A stretch of DNA of 64,000 bases from Terriglobia bacterium (GTDB lineage: Bacteria; Acidobacteriota; Terriglobia; 20CM-2-55-15): contig CBDCLE010000024.1 in the NCBI GenBank assembly GCA_965218585.1, positions 288,001 through 352,000 on the forward strand, read 5' to 3'. The translations under genes and the position numbers were made by a program. Every line of letters begins with the position of its first letter. Within the stretch, counting starts at the first letter, position 1. The notes under the pieces are model-generated. The model had not been told where the DNA came from. It did no database searches and saw nothing but the letters and a program-made list of their open reading frames with translations. Below are positions 1 through 64,000 of this stretch, piece by piece.

Positions 1-3000
1 TGAACGTGAACGTCGGAGGTTCACTTCGTCTTCGGGTGCTGGTTCTCGACAGCACTGGGAAAGCCCGTGACGATCTGGGGGTGACATACAGCAGCCTGAG
101 CACCGGGATCGCCAGCGTCGACGGAACCGGAAGCCTCCAAGGTCTTCAGAATGGCTTTTCAACCTTGACCGTAACCGCCGGTAGCGTGATTGCTGCCGCA
201 ACCATTACCGTGACCGACGTAGAATCGGGCGTTGCGGGCTTTGATGTGCTTGGCGTCACGCAGGATGAGTCTGGAACCCTGTATCTGGCTTCGAGCGACT
301 CTCACACGATCCTGTCCGCTGCAAATCTCACACAGATTCCCCAGCTGTATGCGGGCGTGGAAGACAGTCCGGGGTTCACCAACGCCGCCCGGCTGGAATC
401 GCAGTTTGCCAATCCCGCCTACCTGTCTTTCAGTAGTGCAGAAGGAGATCTTTATGTAAGCGACGGCTCGAACCATGTCATCCGTCGCATTCGCTCCGGA
501 ACGGATGGGCAGGTCGAAACCCTCGCGGGAACGGGTGTGGCCGGAAGCGCTGATGGAGAGGCGTCCTCGTTTAGCAACCCCCAGGGCATCGCCCTCGACG
601 GTCGCGGAAACATCTGGGTTGTTGATTCGGGTAATCATACGGTCCGCCGCATCGACCTCACGACCGGAGTGGTCGAAACCCTCGCGGGATCGGCGGGTAA
701 CGCCGATCTGGTGGATGGGCTTGGTTCGGTCGCGCGATTCGATTCGCCGACTGGAATTGCACTGGAGGTCGAGTCCCTGGCCCAGCAACTGGAGAGGGAA
801 CTCAGTGGAGACCCACCGCCTCCGATACGGATGCTGGTCACTGATTCCAGCAATGGAGTGGTTCGCCGGGTCTGGGAGACGGGCCAGGTCGACACGGTGA
901 CATCGCTTGGATCCAGCTCGGCTCTTCGAACGGGCACTGCGGATTCTAAGAGTTCTGCAGAACTGGCGGCCTCAGCTCTGCAATTTTCCTCGCCAGCAGG
1001 CATTGCATCGGACACGTTCGGAAATATCTATGTCACCGAGCCCGGTCTCGATCAGGTGCAGGTGATCCTTCCCAACGGCCGGACCCAACCTCTGGCAGGG
1101 CGTAACACATTTCAGGAACCACGGGGAGTGGTCATCACGGATGACGGGAAGGTTCTTGTTTCCGACCGTCAGAGCCTGGCACGGTCCGTCGAATTCGGAG
1201 CTCCGACCATCGAAAGCATCTCGCCTCAAAGAGTCCTCAACACGGGCGGAGAAACCGTGACGATCGTCGGGACCAATTTTGCGCCAGGCACCCTGGTCCT
1301 GGTCGGCAAGGTACGGATTGAATCGACAGTGGAGAGAAGCAACCGAATCACGTTTACCGCGCCGACCGCCCTCAGCGGGATTCGGACGCTGACGATTTTG
1401 AACCGTGGGGGTGTGGCTCAAACGCCTCTCTGGGTTGACGCCGTACCACTCGGAGCGACCCCGGCGGGCAACATCACAACCGTTGCGGGTGGCAGCGACT
1501 TTGTGGGTGATGGACTAAGAGCCAGACGGGCGGCGATCAGTGTGCCTTTTGCGACGGCATGGATTCGGGGCGGTTTTCTGATCGTCGATCGAGGGAACAA
1601 CCGGATCCGTCGATACGACTTCAAGACCGGGATCATCACGACGATTGCCGGAACTGGTGATCGGGATTCGTCCGGAGACGGAGGCCCTGGTGTCGCCGCT
1701 GGCCTTCATACACCGCATGATGTCGCGGTCGACCGTTCAGGAAACGTGTTCATTGCCGAATTTGGAGGCCAGCGCATCCGGATGATCGGCGCTTCGACAG
1801 GTGTCATCTCGACCATTGCGGGAACCGGACAGCGCGGGTTTTCCGGAGACGGAGGCTCCGCGGTGGATGCCCTCATGAATCAGCCTGCAGCTCTGGCCAT
1901 CGACCGGCAGAACCGCTTGTTCGTTGCCGATTCAGCAAACAACGCTATCCGACGCATCGATCTCTCGGACGGCACGATTTCCACTGTCGCAGGTCTTGGC
2001 GCATCCGATTTTGGCGGCGACGGGGGCCCGGCCACAGAAGCAAGCCTGAATGCTCCGCGGGGAATTGCCGTCGATACATCCGGCAACCTTTTCATCGCCG
2101 ATGCCTCAAATCATCGGATCCGCCGCGTAGACGCAGTGACCGGAGTCATCACGACCATTGCGGGCACTGGCGAGGAAGGGTTCTCCGGTGACGGTAGCCG
2201 TGCGGCGGGGGCTGATTTGAACTGGCCGGGAGGGATCGCAACCGACAGAGACGGCAACGTCTTTTTCGCCGACCGTCGGAACCACCGGATTCGAAGGGTA
2301 GATGCGGAAACCGGCTTCATCTCAACCGTCGTCGGTAGCGGTACGGATGGTTTCGCAGGGGACAGTGGTTCCCCGACAGACGCGTCCCTGAGCCGGCCTG
2401 CTGGCGTTACCGTAAGTGGGAATGGTGGTTTCATTCTCATAGCCGATACGTTGAACAACAGGATCCGGCGTGTGGGTGCACGCGACGGCCTCATCCGCAC
2501 GCTGGCCGGCAATGGGGCAGCACGAATCATCGGAGACGATGCTGCGGCCACCGCAGCCGGCCTCTACGCGCCGCTGGACCTGACCTTCGACCTGTCCGGA
2601 AACCTGGTCGTTTCGGATACGTTCAATCATCGCGTCCGTTCGATTGATGCGGCCTCCAGAACTATTACCACGATAGCGGGCGGTGGAGACGAAGGGTTGC
2701 GATTCGGTAGAGGCAGCGGTGGCTACGCCGGGGATGGCGGCCCCGCGCTCGCCGCGTCGCTCGACAACCCTAGCGGGATCTTGATCGATGCAGCGGGGGA
2801 TCTCACGATTGTAGACTCCCGGAACAATCGACTCCGGAGGGTCGCTGCAGCGACAGGGAGCATTCAGACGATTGCGGGTACGGGGCAGGCAGGTGATTCC
2901 GGTGATGGGGGGCAGGCCGCTGACGCCGAGGTGTCTGCGCCCCGCCATATCGCGTCCGACAGCGCAGGGAACCTGTATTTTGCGGACACGGAGAATAACA

Positions 3001-3572
3001 GAGTGCGCCGGATCGATTCCGAGACTAGCGTCATCACGACAGTCGCGGGTAACGGGGCGAGAGGGTTCTCCGGAGACGGAGGGTTGGCCCTCGAAGCGGA
3101 GTTGGATCGGCCCCGCGGGATCGCATTCGATACAAATGACAATTTCTTTATCGCCGACGTTTTCAATCACCGAGTCCGCCGTGTGGATGCCGTGTCAGGG
3201 CTGATCACGACGGTAGCGGGGAGCGGCTCGTTCGGTCGGGGGGAAGGGGGCTTCTCCGGAGACGAAGGCTCGGCGACCGAGGCCCGGCTGAACCTTCCCA
3301 TAGACGTCGCTGTCGATGCGGCGGGAAACTTGTGGATAGCCGATTACTTCAACAACAGAGTGCGCCGGATTGGTTCTGAGACTGGAGTGATCACGACTGC
3401 TGCAGGGAGCGGCACGTTTGGGTCGAGGGGCACGTCTTCCGGTGACAATGGACCGGCGACCTCGGCCACCTTCCAGTTGCCCCTTGCCCTTACCTTCGAT
3501 TCAAACGGCAACCTTTTCATCTCAACCTCCGCTGGCCGGATCCGTGCTGTTCGCGGAATCGGCAATCAGTGA
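1..3572 (+). CDS. Large NHL-repeat surface protein with Ig-like (Big-2-like) and IPT/TIG domains; 5'-truncated by the window edge
   Basis: Frame is open at the window start. Many NHL repeats (PxGIAxDxxGNLxIADxxNHRIRRVD, TxAGxGxxGxxGDGG) and an IPT-like segment PTIESISP...GGETVTIVGTNF. Confidence 0.9.
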   Translation, partial: NVNVGGSLRLRVLVLDSTGKARDDLGVTYSSLSTGIASVDGTGSLQGLQNGFSTLTVTAGSVIAAATITVTDVESGVAGFDVLGVTQDESGTLYLASSDSHTILSAANLTQIPQLYAGVEDSPGFTNAARLESQFANPAYLSFSSAEGDLYVSDGSNHVIRRIRSGTDGQVETLAGTGVAGSADGEASSFSNPQGIALDGRGNIWVVDSGNHTVRRIDLTTGVVETLAGSAGNADLVDGLGSVARFDSPTGIALEVESLAQQLERELSGDPPPPIRMLVTDSSNGVVRRVWETGQVDTVTSLGSSSALRTGTADSKSSAELAASALQFSSPAGIASDTFGNIYVTEPGLDQVQVILPNGRTQPLAGRNTFQEPRGVVITDDGKVLVSDRQSLARSVEFGAPTIESISPQRVLNTGGETVTIVGTNFAPGTLVLVGKVRIESTVERSNRITFTAPTALSGIRTLTILNRGGVAQTPLWVDAVPLGATPAGNITTVAGGSDFVGDGLRARRAAISVPFATAWIRGGFLIVDRGNNRIRRYDFKTGIITTIAGTGDRDSSGDGGPGVAAGLHTPHDVAVDRSGNVFIAEFGGQRIRMIGASTGVISTIAGTGQRGFSGDGGSAVDALMNQPAALAIDRQNRLFVADSANNAIRRIDLSDGTISTVAGLGASDFGGDGGPATEASLNAPRGIAVDTSGNLFIADASNHRIRRVDAVTGVITTIAGTGEEGFSGDGSRAAGADLNWPGGIATDRDGNVFFADRRNHRIRRVDAETGFISTVVGSGTDGFAGDSGSPTDASLSRPAGVTVSGNGGFILIADTLNNRIRRVGARDGLIRTLAGNGAARIIGDDAAATAAGLYAPLDLTFDLSGNLVVSDTFNHRVRSIDAASRTITTIAGGGDEGLRFGRGSGGYAGDGGPALAASLDNPSGILIDAAGDLTIVDSRNNRLRRVAAATGSIQTIAGTGQAGDSGDGGQAADAEVSAPRHIASDSAGNLYFADTENNRVRRIDSETSVITTVAGNGARGFSGDGGLALEAELDRPRGIAFDTNDNFFIADVFNHRVRRVDAVSGLITTVAGSGSFGRGEGGFSGDEGSATEARLNLPIDVAVDAAGNLWIADYFNNRVRRIGSETGVITTAAGSGTFGSRGTSSGDNGPATSATFQLPLALTFDSNGNLFISTSAGRIRAVRGIGNQ

Positions 3573-3575
3573 CTG

Positions 3576-4871
3576 CTAATCGGAGACTGTAGATTTCTTT
3601 CGAGAGGCGAAATAGATCAGGAGTCCGATCGCCGCGGCAATCCCTGCATCTCTGGCCTGCACGAGGGTGCTGTTGGTCAGAAGCCACGCGACCAATAACA
3701 GAGACACGATCGCAACCACGATTCCCATGGGGGCGATGAACTCTGCGGCGGGAGAACCTTCCCGGCGGCGCAGCACCGGCAAAGCTGCGCATGTGGAAGC
3801 ATAGGCGAGCAGTCTTGCGATGACGCTGATCGTTGCCGCATAGACGAAGGTTCCCGTCAGCGTGAGGACGAGAACGATCAGGCCCGTAAAATAGATGGCG
3901 ACGTGAGGTGTGTGGAACCTCGCGTGTGTCTTTCCAACGATTCCGGGAAGCTCACCGCGTTCGGCCATCGCGAACGGCAGGCGCGGCGTGACCATCAGCG
4001 TGACGTTCAGATTTCCGAGAATCGAAACCAAGGCTCCCGCTGAAATGATCGCCGCGCCCATCGAACCCAGGAAACGGCCTCCGGCGTCGGCTAAGGGCCG
4101 CGTCGAAGCAGCCAGGCCGGGGAGTGTTCCGATTGAGACGACCTGGATCAGAACATAGAAGACCGTTACGACGGCAATGGACGTCAGGAGGGCCCAGGGT
4201 AGATCCCGCCTTGGGTCGCGAGCCTCACCGCTCGGTATGGCCGCCATTTCAAATCCCGTAAACGCATAGACGAGCAGGAGAACCGAGACCGAGAAATCTC
4301 CAAGCTCGGGTTGCGCCCCTAACGCGTAGTTGTTGGAGTCGATAAAGAACAGGCCGATCACTACGAACAAGACGAGCGGTATGAGCTTTGCGATCGTCAA
4401 CCCGTTGGTCAAGACTGTGGCATCGCGGACGCCAACAACATTGATAGCCGTGAGGCCTGTGACAATGGCAGTGATCGCTATGGCGCGCGCGGCTCCGGTT
4501 TCGACCGATGGAACGAAGAATCCGAAATACGCGATGAGGAGGTTGCAATTGGCGGCAAAAGCGGTGATCCGTGCAATCCACATCAGCCAGCCGACCTCGA
4601 AACCCACGACCGGCCCGAAAGCCTCACGCGCGTAGAGATAAGGCCCGCCAGTTTCGCTGTAGCGGCTGCTGACCTCCGCGAAACAGAGGATGATCAGAGT
4701 GACCAGGAAGGCGCATAAAAGGAACGCGAAAAGGCTGTAGACACCGACAAGAGCGAACACGGCGGACGGCAGTCCGAATATCCCGGCCCCGATGATGGAG
4801 TTCAGGACGACGGCCCCGAGGTCCCACCTCCTGATGACGCGAACGAGTCCTTCTCGTGTCGTCTCTGCCAT
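3576..4871 (-). CDS. APC-family amino acid permease
   Basis: NSIIGAGIFGLP, ETGGPYLYAREAFG and YAFTGFE motifs; about 12 hydrophobic segments. Confidence 0.9.
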   Translation of the reverse strand: MAETTREGLVRVIRRWDLGAVVLNSIIGAGIFGLPSAVFALVGVYSLFAFLLCAFLVTLIILCFAEVSSRYSETGGPYLYAREAFGPVVGFEVGWLMWIARITAFAANCNLLIAYFGFFVPSVETGAARAIAITAIVTGLTAINVVGVRDATVLTNGLTIAKLIPLVLFVVIGLFFIDSNNYALGAQPELGDFSVSVLLLVYAFTGFEMAAIPSGEARDPRRDLPWALLTSIAVVTVFYVLIQVVSIGTLPGLAASTRPLADAGGRFLGSMGAAIISAGALVSILGNLNVTLMVTPRLPFAMAERGELPGIVGKTHARFHTPHVAIYFTGLIVLVLTLTGTFVYAATISVIARLLAYASTCAALPVLRRREGSPAAEFIAPMGIVVAIVSLLLVAWLLTNSTLVQARDAGIAAAIGLLIYFASRKKSTVSD

Positions 4872-4897
4872 GGGTTTCGTGTAGTTCGGGATTCGAG

Positions 4898-6496
4898 TTA
4901 CTCGACGAAACCCGGGCCGTGTAGCACCTGGCCGGGACGGGCTCCAGTGTGCGTACCCTCATCGACGACGACGGTCCCGTTGACTAAGACGAACCGCATG
5001 CCTATGGCGTACTGGTTGGGATCTTCAAAAGTTGCGAGATCCCTAATGTTCTCGGCGTCGAAGACGGCAATGTCGGCGTAGAAACCCTCCCTGAGAACAC
5101 CACGATCGCGAATGCCAAGCCGCTGCGCAGTTGCGCCGCTCATCTTTCGGATTGCGTCTTCCAGGGTGAGGATCCCGCGCTCCCGCACGTATTCTCCGAG
5201 GACCCTGGCGAACGTCCCGTATTGCCGGGGATGGGGTGCGCCGGTTCCGAAAACTGAGATCGGTCCGTCCGACCCAATAGCCGTTGCCGGGTGCTGCATG
5301 ATGCGCTCAACGTCTTCTTCGGACATGGCGTGAAAGACAGCAGTTGCACCACCTCCGCGAATGATGTCCATGATGACGTCTGCAGCGTTTTCAGGTGTGG
5401 GTTCCAGGCCGCGTTCGATGGCGATCTCGGCCAGGTTCTTTCCTTCAATCGACCGATCCCACGAGCACAGGGAAATGGACACGTTGGCGGGATCGCCCCC
5501 GCCCCGGTCGTAGAGGATCCGGTCCACGATACCGGCCTTTATTTCGGCCCGGATCTCGGGATCGCCGAAACGTTCGATCAGAGCTTCGGTGCCGCCTTCC
5601 TGCGCCCATTGAGGCACGATCGAGTTGATTCCACTCTGTGCGGCGGTATAGGGGTATTGATCCAGCGTGATGTCGACACCGCGTGCTCGCGCGGCGTCGA
5701 CCAGCGCGAGAGAGTCCACGCTATCGCCCCAATTGGCGCTACCCACTACCTTGTGGTGTGTGATCTGTACGGGAAGTCCGGCCTCTTCTCCGATTTGGAT
5801 GGTTTCGTTGACCGAATCGAGGAGTCCGGTGACTTCGTCACGCATGTGGGAGATATAGATGCCGCCATAGCCGGCGACGATGCTCGAGAGGTCGACGATT
5901 TCTTCGGTGGGCGTAAAGTTCCCGGGAACGTAGAGGAGCCCAGTTGAAATCCCAAGCGCGCCGTGTTCCATGGCTTCGGCGACGAGTTCCCGCATGCGCT
6001 CCATTTCTTCGGAGTTCGCCGGACGGTTCTCGGTTCCCATTACGGTTGAACGAATCGTTCCTTGCCCGATATAGACAGCCCAATTCGGGCTGATGCCGGT
6101 GGATTCGATCCTTTCGAGATGATCGTCGATGGGGTAGGGCGAAGATCCGTCGTTTCCTTCCGTCAGCGTGGTGACGCCCTGGAGCAAGGCACTCTCGGCT
6201 CCGGGGACGTCAAAGATTCCCCGAATGGCGTGAGTATGGGGATCGATGAAACCCGGGGCGACGATCAGTTCCGTCGCATCAATAATGCGATCGGCACTGG
6301 CGTCCTCGAGGTTTCCGATCTGAACGATCCTCTGGTCCCGGATGCCGACGTCGGCCCCGAACCAGGGATTGCCGGTACCGTCGATGATGCGGCCTCCGCG
6401 GATAACGACGTCGAACGTGTCCTGTGCTGCTGCGTCATTTATTGAAAGACCCGCTATGAGAACGATTGGTAAGAAGCTATATAGCAGACGGCGCAT
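4898..6496 (-). CDS. N-acyl-D-amino-acid deacylase (D-aminoacylase), secreted
   Basis: APGFIDPHTH, YISHMRDE, DQYPY, IGSDG and PHPRQYGTF motifs. Start moved to MRRLLY (ATG 6496), which gives a signal peptide. Confidence 0.9.
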   Translation of the reverse strand: MRRLLYSFLPIVLIAGLSINDAAAQDTFDVVIRGGRIIDGTGNPWFGADVGIRDQRIVQIGNLEDASADRIIDATELIVAPGFIDPHTHAIRGIFDVPGAESALLQGVTTLTEGNDGSSPYPIDDHLERIESTGISPNWAVYIGQGTIRSTVMGTENRPANSEEMERMRELVAEAMEHGALGISTGLLYVPGNFTPTEEIVDLSSIVAGYGGIYISHMRDEVTGLLDSVNETIQIGEEAGLPVQITHHKVVGSANWGDSVDSLALVDAARARGVDITLDQYPYTAAQSGINSIVPQWAQEGGTEALIERFGDPEIRAEIKAGIVDRILYDRGGGDPANVSISLCSWDRSIEGKNLAEIAIERGLEPTPENAADVIMDIIRGGGATAVFHAMSEEDVERIMQHPATAIGSDGPISVFGTGAPHPRQYGTFARVLGEYVRERGILTLEDAIRKMSGATAQRLGIRDRGVLREGFYADIAVFDAENIRDLATFEDPNQYAIGMRFVLVNGTVVVDEGTHTGARPGQVLHGPGFVE

Positions 6497-6813
6497 GGAT
6501 TCTCCCCTTTGAGTGTCCGGTGTGAAAGACATGATCGTTGAAGATGGGTGCGTCCGCAATAGGAAAGGCGTGACGAGAAGATTGCGAAGAGGGATTGCGC
6601 TCCCTCGTTCAGACGGCCATCCTGGCCGGGTCTTCCATGTGAAGAGGGGCGCAGCTCGCGATCATCCCGATCGCAAGCCCTTTTGGAGCGGCCCGCAAGT
6701 TCCAGGCATGTCCGGAAGGATCTGCGAATCACGATTGCGCACTGGCCCCGAGTTGTATATAAAGAGCCCGAATCCCAATGTTCTCGAGGCCGGCCGGCTG
6801 TTAGGAGAAATCG

Positions 6814-7806
6814 ATGCGTAGATACGTGAGTGTTCTGGCGTTTTCCTTCGTGTGTGTCGTGGGCGGTGCCGTCGTTACCGCATCCGGGCAGGGACAAACT
6901 CCTGCGGCCGGCGACTCGCCCCCTGCATGGGCGTACCCGGTTAATCCGGGAGGCGGGCAGCGGGCCGAAGACGATGGCACACCCCTCAGTGTCCCAGGGA
7001 GTGATGTTCAGATGACGTTGGATGAAACCCGGAATCTGTTCGCTCCTCCGGACTGGCATCCGGGAGGACATCCTGCGATGCCCGAGATTGTGTCCAATGG
7101 ACGGAATCCGGAGGTCCGCGCCTGCGGCTATTGTCATTTGCCGAACGGGCAGGGGCGCCCTGAGAATTCCGGGATTGTCGGTCTTCCCGCACAGTACATC
7201 ATCCAGCAGATGGCCGATTACAAGGCCGGGCTTCGCAGGAGTTCTGAGTCGGCAATGGGACCACCCAGGGCGATGTTGGCGATTGGCGAAGCGGCTAGCG
7301 ATGAGGAGATATCTGCCGCTGCTGAGTACTTTGCAAGCTTTAACTTCAAGCCATGGATTAGAGTAGTCGAGGCCGACCGAGTCCCCCAGTTGCATGTGGC
7401 TGGAGCGATGTACGCCGCAGTAGAAGACGGAGGCACGGAGCCGATCGGACAGCGGATAGTAGAGATTCCCGAGAATCTGGGTCGGACTGAACTCCGAGAC
7501 GACAGTTCGGGGTTCGTTGCGTATGTGCCTGTGGGTAGCATCGCCCGGGGTGAGGAACTGGTGACGACCGGAGGCGGGGGGCGCACTGTTCAATGTGCGG
7601 TCTGCCATGGCCCGGATCTCAAGGGTTTGGGGCCTGTGCCTCCCCTGGCGGGCCGGTCGCCCAGCTACGCGGCCCGGCAGCTCTACGATTTCCAGACTGG
7701 TGCGCGAAGGGGCGCGTGGTCTGATCTGATGCAGGACGTCGTGGCCGACCTGACATTGGACGACATCGTCGCGATCGGGGCGTACACGGCCTCTCTTGAG
7801 CCATAG
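6814..7806 (+). CDS. Periplasmic diheme c-type cytochrome (c4/c553-like)
   Basis: Signal peptide, two CxxCH motifs (CGYCH, CAVCH), and PxLAG/YxxxQLxDF patterns with downstream Met ligands. Confidence 0.88.
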   Translation: MRRYVSVLAFSFVCVVGGAVVTASGQGQTPAAGDSPPAWAYPVNPGGGQRAEDDGTPLSVPGSDVQMTLDETRNLFAPPDWHPGGHPAMPEIVSNGRNPEVRACGYCHLPNGQGRPENSGIVGLPAQYIIQQMADYKAGLRRSSESAMGPPRAMLAIGEAASDEEISAAAEYFASFNFKPWIRVVEADRVPQLHVAGAMYAAVEDGGTEPIGQRIVEIPENLGRTELRDDSSGFVAYVPVGSIARGEELVTTGGGGRTVQCAVCHGPDLKGLGPVPPLAGRSPSYAARQLYDFQTGARRGAWSDLMQDVVADLTLDDIVAIGAYTASLEP

Positions 7807-7814
7807 TGGATTGA

Positions 7815-8727
7815 ATGAGTACTACCGGTAAGACAGATTCCAGGTCCGCTGAACCTGTTTCGGGTACGGTGGAGTTAGTCATTGCGGCCCGTCAGCGAGG
7901 AGTAGATGGCTTCGGGGTCCGGCGCATCCTTCCTTCGAGGAAACGTCGAAGGGTCGGTCCATTCACTTTTCTGGATCACATGGGACCACATTCCCTGGGA
8001 CCGGGACTGGGAATAGATGTCCCCCCGCACCCTCACATCAACCTCGCAACGGTTACATATCTTTTTGAAGGGGAACTCGTTCACAGGGACAGCCTGGGAT
8101 TTACTCAGACGATCTGTCCGGGAGACATCAACTGGATGCATGCCGGTTCCGGTATCGTCCATTCCGAGCGAACTGGTCCCGAGTTGCATGCAGCCCAGAC
8201 CCGCATAGAGGGCATTCAACTTTGGGTGGCCCTTCCAAAGGCAGAGGAGGAAACGCTCCCCGAGTTCGGTCACTATCCCGAAGACACGCTGCCGCTATGG
8301 GAAGGCCCGGGCCTCAAGGCGCGGATTCTTGCCGGAACAGCCTTCGGGCTCCGATCACCGGTGAAGACTACCTCAAACACCCTATACGTTGACGCTGCAC
8401 TGGAGTCGGGCGGGGAACTGTCTGTTCCCGATGCCGAGGAACGCGCGGTATATGTGGCCAGCGGAAGTGTTTCTGTGAATGGCGATCAATTCGAAGAAGC
8501 CCAGATGCTTGTTTTGCGGCCGGACTCTGAGGCTGTTCTTACAGCGAACGAGGCCTGTCGGCTCCTTGTGCTGGGAGGCGATGCGATCGACGGCGAGCGT
8601 TACATGTTGGAACTTCGTGTCCAGCTCAAAGGAGCGGATCGAAGCCGCAAAACAGAACTGGCGGGAAAATCGTTTTCCCCTGGTTCCGGGAGACGAATCC
8701 GAACGCACACCCCTCCCGGATAAATAA
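7815..8727 (+). CDS. Pirin family protein with a frameshift near 8607
   Basis: [33 protein letters not shown]. The conserved C-terminus [18 protein letters not shown]...F continues in another frame to 8727. Confidence 0.85.
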
Positions 8728-8736
8728 GGGTTAAAT

Positions 8737-8815
8737 AGGGGTCAGAGCCCTAAATTCCCAATTTTTTACCGGAATAACTGTAGGGACAAATAGGGGAAAT
8801 AGGGCTCTGACCCCT
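8737..8815. repeat. GGGGTCAG-type REP-like inverted repeat
   Basis: Perfect 16-bp IR: AGGGGTCAGAGCCCTA (8737-8752) and TAGGGCTCTGACCCCT (8800-8815), with an AT-rich spacer. Confidence 0.75.
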
Positions 8816-8831
8816 TTTTTGGGGGAAGGGT

Positions 8832-9449
8832 ATGGGTGGCAGTTCAGCAGACGCCGATATGATTCGGGGTATCGTCGACAAGTGGGTGATCTACAGTGAC
8901 GGTGGTGACTGGGAGCGCTTTGCCGAGCTGTGGCACGACGACGGCTGGATGTCGGCCACCTGGTTTCAGGCCCCTGCCAGTGACTTCGTAAAGGCCCGGC
9001 GCGAGGGTTGGGAGAAGGGCGTCAGCATCATTCATTTCCTCGGAGCCCATACGTCTGACATCGACGGTGATCGCGCGATCGCGCAGACGAAGATGACGAT
9101 CAGCCAGCGCGCCCCCGTTCATGAAGTGATGTGCGACGTTGTCTGTACCGGGCGTTTCTACGATTTCTTCGAGAAGCGGGAGGGCCGGTGGGGGCTGGTC
9201 CGCCGTCAGCCGATCTATGAAAAGGACCGCATGGATCCTGTCGATCCTGGCGCCACATTGAATCTCGACCCGGCGATTCTTGAGAGATTTCCGGACGGGT
9301 ACAAGCATCTGGCTTACCTGCAGACCGAGGTCGGCTACAAGGTCAAAGTGGGTGGAATGCCCGGTCTGAAGGGTCCGGAAGTCGAGAGGTTATACCAGGA
9401 AGGTGCCGCAAGGCTGGCGGGGTCCCCAACGCCCGGTAAGCCCGGATAG
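8832..9449 (+). CDS. SnoaL/NTF2-like family protein
   Basis: DxGDWERFAELWHDDG, HFLG, DGDRAIA and GRFYDFFEKREGRW patterns typical of the SnoaL_4-like fold. Confidence 0.8.
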   Translation: MGGSSADADMIRGIVDKWVIYSDGGDWERFAELWHDDGWMSATWFQAPASDFVKARREGWEKGVSIIHFLGAHTSDIDGDRAIAQTKMTISQRAPVHEVMCDVVCTGRFYDFFEKREGRWGLVRRQPIYEKDRMDPVDPGATLNLDPAILERFPDGYKHLAYLQTEVGYKVKVGGMPGLKGPEVERLYQEGAARLAGSPTPGKPG

Positions 9450-9491
9450 GCAACAGGGGAGCCACTCGAGGGTGGTAAGATTATCGCTACG

Positions 9492-9734
9492 ATGAAAACC
9501 CTGGAACGCTGTCTTGAAGAGACCGGGATGAGTGTTGAGGCACTCGTAGAAGAATCGGGACTCGATCGAAGAGATGTGAAGGCCATAGTGGCCGGCAACT
9601 ACACGCCGAGTCCCTCACAGCGGAAGCGTCTCGCCGTTGCTATCGGAGTTTCCGCCGACAGGATTGACTGGGGACATGCCGTCGAGGTCCAGCACCTCTG
9701 GGGCCACGGGCCACAATTTGGACGCACGCCCTGA
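9492..9734 (+). CDS. Small XRE-type helix-turn-helix protein
   Basis: GMSVEALVEESGL...YTPSPSQRKRLAVAIGVS pattern. Confidence 0.7.
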   Translation: MKTLERCLEETGMSVEALVEESGLDRRDVKAIVAGNYTPSPSQRKRLAVAIGVSADRIDWGHAVEVQHLWGHGPQFGRTP

Positions 9735-9765
9735 AAGTTTGAAAGGAACAATTCGAGAGGAACAA

Positions 9766-10572
9766 ATGGAGAACAGAATCTTGAAATTACGTCACCTAGG
9801 ACTGGCCCTGGCTGCAGGCACGATGCTGCTTGCGACAGGCACAACCGCTTGGGCCCAGCGCGGGCGCGGCGGGCCTGCCGGCCCACCTCCGCCTGCCCAG
9901 CAGGCGGCTCCGTATGATCTGACCGGTACCTGGGTGTCTATCGTCACAGAGGATTGGCGGTGGCGTATGGTGACACCCCCCAAAGGCGAATACTCCAGCT
10001 TGCCGATAAATCAGGCCGCCCGCGACTTTGCTGATAACTGGGATATGGACGCCGATGCACGAAACGGCGTGGAATGCCGCCCGTTCGGGGCGGGAGGCAT
10101 CATGCGCGTTCCGGGCAGGGTCCAGATCTCATGGGAAGACGACGAAACTCTCCGGATTGACACGGACGCAGGAAGCCAAACCCGATTGTTCCATTTCAGT
10201 GATTTTGACAGGGCCACCGAGCCCACCTGGCAAGGCAACGCGGTAGCGGAGTGGGTGATGGTCGGTGGTGGACGCGGCCGACCGCCAACGGGCGGGAGCC
10301 TCAAGGTCGTGACGACCGGTATGGAACTGGGTTACGTGCGCTGGAACGGCGTGCCTTACAGCGAAGACGCTGTAGTCACTGAGTACTTCGACAATTTCGT
10401 CGCATTCGACCAGGAATGGTTCACCGTGACCACCGTCATCGACGATCCCACGTATTTCAACGGTTCCTTCATCGTGAGCTCGGACTTTCGGAAGGAGGAG
10501 GACGATGCCGGCTGGAATCCGACGACTTGCATGACCGAGCCCATGCAAGTCCCCACAAATCCGCTGGGCTGA
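9766..10572 (+). CDS. Secreted uncharacterised protein, DxxGxW large-partner family (copy 1)
   Basis: RBS GAGG then ATG 9766; signal peptide ending AWA. Motifs DLTGTW, ECRP, TWQGNAVAEW, LKVVTT, TEYF, IDDPTY and a C-terminal Cys. Confidence 0.8.
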   Translation: MENRILKLRHLGLALAAGTMLLATGTTAWAQRGRGGPAGPPPPAQQAAPYDLTGTWVSIVTEDWRWRMVTPPKGEYSSLPINQAARDFADNWDMDADARNGVECRPFGAGGIMRVPGRVQISWEDDETLRIDTDAGSQTRLFHFSDFDRATEPTWQGNAVAEWVMVGGGRGRPPTGGSLKVVTTGMELGYVRWNGVPYSEDAVVTEYFDNFVAFDQEWFTVTTVIDDPTYFNGSFIVSSDFRKEEDDAGWNPTTCMTEPMQVPTNPLG

Positions 10573-10573
10573 A

Positions 10574-10632
10574 AATAAAAAAGGGGACAGTGAGCTAATT
10601 CTAAGAATTAGCTCACTGTCCCCTTTTTTATT
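10574..10632. repeat. Perfect 29-bp palindrome (GGGGACAG REP-like) between convergent genes; may act as a bidirectional terminator
   Basis: AATAAAAAAGGGGACAGTGAGCTAATTCT - A - AGAATTAGCTCACTGTCCCCTTTTTTATT. Confidence 0.85.
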
Positions 10633-10642
10633 CCCCTTTTTC

Positions 10643-11614
10643 CTATCTGCTGGCCTGTCCCGCTTCTATTGTCAGGCTTTCATACACCGCACCGAGGAAC
10701 ATTTCGGTCGTCCAGTCGGGCAGCGAGTAGCGCGAATCGTAAGTCAGGCTGGGCCGGGAGGCTATGACTTCGTCCAACGTCTGCCCCCGGTCAATCATGG
10801 CCTGGACACGGTCCCGAACAATCGTCATCGCATCCCGGTAGCGTACGAGGTCGCCCTCATCCGTGATACGTCCATGACCGGGAATGATAAGTGTTCCGCC
10901 CTCGGAAAGAGTGTCGGAAATAGCCAGATCAACGAGGAAGTTCAGACTATCCAGGACTCCGTTGATGCTACCCCCGTACTCCAAGTTTATTCGGGGGTAG
11001 CCGTCCAATCGGAAAACGTCTCCAGCGCTGATCACGTCGGCGCGCCGGAAGTGCACGACGAGGCTCGTGTCATCGATCGAACTCGGCTGATGGATCATCT
11101 CGACAGGTTCACCATTGAAATACAGATCGTATTTCGGTGTAAAGAACGTATCGGTCGGCAGCATTTCGAACTGTATGCCCGGAACCGCGGCCATTCGATG
11201 GAGAGCGGTCTCATGGGCCACAATGGAAGCGCCGACGTCGATACCGCCGATGTTGGTCGCATTGCCACCCGTAAATGTGTCGCCGGCGATCCGAACCGTG
11301 GCGTTGCCGCCGACGTGCTCGGGAAGATTGGTCGTATTGACGATAAATCGAATCGTCGCGTTGCTGTCGATTTCCTGAATCGCGGTCAGTAACGCATCAC
11401 TCATAGTGGCCGAACCGGAATCGACGAGCATGATGCCGCTCGAGCCCACCGACACGGTCACGTTTCCCCCCGCGCCGGTGATCATGTAGATATTGTCAGA
11501 GACGTGTGTGGTACGAGTCTGAGCGTATGCCCCGGGCCCAAGAGCCAGCACACCTGCGACCATCAGTGCGGCAAGGCCCTTCACAGGCTTAAGTCCCGTT
11601 CTCTCACCCATCAA
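10643..11614 (-). CDS. Secreted metallo-beta-lactamase-fold (cyclase-like) protein with a degenerate metal motif
   Basis: GAGGNV, LVDSG, AGDVF and IPGHG are present, but HxHxDH reads TNLPEH. Overlaps the upstream gene by 4 bp. Confidence 0.82.
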   Translation of the reverse strand: MMGERTGLKPVKGLAALMVAGVLALGPGAYAQTRTTHVSDNIYMITGAGGNVTVSVGSSGIMLVDSGSATMSDALLTAIQEIDSNATIRFIVNTTNLPEHVGGNATVRIAGDTFTGGNATNIGGIDVGASIVAHETALHRMAAVPGIQFEMLPTDTFFTPKYDLYFNGEPVEMIHQPSSIDDTSLVVHFRRADVISAGDVFRLDGYPRINLEYGGSINGVLDSLNFLVDLAISDTLSEGGTLIIPGHGRITDEGDLVRYRDAMTIVRDRVQAMIDRGQTLDEVIASRPSLTYDSRYSLPDWTTEMFLGAVYESLTIEAGQASR

Positions 11615-12510
11615 TCATTCCCTTCGGCAGCAAACAATTCTCTAAGACGATCCCGATATTCGGGTAACAGCGTCTCGGCGCCGCCCATCGCTGCTTCAGA
11701 CGGGATACCGTACAGCTCTTGATACTGTTCCATGAAAGGGTTTTCGTTGGGGAGATGGTGGGGGATGTCTCCCAGCGCGCGATCGATCTCGACGAGACCG
11801 CGGCACGGATACGGATGGATCGTCTGGCCCATGCTCAACTCGAAATGGCGCGAATGAATATAAGGTTCTTCCAGAGTGTGCGGGTCTTCCAGAATACTGA
11901 TCAGCGTCAGGAAGTTGTCGTGACGTGTGAGAAACTCGATCAGAACGGCTTCGTCGCTGTGCTCGATTCCGTTACGGCGAATCCGTGACTCCTTCATGTG
12001 AGTCGTCGTGATCTCCAGCGTGTTGCCCACCCAGCGTCCGGTAGAGAAACCCTGCCATGTGTGGAGCGCGTCTTCGGAAGGCCGCGGCCGGCCATCCATC
12101 CAGACGGTCCGGAACCTGTTGAAGGATTCATGAAGGAGGTGCCAGGCAATGACGTCCTGGCTTTGCGGTTCCACTTCCTTCGTGATCCGCAGGTTGGAAT
12201 GCATCGCAGCGTAGTTGGCCGGATGCGGACCACACTGGTGCTCGGGAACAGTCAGCAGAGACGCGCTCCAGCTCTCTCCACGCTGTTGCCCGGCCTCGTT
12301 GATGGGAAGACCCGCGAAGTCCCCGATCATAGGTCCTCCCGCCCGCTCGGGCTGGTCTTCGTGCATCCGGTTGCCCCACTCGCCGGCCAGGTCGATCTGG
12401 GCGAAGACAGGTGTGGGCAATATCAATCCGATGAGAACCAGCAACGTTGCTGAAGGCAGCATCTGCCACATGACCCACTGAGTGTTTATCAAACTACTGA
12501 ATCGTTTCAT
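11611..12510 (-). CDS. Secreted uncharacterised protein, DxxGxW large-partner family (copy 2)
   Basis: GGAG RBS before ATG 12510. Motifs IDLAGEW, HQCGPHP, RTVWMDGRP, TWQGFSTGRW, LEDPHTLEEPY, YPC. Confidence 0.8.
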   Translation of the reverse strand: MKRFSSLINTQWVMWQMLPSATLLVLIGLILPTPVFAQIDLAGEWGNRMHEDQPERAGGPMIGDFAGLPINEAGQQRGESWSASLLTVPEHQCGPHPANYAAMHSNLRITKEVEPQSQDVIAWHLLHESFNRFRTVWMDGRPRPSEDALHTWQGFSTGRWVGNTLEITTTHMKESRIRRNGIEHSDEAVLIEFLTRHDNFLTLISILEDPHTLEEPYIHSRHFELSMGQTIHPYPCRGLVEIDRALGDIPHHLPNENPFMEQYQELYGIPSEAAMGGAETLLPEYRDRLRELFAAEGND

Positions 12511-12790
12511 GTTTCTCCGGCCTCCGTACTGAACACGTTTGGTCTCTGGGCTCGCTCGTATCACGCAATGTTCACGGGAAATCGAGTCACTGTCAAGACT
12601 CATTTGGGAGTGTGCGGACCGTGTCGGTCCTCAGAGGTTGTGATCCGGAAGGGGCGGAGTATCCGGACACTTACAGTGTCCATGTTCAAAGTGTCACAAA
12701 CCTCTCACTTTTCTTCGCAGTTGACATATATTGACCTCGCACTTTACCAAACTTAATCAACGAGCTAAGCCGGTTGAAGGAGGAAGAGCA

Positions 12791-15319
12791 ATGAAAGAAG
12801 CCGTTACCTGTTTATCTGTGTGGCGTGTCGCCCTCGTTTGGGTGTTGGCGTTGACCATAGGTGTGCCCGATCTCGTGGCCCAGGACGAGCCGTCCACTGC
12901 TGGAGAACCCCCTGTCATTGAAGACAAAACCGCAGGGATGAGGCCAATGGACGGTTTCTTTCCGCTGTACTGGGACGACTCGGAAGGCAAGCTCTGGATG
13001 GAAATTCCTCAGTTCAATACTGAAGTCCTCTACTTCAGAGGGTTGTCTGCAGGTCTGGGATCGAACGATATTGGACTGGACCGCGGGCAGCCTGGCGCGT
13101 CGCAAATCGTCTCCTTCGAACGTGTGGGACCGAAGATCCTGATGGTTCAGCCCAACTACCAGTATCGAGCCACTGGAGAGAATCCCGATGAACAGCGCGC
13201 CGTTCGGGAGGCCTTCGCAACGTCCGTGCTGTTTGGATTCACCGTAGCCGCCGAAACCGACGGCCGTGCCCTGGTGGACATGACTGATTTTCTTATTCGG
13301 GACTCCCATAATGTTATCGGGCGACTCCGGGACCAGCAGGATGCCACCTACAGGATCGACGCGACTCGTAGCGCCGTTTACCTGCCGGACACGCGGGTAT
13401 TTCCAGAGAACACGGAGATGGACGTCACGCTCACCTACACGAGCGATCAGCCTTCACGACTGGTCGGGACCGTTGCGCCGACGGCGGGCGCGGTGACTCT
13501 GCGTCAGCATCATTCGTTCGTCGAACTGCCCGATGGAAACTACCAGCCACGCGAATTCGATCCACGGTCCGGCGTGGGCGCTGTCTCGTATATGGACTAC
13601 TCCGCGCCGTTGGGGGCACCGATCACGACTCGGTTCGCCCGAAGGCATCGTCTCGAGAAGCAGAATCCAGCGGATGAGGTCAGCGAAGCCGTCGAGCCCA
13701 TCGTCTACTATCTGGATCGCGGCGTTCCCGAGCCGGTCCGGTCTGCGTTGTTGGACGGAGCACGCTGGTGGAACCAGGCCTTCGAGGGGGGCGGGTATCG
13801 TGATGCGTTTCGTGTCGAGATGCTGCCCGAGGGCGCCGACAAGATGGACGTCCGCTACAACGTCATCAACTGGGTCCACCGCTCTACACGCGGCTGGAGT
13901 TCTGGCGCCAGTGTTACGGATCCCCGAACAGGTGAAATCATCCGGGGACAGGTCACGCTGGGTTCTCTTCGGGTGCGCCAGGACTATCTGATTGCAGAGG
14001 GTCTGCTGGCACCTTACCAGAACGGAGACGAGACGCCTGCGGTGCTCGGTGAAATGGCTCTGGCTCGAATCCGTCAGCTATCAGCCCACGAAGTTGGACA
14101 CACGCTTGGATTCGGGCACAACTATTATGCGAGCCCTCTGGGGCGTGTTTCGGTTCTCGATTATCCGCATCCGCTCAGTACTCTCGCCGAAGATGGAACT
14201 ATCGACGTGACCGACGCCTATGACGTCGGGATCGGGGAATGGGACAAGATATCGGTGGCGTGGGCCTATCAGGATTTTCCTGAGGGAACCGATGAAGGTG
14301 CCGCACTCGAACGCGTTCTGAGCGATGCTCGCAGTCGCGGTCTGATCTACATGACAAACCAGGATCTGGCTGCCAGTCCCCTGGTACATCAATGGGCCAA
14401 TGGACGCGACGTGGCGGCAGAGCTCGAACGGATGATGGATGTGCGCCGCCGAGCGCTCGACGGGTTCGGCGAGACCTCGATTCCAGAGGGCATGCCTCTT
14501 GCCACGATAGAAGAGGTGCTCGTTCCTCTGTACCTTCACCATCGTTATCAGATCATCGCAACCGCTGCGGGTCTGGGCGGCATCAACTACAGTTACGCGA
14601 TGCGAGGAGATGGTCAGGTCCCATTCGAGCGGGTTTCCGGGCAAGAGCAACGGCGTATTCTGGGGTCATTGCTCAAGACACTCGAACCCCAGGAACTGGC
14701 CTTGCCCGACACGGTGATCGAAAGCCTTCCACCCCGACCTTCCGGGTACGGTCGACACAGGGAACTCTTTCCTCGTTACACAGGGATGATGTTTGATGCG
14801 ATTACTCCCGCAGTCACCCTTGCGCGGGGAGTGGTCGATAACCTCCTCGAATCGGAAAGAGCCGCCCGCCTGGTCCAGCAGCACGCGCTGGATGGGACCC
14901 TTCCAGGCCTGGATGAAGTGACGGCGGAGATGATCGACGCCGTGTTTGGCGCCCCTTCAGGCGGGGTCCCTGCTTCGAGTGCCTATGAGCAGGAGATTCG
15001 CAGGGCCGTGGAAAGAGTCGTGGCCGAGGGTCTGATGGAACTTGCGGCGAATGCAGAAATGCCCCAGGTTCGTGCGATCGCCACCTACAGGCTGGATCAG
15101 TTGCAGCGAAGACTGGGTACGGATTCGGATCGGCCGACAACCCAGGATCAGGCACATCTTTCGTTACTCGCATCCGACATCGGCCGATTCCTCGAGCGTC
15201 CCGCTACAACCTTCAGCCAGCCTTCGGCCCCGGTCCCGCCTCCAGGCGAACCGATCGGAGATCCTGCCCTGGATTGGCTCGGGGATGCCTGGATGTGGTG
15301 TGAGGAGGGGTTGTACTAG
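12791..15319 (+). CDS. Secreted zinc-dependent metalloprotease (EcxA-like, DUF5117/DUF4953 type)
   Basis: [13 protein letters not shown] zinc motif, DPRTGEII, SVLDYP and a signal peptide. Confidence 0.88.
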   Translation: MKEAVTCLSVWRVALVWVLALTIGVPDLVAQDEPSTAGEPPVIEDKTAGMRPMDGFFPLYWDDSEGKLWMEIPQFNTEVLYFRGLSAGLGSNDIGLDRGQPGASQIVSFERVGPKILMVQPNYQYRATGENPDEQRAVREAFATSVLFGFTVAAETDGRALVDMTDFLIRDSHNVIGRLRDQQDATYRIDATRSAVYLPDTRVFPENTEMDVTLTYTSDQPSRLVGTVAPTAGAVTLRQHHSFVELPDGNYQPREFDPRSGVGAVSYMDYSAPLGAPITTRFARRHRLEKQNPADEVSEAVEPIVYYLDRGVPEPVRSALLDGARWWNQAFEGGGYRDAFRVEMLPEGADKMDVRYNVINWVHRSTRGWSSGASVTDPRTGEIIRGQVTLGSLRVRQDYLIAEGLLAPYQNGDETPAVLGEMALARIRQLSAHEVGHTLGFGHNYYASPLGRVSVLDYPHPLSTLAEDGTIDVTDAYDVGIGEWDKISVAWAYQDFPEGTDEGAALERVLSDARSRGLIYMTNQDLAASPLVHQWANGRDVAAELERMMDVRRRALDGFGETSIPEGMPLATIEEVLVPLYLHHRYQIIATAAGLGGINYSYAMRGDGQVPFERVSGQEQRRILGSLLKTLEPQELALPDTVIESLPPRPSGYGRHRELFPRYTGMMFDAITPAVTLARGVVDNLLESERAARLVQQHALDGTLPGLDEVTAEMIDAVFGAPSGGVPASSAYEQEIRRAVERVVAEGLMELAANAEMPQVRAIATYRLDQLQRRLGTDSDRPTTQDQAHLSLLASDIGRFLERPATTFSQPSAPVPPPGEPIGDPALDWLGDAWMWCEEGLY

Positions 15320-15331
15320 GTTTTCTGCATT

Positions 15332-15362
15332 CTGTAGGCGCGGTCATAGACCGCACCTACAG
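15332..15362. repeat. GTAG-type REP palindrome
   Basis: CTGTAGGCGCGGTCATAGACCGCACCTACAG between convergent genes; related copies at 37168, 38122 and 50432. Confidence 0.8.
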
Positions 15363-15374
15363 GAAGAACCGGAC

Positions 15375-17576
15375 CTAGAAGTTGAAGAGGTTTGTGAACT
15401 TGAGGATTACGGCGCGCTGAAGTAGCTGTCCGTTGTTGGTGTCGCGAAGGTCGTTGTAGACGAGGAAGAAGTCGCTCAACGGGTTGTGGATGATGTTGAA
15501 GCGGATGTTGGAGCTGACCTGTTGCGTATCGGCGTTGTACTGGAAGAAGGCGTTGAGGAACGTGTTGGGGTTGAATGAATACAGAAAACGGGCGCCGACC
15601 AGGTCTGTGGTGAACTCTCCATTTGCGAGGTTGACCTGGTTGCGGGAATAATCCACGTCCATCTTGAAGTGGTAATCCGGTCTCCAGCCGAAGCCTGTCG
15701 AAAACGAACGGCGGCGGCCGTTCCAGAACTCTCCCCATTCGACGCTCCCGTTACCGCTGAGCTTTCTTCCCGGGTTGGTTGTAAACCGGGCGGTGTAACC
15801 CAGGTACCTGTAATCGCCTTCCGGGATCATAATGTCGCGGCGGATTCCGAAGGGTTCTGTCAACCTGTCGAAGGTATGGAGCAGTCCGAAGTTAATCGAA
15901 CTGATGTTCTCAAATCCAACTCCGAGATCAACGCGTGACTCCCGCGTCTCGATCTGCTCTGTCGTACCGTTTTCGTAGTACTCCAGGGTTGTCGAGAACG
16001 CCAGGTTTCGAACCAGGGAACTCGTTTCAATGAGCGGGTTCCACGCGAATGCGCCCGTGTAGTGCGTGTTGTTCCTGCGGCGGACGAAACCTACCTCGGG
16101 ATTGAAATTCGTCTGTATCTCGTTGTAGCCGGCCGCGATGATCAGTTCGTCGTCGCGCCAGGCAGTCTGGACCTGACGGGCCTGATCCTTTCCTGAAACC
16201 CCCGGCGTATCGCTTCGGAGGATGTGGGAGTCAAACTCGAGCCGGTCAAAAAAACTGGAGACGAACGTCCGCACCGTAGACCCGGTTGTAATCACCTTCG
16301 ACGGTGGAGTCCCGATTCGTAAAGATCCCGCCGAACCAGGAGTTGGTCATGATGTTCCGTTTGACGCGTCCGACAACATAATTATTGGACGGGGTCGAAG
16401 CCTGGCTTTCCGTCTTCATGGCCAGGAAACCGAGATCGTAACGGCCCACCTGTCCCGTGACCCGACCTCCACCCACAATCGGAATCGGTGTCCCCGAACG
16501 GCTCAGACCAATGCGGCGGCTGAAAAATGGAACCAGGTTGCTGCCCGCTCCAAAACTGAACGTCGATGCGTTTTCCAGGAAGAAGTCGCGTTGTTCGGGA
16601 AAGAAGAGGTTGAAGCGGGTGAGGTTGACCTGTTGCTGGTCCACTTCCACCTGTGCGAAATCAGTCCGGTACGTGGCATCGAGAGTCAGCGAAGACGTCA
16701 GCCCGTATTTGATGTCGACGCCGCCGTCGAAATCCGGATCGTTGTCGAAGTCTCCAAACGGAGCATTCGGCGGGCGTATCTGAGTGATTCCTGCAGTCAC
16801 GAAAGGCGTCACCTTGAGATTACGGCCCTGCCGGATCTCCTCCAGTCCCAGGAGTGTTCCGTACTGGGAAACTCTGCTCATGCTGTATCGAATCGGTATG
16901 GGAGCCCAGTCGGCTTCCTCGTTGGTACGAATCGTTCTTCGGCTCAGGTTGAGCCCCCAGGTTTGGGATGAGTCGGTTGAGAAACGAAGCGTCTTGAAGG
17001 GAATCACAAACTCAGCGATCCACCCCTCATCGTTACGCGTCGTTCGGACGTCCCAGACCCCGTCCCAGTCGCCATTGAATCCGCCCCGGCCTGCGAGGGG
17101 GCTGACCTGCGCGTCGGCCTTCGCGCCCGCGGCGTTCGTCCTGAAGGTAAATCCGGACTGTAGATCGTGGAGGCTGTCGAGGCCCACGACCACCATGTCC
17201 GAGCCCTGAAAACCAAAATCCTCTTCGAGGTCATTGATGGTGATCCGGTCGGGTTCGGAGTCGAAAAGGAGAATCCCGACGTAGAGATTCTCGTTGTCAA
17301 GAGAAAACGGGCCTCTGTCCGATCGATTGCCCGTATTCCAGCAATGGGTCGGCGCTGAACAAAATCTGTCGCCGGTTCTGCCAGATCCCAGGCCGCCTCG
17401 TCGAGGAGGCCATCCACGGAAATTTCTTCGGTGATTCGAAGCGCCGTGACGTTTTTGTCGAGGCGTGCGGTGTCGTAGTCGACTGGCTCGGGGGCCTGGG
17501 CGAAGGCGGACAATGCCAGGCTTACGGCCACAATTGGCGAAAGGGCCGTCCGTTTCAAGACACGGGCGGTTTTCAT
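15375..17576 (-). pseudogene. CBM9-like/DUF5916 outer-membrane protein split by two frameshifts (about 17300 and the A7 run at 16248-16254)
   Basis: Three ORF pieces join into one protein: signal peptide + VDGLLDEAAW; WDGVW, EFVIPFKTLRF, TDFAQVEVD, FPEQRDFFLE, FFSRRIG; then a beta-barrel ending KFTNLFNF. Confidence 0.8.
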
Positions 17577-17616
17577 CCTGATCGAAGTCACACCGCTGAA
17601 GGTCATGCCAGGGGTG

Positions 17617-17814
17617 CTAAAAGCCGTACATGTGTTCATCAGGGTCGACTACGTTTTCCTGCCAGTCCAACATGTTGGCCGCTGCCGCGATGTTTTCTGC
17701 CTGACCTTCCGCGACCATGGTCTTGAGAAGGTCGATCTGTTTTTCCGTCAGTCGACTCTGGTCCAGGGCTTCTCGCCAGCTCGCAAAATCTCGCTGTTCC
17801 CAGGGAAGGGCCAT
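17617..17814 (-). CDS. Small hypothetical protein
   Basis: 65-aa ORF, co-oriented with its neighbours and 6 bp downstream of the previous gene. Confidence 0.55.
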   Translation of the reverse strand: MALPWEQRDFASWREALDQSRLTEKQIDLLKTMVAEGQAENIAAAANMLDWQENVVDPDEHMYGF

Positions 17815-17820
17815 TCTTGT

Positions 17821-18099
17821 CTATTCCTCAGATTCGTTCCCAACAGAAGGGTGAAGCTCAAAACTGCTACCGTCCCTAAAGAATAACTCAAGATGTCTCG
17901 CGTTTAGCCTGAACTGCGTCATTGACAGGCAGATTTTTTCCGCAGTAGTGTCTTCCTCTGATGCTTTGGCCCACCGATTCTGCCGGCTTGTATGCTCAAA
18001 CGTAAGTCTGCTGCCGTCTCTGAAGAACACGACGGCGCGATTGAAGGCGGCGTTCGTCACTGAGTGGGTTGCCTGTTCGCGAATGGTTTCATCGATCAT
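17821..18099 (-). CDS. Hypothetical protein
   Basis: Probable ATG at 18099 (MIDETIREQ); contains a repeated FFRDGS motif. Confidence 0.55.
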   Translation of the reverse strand: MIDETIREQATHSVTNAAFNRAVVFFRDGSRLTFEHTSRQNRWAKASEEDTTAEKICLSMTQFRLNARHLELFFRDGSSFELHPSVGNESEE

Positions 18100-18245
18100 T
18101 AGAGAAGTGTCATAGTTGGTAATGATGTTGCTGGGCAGTGTGGCAACGAATCGATTGATCACGACGCCCACGTTCCGTAAGATGCAGCTTGATTCTGGAG
18201 CCGTCCCGGCCTGGAATCGATCAAAGTTCATTCGGGAGATGAGCC

Positions 18246-19082
18246 ATGATCATACAGTCTGTGCCATCAGGGCAGGATGATTCCAGACGTTTCGTTATCA
18301 CGCTGGAAGAACATCTTGACCTCGTAGGGCAGCTGGCCGAAAAGTTCGGTAACGGTCGGTTCGAATCGCCAGTGCCCCGAGATGAATTCCTTTATGCGTG
18401 TCGGTGGCACGACCGGGGGTGGCGCGACCTGGATCTCAATCCTCCGCTGGACCCCCGGACCGGATTGCCCTACAACCTGGTGGAGACGCCGATTCCGATC
18501 ATCGTACTGACCGGCGCCCGCTCACCTGAACACAACGAAGCTCACCATCCCTACAGTGGATTGATCGCCAGCATGCACATCTGGGGCCTGTACAACGGCC
18601 GGTATGGAATGTCGGAGATGGTGTTGATCGATTCGGTTCCCGACCAGCACCGAGTGGCAGCCGATGCCATGTTGAAGTCTGAACACCAGAGGCAGGTCAG
18701 GCTCAGGGCGAGTCTCGGGGAGGATCCCCGGACCGCGCCATGGGTTGAGGAAGCGCCTCTCTTTGCAAACTATAAGAGGCTCCAGTTTTTCGACACGCTG
18801 GCGCTCTATTTCAACTGCACTCCGGAAGAAGGAAGGGGAAAGGCGACGTTTACGAACGTGCCCATAGGCGTACACGCCGACGTCGATGTTGTTATACGCC
18901 CGGAGAAAGAAAAAACGTACAGCCTGGATCCTTATCCGTTTAAAGAAGACGCGATGGAAATATGTTTCGAGGGTCGATTTCTCTCTCCGCAGAGGGAAGC
19001 AGCGGATCCCGACATGGCGGCACTGATGAGGGACACACCTGTAGAACAGCAGACCTGTACCCTGGTCTCCCGACCAGGGTGA
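18246..19082 (+). CDS. DUF3891-like protein
   Basis: MIIQ start, HxxLxGQLAxxFGN, HDRGW, TGLPY, HPYSGLIASMH, FDTLALYF, LDPYPF. Confidence 0.75.
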   Translation: MIIQSVPSGQDDSRRFVITLEEHLDLVGQLAEKFGNGRFESPVPRDEFLYACRWHDRGWRDLDLNPPLDPRTGLPYNLVETPIPIIVLTGARSPEHNEAHHPYSGLIASMHIWGLYNGRYGMSEMVLIDSVPDQHRVAADAMLKSEHQRQVRLRASLGEDPRTAPWVEEAPLFANYKRLQFFDTLALYFNCTPEEGRGKATFTNVPIGVHADVDVVIRPEKEKTYSLDPYPFKEDAMEICFEGRFLSPQREAADPDMAALMRDTPVEQQTCTLVSRPG

Positions 19083-19117
19083 GGCGGCAGGCTCAATCAA
19101 CCCGCCCCTCTCAGGCG

Positions 19118-19536
19118 CTACTGTCTGGTCAGTGTCATCGGCTGCGGACCCCCACCACGACCGCCACCGCCACGACCCCCACGGCCACCACCGCCACGAC
19201 CCCCGCGGCCGCCACCGAACGCCGGGGTTAGCGTCAACTCATTGTCTTCGATTGTGCCCGTGTAACTGATGTTGAATTCGCCCTGTGGCGTCTCGAGCGA
19301 TCTTGAAAACGTGAGCGTGCCGCCGTCGATCTCAGCATCGGCAATCGTCCGGACTGCTGCCCTTGCATAAACGTTCCGCTGACGTCATCGCCACTCACTT
19401 CTAATTCCAGCGTGACTTCCTGCGTCCCGCCTCGGCCCTGGGCCTCACCTGCCCATGTGCCCGCAAAATCCTGGGCGTAGGCAGACGCCGATACGAGAAA
19501 GAAGACCGCGATCACCAATAAGAATCTCGACCTCAT
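19118..19536 (-). CDS. Small secreted beta-protein with a Gly/Arg-rich (GGRGG)n C-terminal loop; frameshift near 19348
   Basis: Signal peptide and DFAGTW. After a 1-nt shift it reads IADAEIDGGTLTFSRSLETPQGEFNISYTGTIEDNELTLTPAFGGGRGGRGGGGRGGRGGGGRGGGPQPMTLTRQ*. Confidence 0.7.
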
Positions 19537-19840
19537 TTCCGACTCCTTTGCGTCCGAGTAAGTCCGGATCTGTCCGACTCGCTTCGCCATCACTTGCTCG
19601 ATCGGCTCAACCAGACGCCGCCTCGGTTGAAAATCCCAATTCGCTATTCAATACGTACCCGAGGTTTGTTCGGTTACAGCATACCTGAGAGATGGTGTCT
19701 CCTAGAGGTTTCGTACCGATAGGGCGGCAGAGCCCGCTACCAAACGGGCTTCAAATGTCGAAGAAATAATTGGGATACCTATGATGCGCCCGATTCTAAT
19801 CGGTGAGAGAATGGTTGTGGAACTGGACTGACTTGTACTG

Positions 19841-21196
19841 ATGCGAATTCTGATAGCTGGCGGCGGTGAAGTAGCCGCCCTGATCGCGAGCCGCCTCATC
19901 GGTGAAGGGAACGAGGTCATTCTCATCGAGGAAGACGCCGAGCGTTGTTCAGAACTCGAGGAAACCCTCGATGCGAAAGTCGTTCATGGAAACGCGGCCA
20001 GCGTCCTTGTCCTGAGACGGGCGGGCCTGGAAACGGCCGACATGTTGATAGCGGCCACCAATTCCGACGCCACAAACGTTCTGGCGTGCCTGGTTGCCAA
20101 GGTCGAGTCCAAGGTTCGGGTCAAGGTGGCCCGAATGCGTACCCACGAGGTGGAGCACTGGCGCAACATCGCCACCGAATCCGGCCTCGACATCGACCTC
20201 ATCATCCATCCCGAATCCGACGTTTCCGATCGGATCATGCGCGTCCTCAACTATCCAGGCGTTTCTGACATCACCGATTTCGCCGGTGGCGGTGCGCGTC
20301 TCTTCGGGATGAACGTGGAGGCGGGAAGCTGGGTGGCCGGCAAGACGCTGCTGGAACTCCAGCAGGCCGGTCCACCTGAAGATTCGCTCATAGCGATGAT
20401 CTTTCGCGGGCAACAGGTGACCATCCCTCATGGCGCAGAGCGTCTCAGAACGGGCGATCACATTTACGTTATGGCGACGCGTGAGAACCTCGACGAAGTG
20501 CTCGCGTTCATGGGGCTCGAGAGCGGGAAGTCGATCGCACGTATCTTCATTGTCGGAGGCAAGCAGCTGGGAATCCGGATAGCAGAGATTCTGGAGGACG
20601 AGAACGTCCACGTGAAGCTGTTCGAACGGGAACTGGACCGTTGCGAGAAGATCGCCACGATACTCGACAAAGCCATTGTAATCCATGGCGACGGCACGGA
20701 TCAGGCCACCTTGATGGAAGAGAACGTTGAGGGGGTGGATGCTTTTCTGGCTCTGACGAACCACGACGAAGACAACATTATCGCCTCGCTGTTGGCGCGG
20801 CGTTTCGGTGTCAAGAAGGTCGTCGCGTTGATCAACCGGTTGAGCTACCTGCCGATGGTTCAGCGTTTGGGTATCAACACCACGGTGAGTCCACGCCTGG
20901 CCGCGGTCGACAGCATTCTGCAATATGTTCGCAAGGGACGCGTCCTGAGCGTTACAACGTTCGGAGCGGAAGAGGCTGAGGCGATCGAGCTGATTGCTTC
21001 CGAGGGAACACGTTATGTGGGTCGCAAACTGAGCGACGTCCGGTTTCCCAGGGGCGCCATTGTTGGCGCGATAGCCCGGCCGGACGGTCAGGTAGTCGTG
21101 CCCCGTGGTGATTCTATGATTCAGGCAGGAGATCGTGTCATTTTCTTTGCATTGGAAAGCATTGTTTCTGAATTGGAAGCCGCTTTTCTGTCTTAA
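19841..21196 (+). CDS. trkA: Trk potassium uptake system NAD-binding subunit
   Basis: Two RCK_N/RCK_C pairs (IAGGGEVA, IVGGKQLG, GDGTD, ALTNHDEDNI); directly upstream of trkH. Confidence 0.93.
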   Translation: MRILIAGGGEVAALIASRLIGEGNEVILIEEDAERCSELEETLDAKVVHGNAASVLVLRRAGLETADMLIAATNSDATNVLACLVAKVESKVRVKVARMRTHEVEHWRNIATESGLDIDLIIHPESDVSDRIMRVLNYPGVSDITDFAGGGARLFGMNVEAGSWVAGKTLLELQQAGPPEDSLIAMIFRGQQVTIPHGAERLRTGDHIYVMATRENLDEVLAFMGLESGKSIARIFIVGGKQLGIRIAEILEDENVHVKLFERELDRCEKIATILDKAIVIHGDGTDQATLMEENVEGVDAFLALTNHDEDNIIASLLARRFGVKKVVALINRLSYLPMVQRLGINTTVSPRLAAVDSILQYVRKGRVLSVTTFGAEEAEAIELIASEGTRYVGRKLSDVRFPRGAIVGAIARPDGQVVVPRGDSMIQAGDRVIFFALESIVSELEAAFLS

Positions 21197-21241
21197 CCCG
21201 TCGTCGGTGGCGGGCCACAGACCACTTGTCAGAGGAATCCG

Positions 21242-22693
21242 TTGATCCACTTCGCTGCTGTCGGCTACGTCCTCGGTCAGTTTCTGCTGGCCCTTTCCGG
21301 GACGATGCTCATTCCGCTCGCATATGGCTGGTTTGCGGGAAGCGAGGGATTGGCGTCTCTTGTCTATGGTGCGCTGATCACGGCGGCCAGTGGCGGGGCA
21401 CTCGTCCTGGCTTCAGGCAAGCCGGAGAAGGAACTCACCCAACGGGAAGGGCTCCTGCTCGTCGTTTCCGTCTGGGGATCAGTCGGGCTGTTTGGCAGCA
21501 TACCGTTCTATCTTTCGCCTTACTTTTCATCTTTCACTGACGCTTTTTTTGAATCGATTTCAGGATTCACGACAACCGGAGCCACCATTCTGGATCGTGT
21601 CGAAGTTCTTCCCGAGGCCCTGCAGTTTTGGCGTTGCTTCTCCCACTGGTTAGGCGGGATGGGAATTGTAGTCCTGGGTATCGCCATACTTCCCCTCGTC
21701 GGTCACGGAGGAATGCAGCTTTACCGTGCCGAGTTTTCAGGTGCCAAATCAGAAAGGCTGAAGCCCCGTATAGCAGAGACGGCTCTTTCGCTCTGGAAAA
21801 TCTACCTGACACTGACCGTGGCCGAGTTCATAGCCCTCCGACTGGCAGGCATGAACGGATTCGAAGCCATGTGCCACACGTTTTCGACGCTGGGAACAGG
21901 TGGTTTTTCAACACGTACGGAAAGCATCGCCGGCTTTAACAGTCCTCTGATCGAGGCGATCATCATCGTCTTTATGCTCATGGCGGGTATCAGCTTTATC
22001 CAGCATTACCGGTTCTGGGTAGAACGCAATCCCCGTGAGTTTTTCAAAGACGTCGAGCTTCGCTATTACGCCCTGATAACTTTCGTGGCTACCGGAGTCA
22101 TCGCTGTCGTTCTCATTTCGAGTCAGGGTTACCCCATCGCGCTGGCTGCACGTAACGCTCTGTTTCAGGTGAGCGCGATAGTGACGACGACGGGGTTTGT
22201 CACCGACAACTTCGAGGTGTGGCATCCGCTGCCGCAATTGATTCTGCTGGCTCTGATGTTCGTCGGGGGATGCACGGGATCGACGGCCGGGGGTATGAAA
22301 ACGTCGCGGATTCTCTTACTGGCACGCGTGGTCGATCGGGAATTCAAGAGGATGGTCGAGCGCCGGGGCGTCTTTGCGGTGCGTCTGGGCGGGCAGGTCG
22401 TTTCCGAATCTACGATCCAGAGCCTGCTGAATCTGGTGTATCTGGCTTTTGTAATAAACTTCGTGGCCTGCCTGATGCTTGCTGCATTGGGCGTGGACGT
22501 GCTGACTGCGATATCAGCCGTAGCCGCATCGATGTTCAATATCGGGCCCGGATTGGGGGCTGTAGGCCCGGTTGAAAACTACGGAAGCCTGCCCGATCTG
22601 GCCAAGTGGATCCTCGGGGCCTGCATGATCGCCGGACGCCTGGAGTTCTACACCGTCATCGTTATTCTGACGCCAGCGTTCTGGCGAAAGTGA
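21242..22693 (+). CDS. trkH: Trk potassium uptake membrane subunit
   Basis: FFESISGFTTTGAT, WLGGMGI, TGGFS, TTTGF, GGCTGSTAGG, NIGPG, GRLE. Confidence 0.95.
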   Translation: MIHFAAVGYVLGQFLLALSGTMLIPLAYGWFAGSEGLASLVYGALITAASGGALVLASGKPEKELTQREGLLLVVSVWGSVGLFGSIPFYLSPYFSSFTDAFFESISGFTTTGATILDRVEVLPEALQFWRCFSHWLGGMGIVVLGIAILPLVGHGGMQLYRAEFSGAKSERLKPRIAETALSLWKIYLTLTVAEFIALRLAGMNGFEAMCHTFSTLGTGGFSTRTESIAGFNSPLIEAIIIVFMLMAGISFIQHYRFWVERNPREFFKDVELRYYALITFVATGVIAVVLISSQGYPIALAARNALFQVSAIVTTTGFVTDNFEVWHPLPQLILLALMFVGGCTGSTAGGMKTSRILLLARVVDREFKRMVERRGVFAVRLGGQVVSESTIQSLLNLVYLAFVINFVACLMLAALGVDVLTAISAVAASMFNIGPGLGAVGPVENYGSLPDLAKWILGACMIAGRLEFYTVIVILTPAFWRK

Positions 22694-22794
22694 ACGCGAG
22701 TGGAACTTTCCGGACCCCGATGTCGTGTAACGTAGAATGAAGGGGATGCTGGGGAAAGTGACTTTGCAGCGTATGATCAAAACGGTCATAGAAA

Positions 22795-23886
22795 ATGTGT
22801 GAAATCGTCAAACCCGAGGTCGGTTCCAGACTGTTGCTGACCCTGGCGTGTCTGATCGTACTGATCGCGGGCCTGCGGGCTGCCGAGCCCGTGGTGGTCC
22901 CGTTCCTGCTGTCGGTGTTTCTCGCCATGCTGGGCGTCCCTATGCTGGCGTGGTTGCAGGGGATGGGCGCTCCGCGCTGGTTGGCGATTCTCGTCGTCGT
23001 TCTCAGCCTCATTGTGGTGCTGGTGGGCGTGGGAGCGATCGTCGGCGGTTCGGTGAATGCGTTTACCCAGGCGTTGCCTCAGTATCAGGAAAGGCTGACC
23101 CTGCTTCTGGTGTCCGCAGAGCAGCAGCTTGCGTCATGGGGGATCAACGCTTCAGTTTCCACCCTCGTTGGGGACTTGATCAATCCCGGACAGATTCTGC
23201 AACTGGCCGGGGGGCTGCTGTCGACTCTGGCTGCAATCCTGTCGAATTTCCTACTGGTGTTCCTGACAACCGTCTTCATGTTGACCGAGGCCACAGGATT
23301 TTCAGCCAAGATACGAGCGGCATGGGGAGACGCCAGCTCGAAGCTGCTCGGCTTCTCCAGTGTTATGACGCAGGTTCACAGATACCTGATCATCAAGACC
23401 GTGATCAGTCTGTTCACCGGGCTTGTACTGGGCTTCTGGGTGGGAATCCTGGGCGTCGATTTTCCGGTATTGTGGGGACTGCTGGCCTTCCTGCTCAACT
23501 ACGTGCCCAATATCGGGTCGATAATGGCAGCCGTTCCTCCGATCATGGTGGGGATGATCCAGCCGGGAGGAGGGCTGGGTCTAGCGCTTACGGTAGCGAC
23601 GGGTTATCTGGTCGTGAATCTTGTCGTTGGGAACGTGGCGGAACCGCGCATGATGGGCCAGCGCCTGGGTCTGTCCACTCTGGTTGTTTTCATGTCCCTC
23701 GTGTTCTGGGGCTGGGTCTGGGGTGGTGTCGGGATGCTGCTTTCAGTTCCCCTCACGATGGTTGTCAAGATCCTTATGCAGAACAGCGACGAACTCCGAT
23801 GGGTCGCGATCCTTCTGGACAAGTCTCCGACTGAAGACGACCCCGAGGGCGACATCGAGAGTGACCTCGCCGTTGCCGGAGAGTAG
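22795..23886 (+). CDS. AI-2E family transporter
   Basis: LNYVPNIGS, GNxxEPRMMG, FWGWVWGxxGMLLSVPLT. Confidence 0.9.
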   Translation: MCEIVKPEVGSRLLLTLACLIVLIAGLRAAEPVVVPFLLSVFLAMLGVPMLAWLQGMGAPRWLAILVVVLSLIVVLVGVGAIVGGSVNAFTQALPQYQERLTLLLVSAEQQLASWGINASVSTLVGDLINPGQILQLAGGLLSTLAAILSNFLLVFLTTVFMLTEATGFSAKIRAAWGDASSKLLGFSSVMTQVHRYLIIKTVISLFTGLVLGFWVGILGVDFPVLWGLLAFLLNYVPNIGSIMAAVPPIMVGMIQPGGGLGLALTVATGYLVVNLVVGNVAEPRMMGQRLGLSTLVVFMSLVFWGWVWGGVGMLLSVPLTMVVKILMQNSDELRWVAILLDKSPTEDDPEGDIESDLAVAGE

Positions 23887-23909
23887 CGGCTTCTGGGCAG
23901 ACGGCTATC

Positions 23910-24239
23910 TCAGGCTAATTTTTCGATGATCAAGTCGGGATGGTTGCCGGCAACGGCCACCCGATACCAGATAAAAGGAAAGAGGGGATTGGGCAACCAG
24001 TACATCCAGCCGAGGCTGGGCACCTTCCCCTTGTCCCCCAGGTCCAGATCCATCCAGACATAGAGAAATTTATAGGGGCAGAGGCCCGGAATGTAGTTGG
24101 GCTTGAACCCGTCTGTCTTGAGGTACTTGCGCCTAATATAGAAGTTTCCTTCGAAACCCGTGATTCCCCAGCCAGTGGGGCCTTCGGCCAGAACGGTGCC
24201 AGAATCTCTGTGTGTGATCCGAATTTGATTGCCAGCCAT
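23910..24239 (-). CDS. Hypothetical protein, DUF427-like
   Basis: VLAE...EGNFY...CPYK...WMY pattern. Confidence 0.55.
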   Translation of the reverse strand: MAGNQIRITHRDSGTVLAEGPTGWGITGFEGNFYIRRKYLKTDGFKPNYIPGLCPYKFLYVWMDLDLGDKGKVPSLGWMYWLPNPLFPFIWYRVAVAGNHPDLIIEKLA

Positions 24240-24370
24240 CCGTCAGTTCACGATCATAACAATGTGAGAGGTGGCCCACTGTAGGCGCCCTTCCCGTGGT
24301 GTATCATTTTGTTAAACAGAATCTCGTTACGTTCGTCTATCAATTTTAGGGCTGAAAACGGGAGAGAGCA

Positions 24371-25582
24371 GTGAACAGGTCCGTAAACGAAGCAGAGAGC
24401 TTCTACCGCGAGGTAACAAATCAGAAGTGGTTCACGTCACTGATGAGTCAGATTCGTGGGCTGGCGGCGGAGAAGCGTAACCGGGTTGAGGTCGAGATAA
24501 CTGCCGAACCGGATCCCTCTGTCCTCGAGCATATGGTTGCCCGGCGCTCTCCTTTGGAGTCGCTCTGGTCGCAGGTGAGCGAACTCTACAAAGAGTTTAA
24601 GAATCCTCCCGAACCGATCGAAGTGACTGCCGCAGCCGATCCCTCGGCTCTGTCCGGACTCATCGATTCGCGCTCCCCTCTGGACTCGATCATTCGGCAG
24701 GTGAGGAGCATCGTCAACGACATCCGGAATCCTTCCGAGTTTACGGCCACGGCCCAACCGGTAGAGACGCCGTCGATATGGTCGGAAAGACAGTTGAATG
24801 TGCCAACGTACCTGACTGTTGGGGCCCACCTGCTGGTTATCGCTTTTATTTTTTCCGGCCTCAGTTTCAGCCGCGATTCCCAGTTGTTCGTCGCCGAGAC
24901 TATTGTTCCGCTCTACTTGCCTGTGGATTTGATGCTTCCCCAGGAGGCGCGGACGTCTGCAGGTGGTGGCGGTGGAGGTCGCGAGACCTTGACGGCGCCC
25001 TCTTTGGCCCAACCGCCGCGTGCGGCTGAGGAACAATTCGTACCACCTCAGGCTGAACCGCCTCGGAATCTGGATCCACTTCTGGTGGCTGAACCCACGA
25101 TCGTTGCGCCGCAGTTGGCGTCCCTGCTTCCGGTGACCTTGCCGGAGCTGGGCGATCCGTTTGCGGGCATTCCGGCACCTCCCTCATCGGGTCCGGGTGT
25201 GGGTGCCGGTATCGGTACAGGTCAGGGCCGGGGCGTTGGGGAAGGTAGCGGCCCGGGACTAGGTGCGGGAGAAGGCGGTGGATTTGGTGGCGGGGTCTTT
25301 GAGGTCGGGGGCGGCGTCAGCCCACCGACAATTCTTTATCGTCGGGACCCGATCTATTCCGAAGATGCGCGCAAGGCGCAGTATGAGGGTACGGTCGTTC
25401 TCGAAGCTATCGTCCGAAAAGACGGATCCGTAGAAATCTTGCGGGTTGTGAGAGGCCTCGGTCTGGGTCTGGACGAGAACGCGATGGAAGCACTCAGGGA
25501 GTGGCGTTTCAGGCCGGCGACGCGTCAGGGCGTACCTGTGGACGTTGCGGTCAATATTGAAGTCAACTTCACTTTACGGTAG
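24371..25582 (+). CDS. tonB: Energy transducer TonB
   Basis: TM helix, Pro/Gly-rich linker and a C-terminal TonB domain (PIYSEDARKAQYEGTVVL...GLDENAMEALREWRFRPA...VNFTLR). Confidence 0.88.
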   Translation: MNRSVNEAESFYREVTNQKWFTSLMSQIRGLAAEKRNRVEVEITAEPDPSVLEHMVARRSPLESLWSQVSELYKEFKNPPEPIEVTAAADPSALSGLIDSRSPLDSIIRQVRSIVNDIRNPSEFTATAQPVETPSIWSERQLNVPTYLTVGAHLLVIAFIFSGLSFSRDSQLFVAETIVPLYLPVDLMLPQEARTSAGGGGGGRETLTAPSLAQPPRAAEEQFVPPQAEPPRNLDPLLVAEPTIVAPQLASLLPVTLPELGDPFAGIPAPPSSGPGVGAGIGTGQGRGVGEGSGPGLGAGEGGGFGGGVFEVGGGVSPPTILYRRDPIYSEDARKAQYEGTVVLEAIVRKDGSVEILRVVRGLGLGLDENAMEALREWRFRPATRQGVPVDVAVNIEVNFTLR

Positions 25583-25680
25583 CTCGGCCGAACTGCCTTT
25601 CAATTCGTATTTCCAAAAAAAAGAGCCACGGACTGCTCGCGTAAAGACTGAACGCCCGTGAGTCAGTCGAAATAAGCACC

Positions 25681-25800
25681 GATGTAGAAAAAGATTTCGC
25701 TCGGTCGTTCATTCGGCCATCCTGGCCGAACGACCGGCGACGCTCGCAATCAGGATGATTGCGAGCCCGTCAGGGACTCATCGATACTTTTCAGCAGGCA
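25681..25800. mobile_element. Possible MITE-like structured repeat
   Basis: Ends TGTAGAAAAAG / CTTTTTCAGCA form an imperfect IR. Two internal hairpins: TTCGGCCA-TCC-TGGCCGAA and GCTCGCAATCA-GGA-TGATTGCGAGC. Confidence 0.5.
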
Positions 25801-25822
25801 CGAGGAAGCCCTGCCCGGGGCG

Positions 25823-28432
25823 CTAGGGACGGATCAGGAAGTCGATCCAGCACCCGTGAACGGTGTACGGATCGAACGGGTCCGGTGCCTCGTCAAAACC
25901 GTTTCCCTGATTGGCAATGAGTCCGGCCCGATAGATTTCCGGATCCAGGATGGCAGCGATTTCGTCCCGCACATCCTGCAGGTGAAAGAGTGTGGCATCG
26001 TCCCCCGCCCGCGCGAGCGAGGACTCCACTGCAGTGTCCAGCGTTCTCAATTGCCCGCGTAACAATGCGCGCATGTCGTTCCACTGAGCGTCGTCACTGT
26101 TGAGTCGGGTATCGATCAGGTCGAGATAAAGACGCTGCAGGTTTCTTCGAAACGCGTCGGTCGATACGGCTTGATCGGACAGTTCCGCCCAAATCCCTTC
26201 GCGTAGGTCCGCCAGAAATTCGGTCGGCCTGTAGGCATCGTCATCCAGAGCACTCTGTTCCACCAGCCTTGTAAAGCGATTCGCATTGAGCAGGAAGTTC
26301 AGGACGGATCGCTGGCTGTTGCGCAGTCTGGAAAGGACGCCTGAGGGTTCGATCCGTCGAAGGATTTCAGGTCGAACCAGGAAGTCCGGAGTTTCAAAGG
26401 CGTTCTCGTTCAGAAAACGGACTGCGTCCTGCTGGGTCGGGCGAGCCACGGCTGTGAAACGGACTCCGTCCTGGCCACCGTGTATCTGCCTGGAATCAAA
26501 TCCCCCCACGAGTGCACCCACGTGGTTCATTTCGCGAACCCACTGCCCGAGCACCCGTCCGTAAAGCTCTTCGAGTTCGTCCCAGTTCTGCCCCGGCTCG
26601 GTAGCCGAGCTGAGGAGGAGATCCATCACCCGTTCAAGGTTTTTAACTCCAAACCCAGTCGCTTCGACAGCGTTTGCATCGCCAACGGCTTCGGTGAGTT
26701 CACCGGGGTCGGACGCTCGGGAACCGTTGGTCGAAAACCGGAGCCATGGAGTGTTTTCCTGTTCCAGTGCCCAGGTGTTGAGTGTAGCGACCTCCTCGTC
26801 AGCAGACGCCGCATCCGGTATCGGCTTGTACCCCCACATCGTGGCCCAGACGTGGTAAGGGCCTATCCCGGGAATGAGATCTTCGACGGGGATGTTGTCT
26901 TCGGGCTGCGCCACATAATTGAATCGTGAATAGTCCATCAGTGTCGGCGTGTGACCCATGGTCCGGAGCCATTCCGGATCGCGAATGTTTTCGAAGGGAT
27001 ATGTCGAGCTTGCCTTCATGTTGTGCTGGAAGCCCAGAGTGTGCCCGACTTCATGGGCGACAACGAAGCGAAGGAGTCTTCCCATCAACTCATCGGGAAA
27101 TGGAAGCGTCTGTGCACGCGGGTCCAGCGGAGCTGCCTGCACGAAGTACCAGTCGTGCAGAAGGTTCTGGATGTTGTGATAGAATTGAATATCGGATTCC
27201 AGAATTTCTCCCGTTCTGGGGTCGTGCACGTGGGGACCCGACGCGTTCTCGATGTCGGATGGGAGCCAGCGGATGACCGAATAGCGGGCATCTTCGGGAC
27301 TCCAGTCCGGGTCTTCGTCCCCCGAAGGCGCGTCCCGCGCCGGGATCGCGTTCGAGAAACCTGCGGCTTCGAACGCCTCCTGCCAGTCCTCGACGCCTTG
27401 CTTGACATAGGGAATCCATTCGGGCGGCGTCGCCGGATCGATCCAGTACTCGATGGGTTTTACCGGATCCGAGAGCTCGGCTTCGGGGTCTTGTTTCTCG
27501 AGTCGCCAGCGCGTGATGTAGCGGCGCTCGGCGGCCCGGTGTTCGTCTACGCCATAGTCGGTCTGGGTGAGGGAGAAGTACCCGACCCGGTCGTCAGACA
27601 TTCGGGGCATCATAGGGTCGTCGGGCAGCTTTACCATGCTGTAGGCCATTTCGAGGGTCGCGCTTCCCGGTTCCATCCCACCGCGGTTGTTGTTGCCACC
27701 TCTGCCCTGACCCGGGTTGTTGTCCGGCGGGCGTGTGTAAGTGTGTACGGCACGGACCTCTATGTTTTCAGGAAACGAGACAATTCGGTCCACGAAGGAT
27801 CGCCGACGGTCAAGCCCCCGGGCCCGGAGTCGGGAACGGGCACTCAATTCAGTAACTTCCGTAGCGAAAAGATCGGTCACGTCAATGACCACGGCATCGT
27901 CCTCCCCGAGCGCTTCGATATCGAATGCCATCAGGATGGTCTCGTTGTTGGAGGCCTGGACGGCCTGGGAGATCGGGAGGTTTTCCTCGGCGACGACTTC
28001 GTAGGAGACATTTCGAAGAAAGACACGCTCCCCGCGGCGTTCCCATTTCACGACCCGTGTGTCGATCTTCTGTCCTCCGTAGCCCTGTCCGACGACGGTT
28101 CTGGCGATACGGCCGACTCAGAGGAACTCGTTTTCGAGCTCCGCAGCCGGTATCTCGTAGTAGTAGTCCTCGTCAACGCGGTGGACTGTAAAGATACCGT
28201 CATCCGATACCGCCTCGTCGGTAACGACCTCATCGTAGGGCTGGATGCCTTCCCGGTCCCTTCCATTACGCCCACCCCTCTCTTCGTCTTCGTCGTCCTC
28301 CGAGGTCGAGGCCGCCTCTTCGTCCTGGGTCGGCTCCTCCGGTTCGGGTTCCTGTGGTGCTACGTCCACGGGTACCGAAATGAGCAGAAACACCATAATC
28401 AACATGGAAAGGTACTGGACCATACGTGTCAT
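25823..28432 (-). pseudogene. Second EcxA-like zinc metalloprotease (DUF5118/5117/4953 type) with an in-frame TGA at 28118-28120
   Basis: ORFs 28118-28432 and 25823-28051 share a frame: ...YYEIP...[18 protein letters not shown]...KWERR. Contains [12 protein letters not shown] and DPRTGEILE. Confidence 0.85.
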
Positions 28433-28556
28433 CGGTTTTCTCCCTCGAAGCTGTTGTGGCGAAACGAATGCCTCTTTTCGCCCGAAAATATGGCAAGAAG
28501 CGTTTCACAAAAACTAAACTGTTTCCGCACGCAACGCAAGCAGCGGTTGGAGGTTC

Positions 28557-29897
28557 ATGTCGGGGAAGATCGGTATTCGCAGGGAAGACAGGAATCGATG
28601 GGAGCGTCGTGCGCCGCTGGCCCCATTGCATGTGGCCCGATTGGTTTCTTCCGGCGTCGAGGTCGTCGTTCAACCTTCGGAGATCCGGATTTTTTCAGAC
28701 GAAGAATACCTCCGGTCTGGCGCCGCAGTTTCCGAGGATCTTTCCGATTGCAGCCTCGTTCTGGCCATCAAGGAAATACCCGGAGAGTATTTTCGCCCCG
28801 GGGGCGCATACCTGTTCTTTTCTCATGTTTCCAAGGGGCAACCTTACAACATGGGAATGCTTGGGCGCGTTCTGGAGTGCGGGGCCAGTCTGCTCGACTA
28901 TGAACACATGGTGGACCCGGCCAACCGGCGCCTTGTGTTCTTCGGAAATCACCCTGGCGCCGCCGGCCTTTTTGAAACGCTCCACGCTCTGGGCAGGCGC
29001 CTTGAATGGGAGGGGCAGTCCACACCATTGTCGTCGGTTCAGCGTCCTCTGGAATTCTCCAGTCTCGAGGAGGGCCGGAAATTGCTGGCCCAGGTTGGAC
29101 GCCGGATCTCGGAAGCTGGAATGGGCGAAAGCCTCGCGCCGGTCATCGTCGGGTTTGCGGGCTACGGAAATGTCTCAGGCGGTGCGCAGGAACTATTTGA
29201 CCTGTTGCCGCACGAAGAGATCTCTCCCGACAATCTGAGATCGTTCATGGCGGCCGGAAAGTTTTCCGAAAGGAAACTCTACAAGGTTGTTTTCAAAGAG
29301 GAAGACATGGTCGTTCCCATTGAAGCCTCCCGGCCGTTCGATCTGGAGGACTACTACAGCCGTCCGGGCAGGTACCGGGGTAAGTTTGAAGAATACCTCC
29401 CGCACTTGACTGTCTTGATCAACTGTATCTACTGGGAAGAAAAGTATCCCCGGCTGGTTACAAGGGATTGGTTGCGGTCGGCGTGGACAGCGAGCAGGAG
29501 ATCGAACAGTACCGGTCCGCGATTACGCGTGATCGGTGACATCACCTGCGACATCGAGGGATCGATCGAATGTACGCTCAAGGCGACCGATCCCAGTATG
29601 CCGGCGTACACCTACATCCCTTCATCCGGGGATATCGTTGACGGCTGCGAAGGAGAAGGCGTCGTCGTCATGGCCGTTGATACTCTGCCGGCCGAGTTGC
29701 CGCGAGAGGCGTCTCAGAGCTTCGGCGATATGCTGTATCCCTATGTCCCCGAGCTTGCTTCCGCTGATTTCAGCAAGACGTTCGATGCCCTGGAGCTTGG
29801 GGAAGTTCTCCAGAGGGCGGTGATCGCGCATTGCGGCCAGCTGACCCAAAGATATCGATATCTGCAAAACAGAGTGACCAGTGAAAGGAATGAGTGA
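28557..29897 (+). CDS. Lysine-ketoglutarate reductase / saccharopine dehydrogenase-like protein (AlaDH/PNT superfamily)
   Basis: IGIRREDxNRWERRAPLAP, FFSHxxKGQPYNM, GYGNVSGGAQE, NCIYW, GDITCDIEGSIE, MAVDxLPAELPREAS. Confidence 0.85.
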   Translation: MSGKIGIRREDRNRWERRAPLAPLHVARLVSSGVEVVVQPSEIRIFSDEEYLRSGAAVSEDLSDCSLVLAIKEIPGEYFRPGGAYLFFSHVSKGQPYNMGMLGRVLECGASLLDYEHMVDPANRRLVFFGNHPGAAGLFETLHALGRRLEWEGQSTPLSSVQRPLEFSSLEEGRKLLAQVGRRISEAGMGESLAPVIVGFAGYGNVSGGAQELFDLLPHEEISPDNLRSFMAAGKFSERKLYKVVFKEEDMVVPIEASRPFDLEDYYSRPGRYRGKFEEYLPHLTVLINCIYWEEKYPRLVTRDWLRSAWTASRRSNSTGPRLRVIGDITCDIEGSIECTLKATDPSMPAYTYIPSSGDIVDGCEGEGVVVMAVDTLPAELPREASQSFGDMLYPYVPELASADFSKTFDALELGEVLQRAVIAHCGQLTQRYRYLQNRVTSERNE

Positions 29898-29964
29898 GGA
29901 GTGCGAGCAGATCCAGGGCGCTGACAACCCCTCACTTGTCACTGGGGCCTGATGTCATGCGACA

Positions 29965-30414
29965 TCAGAAGCCGGGCTGGGGGGTGACCCCCGCCGCCCG
30001 GCGCCTGGCCAGCAACGCATAGGTGAATCCAAGAATCAGTCCGTAAACAAGATGCCCAACCAGGCTCGGGAACATCGCCGCTGCTGCCGTCGCGTTCCAG
30101 TTGACGCCGATCCCCATGCCCATCATCGCCGGCATCAGCGTGAGTGGCCCGAGAAACCACCATGTGATTCCGTATGCAGCCCCGTACCCGAGTCCGGTCG
30201 CCCCACCCTTGACGAGGGTATGAAACAGCAGCGCAAAGGACCCGCCGATGACGGCGCTGATTATGAGGTGAACGAAGAATCCCACGCCGGGGGTGGGCGA
30301 TCCGACCATCTGTCCGATCATCGGGAGCATGCCCATCATACCCATCATCACTCCGAAGACGATTCCGCCGGCTATGCCCGCGATGGCTCCATGTTCGATA
30401 CGCTTTACGTTCAT
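29965..30414 (-). CDS. Small Met/His-rich multi-TM membrane protein
   Basis: GxIAGIAGGIVFG, HLIISAxIG, WFLGPLTLMP, SLVGHLVYG; divergent from the ECF sigma gene. Confidence 0.75.
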   Translation of the reverse strand: MNVKRIEHGAIAGIAGGIVFGVMMGMMGMLPMIGQMVGSPTPGVGFFVHLIISAVIGGSFALLFHTLVKGGATGLGYGAAYGITWWFLGPLTLMPAMMGMGIGVNWNATAAAAMFPSLVGHLVYGLILGFTYALLARRRAAGVTPQPGF

Positions 30415-30514
30415 TTTTTGTCTTTTCTCCTCTATGAGTGGTTATATTTCGTTAAACCGGATCCTGCTTCGTTAATGAGTGGGGCCAGTGGCCGATTTCT
30501 TACACACGATTCGC

Positions 30515-31081
30515 ATGAATTTCGAAGATTCAGAATTCCCTGAACGAATGCGGGCGGCTGATCCCGAGGCCATACGTGGGGTGGTGGAGGCGTATCTGCA
30601 ACATATCCTTAATGCTGCGAGGGCTTCGGGTCTGGATCCTCAACGTGCCGAAGACGTGACCCAGGCTACGTTCGCAACGTTTATAGAGAAGGCATCCAGT
30701 TTTGAGGGCCGCTCCCATGTCAGAACCTGGCTGTTCGGGATTCTCTATCGCAAGATTGCGGAAGCCCGCCGAGGTCTCGGCCGGGAGGGTCTCTTCGATG
30801 ACATTGACGAGGTCGTGGAGAAACGGTTTGACGAGACAGGGATGTGGGTCGATCCGCCACAGCCCATAAACTTACTCGGCTCCGAACTCGGAGCTTTCAT
30901 CGAAGAATGTCTGGAGATACTGCCGACCGCTCAACGGATGGCATTCTTGTTTCGAGAAAAAGAAGAGATGTCGACGGAAGAAATATGTAAGATTCTGGAT
31001 GTCTCGCGCACTAACTTAGGAGTGCTGCTTTACCGCGGCCGAAATCGGCTCAGGGAATGTCTGGAGGCCAAGGGTTATTAG
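30515..31081 (+). CDS. ECF RNA polymerase sigma factor
   Basis: AEDVTQATF, FEGRSHVRTWLFGIL, EEICKIL..SRTNLGVLLYRGRNRLRECLE. Confidence 0.92.
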   Translation: MNFEDSEFPERMRAADPEAIRGVVEAYLQHILNAARASGLDPQRAEDVTQATFATFIEKASSFEGRSHVRTWLFGILYRKIAEARRGLGREGLFDDIDEVVEKRFDETGMWVDPPQPINLLGSELGAFIEECLEILPTAQRMAFLFREKEEMSTEEICKILDVSRTNLGVLLYRGRNRLRECLEAKGY

Positions 31082-31085
31082 CGAC

Positions 31086-31322
31086 ATGGGTCTCAACTGC
31101 AAAGAAGTTACACGGCGTCTTGCCAGCGATGAACTGACGACGGCGAACTGGCGCGAACGGGTGATGGTCGGTTTCCATATTTTTATGTGCGACAAATGCA
31201 GGCGCTACAGATCTCAGCTGGAGACAATGGGGCAGGCTGCTAAGCAGCTGTGGCGGAAGTCGGACGATCGAGAGACCGCCCGTCGGATGGAGAAAGAGAT
31301 TCTTTCAAAGATCAATAAATGA
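31086..31322 (+). CDS. Soluble zinc-finger (ZAS, zf-HC2) anti-sigma factor
   Basis: CKEV...HIFMCDKCRRY (HxxxCxxC); starts 4 bp after the sigma gene. Confidence 0.88.
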   Translation: MGLNCKEVTRRLASDELTTANWRERVMVGFHIFMCDKCRRYRSQLETMGQAAKQLWRKSDDRETARRMEKEILSKINK

Positions 31323-31354
31323 GTAAGTTGATTGAGATAATATAATCTGTAGGA

Positions 31355-32212
31355 TTAAGTGCCGCTCTTGAGAAACGTCCCGTTCTGCATTTCCTTGAAC
31401 GCCTGCATCAGTTCTTCTTGTGTATTCATCACAAAAGGTCCGTAGCGTGCGACGGGCTCCCCGATGGGTTTGGCCGCAAGCAGAATGAACCGCATGGCGG
31501 AGTCCTTCGTTACCGCTTCGACGCCCTCACCATCACTGAGAACGACGAGGTTGCTCATCGGTGTGGGAGCGCCGCTGGTGTCGGTCTGTCCGATGTATCC
31601 ACTGCCCTCAAAAATGTAGGCGAACGCGTTATGGCCGGCCGGGATCGGATGCGTGAAGCGTGAGTCAGGCTCCAGGGAAATATCCAGGTAGGTGGGATCG
31701 GTCACGATTCCCTCGATCGGGCCACGCTGACCGTCGACCTCTCCCGCCAGGACCCGTACAACGGCGCTCTGGTTAGAAACCTCCGGCACCTGTCCGGGCG
31801 GAATGTCCTGATAGCGAGGTTCGGTCATCTTCTCACTTGCCGGGAGATTGACCCATAGCTGAAAGCCCCACATCAACCCCTCTTCCTGTTTGGGCATTTC
31901 TGAATGTACGATGCCGCGTCCGGCCGTCATCCATTGGATGCTGCCCGCTTCAAGGTTTCCCTGGAGACCGGTATGGTCGCGGTGTTCCATTCTTCCGGCG
32001 AGCATGTACGTGACGGTTTCAAAGCCCCGATGCGGGTGATCCGGAAACCCGGCGATGTAGTCCCCGGGTTGATCGGACCTGAATTCGTCAAGAAGGAGGA
32101 AAGGATCCAGGTGATCCAGGGCCATTGTTCCGATGCTGCGCTTGAGTCGAACGCCTGCGCCGTCTGAAGTTTCCTGGCCGGGTATTGTCCGGACGGCAGT
32201 ACGGAGTTGCAT
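31355..32212 (-). CDS. Pirin family protein
   Basis: DPFLLLDEF, GFPDHPHRGFETVTY, WMTAGRGIVHSEMP, YGPFVMN. Confidence 0.93.
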   Translation of the reverse strand: MQLRTAVRTIPGQETSDGAGVRLKRSIGTMALDHLDPFLLLDEFRSDQPGDYIAGFPDHPHRGFETVTYMLAGRMEHRDHTGLQGNLEAGSIQWMTAGRGIVHSEMPKQEEGLMWGFQLWVNLPASEKMTEPRYQDIPPGQVPEVSNQSAVVRVLAGEVDGQRGPIEGIVTDPTYLDISLEPDSRFTHPIPAGHNAFAYIFEGSGYIGQTDTSGAPTPMSNLVVLSDGEGVEAVTKDSAMRFILLAAKPIGEPVARYGPFVMNTQEELMQAFKEMQNGTFLKSGT

Positions 32213-32374
32213 GTGTAGTCTCCCTATGAGGATGATGAGGCTGTTTTAAATAGAATCGCCTTATTTCACAATATACTACAGCCTGGGAACGGATGCCTGG
32301 AAGGCATATATGCTCAATTGGGGCAGGGAAGTACCCCTTGCCCCGGGAGTCGAATTCTTTCTTTAAGGTCAGCG

Positions 32375-32827
32375 ATGATGCGGGACGGATCAGATCAGTT
32401 CGAAGAGTCACTGGCCATGGCGAATGGAGAGATCCGCCAGCTCAAGGCTACCGTCAACGCGTTGCGGGATGAACTAGAGAAGTTTCGGATAGCTGAAGAT
32501 GAGCGGACGCAGAAGACCGTTGCGGGCGCGAACACCGAAATCAGCCAATTGAAGGATACGATCAACGCCTTGCGGGATGAGCTCGAACAGCGCCGCATAG
32601 GGGAAGAGGAACGAACCGAACGGGCTGTGGCCCAGGCCAACGATGAGGTCACGCAGCTCCGGAATACTGTCAATGCTTTACGGGATACACTGGAAGCCAA
32701 CCGGTTGGAATCAGAGGATAGGGTGCAGAACTTGGAACGGGGGTACCATAACGAGACAGCCCAGCTTCAAGATACGATTTCAGTCCTGAGGCAGCAACTG
32801 GAAGAGATCCATGCGCGATCTAAGTGA
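32375..32827 (+). CDS. Coiled-coil protein built from 36-aa repeats
   Basis: About four copies of (A/H)NxExxQLxxTxxxLRxxLE spaced 36 aa apart; overlaps the cyclase start. Confidence 0.75.
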   Translation: MMRDGSDQFEESLAMANGEIRQLKATVNALRDELEKFRIAEDERTQKTVAGANTEISQLKDTINALRDELEQRRIGEEERTERAVAQANDEVTQLRNTVNALRDTLEANRLESEDRVQNLERGYHNETAQLQDTISVLRQQLEEIHARSK

Positions 32828-35087
32828 CCCAAAAGAAGCGGCCGCCGTACGTCGCCCCACGTCCCCGTCTCCGGAACTGCTTCTGAGCGTTTCGAACCGC
32901 CTGGCACTTTCCAGAACCCTGACCGAGGCTCTCGACACCCTGGTCGAGTTGACAACGACGACGGTCGGAGCCAAACGCGGATCGATCTTCCTGAACGATC
33001 CCACGAGCGAGGAGCTCTACACCCGAGTCGCGGACGGGAAGTTCAGTCGCGAGGTCCGGATATTGAACACGGTGGGTATTGCCGGGCACGTTTTTTCGAG
33101 CTGCGAAGGTGCTGTTATCAACGATGCCTATGCGGATGAGAGATTCAATCCCGAGATCGACAGCAAGACCGGTTTTACGACGAAAAGCATCCTCTGTGCT
33201 CCGCTGCTGACGCTTCGCGGCGAGAAGATTGGAGTCTCCCAGCTTCTCAACAAGAAAGACGGGAAGTTTACAGAGCAAGATCTGGCTCTGCTCGAAGCCA
33301 TGATCGAGCAGGCTGCGATTGCCCTCGAGAATCTGCGTACGGTCGAGGAGGTTGAAAGCTCTCGGTAGCAAGAACTGGAATTCCTCAACGTCGTTTCGGA
33401 AGTGTCGTCCGAGCTCAAGCTCGGCCCCCTGCTTCAGAAGCTGATCGGGACCGTCACGCGAATGTTGGACTCGGAGCGATCGACTCTGTTCATCAACGAC
33501 GAAAAAACGAACGAGCTGTTCACGTTGATTGGCGAGGGCCTCGGCACTACCCAGATCAGGCTTCCCAACACGGCCGGCATTGCCGGCACTGTTTTCACTT
33601 CGTGCGAGAGCATGAATATCCCGCATGCCTATGCGGACCTCAGGTTCAATCCCAGCTTCGACCGACAGACCGGTTTCTTCACCCGCTCCATCCTCTGCGT
33701 GCCGGTGATCAACAAGGAAGGCAAGGCAATTGGCGTCACTCAGGTCCTGAATAAGAGGGGTGGGCCGTTCACAGAGGAGGACGAAGCCCGGCTCAAGGCT
33801 TTTACGTCGCAGATCTCCATCGGCATAGAAAACGCCAAGCTCTTCGATGACGTTCAGAACATGAAGAACTACAACGAGAGCATGCTCGAGAGTATGTCCA
33901 GCGGTGTCGTTACGATGAACGAGGACGGAGTAATTCTGACGTGCAATAAGGCCGGGCTCGAGATCATGAGAGTCGACGAAATCGAAATTCTGCTCAAGCC
34001 TGCGGAGGAGTTTTTCGTTGAACAGAACGCCTGGATAATTGAAAAGATTACCCGGGTCGTCGAAGAGGAAACCCAGGAAGTCGTCATGGATACCGAGATG
34101 GAATTCGGTGAGGAGACGGTTTCCGCCAACGTGACTCTCATGCCTTTGATCAGCGCGAATGAGAAGAAGCTGGGTTCCATGATCATGATCGAAGACATCA
34201 GCGGCGAGAAACGGATGAAGTCTACGATGTCCCGATACATGGACGCATCTCTGGCCGACAGGCTTCTCGAGGAGGATGAAGACATCCTGGGCGGGCATAG
34301 CAGTGTGGCGACGGTATTGTTTTCCAACATCCGTAGTTTTACTTCTTTTACAGAGGAGCTTGGCGCTCAAGCGACAGTCGCATTGCTGAACGAGTACTTC
34401 ACGCTGATGGTGGAGTGCATCCAGGATCAGGGCGGGATGCTGGACAAGTTCATCGGCGATGCAATCATGGCAGTGTTCGGTACGCCGCTGGCCCACGAAG
34501 ACGATCCGGATCGGGCTGTTCGGGCCGCGATCGACATGATGCGCGCTCTCGAGGGATTCAACAGGGAAAGGGAGGCGGAAGCTCTCAAGCCTGTGGATAT
34601 CGGCGTGGGCATCAACACGGACTCGATCGTATCGGGAAACATCGGCTCGCCCAAACGTATGGACTACACGGTGATCGGGGACGGGGTCAATTTGGCCTCA
34701 CGCCTTGAAAGCGCCTGTAAGCAGTACGGAGCGCGCGTCCTGGTCAGCGAATATACGTACAAACAGTTGAAAGGCACGTATCGTGCCCGTGAAGTCGACC
34801 GCGTGATCGTTAAAGGCAAGACGCAACCTGTAGACGTTTTCGAGATCCTCGACTATCACACCGAAGAGTCGTTCCCGAACATCATCGAAACGCTCGGTCA
34901 TTTCCGGGATGGGGTCCAGTATTACCGCCGTCAGCAGTGGGACAAAGCCGAGAAGGCGTTCAACGAAGCCATCGCCCTGGGGCCTTCTGACCTTCTGTCG
35001 AAGCTCTATCTGGAGCGCTGCGAGCAATTGCGATCGGACCCGCCAGCCGAGGATTGGGACGGTGTCTGGGTCATGACTTCGAAGTAG
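32811..35087 (+). pseudogene. GAF-GAF-PAS class III adenylate cyclase with an in-frame TAG at 33366-33368
   Basis: ORFs 32811-33368 and 33402-35087 share a frame (VESSR*QELEFLNVVSEVSSELK). Two GAF domains with NK..G.F...D; DKFIGDAIMA; DYTVIGDGVNLASRLE; VKGK; TPR-like tail. Confidence 0.85.
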
Positions 35088-35207
35088 CCAATCCCGCCGG
35101 TACGCCTAAGTTCCGATCCTGAACCCTGGTTCCAATGATGGAGCCCATCGTCCCGGCTCCGACAATTCCAATACCTAACATGTCTTAACGAAAAGTGTGG
35201 GGGGTTG

Positions 35208-36536
35208 CTAGCGCGTCAGCCTGTATATGAGGATCGCGGCTCTCTGAATAGCCGGGACGATAGAGGTAAGGTCGAGCGTTTCTTCCACCGTATGTCCGTC
35301 CTCGCCTTGCGGGCCGAGTCCATCGATCGCAGCTCCCACGTTGGGGGCGACAAACGACACGTCTGCAGCGCCCCTCTCGGAAGGATCTTCGGGCCGTACG
35401 GGCCGGTAGCCGAGAGCTTCACTTATTGCGCTGTAGTCTCCGAGCAACGCATAGTTGTCCTCGGTCGGTGTCATCGCGGGGTAACCGGGACTAAACGTGA
35501 GGGCTGCGCTCGTCTCGGGCAGATTGTCTTCGACGATTGCACTCATTCGCTCCTGGGCGCTTTCCAACTGGTCTGTGGAGATGGTTCGTAAGTCACCCTC
35601 CAGGATCAGGCGCTGGGCGACGACGTTGGTCTTGCCGCCGGCGGTGCCCGTGCTGGTGGACGGATCGTAGTCGACATCGGTCCCACCAAGAATAACGCCG
35701 ACGTTGAACGTGAGGTATTCCTCGCCACGAATCTGACTGTAGAAGGCGTTCAGGATACGCGAGGCTTCGTAGACCGCGCCGGCGCCGACGGTGTCACGGA
35801 AGATCTGGGAAGAGTGGGAGGGCGTGCCCGTTACTTCAAGAGACCAGTTGGCAGCTCCCCGCCGGGCAACGACACCGATGTTACTCTGATCGTCCGCAGA
35901 GCCTCCTTCAAAGCCCAGCGCGATGTCGCTCTCCCTCCCGAAGTCGATCAGCGCCTCTTTGGCGACCGACAGAGGAAGTCCCGGTCGTTCTTCTTCGCCG
36001 GTAAAGATGACGCGTATGGTGGTGTCTTCGAGCGCACCCACTTCGGCGAGTGCCTTGAGGGCGAAGAGCAGGACAACGTTACCCCCTTTCATGTCCGACA
36101 CCCCGGGGCCCCTCGCCACGTCCCCTTCGCGCGTGAATCGTTGAAAAGGGCTGTCGGGTTCGAAGACGGTGTCCAGATGGCCGATCAGCAGGACGGACCG
36201 GCCCCGATTGCCCTCACGTTCAGCGACAAGGTGTCCTGCCCGGTTTATCGTCTCGGGGAGCGGAAGCCAGCGGGCGTCGAATCCCAGCATGTCCAGTTCA
36301 GGTTCGAGGACGTCGGAAACTGCCTTGACGCCCTCAGGATTCAGCGTCCCACTGTTGATGTTTACAGTGGTTTCGAGAAGTTCGAGCGCTTCCGGGAGAT
36401 GCTCTTCGGCGTATTCGGCGATCTGCCGCTCGATGTCAGACAGTTGAGCCGTAACCCCTGCTAAAGGAACGAGCAGAGAGAACAGGAACGAAACGAAGCA
36501 GCCTCTGGAAATCGATCGCATGGTTTTGATTATCAA
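35208..36536 (-). CDS. M20 family peptidase (glutamate carboxypeptidase-like), secreted
   Basis: IGHLDTVF, GPGVSDMKGG, GEEE, GKTNVV, DGLGPxGxxGHTxEE. Confidence 0.9.
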   Translation of the reverse strand: MIIKTMRSISRGCFVSFLFSLLVPLAGVTAQLSDIERQIAEYAEEHLPEALELLETTVNINSGTLNPEGVKAVSDVLEPELDMLGFDARWLPLPETINRAGHLVAEREGNRGRSVLLIGHLDTVFEPDSPFQRFTREGDVARGPGVSDMKGGNVVLLFALKALAEVGALEDTTIRVIFTGEEERPGLPLSVAKEALIDFGRESDIALGFEGGSADDQSNIGVVARRGAANWSLEVTGTPSHSSQIFRDTVGAGAVYEASRILNAFYSQIRGEEYLTFNVGVILGGTDVDYDPSTSTGTAGGKTNVVAQRLILEGDLRTISTDQLESAQERMSAIVEDNLPETSAALTFSPGYPAMTPTEDNYALLGDYSAISEALGYRPVRPEDPSERGAADVSFVAPNVGAAIDGLGPQGEDGHTVEETLDLTSIVPAIQRAAILIYRLTR

Positions 36537-36554
36537 TGGCGGCGGTTCGTCCGT

Positions 36555-37157
36555 CTAGAGCTTTTCCATCTCCCAGAGAACCACGTCGCTGTCCTTCGGA
36601 ACGAAGATGCCACCACCACAGTTGATGAAGTGTCGGCCGATCGCCTTTCTGTACCACTCCGTTTCATACCGATGCATCGTGTTGTCCGTTCGTTCGGGAT
36701 CGCAGTTGTCCTTGTCCCAATCCTGGGCCGTCAACATCTGCAAATACGCTGCACCCCGGCAGTGCCGGGCGATATTGGCCAGCGCGTCCCGAATTCCCCG
36801 CCGCGTCAGATAGGGAAGGACATCCTGGCAGATCACCAGGTCGTATTTATGCCGGGAGCTGAAATCGGTGACCGATGATTCTATCCATCCAAACTGCTTA
36901 CACAAATAAGGGGAAACATCGGCGCCTGTGTAGCGGGCCCGCGGATCGTAGGTGGCCAGTGCACCCTTCCAGCGGCCCAGACCACAACCGAGATCGAGGA
37001 CTTCCCGGAGTGGAATCTCCAGGTACTCGAGGTAGCCGAGGACGAATTTCGAAAGACGGGAGAATTCTTCCGGGCTCGAGGCACGGGTGTCCGCACTCTG
37101 GTAGAAGCGTTCGAAGAACTCGCGGTCGAATTTGCCGGGGTCGGGTTTGTTGCTCAC
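36555..37157 (-). CDS. Class I SAM-dependent methyltransferase
   Basis: VLDLGCGLG and YDLVICQDVLPY. The TTG-start N-terminal extension is REP-derived, so GTG at 37157 is the likelier start. Confidence 0.85.
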   Translation of the reverse strand: MSNKPDPGKFDREFFERFYQSADTRASSPEEFSRLSKFVLGYLEYLEIPLREVLDLGCGLGRWKGALATYDPRARYTGADVSPYLCKQFGWIESSVTDFSSRHKYDLVICQDVLPYLTRRGIRDALANIARHCRGAAYLQMLTAQDWDKDNCDPERTDNTMHRYETEWYRKAIGRHFINCGGGIFVPKDSDVVLWEMEKL

Positions 37158-37167
37158 AGGAACCTTG

Positions 37168-37192
37168 CTGTAGGCGCGGTCTTTGACCGCAC
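37168..37192. repeat. GTAG-type REP copy
   Basis: CTGTAGGCGCGGTCTTTGACCGCAC, nearly identical to the 15332 copy. Confidence 0.7.
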
Positions 37193-37297
37193 GGCTCAAA
37201 GTACACAGCCCTCAAGGCATGGGGTATCGGCCGAAGGACGATGGACCGCCCCATGCTAGTGAGGTGGCGTACCTAACAGACCCAGATTCCATGGGTC

Positions 37298-37750
37298 CTA
37301 CTCATTCTGGGTGCGGCTGGGTTGAGACGCGGAATCCTGGGTTGAGACGTCCTCGGAATCTTCCGGGCTGCTGCGGCTTTGTCCGTCGAACCGGCCTCCC
37401 GCTTCGACGACCAGTTGCGGCGTTCGGATGTCGCCCCGTACCCGGCCCGTTGAAAATATCTGGACACCCCGACTGCAATCGATGTTGCCGGAAACAGCCC
37501 CATGAACCTCGACCTCGCCTGCTTTGATATCGGCGTGAATCGAGGCACGCTCACCGATGACCAGAGTGTCGGAAGTTTTGATCGATCCCTGAACGTGGCC
37601 ATCAACGCGGACCGTTCCCGAAAAAACGAGTTCTCCGCTCAGAGAGGTTCCTTCATCGAGGAAGCCTTTAAAATCATCCGATCCTGAATTCGGTTTGAAC
37701 TTCAAGCTTTTCTCCCGACCATGATCCGTCAGGTATTGTGAAACGATCAT
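37298..37750 (-). CDS. Bactofilin (polymer-forming cytoskeletal protein)
   Basis: LDEGTSLSGELVFSGTVRVDGHVQGSI...VIGERASIHADI...GRVRGDI...VEAGGRFDG; GGAGG RBS. Confidence 0.9.
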   Translation of the reverse strand: MIVSQYLTDHGREKSLKFKPNSGSDDFKGFLDEGTSLSGELVFSGTVRVDGHVQGSIKTSDTLVIGERASIHADIKAGEVEVHGAVSGNIDCSRGVQIFSTGRVRGDIRTPQLVVEAGGRFDGQSRSSPEDSEDVSTQDSASQPSRTQNE

Positions 37751-38121
37751 CCTCCGGAGTCAAACCGGGCCCGGGTTTTGCGGCTCCCCCGATGACGTGT
37801 GCGGGTTGAGGTGAGAAGACCCGGCCCTTTTGTCATAGAGGCTCTTTTGGGGTGGTGATAGACTTTGAATATGATTCTCAAGCTGAAGGGTTTCTTTGAC
37901 GCGATTGGCAACTTCCTGGCCGAATACTACAATCGCCCTCCTGCCTGCTGTGCCTCCGGAGGGCTCAGCCGCGACCAGCTTGAAGGCCGGCGTCCTTCTT
38001 CCGAGAAATCTCCCAACTCCCTTATCTGAACTGAAGTGTTTCTCCAGGTGCGGTCTGTGAGCGTATGACGGTATTCGATTGTGGTGCGCTTATAGAAGCT
38101 GTGAATAAATGACTATCAGCG

Positions 38122-38188
38122 ACTGTAGGGGCGGTCTATGACCGCCCAGATCGATTTCTTGTGGGCGCCGATAGAGCGCCCCTACAGT
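38122..38188. repeat. GTAG-type REP doublet (REPIN)
   Basis: ACTGTAGGGGCGGTCTATGACCGCCC ... GGGCGCCGATAGAGCGCCCCTACAGT in inverted orientation. Confidence 0.78.
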
Positions 38189-38247
38189 AGGAAGGCCCTT
38201 TGTCAGGTGACCGCCTCTGCCACATGACGGAGGCGGTTACCCGGAGC

Positions 38248-39135
38248 TTAGCGGAGATGTTCGTTGAAGTGGGCGATCGTGCGCTCCCACGCCAGGTTGG
38301 CTTGTGACTCGACGAATCGGGGTGTTGAGTCGTTGTGGAATCCGTGCATCGTGTTCGGGTACGTGTGCATTTCGTAGTCCACGTTGTTCGCCTGGAGTGC
38401 CTCTTCATAAGCCGGCCACGCAGAGTTGATCCTGTCGTCGTCGGAAGCGTACTGGATCATCATTGCCGCATTGATCCGTGAAACGTCAGCCGGAGCCGGA
38501 GCGGCACCGTAGAAGGGAACACCCGCGCCCAGTTCGGGAACCCGAACCGCCAGAGTGTTGACCATCCCACCGCCGAAGCAGAAGCCGACTGCGCCAACCC
38601 GGCCTGTCGATTCGTCATGGTTGATGAGGAAATTCGCCCCAGCAACAAAGTCTTCGGTCATTTCCTGGCGGTCACGTGAAGACTGCATCCGACGACCGTC
38701 GTCGTCGTTGCCCGGGTAGCCGCCGAGTGGATAAAGGGCGTCCGGCCCAAAAGTGATGAACCCCGCGATTGCGCCTCGGCGGACGACATCCCTGACATAG
38801 GGATTCAGCCCCCGGTTTTCGTGAACGACAAGAATTCCCGGCCACGGACCGTTTCCGTTCGTTGGTCTGGCCATGTACCCTCGCATGGTCCCGGCACCCT
38901 GAGGTGAGGGATATTCGACGTACTCGGCGCGCATCCGTTCGTCGGTAAAAGACACCTGTTGCGCCATGGCGTAGTTGGGGCTGAGGCTGTCCAATATCAT
39001 CGCAGCGGTCACTCCGCCGACGGCATACTTGGCTGCTCCGTCGAGGAATCCTCTGCGATCGATCATTCCGTGAACATAACGATCGAAAAGTGCCAGAACC
39101 TCCGGGTTAAAATCCTTAGCTTTTTGTCGTTCCAT
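38248..39135 (-). CDS. Dienelactone hydrolase family protein (YghX-like)
   Basis: YVHGMIDRRGFL, VVHENRGLNP, VGFCFGG, HGFHNDSTPRF. Confidence 0.9.
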   Translation of the reverse strand: MERQKAKDFNPEVLALFDRYVHGMIDRRGFLDGAAKYAVGGVTAAMILDSLSPNYAMAQQVSFTDERMRAEYVEYPSPQGAGTMRGYMARPTNGNGPWPGILVVHENRGLNPYVRDVVRRGAIAGFITFGPDALYPLGGYPGNDDDGRRMQSSRDRQEMTEDFVAGANFLINHDESTGRVGAVGFCFGGGMVNTLAVRVPELGAGVPFYGAAPAPADVSRINAAMMIQYASDDDRINSAWPAYEEALQANNVDYEMHTYPNTMHGFHNDSTPRFVESQANLAWERTIAHFNEHLR

Positions 39136-39451
39136 GTGTGTGGCTCCTTAAGATTTGCGGGCGCATCGGTCCGCGTCCCGCTGTTTTAGAATTTAGCGTT
39201 TAGGTATTGCGGGTTCCCGCCTCAGCCGTCCGACGATAGGCGGCGTAGTTGTTACTCGCTTGCAACCCATAAACGAACGGATTCGCCGCTTGTCGAAAAA
39301 AGCTGGGCAAAATCATACCGATTTTTCCTATCGGACACACCGTAAATCGAACAATTGTCGAGACGCTCACCCCAACCGACCCTCGCCCTGAAGTCGTCGT
39401 TCGAAGTCAGGCTGATCTCGGAGAAAGGGAGGAAGGACCTCGTCGGTCTTA

Positions 39452-39976
39452 TCAGAAAATTCCCAGGGGGCGATAAAAAGTGATCAATCGTCCGCAGGTG
39501 ATGATCGCCAGCCACAGGACCAGCGAAACTCCACCGATTATCCTGGCGATCTTCGGGGTCTGCCCACCGACTTCGACACCTGCGACGTCGCGATAGGTGG
39601 TGGTGTAGAAGATGAGCACGTTGATGCCTGTCAGGAACATGAAAATCATCTTGAGTTGAAACGCGGCGTTGTACATGTACTGATCCGGCTCACCTGTGAA
39701 AAAGAGGCTTCCCGTGATCATGTTCATTCCGTAGCCGAGAATACCAACGGGCACGAGTCTGTGCAACGTCTCTGGTTTGATGTTCTTAAAGAGTCCCAGC
39801 AGTCGCAGATCGAACAATCCAACGGTACCGATCAGAAGCGAGAGCCCCATAAAGTGGAGTGATTCGAGGATAGGCCACAAGTACGGGCTGCCTGTGACCC
39901 ACATCGACAACGCACTGTTGTCGAGCCAGAGTCGGAAGGATGTGACGATTTCAACAGACAGTAGAAAGTCGGTCAT
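39452..39976 (-). CDS. DUF6644-like multi-TM membrane protein (copy B)
   Basis: WPILESLHFMGLSLLIG...DLRLLG, TGSLFF...P..Y..N.AF.LKM, SLVLW.....GRLI. Confidence 0.75.
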   Translation of the reverse strand: MTDFLLSVEIVTSFRLWLDNSALSMWVTGSPYLWPILESLHFMGLSLLIGTVGLFDLRLLGLFKNIKPETLHRLVPVGILGYGMNMITGSLFFTGEPDQYMYNAAFQLKMIFMFLTGINVLIFYTTTYRDVAGVEVGGQTPKIARIIGGVSLVLWLAIITCGRLITFYRPLGIF

Positions 39977-39986
39977 TGACAGTTCA

Positions 39987-40490
39987 TTAGAAAAAGAAAA
40001 TGTCTTCGCTTGTCAGGCGGCTATAGGTGTAGGCCAGCAGACGCCCAGCTGTTGTCGCAGAAGCCCAGAGAAAGAGCGATGTGCCAGCCATAATCTTCAC
40101 CTTCTTCGGAACAAGGCCATCAGAATCAGGGTTGCGAATATGCCTTCTCAACTGTCTCAGAAGGAGGAGGGCTGCCGCAATGAGAACGAGTTTCAGGTAG
40201 AACACCGGGTTCGTGAAGGCTTTTACCGGATATGCAATGAGCAAGGCGATCCCGGACAGGACGTTGACGAAGAGTCCGAACCACATGACGGGGAACACAC
40301 GATCCAGGGAACGTAGAGGGATCGATTGGGCCAAGCCGAGGATTCTGACGTTGATGGCGGCATTGGTACCGACCAGAAAGGCCATGCCAAAGGCATGGAG
40401 TGTCAGCGGCAGGGGAAACGCCAACATCGAGGATGACTCGCGGAGCCAGCTGCCGAAGGCACTCTGTTCGAACCAGATCAGGATATCCAT
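39987..40490 (-). CDS. DUF6644-like multi-TM membrane protein (copy A)
   Basis: FPLPLTLHAFGMAFLVG...VRILG, SGIALL..YP...FTNPVFYLKL, SLFLW.....GRLLAY; paralog of the adjacent gene. Confidence 0.75.
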   Translation of the reverse strand: MDILIWFEQSAFGSWLRESSSMLAFPLPLTLHAFGMAFLVGTNAAINVRILGLAQSIPLRSLDRVFPVMWFGLFVNVLSGIALLIAYPVKAFTNPVFYLKLVLIAAALLLLRQLRRHIRNPDSDGLVPKKVKIMAGTSLFLWASATTAGRLLAYTYSRLTSEDIFFF

Positions 40491-40574
40491 TTAGTTGCCA
40501 CTCGTGAGGCCGCGGCAATGGTATCGGAAGCCGGGGGGGGAGATCAACGCTGTCGGGCGAATATTGCTAGGCCG

Positions 40575-40958
40575 TCAGGGTCGGCTTCGAATCCAAGTCC
40601 ACCCGTCCGAAGGACGTTCGATGCCTTTCAAATGGATCTTGTGCTCCGCGGGGTTTCGACCCGGACTGCCGGTGAGGATTATCCAGTCGCCCGCCTTTAG
40701 AGTGTTTTCGTTCACTCCGGCTCTGCCGAGCCGGTTGACGTTGGCCCATTCTGCCGCAAACATCTGCATCTCACCGTCTTCGTCGGGTGCCATTACGTAA
40801 ATCCATGCGTGGGGACTTCTCAGGGTGAACTCGAAGAGCTCACCTTCTACCGAAACTAACCGATCTTCAAAATAGAAACGGGCGAACGAATGGTGTGCGT
40901 ATGCGGGGATGCCCACAGCGAGAGTGAGAAGAACCAGGCCCGTCAACAGACGTTTCAT
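40575..40958 (-). CDS. DUF6152-like small secreted protein, mature N-terminus HHS (copy 1)
   Basis: Signal peptide ending AYA, then HHSFARFY...RSPHAWIYV...AAEW...LKAGD. Confidence 0.8.
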   Translation of the reverse strand: MKRLLTGLVLLTLAVGIPAYAHHSFARFYFEDRLVSVEGELFEFTLRSPHAWIYVMAPDEDGEMQMFAAEWANVNRLGRAGVNENTLKAGDWIILTGSPGRNPAEHKIHLKGIERPSDGWTWIRSRP

Positions 40959-41082
40959 GCGCTTGCTCTCTTCAGCCAGCATGCTCTTAGCTTAATACCG
41001 ACCGAGGAAAACGGAAAAGCCAAAAACAGATAAATCCCTGCAGACGACCACTTAGGGAAGCGTCCGTTGCGGGGGAGTCTGC

Positions 41083-41901
41083 CTAATACCACTCGCGGAT
41101 TCGCACCTCGATGTCGCTCTCGCTGCCGAGAGCGTTCCGAAACACCTCGGGGTCCTGACCACGGAAGTGATAGGGATAGACGATTGAAGGTCTGAAGGCC
41201 TTCGCGCAGTCCGCCGCTTCCTCCGGCGTCATGGTGAAGGGCAGGTTCATCGGCAGAAAAGCGACGTCGATGTTCTCCAGCGCCTGTATTTCCGGGACAC
41301 ACTCGGTGTCTCCGGATACGAAAATCCGTCGTTCGCCCATCGTTACAACGTATCCCTGGCCCCGACCCATTGGGTGGTAGAGCCCTCCTTCTTCCGGCCC
41401 CCGAGTGAGGTTGTAAGCAGGCACGGCTTCGATTCCGATGATCGTGTCCGGAAGACGGATCGCGCTGTACTCTCCGTTTAAATACACGGTGGCGGTAGTG
41501 ATCGTGTTCCAGACCTCACGGGGCGCTATGGTGACCGCCCCCGGCTTTCTCACCGATTGAGCCGCGTCGGGATTCATGTGGTCGCCATGGATGTCGGTGA
41601 TCAGGACAATATCCGCTCTGCGGTCCTGCATTTCGGAAAAATCACCCACAGGATCCACGTAAACTCTTCTCCCGTTCAATTCCAGCATCAGGCTTGCGTG
41701 CCCGATCGGGGTGATCGTCACGTCGCCTTCCGTGCTTTCGATGACGTCGGATACTGTGGGATTGTGCGGTGGCGCGGCTTGGCCACCACGACCGCGCTGG
41801 GCGGCGGATAGTTCGCTGCAGGGAATCCAGATGAGCAGAGCGCCATCCAGCAGGACGAGGCCCAGGCTGAACAATCGATTCTTTCCCAGGACGTCTTTCA
41901 T
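41083..41901 (-). CDS. MBL-fold metallo-hydrolase (UPF0173-like)
   Basis: GHASL, VDP, ITDIHGDH, AVPAYN, HPMGRGQGY, SGDTE, PMNLPFTM, YPYH. Confidence 0.88.
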   Translation of the reverse strand: MKDVLGKNRLFSLGLVLLDGALLIWIPCSELSAAQRGRGGQAAPPHNPTVSDVIESTEGDVTITPIGHASLMLELNGRRVYVDPVGDFSEMQDRRADIVLITDIHGDHMNPDAAQSVRKPGAVTIAPREVWNTITTATVYLNGEYSAIRLPDTIIGIEAVPAYNLTRGPEEGGLYHPMGRGQGYVVTMGERRIFVSGDTECVPEIQALENIDVAFLPMNLPFTMTPEEAADCAKAFRPSIVYPYHFRGQDPEVFRNALGSESDIEVRIREWY

Positions 41902-42179
41902 GGTGTATCCCCTCTATTGGTCCAAATGAGCGGTTCGATAACTAGGTAACTTCCTGTAGCTATTCCATATATTTGGGAAAAGCATTGCAACGGGCCCCCG
42001 ATGGAGGGCTAGAGTTCACCGTTTACCGCACCGTGGCGGAGCAGTCAATGAAAAACCCTTTGAGCCCCCCCATAGAGTTGAACTTCGGAGTTTTTCCGAC
42101 CTTTCGAGCCCTTTCGGTTTCTCGGCCGAGTTCAGAGGCGATGTTGATCCGGGGTTGGATCCCGTCGCGCCTGCGCGGG

Positions 42180-42548
42180 TCATTCACCAGGAAGGAGCGT
42201 CAGCTCTGATCCAGAACACTGATTCCCCAAATACATCCCGTGCGCTTCGGGATTCCTCGCTGGACAACCGACAGCGGTTATGGCCCGTCCTTCTTCCCAC
42301 CCGGCCGCATTCGACATCTCGACACGGTTGCCCCCATAAATAGTCCAGACAACCGTTTCTCCATCCGGCTCGGTGACTTCAACCAGCATGTAGGAGTGGG
42401 GATTCACCAACCTCAGGTCCACCACTACCCCGGTGACTTCCTCGGTGCGATCCAGAAAATAGAACGTCGCCTGCGAGTGGTGCGCCTCGAGGGGAAGGGT
42501 GAGGATCAAGAAGATGCCCATCATAAGGACTGAAATTCCAACTTTCAT
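42180..42548 (-). CDS. DUF6152-like small secreted protein, mature N-terminus HHS (copy 2)
   Basis: Signal peptide ending LEA, then HHSQATFY...LVNPHSYM...G.PAR. Confidence 0.8.
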   Translation of the reverse strand: MKVGISVLMMGIFLILTLPLEAHHSQATFYFLDRTEEVTGVVVDLRLVNPHSYMLVEVTEPDGETVVWTIYGGNRVEMSNAAGWEEGRAITAVGCPARNPEAHGMYLGNQCSGSELTLLPGE

Positions 42549-42589
42549 TTCTCTATTCTCCTTAAGCATGATTCCAAAATTGTCTTCGC

Positions 42590-43396
42590 CTATTCATCGC
42601 TGTGTTTCGGCGGAAGCATCGTCAGCGGTGCTGCCGCAGAGGTGGGATCGCAATCCACAATCCAATTGATCTCCCGGTCGGTCCGCTCGTATTCGAGGGT
42701 TTCTGTATAAGGCCGTGTGAGGAAAACAGGATCCTCAACGGTCAGGACCAATCTTAGACGGTCGGGTCCGACGAGCGAATAACGTTCTGTGACGTGCTTG
42801 GCCCAGGAAGAGGGGACCTGCGACTGATAGTCCATTCCGTTGGGATCAAAGGTAAAGTTACGCGTCTCGATGACGAATTCGTCCTCCTCGTAGCGCCCGA
42901 TCGAATGGCCGTAGAAGCCGACGTCGCCCGGCGGTGGGAACCCCCGGCCATCTGTCCAGATCGTCCGGGCGACCGTATAGGCCATGCTTCCTTCGTTTTC
43001 CCAGATGACGCGGTCACCTCGCTGAACGAGCCGTATGGGGTTCATCCACCCGAAAGTGCTTGGAATGGATTCGGGTATGCAATAGAACTTGCCCTCGACA
43101 GGTTCGTCCTGGAATGCCAGCCACGCGCGCGTCCGTGCGTTGATATGATCGGACCAGTCGAACCTGCAACCGCGACGGGGCAACTGACGTACGTCTTCCT
43201 CGATGATGAAGAAGGGCCCGCACGCCGGCGGATTGGACCGGCTCACCCGATCCCAGGTCCCGCTGATGTCTGGTATTTCGCCGTTCTGGGCCTCGGACCG
43301 GGCCGAAAGGTTCGTCGCGCCCACCAGGACGGCAAGCGCCATGAAGAAACTCGTGATCACAGTTTTCCGTCGCCTGTCTTTAGATCTGCTTGTCAT
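42590..43396 (-). CDS. Secreted DxxGxW large-partner protein (copy 3)
   Basis: PDISGTW, YCIPES, RTIWTDGR, YGHSIGRY, TERYSL, VEDPVFLTRPY, DCDP. Confidence 0.82.
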   Translation of the reverse strand: MTSRSKDRRRKTVITSFFMALAVLVGATNLSARSEAQNGEIPDISGTWDRVSRSNPPACGPFFIIEEDVRQLPRRGCRFDWSDHINARTRAWLAFQDEPVEGKFYCIPESIPSTFGWMNPIRLVQRGDRVIWENEGSMAYTVARTIWTDGRGFPPPGDVGFYGHSIGRYEEDEFVIETRNFTFDPNGMDYQSQVPSSWAKHVTERYSLVGPDRLRLVLTVEDPVFLTRPYTETLEYERTDREINWIVDCDPTSAAAPLTMLPPKHSDE

Positions 43397-43433
43397 CTTT
43401 TAACTACCTCGACACTCCATCGCGAAGTTGCGA

Positions 43434-44237
43434 TTATTCGTCTGAATATTTCGGCAGCAGCATCAATAGCGGTGCTCCTGCGGACACTGGATCGCAGTCG
43501 GTAATCCACTGGATCTCCCGATCCGTGCGGTCATATTCGAACGTTTCTGTATAGGGACGGGTCAGAAACACGGGGTCTTCGACGGTCAAGACCATGCGCA
43601 GGCGGTTGGGGCCTATGAGCGAATAACGTTCGGTGATGCGTTTGGCCCAGGAGGAGGGCACCTGCGACTGATAATCCATTCCGTTGGGATCAAAGGTGAA
43701 ATTCTGCGTTTCGACGACCAATTCATCGCCTTCATACCGCCCGATCGAATGCCCATAGTAGGCCACGTCGCCGGGGGGAGGGAGGGGGCGTCCATCTGTC
43801 CAGAAAGTACGGACGACGGTCGCCGCCATGCTCGCCGAAGATTCGGTGACGACGCGGTCACCTCGTTGCGATATCCGTACGACTCCTCGCGCCAGCGTAC
43901 TCGGGATGGATTCCGGAATACAGTAGAACTTACCTTCGACGGGTTCGTCCTGAAACGCCAGCCACGCGCGAGTCCGCGCGTTGATATGATCGGACCAGTC
44001 GAATCTGCAGCCACGGCGGGGCAAACCTCGCTCGTCTTCTTCGATGATGAAGAAGGGGCCGCACGCGGGCGGTCGGGTGCGCTCTACGCCCTGCCAGTTG
44101 CCGCTGATATCCGGCAGGTCCCCTGCTTCGGCCGGTGACTGGGCCCTGAGCCCTACCGCACCCACAATCATCGAGACGCCGACCAGAGCAGCCGTAGCGA
44201 TTGTGTTCCAAGCGCCGAGATGAGATGAACGCGTCAT
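43434..44237 (-). CDS. Secreted DxxGxW large-partner protein (copy 4), tandem duplicate of 42590-43396
   Basis: PDISGNW, with long stretches identical to the neighbour (RGCRFDWSDHINARTRAWLAFQDEPVEGKFYCIPESIPST). Confidence 0.82.
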   Translation of the reverse strand: MTRSSHLGAWNTIATAALVGVSMIVGAVGLRAQSPAEAGDLPDISGNWQGVERTRPPACGPFFIIEEDERGLPRRGCRFDWSDHINARTRAWLAFQDEPVEGKFYCIPESIPSTLARGVVRISQRGDRVVTESSASMAATVVRTFWTDGRPLPPPGDVAYYGHSIGRYEGDELVVETQNFTFDPNGMDYQSQVPSSWAKRITERYSLIGPNRLRMVLTVEDPVFLTRPYTETFEYDRTDREIQWITDCDPVSAGAPLLMLLPKYSDE

Positions 44238-44501
44238 TTCTGTCCTTCCTCCTGTCACAAGCGCACTCCGCGCTGCACACGTCTCGCTCTTCCCAGAGCC
44301 GACCCGATCTCGTCGTGGTCGAACTGTTTACCGGATTGCTTCGTTACCAATACATCCCAAAAAGAATTCGTACGATTGGAGCAAATCTAACTACAGATTG
44401 GAGTTGTACGCAAGAAAAGTCTCCGATTCCCCTCAACCCGGGCCGGAGCTTTATCGACGATCCGGGGTAACGCGTTGTTCAATTACGCGCTCCCGGAATA
44501 A

Positions 44502-46850
44502 TCAGAAGCGCAGTTTCGTCTGAACGGTGAACTGGCGGCCCGGACCCAGTGCCGTTCCCGAAAAAACGCCGCTGAAGTTGATCACGTTGAGGTGATCGGT
44601 CGCGTTGCGCAGGTCGAACTGAACCGATACCGACCGGTCCTGCTGCTCCCACAAGAGCAGCCCCAGAGAAACATCGACGCTGAACACCGAGCGGAGCCGC
44701 CCCCAATCGAAATCAACCCGGTCGAGGATCGCCTGCGAGATCTGTTGTGTGTCGGCGTCGGGTTTGCTCCCGTCATCTTCACCCCCATCATCGTCCTCGA
44801 GTTCCACGGGCAACCCGCTGCCGTAACGGACTCCACTGGAAAACCAGAACCGTCCCTCCGGCTGGACACGGAATAACGCCGACACAGTGTTACGCTGATC
44901 CTGACTGATTGAGAAACGTTCCCCGGGGAGTCGTAATTCGTCGGCTTCGCCGCCTTCGATAAATAGTCCTCCCGTAACCGGTGAGGTCGCGTGCCCGATC
45001 ATGTTCGAGTAGCTAGCCGATGAAGACAGCCAACGCCAGGAGGGCAGATCGAGGCGCACCTCGGTGCCTGTAACACGGGCCGTGTTGAAACTGATAGGGA
45101 ACGATAAACCCGTGTTCAGAAAGACGTCGTCGTCCACATAATTCCGGAATGTCCGCCAGTACTGACTGATGTCCAGGCGCACCGCATCGAAGAATGGTTT
45201 GCCGAGGCCGACTTCAAAGAAATGACCGCGTGAGGCAGGAACGGCGACCGATTCGGAGACTTCGTCCAGTCCCAGCTCTCCTGCCGCACTGCTGAACAGG
45301 AGATTCTCAGTCGGCGGAGGTTGAAAGATGCGGTCATATGCCGCCCGTAATTGTATGTCCACCGCCGGAATCCAATAGCTGACGGCAACCCGCGGACTGA
45401 CGGCGTCATCATTGATCAGGAAATCATAGTGGTCATAACGGAGTCCGATGTTTGCCGCAAAGTTTCCTAAGCGCACCTGGTCCCGGACGAAAAGGGAAAA
45501 TTCCTGACTCTGCTTCTCGCCCTGAAAGTCTACATCGAAGCCCGGATGAGCTTCGGTTTCGCCGAAGCGGAATGCCTCTCGTATATCGCTGATTCGAACA
45601 TCTCCACCAAATTTCAGCGTATGACGCTCGTCCTCGAAGGTGAGGTCTGCTATCAGCGTCGACTCCCGGAAACCTCGATCCTGTTCGACGCGTACGGGTG
45701 TCGCCTGCGGATTGCTCCAGAGCCGGGCCGAGAGATCGCGATGCATGAATCGAACGGTTCCCAGGACATTGGTTGAAACAACTCGCTGGTAGTTCACCCC
45801 CAAGGCGGTCTCGCCGGAAAACCTGTCTTGTCGTTGGCCCGCTTCTTGCTGGGTGAGGTCGTTCGGGACCAGGAACCGGCTTTCACCAGTCCGCACATAG
45901 AACGAAATCCGATCCTGGGGAGTCAAATCGTGGTCAATCCGAAGATCAAAACCGCCCGTCGTCGCCTTGTTCGTGAAGTTTTCCCTCGACGGAGGGTCCA
46001 AGTAACGGTCGGTCGAACCACCCCGACTACCAAGAGAAATCGACGTGTTGTCGGTCCCAACCTGGTATCGAATGGATCCGGCGCGGTTGTCGAAGCTGCC
46101 GAGCTGGGTGTCGATCTCGATTCCGTGGCCGGGCGTGCCGACTCTACGGGTGTCGAGAGCTATGACACCACCGAGACGTCGACCATATTCGGCCGGGAGA
46201 CCACTGGTCATGACGTTAACGGCCTCAAATTCGGCCGTCTCGAAACCAGGAGCGAAGCCGATCGACCGGTTGTCATAGACGGGCATCCCGTCCACGACGT
46301 ACTGGGTGTCGTATTCCGATCCTCGAGGATGAAGGACCGCGTTAGCTTCTACCAGCCAGCCCGGTAGAGTCGTGACGACATCCACCGCGCTGCGGCCGAG
46401 GGTTGTCCCTGCAATCCTCTCGAGCTCGGTGCGGCCGATCTGCATCACTGCCGCGGGCTGAGCGATGTCCAGGAGAGGGGCCGTATCGGTCACCGTAATG
46501 GCAGTCGAGGTCCCTGCTACTTCCAGTGAGACAGTAATGTTGCGGGGAATGGCCGTCCGGATTTCAATCGTAGTGCCGAACTCTCGAAATCCGATTCGGC
46601 CGACCGTGAGGCGATACGTTCCCGGCCGCAGCCGTAGCATGCGCGCCAGCCCCTCCGGGCCTGTCTCGGCTCTGGCTTCGAATCGGGGATTCCGGCCTGC
46701 CAATTCGACATCCGCGAGAGGGAGGGCCAGCCCCTCGGAGTCGGTGACCAGAACGCGGATTTCTCCTTCCATAACCTGGGCCTGTGCGAGACCTGTTCCG
46801 AACAGAACGATAGAGAGCAATCGGATCCAAGTGCCGAGTTCTTTCATCAC
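44502..46850 (-). CDS. TonB-dependent receptor with an N-terminal carboxypeptidase-regulatory-like domain
   Basis: Signal peptide, PGTYRLTV, plug motif RG...YVVDGMPV, GLRYD, SPR, and a C-terminal GPGRQFTVQTKLRF. Confidence 0.88.
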   Translation of the reverse strand: MMKELGTWIRLLSIVLFGTGLAQAQVMEGEIRVLVTDSEGLALPLADVELAGRNPRFEARAETGPEGLARMLRLRPGTYRLTVGRIGFREFGTTIEIRTAIPRNITVSLEVAGTSTAITVTDTAPLLDIAQPAAVMQIGRTELERIAGTTLGRSAVDVVTTLPGWLVEANAVLHPRGSEYDTQYVVDGMPVYDNRSIGFAPGFETAEFEAVNVMTSGLPAEYGRRLGGVIALDTRRVGTPGHGIEIDTQLGSFDNRAGSIRYQVGTDNTSISLGSRGGSTDRYLDPPSRENFTNKATTGGFDLRIDHDLTPQDRISFYVRTGESRFLVPNDLTQQEAGQRQDRFSGETALGVNYQRVVSTNVLGTVRFMHRDLSARLWSNPQATPVRVEQDRGFRESTLIADLTFEDERHTLKFGGDVRISDIREAFRFGETEAHPGFDVDFQGEKQSQEFSLFVRDQVRLGNFAANIGLRYDHYDFLINDDAVSPRVAVSYWIPAVDIQLRAAYDRIFQPPPTENLLFSSAAGELGLDEVSESVAVPASRGHFFEVGLGKPFFDAVRLDISQYWRTFRNYVDDDVFLNTGLSFPISFNTARVTGTEVRLDLPSWRWLSSSASYSNMIGHATSPVTGGLFIEGGEADELRLPGERFSISQDQRNTVSALFRVQPEGRFWFSSGVRYGSGLPVELEDDDGGEDDGSKPDADTQQISQAILDRVDFDWGRLRSVFSVDVSLGLLLWEQQDRSVSVQFDLRNATDHLNVINFSGVFSGTALGPGRQFTVQTKLRF

Positions 46851-46989
46851 GGTTGCCGTTTTTTTTCGATTCGTCTCAATTGCTTGCTGTCGAGGTGTTC
46901 CATCTGAGTTTGGGGATGACGTGTCCTCGAACGTCGAATTTCTTCTCTTCCCAATATCCTATCAGTTGGGAAGAGCTGCGTATTCTCGT

Positions 46990-47285
46990 TTAGGAGCCGG
47001 CTGAAAGAAAGAAAATTAGCTTTCGTGTTGAATCGGCTGAGTGAGAACTTCGGACACTCGATTCAAACAGTTCGGACGGGGTGAACGGTTTTTGAAGGAG
47101 TTCTGATGGGGGTATCTGGTGGATGGAATCGTCTGCATAGCCCGACATGAAAGCGACTCTCGTGGTTGGATTTTTCCGGACCCACTCGCTCGTGAACTCG
47201 GGCCCGTTCATGCCGGGCATTATGATGTCGCTTAGAATCAGGTCCACGGATCTTTCCGAGTACAGGGCCAACGCCTGCGCCGGTA
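46990..47285 (-). pseudogene. N-terminally truncated response-regulator receiver domain
   Basis: ALAL...VDLILSDIIMPGMNG...FMSGY...LQKPF is present; the first strand and acidic pair are missing and there is no good start. Confidence 0.65.
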
Positions 47286-47328
47286 AAGTGGACACGCCTT
47301 GAGTCAATCGAAGGATGGACAAGAAGGG

Positions 47329-48285
47329 CTATCCCTTCTTGATCGTATCTCCAGTCTGTACACCCCTGTAGAGCAAGGATTCTTCCATGCCGGCTTCCAG
47401 GCACCGCTCAGCGAAGTTTTTCGGTGTCTGAGAAAATTCCTCCCCGACCCAGTCGTCATCCACGATATCGGAGTCGAAGTCGTACTCGGCGCCTCCGCCC
47501 GACGGATTGAGGAAATACCAGAAGTAGCAGGAGGAAATCGGATGGCGTCCAGGCCCCAGCATCGTTTTCCAACCCCTGCGGGTCATGTTCAGACCCCCGC
47601 CGAACAGCTCGTGAATGTTGGCGACCTCGAAGGCGAGGTGATGGAATCCCAGCTTTTCGCCCCTGCCTTCAGGGTTGAGCAGGAACAGATTGTGGTGGCT
47701 CTTAGATGCGCCGCCCCGGAGGAAGTAGGCGACTCCCGGATAGCTGTCGCTGACCTTGAATCCCAGGCGATTCACGTAGAAATCGAGTTCGACTTCCGTG
47801 TCGGTCACCATGAAGACAACGTGCGTCATCTCCATAGGTTGAGCGGATTTGTAGAATTTCGCGCGACGGTTCAGTCGCCCCACACGGCCCGGCATGTTGA
47901 ATTCCGGATCCGGCGCCCTCACCTGGCGGCAACGCGACACGCGGAAACCGAGTCCAAACCCCAGGGGATCGATTGTGTGGATCGTGCCGTCGTTGTCTCG
48001 TGTAACGGTCCGATCCCGTGATAACTCTTCTTCCAGAGCCTCTAGATCATCCGCGGAGCGGACTCCAAACACAGATTCCCGGACTGTCGGACCCGGTTCG
48101 ATCGCGACCGGTAATTCGGTGTCGCCTTCGAGGCGTACTTCTACAGTAGATTCATCCTGGGCAGCGAACAGCAATCGCGAAGTGTCTTCGTCTCGGAGCG
48201 AAAGACCAAAATCCTCCCAGAACTTTCCAGCCCTCGACAGGTCGTCGACACCATAGGTCACTCGATCGAGAGTCGTCACATTCAT
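47329..48285 (-). CDS. VOC family protein (extradiol dioxygenase/glyoxalase-like)
   Basis: Two VOC modules; THVVF, HHNL, HHLAFEV, GPGRHPISSCYFWYF.NPSGGGAEY. Confidence 0.85.
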   Translation of the reverse strand: MNVTTLDRVTYGVDDLSRAGKFWEDFGLSLRDEDTSRLLFAAQDESTVEVRLEGDTELPVAIEPGPTVRESVFGVRSADDLEALEEELSRDRTVTRDNDGTIHTIDPLGFGLGFRVSRCRQVRAPDPEFNMPGRVGRLNRRAKFYKSAQPMEMTHVVFMVTDTEVELDFYVNRLGFKVSDSYPGVAYFLRGGASKSHHNLFLLNPEGRGEKLGFHHLAFEVANIHELFGGGLNMTRRGWKTMLGPGRHPISSCYFWYFLNPSGGGAEYDFDSDIVDDDWVGEEFSQTPKNFAERCLEAGMEESLLYRGVQTGDTIKKG

Positions 48286-48345
48286 GTTCTTTTGTTCCGT
48301 TGTAATGTTGGAATCTGGCAGGTTTCGACCGAGACGTTCAACGGT

Positions 48346-48393
48346 GCGGATCATGCAGGTTCCTTTAAAGCGGATCATGCAGGTTCCTTTAAA
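48346..48393. repeat. Exact 24-bp tandem duplication in a divergent promoter region
   Basis: GCGGATCATGCAGGTTCCTTTAAA x2. Confidence 0.9.
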
Positions 48394-48493
48394 TATGTAA
48401 TAAGGTACCTATGTTAGACCAGTTTGGCGTTCGGGGTCGGTGATTCAGGGTTGAGGGTGTCAGAATCGAAATATTCGGGAAAAAGAGAGCATT

Positions 48494-49483
48494 GTGCGCC
48501 GAGCGGCGAAAGTAATCGGGAAAGTAGTCGGAGTGATCCTGGTCGGGTTCGTCGTGTTCGCTTACCTGAACAACTCCTCGCGGAGAGCGGAACTGAGAAC
48601 AGGTCTCCCGACCGTGCTGTCCCATCGCGGCGTATCCCAACAGTTCGAAGGAGCCGGATTTTCACCCGGGAGTTGTGAAGCAGAGCGCATCGCTCGTCCG
48701 TCGCACGATTACATCGAAAACACGATCCGGTCCATGGAAGCTGCTTTTGGGCGGGGCGCCGATGTCGTTGAGTTCGACGCTCAGTTGACCCGCGATGGTC
48801 AGTGGGCGGTCTTTCATGACCGACGGCTGGAGTGCCGGACGAACGGAACCGGTCTGGTGGCCGAACACACGCTGGAAGAACTCCAGGCTCTTGATGTCGC
48901 CTACGGATACACAGCAGATGGCGGGAAGACCTATCCGTTTCGTGGTATCGGTGTTGGCCAGATGCCATCAATGGATGAGGTCTTCGAGTCATTTCCAGCA
49001 AAGTCGTTTCTGATAGACATCAAGGCAAACGATACCGGAGACGGTGTCCGTCTCGCCCGCCGTCTCGCCCAGTTGCCTTCCGAGAGGCGCAACACCTTGA
49101 CCATCTTCGGCAGGGAAGAGGTTCTGGTTCGGTTCAGGGCAGATCTGCCGGAAATTCCAGCGTTTTCACTTCAGTCTATCCAGGCATGCCTGGTCCCGTA
49201 TATCGCCTACGGTTGGACGGGCATCGTTCCCAGGGCGTGCCACGACGCGCCGGTTTACGTTCCAATTAACGTCGCACCCTTCTTGTGGGGATGGCCCAAC
49301 CTCTTCATGGACCGATTGGAAGCCGGGGGGAGCACGATTGTGACCGTCGGACCCTTCCCCGGCGGAATTTCACCGGGCGTGGATACACTCGAAGACCTGT
49401 CTCGGCTTCCGGACGACTATAACGGAGGTATCTGGACGAACGATGTTCGGTTGGTCCGGGATTCCATAGAGAGCGTTCAGTAA
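48494..49483 (+). CDS. Glycerophosphodiester phosphodiesterase family protein
   Basis: SHRG, ENT, GADVVEFD, FHD, IDIK, IWTN; N-terminal TM. Confidence 0.9.
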   Translation: MRRAAKVIGKVVGVILVGFVVFAYLNNSSRRAELRTGLPTVLSHRGVSQQFEGAGFSPGSCEAERIARPSHDYIENTIRSMEAAFGRGADVVEFDAQLTRDGQWAVFHDRRLECRTNGTGLVAEHTLEELQALDVAYGYTADGGKTYPFRGIGVGQMPSMDEVFESFPAKSFLIDIKANDTGDGVRLARRLAQLPSERRNTLTIFGREEVLVRFRADLPEIPAFSLQSIQACLVPYIAYGWTGIVPRACHDAPVYVPINVAPFLWGWPNLFMDRLEAGGSTIVTVGPFPGGISPGVDTLEDLSRLPDDYNGGIWTNDVRLVRDSIESVQ

Positions 49484-49505
49484 ACAGTAAAGACTCACGA
49501 AGCGT

Positions 49506-50426
49506 ATGAGCATCACCACTACGGCAAACATCGACGGCGTGATCACGCCGTTGGCCGAGGCCCGGATTCCGGTGACTGACAGGGGGTTCCTTTTCGGTGA
49601 CTCCGTCTATGAAGTTTTCCGGACATATTCCGGTGTCGGCTTTCTCTACGACGAGCACTGGGCCCGGCTTGGGAATTCGGCCCGGTTGATCCATATGGAG
49701 GTTGGGTACTCCGGCGAGGCTTTTCTCGAAGAGGTGCGGCGAACCATTGTTGCCAGCCGAGCACCAGAATCCAGGGAAGACGTGTACGTCCGATACATCG
49801 TCACCCGCGGCGACGGCCCGGTCGACCTGGTTCCACCCCCAGAGGTTCGGAGCCGCTTCGCTGTCATCGTGAAGGAAGCGCCCAGTTGGGACCCGAAGTT
49901 CTATTCCGAGGGCGTTACACTGGCCGTTCCCAGGGTGCGCCGGAACCCGTCGAACGCGCTGGATCCGAACATCAAGAGTGGAAATTATCTCAACAACGTA
50001 TTAGGGATTATCGAAGCCCGCGCCATGGACGCGGACGATTGTGTTCTTCTCAACGATCAGGGGCTGGCGACGGAATCCTCGACCAGCAATGTATTTTTCG
50101 TTGTCGGGGATCGCCTGGTGACGCCGTTCCAGAGGGCGGGAAACCTGATCGGCCTGACCAAGAAAACCCTGCTCGGACTCTGCCGCAACGAAGGAATTGA
50201 TGCAGCGGAAACGGCGATCGGGGTTGGAGATATGCGCGAGGCGTCCGAGTGCTTTCTCACAAGCTCGACCCGCGAAATCATGCCTGTTCGAAGCCTGCGC
50301 CTCCAGAGTAGCGAAGTGTTTGACTACCCGGCCGGGGGCGGACCTCTAACCCGAAAGACGATGGAGTTGTATAAAGCGTTCGTGGCCAGGTACGTTGCAG
50401 GACACGAATCGGAGCGGTTTTTTTGA
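49506..50426 (+). CDS. Class IV aminotransferase (branched-chain/D-amino acid type)
   Basis: DRGFLFGDSVYE, RLxxSA, IKSGNYLNN, E.STSN.F, ECFLTSSTREIMPV. Confidence 0.9.
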   Translation: MSITTTANIDGVITPLAEARIPVTDRGFLFGDSVYEVFRTYSGVGFLYDEHWARLGNSARLIHMEVGYSGEAFLEEVRRTIVASRAPESREDVYVRYIVTRGDGPVDLVPPPEVRSRFAVIVKEAPSWDPKFYSEGVTLAVPRVRRNPSNALDPNIKSGNYLNNVLGIIEARAMDADDCVLLNDQGLATESSTSNVFFVVGDRLVTPFQRAGNLIGLTKKTLLGLCRNEGIDAAETAIGVGDMREASECFLTSSTREIMPVRSLRLQSSEVFDYPAGGGPLTRKTMELYKAFVARYVAGHESERFF

Positions 50427-50431
50427 TTCTT

Positions 50432-50540
50432 CTGTAGGTGCGGGAGTTCATTAGCATGGGCCCCCCGTCCTTGGGCCGGTCCCCCCATGCTTGAGCGCCG
50501 GTTAATTTCGGGGCCGTGCCGTCATAGACCGCACCGACAG
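50432..50540. repeat. Degenerate GTAG-type REPIN
   Basis: CTGTAGGTGCGG ... GTCATAGACCGCACCGACAG between convergent genes. Confidence 0.6.
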
Positions 50541-50547
50541 GGAAGAG

Positions 50548-50814
50548 TTAAGAAATAGAATCTTCTGCCTTTGGCTCCGCTTCCTCCCGTCGCCGGTGCC
50601 GCCAGCCGATTCTTCGGCGTCTGCCCAAACCTCCAAAAAGAATCCTTGAAAGACCCAATAATCCCAGGGCTTGCCAATAGGTGATCTGGGGCAGGTCAAA
50701 GATGGCCGGCATCAACCAGTTCCACAGCGCCATGAGAGCGACGCTGTAGATCGCGATGGCGACGACCACGAAAAGGACAAACTTCGGGATGCGCCTGGGT
50801 GAATCCTCTTTCAT
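50548..50814 (-). CDS. Small membrane protein (LWNWLMP family)
   Basis: LWNWLMPAIFDLPQITYWQALGLLGLSRILFGG followed by an Arg-rich tail. Confidence 0.75.
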   Translation of the reverse strand: MKEDSPRRIPKFVLFVVVAIAIYSVALMALWNWLMPAIFDLPQITYWQALGLLGLSRILFGGLGRRRRIGWRHRRREEAEPKAEDSIS

Positions 50815-50856
50815 TCCCGCATCGGGCCGAGGTGCCAAGGGAAAGGGGGTCGGTCT

Positions 50857-51096
50857 CTAGTGATAGTGGCCGTGTTCGGGTGACCAGACGGCGGCCGGCG
50901 TGTCCTCGGCCTCGCTCGTGGCCACGGCTCTGACGAATCCGATGGTACCAATGAGCAGAAGGCTGCCTAAGAGGAGAACAAGAGCCCTGGACGTCGAGTT
51001 GTTGGCTGTCGCGGCTGTACTGCCACAGCAGTTTTTGTATTTCTTGCCGCTGCCGCAGGGGCATGGCTGGTTTCGACCGACTTTTTCTTTTTTCAT
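50857..51096 (-). CDS. SEC-C motif single-pass membrane protein with a C-terminal WSPEHGHYH
   Basis: [19 protein letters not shown], one TM helix and a His-rich C-terminus. Confidence 0.85.
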
Positions 51097-51187
51097 AAGT
51101 AACCTTTGCTCCGATTCAGAAAGCCCACTGGAAGCTTATAAGAGCAACAGGGCGCGGTCAATCAGAACGCGCCCTGTTCTATTTGGA

Positions 51188-53296
51188 CTACCGGGCCAGC
51201 GGATCGGGCCGTACCTGGAAATGTACGACAAGCGGCCTGTTTCCCTGACCGCCTTCCATGAGCCAGGGTGTCCGATCACCTTCCGAGACCCACAACCCGC
51301 GGCCCTTCCAGCCGGCATCCGGGTCGTCTATGCGCCCGTCAAACCCCTTGCTGTAGAAGCCCATCGGGTATGGAATACGGAGGGTCACGAACTCGCCGTC
51401 CACAAGAGCGTGAACGCCGTCAGCGAGGTTCCCCGTGGCGATCGGGACGTTCTCACCGAGTCCGGAAGAATTACGCTGGTCGACCCAGGTGTAGTAGCTG
51501 GACTCGACGCTGAACTCCGGCAAGTCGTCGAAGCCGGGCCCGGGCAGATCATGCAGGGTCCAGCCTTCCTGACAGTGGTCTCCGGTGGCATCCGGACCAT
51601 TCAATGGCCCTGTGCATTTACTGCGATCAAACTCACCCATGTGTCCGCTTCCAAGTGACGCCCAGACCACGCCGTTACGGTCGATGTCCGCGCCTCGGAC
51701 CCCGAACCCCGGGGCCGGAGGACGATAGATCTCTCCGAGCCCGGTTTCCGGATCGTATCGGACGACGGCGCCCCTAGCCTGGAAGGCGTTCGATCCCCAG
51801 ATAGAACCGTCAGCGGGGTTCGGCATTACGGCGTAGAAGCCCGCGTTGATTCGTGTGTCCATCTGTGGGTTTGCGGGTTCATCCGGTTCGGTCCAGTCGT
51901 CCCGTTGGCCATTACCATTGGTATCCAGAATGAGGGGCGACCAGCCCTGTGAAGCTTCGCTGTCGCCGGTCTCGTCATACATCCTGGTGTCGAACCAGCC
52001 GACCACGGGGCCACCGCCACTGGTCCAGAGCGTGTTGTTCTCGTCCTCGGCGAACTGAAGATGGTGCGTCCCGTAACAGGTGTCTATGGGCGTATATTCT
52101 CCGGTATCCGGTTCGTACACGGCCAGCTGCCGTCCCGAGCGGGCGTTGGGAAACAGTTGGGCGGATGGATGATCGGAACCTTCCTGGCAGAAATCCGGAT
52201 TGTTCGGTCCCCGGACTCTTGCGGTGTACCAGACACGGCCGTCTTGGTCGAACATCGGGTTGTGGGCGTTTGCCTGGCTGTCCCATATGATCTCCTCACC
52301 CCAATAGGGTGAAGCCGCATACGGAGGTGTGCTCGCCGTTGTCGGTGTATCCGGGTCCAGTACCCGAGCCCTCAAGCTGGTGTCCGTGTTGGCGACCGGG
52401 TCAAGGATCGGGAAATCGTCCGTGCTGAGCTCCGGGGCCCCATAGATCCGGCCATACGGGTTGAGGGTGGGGTCGCGGCGGTCGGTGGATGCTAGATCGT
52501 GCATATAGACCGAAGGGCTGCCCCAGTCCCGGACCGTCGCGACAACGTTCCGCTCGATCCCGGACGGTCTGTCCGGCACGGTCTCGGGTATCTCGCCGGC
52601 AGCAATACGATCGGTCCAGTCCGCCAGGTACTTGATGGGAATGCCCTGCAGGCGGCCGGTCACCTGTCCCAGCATCTGTCCGCCGGCCTGCCCGGATTGA
52701 ATCCGGCGCGTCCAGGCATCTTCGGAGGATTCGAACTCTCCCAGGCTTTCCGGTATCGTGCGGGTCGATGCCTGACCTAGCTGGTGGCAACCGATGCAAC
52801 CCATGTTCTTCATGAAAGCGAGATACGAGTTCATGCCCCCCGGAATGTTTTCCACTTCACTTTCTTCGGGCAGGTCCATCATGGAGTACCAGTGACTGGC
52901 AGGGTAGACCTGGGCGGCCGTAGCGGCGTCAGCAGCAACAACGGCGGTAAGGTCGAGCATGTCTCCGGGTGAGGCGGCCACCTTCGCTGAGTCGCTCAGA
53001 CCATAGCCGCGAACCCAGATGTCGTAGTCTGCGCTCGGGAGATCGGGAACCACGTAGCGTCCCTCGTCATCGGTCACCACGATCCGGGCGAATCGTGTTT
53101 CAAATTCTTCTGTTTCCGCGATGACCCAGACGCCGGCTTCCGGGCCGTTGGCGCTGGTGACGACACCCCCGATATCGTCGTTATCGATCTGGAGTGTGGA
53201 ACTTTCCGCCCCCTGACATCCCGTCATGACGACGACCATCAGAATACCCAGAGCAAAAACGGTGCTTTTACAGTACAAGCCGTTGCCTATCCTCAT
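51188..53296 (-). CDS. Lipoprotein: carboxypeptidase-regulatory-like domain, CxxCH cytochrome c motif and Vgb-like beta-propeller
   Basis: Lipobox-like VMTGC; GPEAGVWVIAET; VVTDDEGRY; WVRGYGL; CIGCHQLG; HNPMFDQDGRVW; GTHHLQF; RGADIDRNGVVW. Confidence 0.8.
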   Translation of the reverse strand: MRIGNGLYCKSTVFALGILMVVVMTGCQGAESSTLQIDNDDIGGVVTSANGPEAGVWVIAETEEFETRFARIVVTDDEGRYVVPDLPSADYDIWVRGYGLSDSAKVAASPGDMLDLTAVVAADAATAAQVYPASHWYSMMDLPEESEVENIPGGMNSYLAFMKNMGCIGCHQLGQASTRTIPESLGEFESSEDAWTRRIQSGQAGGQMLGQVTGRLQGIPIKYLADWTDRIAAGEIPETVPDRPSGIERNVVATVRDWGSPSVYMHDLASTDRRDPTLNPYGRIYGAPELSTDDFPILDPVANTDTSLRARVLDPDTPTTASTPPYAASPYWGEEIIWDSQANAHNPMFDQDGRVWYTARVRGPNNPDFCQEGSDHPSAQLFPNARSGRQLAVYEPDTGEYTPIDTCYGTHHLQFAEDENNTLWTSGGGPVVGWFDTRMYDETGDSEASQGWSPLILDTNGNGQRDDWTEPDEPANPQMDTRINAGFYAVMPNPADGSIWGSNAFQARGAVVRYDPETGLGEIYRPPAPGFGVRGADIDRNGVVWASLGSGHMGEFDRSKCTGPLNGPDATGDHCQEGWTLHDLPGPGFDDLPEFSVESSYYTWVDQRNSSGLGENVPIATGNLADGVHALVDGEFVTLRIPYPMGFYSKGFDGRIDDPDAGWKGRGLWVSEGDRTPWLMEGGQGNRPLVVHFQVRPDPLAR

Positions 53297-53474
53297 CTCG
53301 TTCTCTCCCTCAGGTGGATTTGGTTCCGCCGATTCTATCATTCCGGTGGGTTCGGGCGTGTGTGTTAGTGAACGGTTGTTTTTCCCTCTCCGCGATGATA
53401 TCCACTGTACTTGAGTGTGCCAAGTTTGGCAGAAAGCAGGTTACTGGCCCCATCTCGAAAAAGGACTGTGAATC

Positions 53475-53848
53475 GTGACGCTGGGAGATCTGAACAAACA
53501 TAAATACGTGGCGCTGGAGACGTATAAGAAGAGCGGTCAAGGCGTGAGCACGGCGATGTGGGTCACGGCCAAAGCCGACGCTTTGTACATGCTGACGGAC
53601 GCGAACAGCTGGAAGGCGAAACGAATCCGGAACAACGACCGGGTTCGCCTGGCCCAGAGTGACTCGAAGGGAAAACTGTGAAGGGTGAGTGGGTGGACGC
53701 CAAGGCCCGGCTTCTTGATGATCCTGAGATACTGGCGGCACAGAAGCGGCGAGCCGTGGCAAAATACGGCGTGATGGTCCGATTGATGTCTCTTATTGTG
53801 CGACTGACCGAACCCGGGCGAGTCGATGTCGTGATTGAGATTCAGTGA
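53475..53848 (+). CDS. PPOX-class (F420-dependent) oxidoreductase with a frameshift near 53675
   Basis: KYVALETYKKSGQGVSTAMW...SWKAKRIRNNDRVRLA. After a 1-nt shift it continues VKGEWVDAKARLL...AKYG...VVIEIQ*. Confidence 0.75.
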
Positions 53849-55757
53849 ATAGGTGGAAACAGATGAATGTGATGACAAGGCTGAAAGATGTTTACGGAGC
53901 GAAGATGTGGAAAGTCTCCTTTGAATCCGCCACGAGCTTGGTCCTCGTGTCGATTCTCAGTGTAAGCATATCTCCGGTGGCTCTTGCCCAGGGCTTGAAC
54001 GCTGGACCAGGGTCGAGCGAGGAGCAGCGGGCACGCATGGAGTTGCCGGAGGTTGAATCTCGGGCCCGGGATTTCGCGACTGCCGAAGAACACTACGACT
54101 ACCTGCTGGAGGAAGCTGACGGCGGCACCCGGCACACGATGGCCACCATACCGGTCTGGGACGGACTCTGGGGTTCGGGGAACAACACGATGCCCGGCCT
54201 GTTCTTAGAAGATGGATCGCTGGCGATTGCCATGAGCCCAGGCGGAACTGTGAAAGAAGACGTCTTGACTCCTGCCTATGAGCAGCAGTTTCGGGAACGT
54301 CGAGCGGAACTGGAACAGTACGGCGAACAGCTCTACGACCACCTGACCAACTGTGAGTACCCCGGTGCAGCGCGCTGGCTCTGGGAGCCGTATATCAAGG
54401 AGTTCGTCAACACGCCGAAACAGACTTGGATGCTAAACGACATGATGAACGAGACCCGCCGCGTCTATATCGGTGCCGAACACGTCAACATCGAAGGAGC
54501 ACACTCGGCGACCGGCGACAGTATCGGTTTCTGGGATGATGACAAGCTGGTCCTGTGGACCAAATGGATTCAACCGGTCGACTACCTGCGCGGCCTACCG
54601 TTGACCAGCAATCAACTCGAGATGGTAGAAAGCTGGCAACAGATCACGGGAGAGGACGGGGCCAGAATGTTGGTCACCCAGGTGACGTTTTACGATCCCA
54701 TCGGACTGGTCAGGCCACAGTCGGCCGTTTACAGTCACAATTCCCGCCCGGACCTTGAGGAATTCGGTGTCCGGATCCGAAACTGGGAATGCCCGACCAG
54801 CACCAACTCTTACCTAAGGCGTGTTAACACTAATGAGCATGAATGTTTTATAATCAGGCATGGAGATCACACAGGAGCAGTATTGTCGCATCGAGCCGGA
54901 ACTGCCGCGTCAGCGGGGCAACGTCAGTCTTTCGAACCTGACGGTCTTGAACGCCATTTTGTATGTGGCTGAGCAGGGCTGCAAGTGGCGCGGTCTGCCC
55001 AAGCGCTTTGGCAACTGGCACACCATCTACACCCGGATGAACCGCTGGTCCAAGAACGGGGTGCTCGACGCCGTCTTCGAAAAAACTCCAGCGCGAGCAA
55101 CTGGTGCGCATCCGGGTGGAAGCCGTTTCGATGGACTCGACCATTGTGAAGGTGCATCCCGACGGCACGGGAGCGTTAAAAAAAACGGTCCGCAAGCGAT
55201 CGGCAAATCCCGCGGTGGATGGACCACCAAGATTCATCTGGTTGCCGCGAATGCTCGAACGGCGATAACGTTTGCGCTCTCGCCCGGCCAAGCGCACGAC
55301 GCCCCGCAGGGCCGCGATCTGCTCGCCGGCCTGGGGCCGTTGCCCGCGCCGCTGCCGCTGCTGATGGACCGTGCCTACCAGGACGACCAGACCCGCCAAT
55401 TGGCTCTGGATTTTGGGTGGATTCCCGTCGTGCCGCCCAAGCGCAACCGCCTGGAGCCGTGGGAATACGACCGCGTGCTCTACCGCCGCAGGAACGAAGT
55501 CGAGAGGCTCTTCCGCCGACTCAAGGGTTTTCGGCGTATCTTCTCCCGTTTCGATAAACTCGACGTCATGTTTCCTCGCCTTCCTTCACTTCGCACTCAT
55601 CGTCGAGGCACTACGTTAGTGTTAACACGTCCTAGCTGAGGACGGGACAACGCAGTTTTACCTGCCGGGAGATCTCGAATACAAGGATCCGCGCGGGTTT
55701 ACGGATTTTCCGGATATCCCGGGTCAGTCGCTCAATCCTATTTTCGATGCGCAATGA
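53845..55757 (+). pseudogene. Secreted DxxGxW large-partner protein (copy 5), interrupted by an IS5-family element
   Basis: PVWDGLW, NCEYPG, ETRRVYIG, GDSIGFWD, FYDP, WEC. Removing the IS and one TA restores SYLAEDGTTQFYLPGD...IFDAQ* ending at 55757. Confidence 0.82.
54817..55632 (+). mobile_element. IS5-family element (IS427-group-like)
   Basis: TIRs AGGCGTGTTAACACTAA and GGACGTGTTAACACTAA (rc); TA duplication in a CTAG target. Transposase 54860-~55619 with GCKWRGLP..FG.W.TIY, SRGGWTTKIH, DRAY, YRRRNEVERLF; A8 slippery site at 55178-55185. Confidence 0.92.
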
Positions 55758-55797
55758 GTCACTGAGGGCAAAGAGCCAAATGGAGAGGAAGACGACG

Positions 55798-56262
55798 ATG
55801 AAAAACCTAATGCTTGCCGCATTCGTGATCGCCACCTTGTGCGTGGCTGGTACGGCCACGGGCCACCATTCGTTCGCGATGTTTGATACAGCCCAGGAAA
55901 TGTTGATTGAGGGACGTGTTGTGGACTGGCACTACAACAACCCGCATAGTTGGCTGTATGTCGAAGCTCCCGATGAAAACGGTGAAATGCAGACCTGGAG
56001 TATTGAGGGGGCGGCACGGGTGCATGCTGCCCGTCAGGGCGTGACCGGTAACACGTTTCGAAAAGGTGAATTTGTCAGGGTGGTGATGAACCCTCTTCGG
56101 GACGGGCGACGCGCCGGTGCGGTGTGCATCGTCGTCAAAGAGGACGGAACCATTGCACAGCCGAATGACGGGACATGTATCGCAAACGACGTTATCGACC
56201 GGTGGGAGTCAAACGGGTGGTTTGAGACGACCGGTCATCTCGACGTTCATCCTGCCGACTGA
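55798..56262 (+). CDS. DUF6152-like small secreted protein, mature N-terminus HHS (copy 3)
   Basis: Signal peptide ending ATG(ly), then HHSFAMFD...YNNPHSWLYV...WSIEG...NPLRDG. Confidence 0.85.
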   Translation: MKNLMLAAFVIATLCVAGTATGHHSFAMFDTAQEMLIEGRVVDWHYNNPHSWLYVEAPDENGEMQTWSIEGAARVHAARQGVTGNTFRKGEFVRVVMNPLRDGRRAGAVCIVVKEDGTIAQPNDGTCIANDVIDRWESNGWFETTGHLDVHPAD

Positions 56263-56427
56263 TTTCCCTCGGGGACGGACCCCCTTGAGCCGATAACTGC
56301 CGTTTCCCAAACGAGGGCAGATCCGGCCAGCTCGTCGGGCCAAGTCAGGCAGGACGCCGGACATATCGCGGTCAATACCCTCAAATGAATGTGCCGTTCT
56401 GAACAGGTACTGGGCCTACCCAATTTG

Positions 56428-56457
56428 TTGACTGCTTGTTGCCGGCACCAATATACT
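56428..56457 (+). promoter_or_regulatory. Putative sigma70 promoter
   Basis: TTGACT-N18-TATACT upstream of 56531. Confidence 0.4.
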
Positions 56458-56530
56458 TCCGCCAAATCTACCTGACAGAGTACGTTTACTGAACGACAGG
56501 GGAATCTGAGCCCAGGTAAGGGGGTGTCTT

Positions 56531-56833
56531 ATGTCAGCGAATCGACGTGAGTTTTTCAAGGCAGCGGGACTGGCAGCGACAGGCGCGGTGGCGGCAACGA
56601 GCCCGCTATCTGCCGGGGTTGAATCTGAACCACAGGCGCAACTGGCTCCTGAGACTGTCGGAGCCAAACTTCGTGAGCTGCTCGAGACAGATACAACGTC
56701 GATTACGGAATCAGACAGCTCTGATTACTGTCCTTGTCCCCCCGTCCACACGGCACACTTGTCCCCGAGCAGGGCGGGTCATTGGGACTCGCCCCGCACC
56801 TCGAGCATCGGTGAAAAACCGAACCACGGGTGA
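56531..56833 (+). pseudogene. Tat-signal protein fragment
   Basis: RBS, then MSANRREFFKAAG twin-arginine signal. The sequence stops looking protein-like after about AKLRELLE, so it is probably a truncated gene. Confidence 0.5.
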
Positions 56834-56875
56834 ACATACCGGACGCCTCAACACCATGTATAAGGGAGTGAAAAG

Positions 56876-57715
56876 ATGGATCATGCCAGTAGTTTCAGAA
56901 CAGTAGCCAAGAGGGCTCGGGGCGCGATGATCTCTTTTTTCGTGGCAGCCGCCGTGCTGGTAGGCCCCATGGACATTGCAGCTCAGAATCCCACGATCTC
57001 TCCGGTCGGGTCGGATTTTCTTGGGACCTGGCGCAAGACGAGCCCGGGCGGAAACTGCGGTTCCCTCCTAGACCCTTTCGGCGGCCCTCGTGAGTTTTGT
57101 CAGTTTCCGGTCGATCAACTCGAACCGCTTTTGAACGGAAGGGCCCGGGCATGGATCGAGTTTTCCGACGAAACCTTGTCGCCGAGATGGGCCTGCGTCG
57201 CGGCGGGAATCCAAACCGTGTTGACCGATGCCGGGGGCTACCTTTGGACCATATCCACGAGGCCTGATGCGGTCGTGCAGTCCTTCGAGCAGTCCAACTG
57301 GGTGCGTTACATCTGGATGGACGGCCGGGGCCATCCGCCTGCTACCGACATCTTTTATCACGGACATTCGATCGGCCGCATGGACGGCAACGTGTTGGTC
57401 GTCGAAACTACGAATTTTACGTTTGATCCGGATGGCTGGGACGACCAGTCCCACATCGCCACTTCGCATCTGAAGAAGTTGACCGAGCGCTACATACCCA
57501 CCGGCACGGACACTGTGGAGATTGAATTCACCGTCGAGGATCCTGTTTTTCTGAAGGCGCCTTTTACGTGGAGCCATACGTATGGAAAGACCGATCAACA
57601 GTTCATCGGTTCCTGGGACTGCGATCCCGAGGTTGGCTTGCGGGAACTGTATCAGTCGATTCCGAGCAGGTACGAGGACGACACGACGCCAGCGAGGTAT
57701 ATAAACAGCTTCTAG
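56876..57715 (+). CDS. Secreted DxxGxW large-partner protein (copy 6)
   Basis: SDFLGTW, WACV, RYIWMDGRGHP, YHGHSIGR, LVVETTNF, TERY, VEDPVFLKAPF, WDCDP. Confidence 0.85.
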   Translation: MDHASSFRTVAKRARGAMISFFVAAAVLVGPMDIAAQNPTISPVGSDFLGTWRKTSPGGNCGSLLDPFGGPREFCQFPVDQLEPLLNGRARAWIEFSDETLSPRWACVAAGIQTVLTDAGGYLWTISTRPDAVVQSFEQSNWVRYIWMDGRGHPPATDIFYHGHSIGRMDGNVLVVETTNFTFDPDGWDDQSHIATSHLKKLTERYIPTGTDTVEIEFTVEDPVFLKAPFTWSHTYGKTDQQFIGSWDCDPEVGLRELYQSIPSRYEDDTTPARYINSF

Positions 57716-57727
57716 CGGGAGGGTAGA

Positions 57728-57898
57728 GTGGCGAAACTTTTGGTTCCCACAATTTTGGCCGTTACCTTTCTTGTTCTGGCCGTCCCGATCCAGGCACACC
57801 ATTCGATCACTGCACTCTGGTTTACGGACCGAAGCATTCCGATCACCGGGCTTGTGCGTTCGTACGGACAAGAAGAACTCGAAAGAAACCTGGACTAG
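57728..57898 (+). pseudogene. DUF6152-like HHS protein (copy 4), truncated next to the IS1595 remnant; not in the ORF track
   Basis: GGAGGG RBS, then GTG: MAKLLVPTILAVTFLVLAVPIQA|HHSITALWFTDRSIPITGLV..., stopping before any NPH motif. Confidence 0.78.
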
Positions 57899-58187
57899 GC
57901 CACCAGATCCTTGTAGGGGAGCATGTCCGCGTTGACGATCAAACGCAAGGCATCCCGGAAGATGTAAGGGTTGTCGCGGTTGTTGAAGCGCCATTCCAGT
58001 TCCTCAAGATAACGGTCCAGATGTTTCGCACTGATCTTATGGAACGATCCGACGATAGACCGCTTGAACAGGCTCCACACGCCCTCAATGCTGTTGGTGT
58101 GGACATCGCCGACAACCCATTCCTCAGCGGAGTGGTTGACGGTCTCATGGCGCGTGTCGTGATCCTCGATCCCGAGGTAAGACTTCA
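57895..58187 (-). mobile_element. IS1595-family transposase C-terminal remnant
   Basis: Reads KSYLGIEDHDTRHETVNHSAEEWVVGDVHTNSIEGVWSLFKRSIVGSFHKISAKHLDRYLEELEWRFNNR; cut off at the IS256 end. Confidence 0.88.
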
Positions 58188-59575
58188 GGAGTTATTGTCA
58201 AAAGTGGTGTTTTGCCGATTGACTCAAGCGGCGGCCTGATCGACGTGGGTCACTTCGATTCCATCGTTGAATTTCACTCCAGTAATCACCTTGGGCAGAT
58301 CATCGAATCCTCGTAATCGTCGCCAGTTCTTTTGAGCGCACTGTCCCAGTTTGAACATCATGTGCAGCATGCCAACCCGCGTCAGGCAACCCCTGGATCG
58401 CTTGGTTCGGTGGCGAATGGTAGCAAAGGTCGACTCAATGGGATTGGTCGTTCGGATGCTCTGCCAGTGCTTGGCCGGGAAGTTGAAGAAGGCCAGCAGT
58501 TCTTCTTTGTCTTTCTGGAGGCAGCGAGTGGCTTTCGGATACTTCGGCTCATAGGTTTCAATGAACAGATCGAATGCCTTCTCGGCGTCTGCCTGTGTCT
58601 GAGCCCGCCAGATCGCGTGCAAAGCCTGTTTCGCCTTCGCCTGGGCCGACTTCGGGAGCCCGTTCAGTACGTTCATGGTCTTGTGCATCCAGCAACGTTG
58701 GTGACGTGTCTCGGGATAGATTTCCTCCAGTGCGGCCCAGAATCCCATCGCACCGTCTCCGATGGCCAACTTCGGGATATTCATCCCACGCGACTTCAGC
58801 TTTAACAAGACCTCGCGCCAACTCTGTGTCGATTCCCGGACACCGTCTTCGATTGCCAGAAAACGTTTCTCTCCGCGTTGATTCGCGCCGATCACCACCA
58901 GTGCGCACAACTTGGTTTCTTCGGCCCGCAGTCCGCTGTAGATACCGTCGGCCCAGACATAGACCCAGCGATCGGCATCCAATCGCTCCTCGCATCCCCG
59001 GCGGTACTGCTCGGCCCAGACCTGTTTCAACCGCGATACCGTGCTCGCCGACAGGCCCTGCGCCTGGGGTCCGACAAGAACTTTTAGAGCGTCACCCATC
59101 TCGCCGCTGGAGACGCCTTTCAAATACAACCACGGCACCGCTGCTTCCAGCGATTTCGTTTTCCGAATGTAGGGAGGTACCAGGGCCGACCGGAACGTTA
59201 CCGGGTCGCCAGTCTTCGCTCGGACTTTCGGGATCTGGACCGTTACCGGCCCCAAACCGGTCTGCAGTTCACGTTCAGGCAGATAACCGTTGCGCACCAC
59301 CCCGGCGTTGCCCGTCTCGGTTCTCCGATCGCCGTGGTGGGATAGCAGTTCCGCCAATTCGGTTTCCACCGCGCGTTGGATCAGTTGCTGAGCTCCAACT
59401 CGTAGTAGCTCTGTTATCGGATCCTCAATCGTCTCTCGACCCTCCGGTCCATTCACGTTACTCTTGCTCATAGTGGCGTATCTCCCTTGGTTGCTTTGAA
59501 GTCTGGTAAACAACAAATCAACCAGATACGCCGCTCTTCCTCAATCCCTTAAACACCAGATTCGGTTATAACTCC
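58188..59575 (-). mobile_element. IS256-family element; transposase 58224-59471
   Basis: TIRs GGAGTTAT..TGGTGTTT at both ends; RNGY, YLKGVSSG, WADG, GDGAMGFW, QRCWMHK, TTNPIES. Confidence 0.93.
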
Positions 59576-59657
59576 CGGACTTTGAGCAACGACGCAAGAA
59601 GGCGATCGTTACTACAGAAGGGGCCGCCGAAGTTCGTTTCCAGCAAGCTCTCTATTA

Positions 59658-61121
59658 CTACTATGTTACAAACGAAGCGGTCCACAGAACGGACAACGAG
59701 GAAGCTGCTGAATCAGGAAGCGGGCGATGCGAATGCGAAGCGTGGCAATCGAGCAGGGGTTATGTCGTTCGGGCCGGATCCGGGGTTCCGCGGGGTTTGA
59801 AGTGTTTGGGGAGTTTGGGGACGGATAGTCCAACATGCTCGACAAATGCAGAGGGGGAAAAACGGCTCCGCTCGGCGACCAGGAACCCATAAGAGGCAAT
59901 ACATAAGGTGCCATGATGGTGAAATCCACGCCAGCCGCGACCTTCGTAGTGTCCCAGACCGAGTTCCTGCTTGAGTTCCTGATAGTCGCGTTCGATGATC
60001 CAGCGCTGTTTGGCCTGACCGGCCAGATCGGAAAGCGAGGTATGGGCCCCAAGAGTGGAGAGCCAGTACCGGATCGGTTCGGATGCGGTCTTGGGCCACT
60101 CGACCAACAACCACTCTTTCGGATGCGGCGAGTGGCGCTCGTGATCCAGATGAGCGGGACGAATGCGAACTGCGGCGAAACGGGAACGCAGGGTCTCGGA
60201 GGTGCCTTCGCGCCAGGAGACGTTCTTCCAACGCTGGGGAGACAACGAGAGGGCCAGTTGCTTGACCGAAACCGGTTGATGTTTCTTGTTGCGCTGCATG
60301 CGGGTCGGTGTCCGTCCGCGGCCGGTCAAGGATTTCGGCGGCAAGGGACCCTGGCCCGGTTTCCACACGGTCGTGGTGCCTTGCACCCCTAGGACGTAGC
60401 TAAGTCCGAGTTCGGTGATGCCGTGCCGGAACTTGTAGTTGTTGCCGTAGGCCGTATCGCCCAGAACCGGTGCCGGAGCAATGCCGTCATCGACGGCCTG
60501 CCGGATTTGTTCCAAAGCAATTTGAGGTTTAGTTTGAAATCGAACGTCTTCGGGAATAGCGGCTTTGCTTCGACGTTCCGGATCCTTCGCCCAGGTCTCG
60601 GGGAGGTAGAGTCGCCATGCCACCGGCAAGCTGGATTTCGCTGTCGCCACCGACAGGCTCACCGCCACCCGGCAGTTCTCAGGTTTGCCGACCTGTCCAC
60701 AGTATTGCCGGGCCACACCCACCGAGTGGGTCCCCTTTTTCACGAATCCGGTGTCGTCGACAATCCAGGCTTCAATCGGACCGTTGGCTTCCATCGCCCC
60801 CAGCGCGTACTGTCGAACTTCTGCCAACAGAGCCGCATCGTCCCAGGGCGCATCCGCGACCAGATGATGTAGCGACTGGTGCATTCGGCGTACATTATCC
60901 GGAGCCAATCGTGCAGCCATCGGCTCCACACTCTTACGTTTGATCGGCAGCAACAACCCGGTGCAGTACGACTTCAACGGTTCATGACGATCGGCGTGTC
61001 CTGCGGCCGACGCCAGGCGTTCCAAATAGGCCGCAAAACGTTTTTCCTGAGTGCCTGGCGCCTTCGATTTGGCGCTCATGACCGGATGCTAACATAAAAT
61101 AGACCGTTTGTAACACAGTAG
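59658..61121 (-). mobile_element. IS701-family element; transposase 59760-61079
   Basis: TIRs CTACTATGTTACAAACG and CTACTGTGTTACAAACG (rc); RKSVEPMA, DDTGFVKKG.HSVGVARQYCG, D.AYG, RWIIERDYQELKQELGL.HYEGR.W.GFHHH. Confidence 0.93.
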
Positions 61122-61229
61122 TACTAGACGGAATCCTCGACAAGACGGGGAAGATACCAGACGGTGAAGAAGATCTCTGCTTTCAGGGGTCAGCTTGTCC
61201 TTGAGCCTCCTTACACGCAAGCACCGTCC

Positions 61230-61258
61230 TTGAAAATCTGGCTCCCTTTGACGATAAT
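61230..61258 (+). promoter_or_regulatory. Putative sigma70 promoter
   Basis: TTGAAA-N17-GATAAT upstream of 61422. Confidence 0.4.
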
Positions 61259-61421
61259 CGCCTCAATGGCCGCGACACATTCAAAGCGCTCGAACCGCAC
61301 CTGACGCGGGGGGCACTGGGCGGCCGGAAGAGCTTTTTGGGTGGGTCTTTCCGTAGATCTGCAGGGTTTCTTCTAATACTCCGTTACCTGCATGGGTGTG
61401 TGCTGACAAGGAGCAAATGGC

Positions 61422-62387
61422 ATGGCGTTCGGAACAGCAAAACTCGGCGGACTGGCGGCGTTGTCCGCTTTGATGGCCCTGGGGCTGACCAGCCCGCTCG
61501 ACGCCCAGAGGGGTATTGCCGGGATAACCGATTTTTCTGGCGAGTGGGTCGACAACTCGTTTGAAGGAGACGATCGCGGCGGGCCCCGCACGGCGGGTCC
61601 GAGTCGAGCGAACGGACTCCAGCCCGATGCGTGGCTCGGCAACTACCTTGGCATACCCTACAACGACGCCGGACGGCAGAAAGCCGCAGCCTTCGATCTT
61701 TCCATCTATTCCCACCCCGCCTGGATGTTCAGACCCCACCCTGTCCAGTATTCGATGCGTGGGGTCATCGCCCAGTGGAGGATGTCGAAGGAAATCAATC
61801 CACTGAACGGCAGGTTAGTGGCCTATCGAATCACGACTGGTTACAACCTCGACCGGATCATCTGGATGGACGGACGTGGGCACCCACCCGCTTATGCCGA
61901 ACACTCCTACCAGGGCTTCTCGACCGGACGGTTCGAGCGTGGAATGCTGGTGGTGACGACCACGCACATGAAGCACGGATACCACAGGCGCAACGGCGCC
62001 CCGGCGAGCGACCAGGCGACGATGACCGAGCACTTCATACGTCATGACGACCGGTTGACGATCGTGCAGTTCACTGAGGATCCGATATATCTCGAGGAGC
62101 CCTACGTTCGTACCGGGGACCATGTCCTGGCACGCGATCGGCATGCGGCAATTGCTTTCATAGGTCCCACAGCCGCGGGCTGGGGTGCAATCGAAGAGGT
62201 CATGTGGGACGAGGGTTACCTTCCGCATTACACGTTGGGTACCCGTCACCCACAGCTTGCGGACTGGCTCGGAGTCCCCTATGAAGCGACTCAAGGGGGA
62301 AGTGAAACGATCTATCCCGAATACCGCGAGACGTTGAGGCAGTTGATGAGTGAAACCGGGACAAGCACATCCCGTGGTGGGAGGTAG
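61422..62387 (+). CDS. Secreted DxxGxW large-partner protein (copy 7), Cys-free
   Basis: TDFSGEW, RIIWMDGRGHP, YQGFSTGRF, LVVTTTHMK, EDPIYLEEPY, GGSETIYPEYR; closest to 11611-12510. Confidence 0.85.
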   Translation: MAFGTAKLGGLAALSALMALGLTSPLDAQRGIAGITDFSGEWVDNSFEGDDRGGPRTAGPSRANGLQPDAWLGNYLGIPYNDAGRQKAAAFDLSIYSHPAWMFRPHPVQYSMRGVIAQWRMSKEINPLNGRLVAYRITTGYNLDRIIWMDGRGHPPAYAEHSYQGFSTGRFERGMLVVTTTHMKHGYHRRNGAPASDQATMTEHFIRHDDRLTIVQFTEDPIYLEEPYVRTGDHVLARDRHAAIAFIGPTAAGWGAIEEVMWDEGYLPHYTLGTRHPQLADWLGVPYEATQGGSETIYPEYRETLRQLMSETGTSTSRGGR

Positions 62388-62509
62388 GAGAGTCAACGGA
62401 ACGCGTCAAGGGGGTGTGAAGAGTTCCATATTTATACCTCTGAATTAACCCCTAGCGCCCCCCTATTCCCTCGCCTATTCGACTCGTACCTACCCCGTTG
62501 GGTATTGCT

Positions 62510-62591
62510 GCCACCCAAGCCGGAATCATCAATCATCCTCGGCACGGCGGAGTATATGTCACTGGGGCAGGCCAAGCGGGACGCCCTGGAT
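62510..62591 (+). pseudogene. Relic of a Hanks-type Ser/Thr kinase activation segment
   Basis: Removing a 7-bp duplication (AATCATC x2) gives ATQAGIILGTAEYMSLGQAKRDALD, resembling GTxxYMSPEQ. Confidence 0.5.
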
Positions 62592-62764
62592 GAAATCCTA
62601 GTCTCGGCGTTGAGAATTGGGTTGTTTCCGATACATCCGGTCTATAGACTCAGTCTGACTTTTTTCACGTGTCCAAACTGATTAAATAGCGGCGGAACCC
62701 GGCATTTAGCTCGGCCATCAGCCTGCCGCCACCGCAGGCCATCCACTTCGAAGAGGCGAGAACG

Positions 62765-64000
62765 ATGAAGACGATCTTCTATGCAGCAGTTGGCGTAGTG
62801 GTAATAGTTTTATGGGGTTGTGCCCCTGAAACAGCGGTTGATCGCTACGATCTCGTTGTACAGGGTGGACGGGTAATGGACCCGGAATCCGGTCTGGATG
62901 CAGTCCGTAACGTAGGTATCCGAGACGGACAGATTGCGGAGATCAGTTCAAATCCTCTTTCGGCAGTACAGATTATCGATGCCACGGGTCTCGTCGTTGC
63001 TCCTGGTTTCATTGACTTGCATATCCACTCGCCGTCCGAGGAATCATTCCGCCTAATGGTTCAGGATGGTGTCACGACTGCGTTTGAGCTTGAGGTAGGT
63101 ACAGCGGACATCTCCACCTGGTATGGCGAGCGCGAGGGAGGACAATTCCTGAACTATGGCGTCAGCATCGGACATATTCCCGTCCGCATGAGGGTCATGG
63201 GTGATGAAGGGGACTTCCTGCCAAGCGGACCGGGCGGGAGTCGGCGAGCGACCCAGGACGAGATAGCAGAGATGGAAGGGTTGATCGAGGAAGGCCTCGA
63301 GCAGGGAGCGGTTGCGGTTGGTTTCGGTCTGGCCTACACACCCGCGGCGACAACGGCCGAATTTGAATCAATGTTGCAGGTCGCAGCCGATCATGGTGCG
63401 TCGGCTCACATCCATCTGAGAGGCGGCATGGACGGTTTGAACGAAGCGATAGATACGGCATCGGCCACAGGCGCTTCGTTGCACATCGTCCACATTAATT
63501 CCAGCGGAGGTGGGTCCACTGCCGAATTTCTCGGGAGAATTGATGAGGCCCGTAGCACCGGTCAAGACGTGACCACCGAGGCCTATCCCTACGAAGCAGG
63601 TTCGTCGAGGATTGAATCTGCAATCTACGACGACTGGGAGTCCTGGGAAGACGATCGTTTCATAATGTATCAGTGGGTCGAAACCGGGGAACGACTCACT
63701 CGAGACAGTTTCGCCCGATATAGGGCGCAAGGCGGCAGGGTGATCAGCCATACCCGCACAGAGGAAATGACTCGGACAGCTATTGAGAGCCCGCTCACTG
63801 TGATCGCCAGCGATGGGGGAATACGAGATGGGCAAGGCCATCCCCGTAGTTCGGGGACATATTCAAAGGTGCTCGGAAAGTACGTGCGCGAGGACGGAGT
63901 CCTTACTCTGATGGATGCGCTGCGAAAAATGACGATCGAGCCTGCGCGGCGTCTGGGAGAGTACATACCCTCAATGGACAGGAAAGGGCGACTTAGCCTG
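62765..64000 (+). CDS. Lipoprotein N-acyl-D-amino-acid deacylase-like amidohydrolase; runs off the window and is not in the ORF track
   Basis: ATG 62765, MKTIFY...LWGC lipobox, GGRVMDPESGLDAVRNVGI, APGFIDLHIH, TTEAYPY, IASDG, GHPRSSGTYSKVLG. Confidence 0.88.
   Translation, partial: MKTIFYAAVGVVVIVLWGCAPETAVDRYDLVVQGGRVMDPESGLDAVRNVGIRDGQIAEISSNPLSAVQIIDATGLVVAPGFIDLHIHSPSEESFRLMVQDGVTTAFELEVGTADISTWYGEREGGQFLNYGVSIGHIPVRMRVMGDEGDFLPSGPGGSRRATQDEIAEMEGLIEEGLEQGAVAVGFGLAYTPAATTAEFESMLQVAADHGASAHIHLRGGMDGLNEAIDTASATGASLHIVHINSSGGGSTAEFLGRIDEARSTGQDVTTEAYPYEAGSSRIESAIYDDWESWEDDRFIMYQWVETGERLTRDSFARYRAQGGRVISHTRTEEMTRTAIESPLTVIASDGGIRDGQGHPRSSGTYSKVLGKYVREDGVLTLMDALRKMTIEPARRLGEYIPSMDRKGRLSL

Follow-up and report, generated by a model that had tools for sequence, protein, structure and literature searches.

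What is the function of a gene set that recurs within one 64,000-nucleotide stretch of a Terriglobia genome (hereafter, the window), in which large secreted genes (L) and small secreted genes with a His-His-Ser motif (S) occur together with MBL-fold hydrolases (family T) and membrane proteins (M)? The initial annotation knew of no characterised function for these families, and our comparisons with Pfam, NCBIfam and the PDB agree, matching none of them to a characterised system; a literature search likewise found no paper. We tentatively lean towards a modular periplasmic system that would handle hydrophobic substrates and whose small subunit would bear a metal.

All ORFs named in the initial annotation were found in the window (Table 1). 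The minus-strand run described there is present and co-oriented, in the order receptor (44502), L (43434), L (42590), S (42180), MBL (41083), S (40575), M (39987) and M (39452), with S 40575 directly preceding two paralogous membrane genes as proposed. The receptor that opens the run is of the type heading an S-L-T-M-M operon in another genome (locus L067). The two L genes share 72% identity, and a Pfam scan assigned no family to L 43434. The DUF6152 assignment of the small genes holds for S 40575, 42180 and 55747, which all exceed the Pfam cut-off, and in each of them the end of the signal peptide abuts His-His-Ser; in S 42180, the mature protein starts with His30-His31-Ser32, and His58 is the histidine of an NPH motif. 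DUF6644 membership is likewise borne out for M 39452, with M 39987 as its paralogue. MBL gene 41083 occupies the slot where other operons carry family T, and jackhmmer places it outside this family, in another MBL subfamily.

Table 1. Features of the window, with the basis of each assignment.
Feature	Coordinates	Strand	Basis and remarks
TonB-dependent-receptor-like outer-membrane protein	44502..46850	-	Pfam CarboxypepD_reg, OMP_b-brl_4; weak TIGR01785/6 matches
L, secreted, DxxGxW close to mature N-terminus	43434..44258	-	Family profile, E 1.8e-70
L, cognate partner of S 42180	42590..43396	-	Family profile; 20-bp gap
S, DUF6152	42180..42569	-	Pfam E 2.1e-12, over cut-off
Secreted MBL-fold hydrolase, Lactamase_B_3 type	41083..41901	-	Pfam E 2.8e-19
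S, DUF6152, immediately 5' of membrane pair	40575..40982	-	Pfam E 6.7e-19, over cut-off
M, DUF6644-like membrane protein	39987..40490	-	Pfam 24.7 bits (cut-off 27); paralogue of 39452
M, DUF6644 membrane protein	39452..39976	-	Pfam 30 bits (cut-off 27)
L, divergent, 5' part, IS-interrupted	53845..54817	+	Family profile, E 3e-44, residues 43-321; IS border by blastn
IS5-like insertion sequence, ~820 bp	54814..55635	+	DUF4096, DDE_Tnp_1
Detached 3' end of split L	55637..55757	+	Frame translation
S, DUF6152	55747..56262	+	Pfam E 1.5e-27, over cut-off
L	56876..57715	+	202 homologues; orthologue alignment A6
S, truncated, 56 aa, signal peptide and HHS only	57728..57898	+	ORF calls, BLAST
L, lone, next to IS elements	61422..62387	+	BLAST, family profile
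L	11611..12603	-	BLAST, family profile; 4-base overlap with T start
T, secreted MBL hydrolase	10643..11614	-	T-family member; weak NCBIfam SoxH-related MBL match
L, convergent with L-T pair	9637..10572	+	Family profile, E 1.3e-66

Three large/small adjacencies had been proposed, of which 42590/42180 stands, 53845/55747 is split by an insertion sequence (IS) and the third ends in a 56-aa stump (57728), cut by IS remnants and followed 3' by these and an IS256-like element. The IS5-like element, which has 27 further blastn matches in the genome (95.9–100% identity, a few partial), interrupts L 53845 near codon 323; the final ~40 codons resume in frame behind it, and their stop overlaps the start of the S gene. 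The true start of this S gene is probably 55798, as originally annotated. L 53845, which BLAST aligns with none of the other large genes, belongs to the family by profile only; the DxxGxW motif ascribed to the large genes is present in L 43434 and not clean in L 53845. All 202 homologues of L 56876 are unnamed and without a Pfam family. The L family also occurs beyond the range first annotated, in the L genes near the start of the window (Table 1).

Gene counts for the whole genome (4.55 Mb, 4703 called genes) were obtained from our own ORF set with jackhmmer. They comprise ~96 L, 51 S and ~50 T genes, 11 S-L fusions and 7 M genes, so that the four families make up ~215 genes or ~4–5% of the genome; DUF6152 matches number 73. 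An S gene has an L or fused gene as its immediate neighbor in 33 of 51 cases, whereas 1000 label shuffles gave 2.3 such cases on average and never more than 8, which excludes chance for S-L adjacency genome-wide. T adjoins L in 22 of 50 cases (shuffle mean 2.2), and M adjoins S, L or a fusion in 4 of 7 (shuffle mean 0.45). Within 300 bp, 61 of the 96 L genes have no S, and many L therefore act without an adjoining S, while 19 of 55 S genes have no L. The distance matrices of S and L are correlated over 45 pairs (Mantel r 0.52, matched by 0 of 2000 permutations; same nearest neighbor for S and L in 19 pairs), a co-diversification that joint duplication of neighbors could also produce without the proteins binding each other. 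While the soluble parts have multiplied, the membrane pair is scarce, which is consistent with a common service role for M.

The pairing extends to other genomes. The initial annotation's expectation that large/small adjacency is conserved elsewhere is borne out in low-copy relatives, with just 1–3 copies per genome, and in other phyla. Among 80 loci selected by an L match (Acidobacteriota, Gammaproteobacteria, Rhodospirillaceae and Acidimicrobiia), S is present in 49, T in 39 and M in 9, with S-L fusions in 14 and L-T fusions in 7. These natural S-L fusions, together with the 11 in this genome, back the proposed pairing. All 11 fusions here begin with S, so that HHS stays at the mature N-terminus, and the 14 loci with fusions in other taxa likewise have S first; HH[SGAT] occurs in 58 of 66 S domains outside this genome. 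One L-T fusion was found in this genome, and such a fusion is present in 8 of the 10 loci taken from relatives. With the secreted MBL hydrolase the system has a third integral component, whose weight was initially underrated. Three loci (L067, L068 and L069) have the order S-L-T-M-M with gaps of 6–21 bp, preceded in L067 by a TonB-type receptor, and an operon of TonB receptor, S, L, MBL and two M genes recurs in Acidobacteriota.

For the L family (22,406 cluster representatives), no match was obtained in Pfam, NCBIfam or the PDB. In an AF2 model of an S-L fusion (pLDDT 83), the L core adopts an FABP/nitrobindin-like β-barrel (Foldseek probability 1.0), superposing on FABP, bile-acid-binding protein and nitrobindin over 111–124 residues (Z 8.5–9.8, rmsd 3.0–4.3 Å), and the small domain adopts an OB fold resembling the SSB/PriB type (Z 8.0–8.8, rmsd 2.5–4.6 Å among the top matches); both matches are middling (Z < 10). 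A confident interface was predicted for the cognate pair L 42590/S 42180, with an ipSAE of 0.61 (runs 0.60, 0.62 and 0.61) against 0.00 for the best of three controls, a partner pLDDT of 85–86 and agreement of at least 90% of contacts between runs. When the tool was calibrated, the mark that this pair passes was reached by 58 of 80 complexes of solved structure and by 2 of 110 mismatched pairs, counts that hold only roughly here because the prediction relied on our own paralogue alignments. The C-terminal tail of L forms the predicted S interface, which on the S side includes residues 31–32 and 55–60 and thereby the His motifs. H30, H31 and H58 are invariant in all 47 S paralogues, and no universally conserved metal ligand was found in the L family.

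In the reading we lean towards, four types of part (L, S, T and M) would make up a conserved, modular, periplasmic system. The secreted L protein (~270–330 aa) would hold a small hydrophobic or amphipathic substrate in its barrel, and the His-His of the first mature residues of S would combine with the NPH His into a candidate metal site that uses the free N-terminus. Lying on the surface of S predicted to dock onto L, this site suggests an S-L heterodimer with a composite site. T may act on the substrate held by L, as L-T adjacency and L-T fusions suggest. The DUF6644 pair might serve all modules as a low-copy inner-membrane partner supplying S with metal or electrons, and the TonB-dependent receptor, where encoded alongside, would import the substrate. 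The ~215 genes could then be read as diversification across many organic substrates.

The FABP-like barrel, the frequent occurrence of L without S and the L-T fusions, reminiscent of hydrolases with their own lipid-binding domain, would also suit a non-catalytic periplasmic carrier, in which L, with S as lid or adaptor, ferries hydrophobic compounds between the outer membrane and either hydrolases or the inner membrane, and the histidines have a role in docking or in sensing pH, with no metal involved. Two S-L fusions and a single fusion of L-S order do lack the His motifs, so OB-barrel association does not always need them. We nevertheless consider a pure carrier unlikely, since strict conservation of His-His right at the cleavage site and of a third His in every paralogue is difficult to account for unless the free amino terminus has a use, and the S-first order of the fusions speaks against it as well.

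A further reading is metal or metallophore acquisition, in which the receptor would import a chelate, L keep it in its barrel much as siderocalin does with siderophores, the MBL hydrolase open it, and S bind the metal at its N-terminal His site and deliver it to the DUF6644 pair for import. The operon order fits this route, as do the three invariant His at a free N-terminus, weak Pfam matches of the M family to CopD (2 of 49 members) and DUF2214 (17 of 49), and the finding of no canonical CopD in this genome; the YcnI/YcnJ model (PMC12362106), where a His-brace protein exchanges Cu(II) with a CopC-CopD importer, provides a precedent. However, ~100 L and ~60 S per genome far exceed any known metal-uptake need, and M has not expanded alongside them. 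Only 8 of 27 genes in one receptor-sized neighbor cluster (736–791 aa, classed by length) lie within two genes of S or L, the neighbors of the system are mostly hydrolases and dehydrogenases rather than metal genes, and hhalign gives DUF6644 versus CopD a non-significant probability of 0.7%, all of which makes this route rather doubtful.

With the same Pfam and hhalign values, the initial analogy of the membrane pair with CopD is not supported. M 39452 is modeled as a helical bundle (pLDDT 94) and has 1819 homologues; H41, G50, R58, G61, G89 and K109 are invariant, and the best DUF6644 fold matches are generic four-helix bundles (Z ≤ 11.1, under the informative level for helical bundles). Nor is the likening of the small subunit to CopC, LPMO and PmoB supported, as its model shows an OB fold instead of their β-sandwich, and none of 47 S members matches CopC among the matches listed (25 of 35 families). 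Copper homeostasis of the CopC/CopD type in a new guise thus seems improbable, given also that Cop systems have nothing to match the number of paralogues or the MBL and barrel as partners, even though cleavage leaves a His at the N-terminus, the membrane pair has S immediately before it both in the window and in one further case (G014), and M shows weak CopD matches. That there is no system at all, and the families merely co-expanded as neighbors in IS-rich regions with adjacency a by-product of segmental duplication, could draw on the abundance of IS copies, on their enrichment next to S and L genes (11 of 28) and on the Mantel result, but is very improbable given adjacency in genomes of 1–3 copies and across phyla, independent fusions in two combinations, short or overlapping gene junctions and a predicted interface with clean controls.

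Among known systems, CopC/CopD and YcnI/YcnJ share with S a small secreted protein with His as first mature residue and a further conserved His, encoded beside a polytopic membrane protein of small size that carries a conserved His in one of its first helices; such proteins are documented to exchange Cu(II) in the case of YcnI/YcnJ (PMC12362106). CopC, LPMO, PmoB and DUF1775 proteins are β-sandwiches, whereas S is an OB fold without a sequence match to CopC, present in dozens of copies and paired with an MBL hydrolase and the L barrel, and its DUF6644 partner is not significantly CopD-like. The L core superposes on the calycins FABP, bile-acid-binding protein, CRBP, UnaG and nitrobindin (THAP4) at Z 8.5–9.8, but no sequence relation was seen, as none of 78 members shares any Pfam family and no PDB sequence match was found, and L adds an N-terminal region of ~100 residues, two semi-conserved Cys and the C-terminal tail. 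SdsA1, an MBL-type alkylsulfatase with an SCP2-like domain, resembles T-L in that a secreted MBL catalytic domain goes together, by fusion or as a gene neighbor, with a distinct module for hydrophobic binding; here, however, this module is a calycin barrel, usually its own gene, and nothing in SdsA1 corresponds to the OB partner. Searched against the PDB, the T profile matches SdsA1 among others (E 2.3e-14), which is no closer than class B β-lactamases or chlorothalonil dehalogenase; the nearest solved structures are generic MBLs and indicate no substrate. YceI/YceJ combine a lipocalin-like protein of the periplasm and a membrane protein of the cytochrome b561 type and, although neither a sequence match nor a significant fold match connects them with L-M, both cases encode a periplasmic β-barrel ligand binder together with a small helical-bundle membrane protein.

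All open reading frames named in the initial annotation were present in the window, and its family assignments largely follow Pfam. The small secreted genes (S) 40575, 42180 and 55747 exceed the gathering score of DUF6152 (PF19649); of the two membrane genes (M), 39452 lies above the cut-off of DUF6644 (PF20349), and 39987 is a paralogue falling slightly under it. The minus-strand copies form a single run as proposed, with a TonB-type receptor, L, L, S, an MBL hydrolase, S, M and M in that order and all co-oriented, where L denotes the large secreted DxxGxW family. A terminator-like site lies immediately past 39452; the promoter/terminator scan was otherwise uninformative. The domains tabulated for the receptor are its sole Pfam matches, and no plug-domain match was reported. 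None of the L genes 43434, 42590, 53845, 56876 and 61422 has a family in Pfam or NCBIfam. Two further L genes and one secreted MBL gene occupy positions 9637-12603, beyond the range originally annotated (39452-62387). Three genes upstream of the annotated cluster (6-3572, 12731-15319 and 25823-28051) encode an NHL/TEN-NHL-repeat protein of more than 1188 aa and two DUF5117+DUF4953 met-zincins, and appear unrelated to S, L and M. The secreted CxxCH protein listed in the table has four paralogues in the genome, three of which lie at most two genes from S or L genes.

Genes of the window and the matches that identify them (coordinates are window positions)
Feature	Coordinates	Strand	Evidence
S, DUF6152	40575-40982	-	Pfam 68.2 bits, E 6.7e-19, cut-off 27
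S, DUF6152	42180-42569	-	Pfam 47.4 bits, E 2.1e-12, cut-off 27
S, DUF6152	55747-56262	+	Pfam 96 bits, E 1.5e-27, cut-off 27
M, DUF6644	39452-39976	-	Pfam 30 bits, cut-off 27
M, DUF6644-like	39987-40490	-	Pfam 24.7 bits, under cut-off 27; paralogue of 39452
MBL hydrolase, Lactamase_B_3	41083-41901	-	Pfam
TonB-type receptor	44502-46850	-	Pfam CarboxypepD_reg and partial OMP_b-brl_4
Secreted 717-aa protein	51188-53341	-	CarboxypepD_reg and CxxCH (heme c) motif; no further family match

The window's genome (4.55 Mb in 26 contigs, 95% complete) contains 73 DUF6152 matches. Genes were counted on our own six-frame ORFs with jackhmmer (4703 greedy gene calls), and all counts are approximate because this ORF set was made without a gene caller. 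With L below 200 aa and S below 100 aa dropped, we obtained 96 L, 51 S, 11 S-L fusions, 7 DUF6644 genes and 50 members of a further family, T, a secreted MBL-fold hydrolase with an HxHxDH motif. Short "L" matches of 53-93 aa proved spurious, coming from the IS-derived end of the 53845 ORF, and were removed by the 200-aa floor before every count. T surfaced from unbiased clustering of neighbours, where 25 of the 40 genes in one cluster lay at most two genes from S or L (hypergeometric 3e-18); THYHGDH occurs in its representative and in its alignment consensus, and the T genes scanned match Pfam Lactamase_B. A crude test for a hydrophobic N-terminus was positive for 47/51 S, 82/96 L and 35/40 T, as against 35% of other ORFs. 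S, L and their partners amount to ~215 of ~4700 genes in this genome, and most genomes of the same taxonomic family hold a similar share.

H30, H31 and H58 (42180 numbering) are invariant in 47 S paralogues, all 47 of which match DUF6152; P57 is almost so, and 40 have Ser at position 32. His-His directly follows the signal peptide in 47/47, with cleavage sites predicted from sequence, so that the mature protein would begin with His, as in His-brace proteins and as the initial annotation had supposed. A strict Ax[AGS]-HH is found in 26 of 51 S genes, and HH[SGAT] within the first 90 residues in 49. Among S domains from other taxa, 58/66 carry HH[SGAT]; the eight others comprise four truncated ORFs, one HHN, two motif-less fusions and L109_1775_2098_-, whose profile match starts at position 36 with no HH upstream. 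In L, a single Gly is invariant, G46 and W48 (of DxxGxW), R144, L174, T178, D222 and P223 are conserved in at least 90%, two Cys are semi-conserved, and the family alignment contains no universal metal ligand. DUF6644 is matched by 45 of 49 aligned M homologues at E up to 1.

A 346-aa fusion was modelled with AF2 from 137 paralogues (mean pLDDT 83, pTM 0.69), and the model matched OB folds of the SSB, PriB and LysRS anticodon-domain type over residues 31-121 (Z 7.3-8.8), and FABP, bile-acid-binding protein, CRBP, UnaG and nitrobindin over residues 137-327 (Z 8.5-9.8). The L barrel superposed on calycin folds over 111-124 residues at an rmsd of 3.0-4.3 Å, with a Foldseek probability of 1.0 and TM (target) of 0.53-0.61. 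Both matches are fold-level and of middling strength; L is modelled as a calycin fold, a closed antiparallel barrel, at fold level only and from the fusion paralogue rather than a window protein. For DUF6644, the AF2 model is a helical bundle (pLDDT 94) with no Foldseek match at E up to 1e-3. The VIA wide comparison gave a designed two-heme four-helix bundle as best match (Z 11.1) and cytochrome bd and b561 at 8-9, values under the informative level for helical bundles, so that they bear neither on heme binding nor on a resemblance to CopD.

The suggestion that large and small proteins pair is supported by complex prediction. Mature L42590 (36-268) and mature S42180 (30-129), each with its own paralogue alignment, gave ipSAE values of 0.60, 0.62 and 0.61, against 0.00 for the best of three controls, with a partner pLDDT of 85-86 and at least 90% of contacts common to the runs. 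In calibration, this mark was reached by 58/80 solved complexes and 2/110 mismatched pairs, counts that hold only roughly because our own alignments served. On the S side, the predicted interface comprises residues 31-32, 34-37 and 55-60, which takes in both His motifs; the invariant third His, His58, falls within it, and 31-32 and 55-60 share one patch facing L. The L side consists chiefly of the variable C-terminal tail past the conserved Cys249, together with residues 62, 72-76, 138-139 and 191. The model thus supports S-L binding without demonstrating it. Among the rival readings, all of them unlikely, a non-catalytic carrier ranks first: the FABP-like barrel, the L-T fusions, the fusions without His motifs and the many L with no S close by would suit it, and the strict invariance of His-His at the predicted cleavage site speaks against it.

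Gene order departs from chance. Comparing immediate neighbours in this genome with 1000 label shuffles, we found 33/51 S adjoining L or a fusion (shuffle mean 2.3, maximum 8), 22/50 T adjoining L (mean 2.2) and 4/7 M adjoining S, L or a fusion (mean 0.45). Both orders occur among 55 S (S-then-L in 19, L-then-S in 14); taking 300 bp as the limit, 19 S lack a nearby L, and 61/96 L lack a nearby S. In all 11 natural S-L fusion ORFs the DUF6152 domain comes first, which keeps His-His-Ser at the mature N-terminus, and one L-T fusion ORF is also present. Over 45 pairs, the distances among S correlate with those among L (Mantel r 0.52, matched by 0/2000 permutations), and the nearest neighbour is identical for S and L in 19. 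The correlation shows that the genes duplicated as units; it does not in itself show binding, and mere co-duplication would explain it. As an account of the whole, mere co-duplication is very unlikely, given the fusions and the predicted interface.

Two of the L/S pairs in the window are damaged, and the initial claim of three directly adjacent L/S pairs stands in part: the genes exist, the L at 53845 is split by an insertion, and of the S at 57728 a 56-aa stump is left, with IS remnants and an IS256-like element behind it. An IS5-like element (54814-55635) interrupts 53845 near codon 323. The last ~40 codons of this gene resume in frame at 55637-55757, with a stop overlapping the S gene start, which identifies a coupled L-then-S pair as the ancestral arrangement; 53845 itself joins the L family at profile level only (E 3e-44). 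The element has 27 additional blastn matches elsewhere in the genome, of which a few are partial, and it is enriched next to S and L genes (11 of 28 copies, hypergeometric 5e-6). In public contigs, IS depth is hundreds-fold higher than flank depth, and contigs from four sequencing runs end at the IS borders, none spanning the element. The IS elements of the window (54814-55635, 58189-59574 and 59652-61126) belong to three families (IS5-like, IS256-like and DDE_5) with many near-identical genome copies. Elsewhere, two T genes and one gene for a Cys/Met-metabolism PLP enzyme are each broken into two ORFs (loci L001 14441-15456, L002 6828-7824 and L010 8998-10154); these breaks and the IS load suggest that genes of this genome are still decaying.

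We surveyed 41 genomes (the window's own and 40 relatives) and 14 controls. DUF6152 is present in 19/24 same-family genomes, most with 45 to more than 91 matches under capped scoring, in 1/16 from the class's other families and in 0/14 controls. L/S adjacency, which was expected to extend beyond this genome, is kept even where just one to three copies exist, and in two such genomes DUF6644 genes adjoin the L/S pair or S. In the relatives, L was searched at E≤1e-60 with scoring limited to 66 candidates, and the zero counts in G008, G018 and G031 are a threshold effect, since our own HMM found L there. L-T fusions of 575-683 aa occur in 8/10 loci from relatives.

A pattern search with L orthologues returned 537 relatives, the best 80 loci coming from Terriglobia, Vicinamibacterales, Bryobacteraceae, several Gammaproteobacteria, Rhodospirillaceae and Acidimicrobiia. 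Counted up to 3 kb from the L match, these 80 held S in 49, T in 39, DUF6644 in 9 (mostly paired), an S-L fusion in 14, an L-T fusion in 7 and L alone in 8; these shares are not unbiased frequencies, because the loci were picked by L match and scanned with HMMs from this genome. Three Acidobacteriota loci carry S-L-T-M-M with 6-21 bp gaps; in one (L067) a TonB-type receptor lies directly ahead, and its make-up matches the minus-strand run of the window. S, L, T and M, often with a TonB receptor, constitute a four-part gene system that crosses phyla, with secreted parts, S-L and L-T fusions and unit-wise diversification, and with the invariant His contained in the modelled S-L interface. Variants were also seen. 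The sole L-then-S fusion (L050 9399-10499, relative G024) has an OB part without the HHS and NPH motifs, and His-His is lost in the S-L fusions L102 and L113 of other taxa. In numerous operons, the DUF6644 pair includes a protein of ~300-340 aa (L067 5277-6299; L097 1079-2011; L025 301-1230), with DUF6644 in its C-terminal half and ~150 N-terminal residues without a family.

With the L profile, a library at 50% identity yielded 22,406 representatives at E≤1e-3, 13,542 at 1e-10 and 2,697 at 1e-30. The best 150 include tandem L-L proteins of 450-530 aa and proteins of ~580-650 aa with one L stretch that are probably L-MBL fusions. A search for relatives from S found no conserved stretch in the alignment and no relatives of a single S protein. 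NCBIfam held nothing for S, L, M or a fusion, the PDB yielded no meaningful sequence match to the S or L profile, and a lenient Pfam scan of 78 L members returned single chance matches only; L is unnamed by any curated model (Pfam, NCBIfam). In the Atlas, the 30 clusters nearest to L are unnamed, and the nearest named one, DUF3471 (score 0.79), is only a lead. The closest solved relatives of T are generic MBLs. In the literature searched we found no mention of DUF6152, DUF6644, PF19649 or PF20349, nor any joint mention of 'histidine brace' and 'OB-fold'.

S and L neighbours are rich in MBL proteins, amidohydrolases, PQQ dehydrogenases, formamidases, dienelactone hydrolase and VOC enzymes. A metallophore route, an unlikely rival, would account for the TonB receptors and a metal-binding S; these enzymes are a better fit to the breakdown of varied organic compounds in the periplasm than to the uptake of metal. 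We propose, as a speculative and on balance unlikely reading, that S and L together form a periplasmic metalloenzyme of a new class, in which the free N-terminal His-His and the third His of the OB subunit form a His-brace-like centre, a calycin barrel with that centre at its mouth presents hydrophobic substrates, the DUF6644 pair loads or reduces the enzyme, and the MBL hydrolase acts in series, with about a hundred specificities per genome for recalcitrant organics in soil, sediment and host-associated bacteria. In the less specific reading that we tentatively favour, L would hold hydrophobic substrates, S would bear a metal at its free N-terminus, T would hydrolyse the same substrates, and the unexpanded M would supply all modules with metal or electrons; the number of paralogues would mirror the substrate range. 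The core families S, L and M have no characterised member, and the largest, L, is absent from Pfam despite its 22,406 cluster representatives. A system so large and conserved is probably the basis of a major trait in these soil, sediment and groundwater bacteria and, if the N-terminal His site binds metal, would offer an experimentally testable way into how hydrophobic compounds are processed in the periplasm.

The closest documented systems to S and M are CopC/CopD and YcnI/YcnJ, in which, as described in PMC12362106 (see also PMC8424229), an N-terminal His-brace protein exchanges Cu(II) with a CopC-CopD importer. Among 25 of 35 families listed, none from CopC or related Pfam entries matched the 47 S paralogues at E up to 1. 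CopD (PF05425) was matched by 2/49 DUF6644 homologues (best E 1.1e-3) and DUF2214 by 17/49; hhalign of DUF6644 against 13 enterobacterial CopD sequences, a low-diversity alignment, gave a non-significant probability of 0.7% over 19 columns around the conserved His, and the window's genome (95% complete) has no PF05425 match. A true Cop-type system, for which the N-terminal His speaks, is a very unlikely rival, given the predicted OB fold of S and the lack of a CopC-type match among the families listed. Fold, homology and CopD results together leave the copper analogy as a lead. Like CopC, YcnI, LPMOs and PmoB, S would begin with His once mature; unlike their Ig- or cupredoxin-like beta-sandwiches, S is predicted to be an OB fold, which sets it apart from His-brace proteins in fold and homology, and metal binding at this site would extend the short list of His-brace-type centres by an OB-fold scaffold.

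Follow-up and report, generated by a model that had tools for sequence, protein, structure and literature searches.

Why should four small secreted proteins encoded in one stretch of bacterial DNA all begin, as predicted, with the same two histidines? An earlier note, made from the DNA of a Terriglobia bacterium alone (GCA_965218585.1, CBDCLE010000024.1:288001-352000; 64 kb, the window), had drawn attention to them and had proposed a His-brace-like metal site with the free amino terminus among its ligands. Here we ask to which family these proteins belong, how far the motif is conserved, and what a free N-terminal histidine might do there.

Four DUF6152 paralogues in the window

All four open reading frames with His-His-Ser junctions exist as described (Table 1). 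Cleavage is predicted at AYA/HHSF in c1, LEA/HHSQ in c2, ATG/HHSF in c3 and IQA/HHSI in c4 (the slash marks the junction), with the His1 codons at 40893-40895 and 42480-42482 on the minus strand and at 55864-55866 and 57797-57799 on the plus strand. The positions that the earlier note had attached to the motifs (40958, 42548, 55798 and 57728) are those of shorter start codons and not of the His codons. The longest c3 frame starts at 55747, and its database cluster begins at the Met of 55798. A six-frame scan of the window for HH[ST] finds 18 places. The residues ahead of the motif are 80-90% apolar or small in c1-c4; two other places reach 75-80%, one within an 864-aa protein and one in a 110-aa ORF.

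The three complete copies, c1 (E 6.7e-19, 68.2 bits), c2 (E 2.1e-12, 47.4 bits) and c3 (E 1.5e-27, 96.0 bits), match the Pfam family DUF6152 (PF19649) above its gathering threshold of 27 bits, and the repetition of the motif therefore reflects homology, not chance. The fourth copy has no Pfam match in the profile search because insertion-sequence debris cuts it off after some 23 mature residues; its mature part reads HHSITALWFTDRSIPITGLVRS, followed by unrelated residues and a stop. It does align along its signal peptide and HHS start. All four are paralogues of this uncharacterised family, on which our literature search found no publication.

Each complete copy carries (S/N)-P-His 27-28 residues past His1. 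A later Glu is kept in c1 and c3 and replaced in c2 by Tyr, the sole Tyr at this column among 144 aligned sequences; c2 also lacks a further conserved His, having Tyr at the column that is His88 in the c1 subfamily. The (N/S)PH about 27 residues on, the Glu in two copies and the Tyr in copy 2 had all been reported beforehand, and correctly.

Table 1. Features of the 64-kb window, numbered from its first nucleotide
Feature	Position	Strand	Remarks
Distant companion paralogue	9637..10572	+	311 aa; profile E 5.1e-32; no Pfam match
Distant companion paralogue	11611..12603	-	330 aa; profile E 3.3e-38; no Pfam match
DUF6644-like membrane protein	39987..40490	-	84 bp downstream of c1; PF20349 E 3e-5
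DUF6152 copy c1	40575..40982	-	135 aa; shorter start 40958; predicted mature HHSF from 40895
Secreted metallo-beta-lactamase (MBL)-fold hydrolase	41083..41901	-	between c2 and c1; Lactamase_B_3 E 2.8e-19
DUF6152 copy c2	42180..42569	-	129 aa; predicted mature HHSQ from 42482; divergent
Companion	42590..43396	-	268 aa, secreted; 20 bp upstream of c2; predicted calycin/FABP-like barrel
Companion	43434..44258	-	274 aa; tandem duplicate, 78% identical to 42590-43396; profile E 1.1e-45
TonB-dependent-receptor-like outer-membrane barrel	44502..46850	-	CarboxypepD_reg + OMP_b-brl_4; heads co-directional cluster
Companion of c3, 5' part	53845..54813	+	profile E 1.1e-96; broken by insertion sequence
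IS5-family insertion sequence	54809..55640	+	splits c3 companion; transposase DUF4096 + DDE_Tnp_1
Companion of c3, 3' remnant	55641..55757	+	last ~41 codons; ends 40 bp before c3 start
DUF6152 copy c3	55798..56262	+	154 aa from ATG 55798; predicted mature HHSF from 55864
Companion	56876..57715	+	279 aa; 12 bp upstream of c4; profile E 3.3e-47; no Pfam match
DUF6152 copy c4, truncated	57728..57898	+	signal peptide + ~23 mature residues
Insertion-sequence debris truncating c4	57895..61079	-	IS1595-type fragment first
IS256/Mutator-family transposase	58224-59516	-	within debris behind c4
DDE_5 transposase	59760-61079	-	within debris behind c4
Companion paralogue	61422..62387	+	321 aa; behind insertion-sequence debris; profile E 7.6e-35; no Pfam match

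Conserved residues and predicted fold of DUF6152

DUF6152 comprises at least 6,230 cluster representatives at E<=0.001, in Proteobacteria and Acidobacteriota. The domain starts with HH(S/A/G) in 144 of the 150 best of these 6,230; five of the other six lack the N-terminal region, and one full-length protein (P0023) has NHS. This is the unbiased count for the His-His start; the rows of alignment A2 (144 sequences) were selected for the motif, which in part accounts for the invariance of H1 and H2 there. As read from the sequences, the motif follows directly on an AxA-type signal peptide in 142 of the 144 representatives. Of 143 junctions counted, one of which (P0036) is spurious, 122 have A, 11 G and 8 S at position -1, and at position -3 A occurs 114 times and V 14 times. 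The junction counts bear out, family-wide, the claim of a secreted protein with His1 at the cleavage site: cleavage is predicted exactly before His1, and the secreted protein, all four window copies included, is predicted to start with this His once mature. When clustered at 90% identity, 109 of 112 c1-type and 117 of 119 c3-type proteins carry HHS; in the other five the gene call is either cut short at the N-terminus or begins with unrelated sequence.

Downstream, PH lies exactly 28 residues past His1 in 109/109 HHS-bearing c1-type clusters. In A2, P27 and H28 are invariant, D8 is found in 130 sequences, and the Glu48 column holds E in 139/144 (the rest being 2 Q, 1 Y and 2 gaps). Trp30 and Trp45 are conserved as well, and the c1 subfamily (105 sequences) conserves H1, H2, S3, P28, H29, E49 and H88, the last in 103/105. 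The residues that the earlier note had picked out, His1, His2, the PH His and the Glu, are the most conserved of DUF6152.

On what scaffold do these residues sit? The AF2 model of the c3 mature chain (pLDDT 94.9) has the order b1-b2-b3-helix-b4-b5 (E11-23, E30-36, E42-48, H52-57, E70-78, E84-92), and Foldseek matches it to OB-fold proteins only (SSB/Rim1, PriB, LysRS N-domain), at a probability of ~1.0 and with E no better than 2.6e-3; no solved relative was found for this model. The model of DUF6152 is thus a closed OB barrel of five strands, its helix lying between b3 and b4, in agreement with the small beta (OB-like) fold proposed at the outset.

Residues 1-10 of the c3 model have a mean pLDDT of 82, with residue 7 in a beta-bridge, and the N-terminal segment is therefore modelled as docked. 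Pro-His is located in the b1-b2 loop and Glu48 at the end of b3. Direct-coupling analysis (437 sequences, Meff 242) recovers the hairpins b2-b3 and b4-b5. The top couplings of the N-terminal segment are with the conserved loop between b4 and b5 (D8-L78, D8-G81, M6-L78 and S3-G85, at ranks 4, 7, 15 and 34), not with His28 or Glu48, invariant columns such as His28 giving no coupling information; F7-G49, beside Glu48, appears at rank 71. Since the b1-b2 loop of a simple OB fold lies at the opposite edge from where the N-terminal segment enters b1, convergence of His1/His2 with His28 and Glu48 is plausible, not given.

The companion barrel and the gene neighbourhood

Does DUF6152 act alone? A second gene, the companion, lies within 300 bp of 89 of the 103 DUF6152 domains found in 78 genomic loci, on the same strand in 84 of these 89. 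As HHSF[AS]MFD served as the seed pattern for collecting the loci, these sample mainly the c3-type subfamily. In the window the companion precedes c2, c4 and c3, at the spacings given in Table 1, and c1 is the exception, with the MBL-fold gene ahead of it. The companion of c3 is split by an IS5-family element with 25-nt terminal inverted repeats (54809-54833 and 55616-55640): homology of the frame to its orthologues ends at residue 325, near nucleotide 54814, and the translated 3' remnant matches the companion C-termini of orthologues in four loci (L001, L003, L009, L011). Behind c4, the IS1595-type transposase fragment is on the strand opposite to c4, and the companion paralogue beyond the debris has no adjacent DUF6152. 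Paralogous modules are numerous, with four DUF6152 copies and seven companion paralogues in the window and up to three pairs per 12-kb locus elsewhere.

Fused ORFs occur in seven loci, not all of them independent (L020 and L023 are close relatives), and always run signal peptide, HH[SG]-DUF6152, then companion; P0083 and P0093 have the same architecture. In unfused pairs the companion comes first in 63 cases versus 14. Fusion in this commoner order would bury His-His inside the chain, and the asymmetry is an evolutionary argument that the free DUF6152 N-terminus matters. Furthermore, a mirror-tree comparison of 78 cognate pairs gave r = 0.883; 500 full shuffles peaked at 0.214, and swapping partners within a locus matched 0.883 in only 3 of 500 trials. 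By adjacency, fusion and co-divergence, DUF6152 is tightly coupled to its companion.

What is this partner? The companion at 42590..43396 has no Pfam or NCBIfam match and no PDB sequence match. Its AF2 model is of moderate confidence (pLDDT 76.6, pTM 0.79). Foldseek ranks FABP5/CRABP2/CRBP1 best (E 9.3e-6, TM by target ~0.64), and the top 50 of 177 PDB matches at E<=1e-3 are all FABP/CRABP/CRBP-type. As modelled, the companion resembles, in the form of a secreted antiparallel barrel, the fatty-acid/retinoid-binding calycins, with which it aligns and shares a conserved N-terminal G-x-W motif (G14 and W16 at least 90% conserved). Unlike these proteins, it is secreted, has roughly double their length (268-375 aa) and carries a conserved Cys pair as well as conserved R112/E172/D190; sequence identity is only 10-14%.

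Copper-homeostasis families (CopC, CopD, PCuAC, multicopper oxidase, CusF, HMA) account for 0 of the 138 immediate neighbour ORFs in the 78 loci, and no copper gene was found among the scanned ORFs of the window. Module neighbours include esterases, hydrolases, Fe-dependent oxygenases and dehydrogenases, as well as MFS and TonB-dependent transporters, PepSY_TM and ModA-like binding proteins. The esterases, oxygenases, dehydrogenases and MFS and TonB-dependent transporters among them suggest organic-substrate uptake or oxidative processing rather than metal homeostasis. MBL-fold neighbours recur in three other loci, and the DUF6644-like family adjoins modules in six others, the PF20349 match in the window (24.7 bits) being under the 27-bit cut-off. 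The barrel at 44502..46850 has weak TonB-receptor NCBIfam matches, far under cut-off. Two Met-zincins are encoded elsewhere in the window.

A putative metal site at the free amino terminus

How might these elements work together? The best reading of DUF6152 is probably a His-brace-like metal site at its free amino terminus. Signal peptidase I would cut directly before His1, and the small OB barrel would therefore begin NH2-His-His-Ser. The free alpha-amine, the imidazole(s) of His1/His2, His28 and Glu48 could make up a mononuclear site, most likely for copper, in the ligand cleft typical of OB folds, either as a His brace (NH2 + His1 + His28), in which the invariant His28 would complete a T-shaped N3 set, or as an amino-terminal Xaa-His chelate. 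The metal domain may then work on, or with, a hydrophobic small molecule that the companion barrel holds within the periplasm. That DUF6152 is an exported OB-fold protein with such a putative site, acting with the companion barrel, we consider somewhat likelier to be right than wrong.

Canonical His-brace proteins have beta-sandwich folds, and LPMOs carry a second-sphere Glu/Gln, of which the E-to-Q replacement at the Glu48 column (2/144) is reminiscent. The copper His-brace proteins (LPMOs AA9-AA17, CopC, PmoB/PmoF1, X325, Bim1) are like DUF6152 in being secreted, with an N-terminal His unmasked by signal-peptide cleavage and a second, distant His, as described in PMC10952591, which ascribes secretion and such unmasking to all known His-brace classes. 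They differ in partner protein and gene context, and no sequence or structure similarity of DUF6152 to canonical His-brace proteins was found. Searched against AA9-17, CopC, PCuAC, DUF1775 and CusF, the DUF6152 copies give no Pfam match even at E<=10; this, together with an OB fold in place of a beta-sandwich, places DUF6152, by sequence and predicted fold, outside the LPMO, CopC, PCuAC and YcnI families. As described in PMC8424229, YcnI of Bacillus subtilis (DUF1775, an ex-DUF) is a mono-histidine-brace Cu(II) protein whose conserved His at the signal-peptide junction binds Cu(II) by amine and imidazole, along with a Glu ~20-50 residues past His1 and a water, with a conserved Trp nearby. DUF6152 has comparable features in His1, Glu48 and Trp30/Trp45, but its predicted fold is OB and not cupredoxin-type, its modules are not placed beside CopC, CopD and PCuAC genes as YcnI is, and, unlike in YcnI, both His2 and Pro-His are invariant. 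An invariant His2 is no feature of known His braces.

Two OB-fold proteins also invite comparison. CusF, a periplasmic Cu(I)/Ag(I) chaperone, is likewise small; it binds metal, through internal His/Met/Met and Trp and not the N-terminus, whereas the DUF6152 site is putative, and there are no cus genes among the 138 immediate neighbour ORFs of the modules. The TIMP N-domain functions by metal chelation through its free N-terminal residue, but the metal, unlike that proposed for DUF6152, belongs to another protein. TIMPs are eukaryotic, with Cys1 and several disulfides, and no sequence relation of DUF6152 to them was found.

Could the conserved residues do without the amine, or without a metal? 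Three invariant His with Glu and Asp correspond to ligand sets that are common for Zn and non-haem Fe, the c1 subfamily offers His88 in addition, and hydrolases and Fe-dependent oxygenases are among the neighbours; all this would suit a 3-His-1-Glu site of imidazoles and carboxylate only (Zn, Fe, Ni, Mn), the His-His start being structural. Such a site is unlikely, for it leaves unexplained both His1 as the first mature residue in 144/145 informative representatives and the N-terminal position of DUF6152 in all fusions, against the prevailing gene order. The docked modelling of the N-terminal segment, its co-variation with the b4-b5 loop and the strong partner coupling would also fit a cleaved N-terminus that binds no metal and turns back to act as a plug or to form a buried salt bridge from its amine to Glu48/Asp8, or else docks into the companion barrel, with the histidines serving ligand binding, catalysis or pH sensing. 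A salt bridge, however, needs the amine alone and would not call for two invariant His and a Pro-His that never varies, and there are precedents for metal binding by His/His/His/Glu at an N-terminus so unmasked; we hold this account to be quite unlikely.

If a metal is bound, is it bound for delivery or on behalf of another protein? CopC/YcnI-type trafficking, in which the N-terminal His site hands metal to an importer or cuproenzyme and the companion is accessory, draws on the unmasked His with conserved Glu and Trp, as in YcnI, on the DUF6644/DUF2214-like small membrane protein that follows c1 and adjoins other modules, and on the PepSY_TM, ModA-like and TonB-dependent neighbours. Yet copper-homeostasis families are absent from the immediate neighbours, many paralogous modules per genome are typically found in substrate-diversified systems and seldom in metal homeostasis, and the obligate partner has a lipid-binding-type fold, all of which leaves trafficking decidedly unlikely. 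Very improbable, finally, is a TIMP- or serralysin-inhibitor-like role, in which the N-terminal residues would chelate the catalytic metal of a partner MBL-fold hydrolase or zincin. An OB fold that depends on a free N-terminus is reminiscent of the TIMP N-domain, and the window encodes both an MBL-fold protein between c2 and c1 and the Met-zincins, but the conserved neighbour is the calycin-like companion and not a metalloenzyme, MBL neighbours are rare, and DUF6152 has no TIMP-like Cys1 or disulfide pattern.

The preferred free-amino-terminus site can be carried one step further, though the step is a fairly unlikely one: DUF6152 would be a new, very large OB-fold His-brace class and, with a calycin-presented substrate, a periplasmic copper oxygenase or peroxygenase acting on hydrophobic molecules that would enter via TonB-dependent and MFS transporters. 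If this were true, such a His-brace enzyme system would have no relation to LPMOs or pMMO, be it by fold, by partner or by substrate. To our knowledge, copper His-brace proteins (LPMOs, pMMO, CopC, YcnI) are few and all of beta-sandwich fold; they are important for biomass and methane oxidation and for copper handling. DUF6152 sets beside them an invariant mature His-His start on a different fold, with an obligate lipid-binding-type partner. The proteins being small and soluble, metal binding through their amino terminus could be tested at little cost. If it does bind metal through its amino terminus, it would give the His-brace class a new scaffold and possibly a new chemistry, and two large orphan families, DUF6152 and its companion, would gain a function at once.

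DUF6152 copies and mobile elements in the window

As the earlier note had proposed, the window encodes four small secreted proteins, here c1 to c4, whose predicted mature chains begin with His-His-Ser. The positions it attached to them are real start codons, the shorter ones, and the His1 codons lie elsewhere (table). The complete copies c1, c2 and c3 belong to Pfam PF19649 (DUF6152), with E values of 6.7e-19, 2.1e-12 and 1.5e-27, respectively. The other sequence features it had reported are also present: (S/N)-Pro-His lies 27-28 residues past His1 in all three complete copies, and a later residue is Glu in c1 and c3 and Tyr in c2. Among 144 aligned sequences, c2 is the sole one with Tyr at this Glu column, and it also has Tyr at the subfamily His88 position. 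It thus stands apart at two conserved sites, either because the copy is decaying or because its site is a variant with phenolate ligands. The fourth copy, c4, is a stump of ~23 mature residues, after which the frame enters unrelated sequence adjoining an IS1595-type fragment, an IS256-family transposase and a DDE_5 transposase.

A second unnamed family, missed by the earlier note, regularly adjoins DUF6152. Seven members of this family, the companions, were detected in the window with a companion profile. Only c1 has no preceding companion; it comes after a secreted MBL-fold gene and before a DUF6644-like membrane protein, in a co-directional cluster whose leading gene encodes a TonB-receptor-like barrel. 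In the companion gene split by an IS5-family element, the final 41 codons restart at 55641 and stop 40 bp short of the ATG at 55798, which supports this codon as the true start of c3. Since each half can still be recognized, the insertion looks recent.

Coordinates of DUF6152 copies, companions, mobile elements and other genes in the window
Feature	Position	Strand	Remarks
c1	40575-40982	-	ORF; signal peptide directly before His-His-Ser; His1 codon 40893-40895
c2	42180-42569	-	ORF; signal peptide directly before His-His-Ser; His1 codon 42480-42482
c3	55747/55798-56262	+	ORF; signal peptide directly before His-His-Ser; His1 codon 55864-55866
c4	57728-57898	+	ORF; signal peptide directly before His-His-Ser; His1 codon 57797-57799
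Two companions	upstream of c2		In tandem; 78% identical to each other
Companion	12 bp upstream of c4		
Companion of c3	upstream of c3		Split by IS5-family element
Three companions			No adjoining DUF6152; include the two distant paralogues listed next
Distant companion paralogue	9637-10572	+	
Distant companion paralogue	11611-12603	-	
323-aa ORF	10643-11614	-	Between the distant companion paralogues; no Pfam family
Complete IS5-family element	54809-55640		25-nt terminal inverted repeats; inside companion gene of c3
IS5 transposase	54860-55639		DUF4096 + DDE
Piled-up mobile-element remains	57866-61100		Truncate c4; separate c4 from companion gene at 61422; the three transposases below are all on the - strand
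IS1595-type transposase fragment	57895-58080		C-terminal fragment
IS256/Mutator-family transposase	58224-59516		
DDE_5 transposase	59760-61079		
717-aa secreted protein	51188-53341	-	Divergent to split companion gene
100-aa ORF	56531-56833	+	Between c3 and next companion gene
Large DUF5117 + DUF4953 protein	12731-15319	+	Met-zincin
Large DUF5117 + DUF4953 protein	25823-28051	-	Met-zincin

The 717-aa protein carries a CarboxypepD_reg match below the Pfam cut-off, a C-x-x-C-H haem-c motif (GCIGCHQLG) and no further Pfam domain. The 100-aa ORF, which may be what is left of a gene, carries a twin-arginine-type signal (RREFFK) and lacks any Pfam domain. The window also contains two pirins, a TrkAH potassium uptake pair, a TonB gene and a GAF-PAS adenylate/guanylate cyclase.

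Conservation and predicted fold of the DUF6152 domain

DUF6152 is a very large family, with 6,230 cluster representatives found by exhaustive HMMER search (E<=0.001). Is the His-His start a general property of this family? The domain starts with HH(S/A/G) in 144 of the best 150 representatives, bearing out the proposed conservation of His1 at the cleavage site, and in 142 of these 144 the motif lies behind a hydrophobic signal peptide. The junctions resemble one another at position -1 (A 122, G 11, S 8) and position -3 (A 114, V 14), the 143 counted including one protein, P0036, that is not a true junction. The remaining six of the best 150 comprise a full-length relative starting NHS (P0023) and five N-terminal fragments or frame-shifted calls. 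At the level of 90%-identity clusters, HHS is found in 109 of 112 c1-type and 117 of 119 c3-type proteins; the others are gene calls either truncated N-terminally or starting with unrelated sequence. In all 109 c1-type HHS clusters, the PH histidine lies exactly 28 residues past His1. In the 144-row alignment, Pro27 and His28 are invariant, the Glu48 column reads E 139, Q 2, Y 1 (c2) and gap 2, and position 8 is Asp in 130; the invariance of His1 and His2 there is partly by construction, since rows were chosen for having the motif, and 144 of 150 is the unbiased figure. His88 is kept in 103 of 105 c1-subfamily sequences.

With the 144-row alignment as input, AlphaFold2 models mature c3 (pLDDT 94.9, pTM 0.88) as b1(11-23), b2(30-36), b3(42-48), helix(52-57), b4(70-78) and b5(84-92), followed by C-terminal helices. 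This predicted order of elements is that of an OB fold and agrees with the small OB-like beta fold suggested earlier. Foldseek searches of the PDB with this model returned OB-fold proteins only (Rim1/SSB, PriB, LysRS N-domain); the E values, no better than 2.6e-3, and TM scores by query of <=0.48 indicate that there is no solved relative. In the model, the b1-b2 loop carries His28, b3 ends with Glu48, and the b4-b5 loop contains the conserved P-L-R-D-G motif; in OB folds generally, these regions line the canonical ligand cleft. Residues 1-10 have a mean pLDDT of 82, with a beta-bridge at residue 7. Mean-field direct-coupling analysis (437 sequences, Meff 242) recovers the b2-b3 and b4-b5 hairpins and shows couplings between the N-terminal segment and the b4-b5 loop (D8-L78 rank 4, D8-G81 rank 7, M6-L78 rank 15, S3-G85 rank 34), with a weaker F7-G49 coupling at rank 71. 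The N-terminal segment therefore appears docked on the barrel.

Relatives, where named in the sources, are called DUF6152 or hypothetical. Among relatives of c1 (P0286, P0295, P0308), one source (JGI) names some DUF6152 proteins 'exonuclease VII large subunit', and two clusters bear a precomputed tRNA_anti OB-fold Pfam match; these labels seem to have been carried over because the proteins share an OB fold. Sequence and profile searches of the PDB yielded no informative match to DUF6152, the companion or DUF6644, and relaxing Pfam to E<=10 added only a weak DUF2214 match for the three. The best named ESM Atlas lead outside the family, MamS/MamX (0.80), was below a meaningful level and was dropped. 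Searches of a paper library found no paper on DUF6152, PF19649, DUF6644 or PF20349, and none combining OB-fold, N-terminal histidine and periplasm.

The companion family and its pairing with DUF6152

The companions have no Pfam, NCBIfam or PDB sequence match, NCBIfam likewise has no model for any of the DUF6152 copies, and all the closest ESM Atlas neighbours of the companion are unnamed clusters. An AlphaFold2 model of moderate confidence (pLDDT 76.6, pTM 0.79) matches fatty-acid, retinoic-acid and retinol-binding proteins (177 matches at E<=1e-3, best E 9.3e-6; TM by target ~0.64). Conserved features are an N-terminal G-x-W, two Cys, R112, E172 and D190. No DUF6152 lies near the distant paralogues at 9637-12603, and companions thus also occur alone.

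Using the motif HHSF[AS]MFD (30-row alignment), 78 genome loci were fetched, mainly of the c3-type subfamily. Profile searches detected 103 DUF6152 and 100 companion domains in these loci. A companion lies <=300 bp from 89 of the 103 DUF6152 domains (<=100 bp from 84), on the same strand in 84 of the 89: upstream in 63, downstream in 14 and fused in one frame in seven. Eight DUF6152 domains have no companion in their locus, three of them (L017, L054, L073) ~1 kb or less from a contig end. One cluster of 38 ORFs from the loci was dropped as probably an antisense frame of module genes; L044, the only member checked, overlaps these genes on the opposite strand.

Does the free N-terminus matter? 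All seven fused ORFs (L010, L020, L023, L026, L046, L064, L078) read signal peptide, HH[SG]-DUF6152, companion, as do database proteins P0083 and P0093, whereas the companion comes first in 63 of the 77 unfused same-strand cases. A read-through fusion in that usual order would place His-His inside the chain. By our own arithmetic, the chance of seven out of seven under random gene order is ~(14/77)^7, or ~7e-6, which overstates the case because the fusions are non-independent (L020 and L023 are close relatives). The order of the fusions against the usual gene order is evidence that the free N-terminus matters. A search for longer fused relatives gave only two proteins: P0270, a companion-DUF6152 read-through that keeps its internal signal peptide and is probably an assembly or gene-call artefact, and P0271, whose tail is unrelated and low-complexity.

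The pairwise distances of cognate pairs correlate (r = 0.883, 78 pairs; maximum of 500 full shuffles 0.214), and partner swaps within multi-module loci reached the observed correlation in 3 of 500 trials. Therefore, modules duplicate and diverge as units, a pattern compatible with physical interaction and no proof of it.

Gene neighbourhoods and possible functions

What might such a module do? The best-supported reading is of an unmasked metal site with a calycin-type partner: signal-peptide cleavage would expose the amino-terminal His-His, which with His28 and Glu48 would form a candidate mononuclear site on an OB-fold scaffold, and the domain would act together with the companion as ligand carrier. 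We lean slightly towards metal binding through the N-terminus; copper specifically is a possible identity that we would favour less, and an oxygenase or peroxygenase role seems unlikely. The closest precedent is YcnI/DUF1775, where a conserved His at the signal-peptide junction was found to bind Cu(II) with Glu and water (PMC8424229). Secretion and unmasking by cleavage are likewise shared by every known His-brace class (PMC10952591). Unlike these precedents, DUF6152 has its own fold, an invariant second His, an obligate partner and a distinct gene context, and by Pfam and fold it belongs to no known His-brace family. The papers that the library listed for uncharacterized histidine braces concern only LPMOs, YcnI and other unrelated histidine-brace proteins.

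Alternatives are a metal site built from side chains only, an N-terminus that serves as a metal-free plug or salt bridge, a CopC-like chaperone and a TIMP-like inhibitor. Copper-homeostasis families account for 0 of the 138 ORFs immediately flanking modules; this result and the number of paralogous modules found within single genomes point away from metal trafficking. The five syntenic SAR86-type loci (L042, L043, L053, L055, L056) each have a weakly matching YtkA-like protein on the opposite strand (E 7.8e-4, below cut-off), which was not accepted as copper evidence; all of them except L043 also have an MFS transporter. Some c3-type modules form sub-groups with conserved neighbours of their own: L008, L009 and L010 have a PepSY_TM protein downstream, the latter two also a di-haem peroxidase nearby, and L012-L015 have a ModA-like binding protein upstream.

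The 138 flanking ORFs are heterogeneous. They include carboxylesterases, other alpha/beta hydrolases, MFS transporters, TonB-dependent receptors, PQQ dehydrogenases, SDRs, oxygenases (VOC, LigB, TauD, 2OG, RPE65), MBL-fold proteins, PepSY_TM, ModA-like binding proteins, DUF6644 and a di-haem peroxidase. Together with the paralogy of the modules, these neighbours point towards modules that handle or transform organic substrates, probably hydrophobic ones, in the periplasm.
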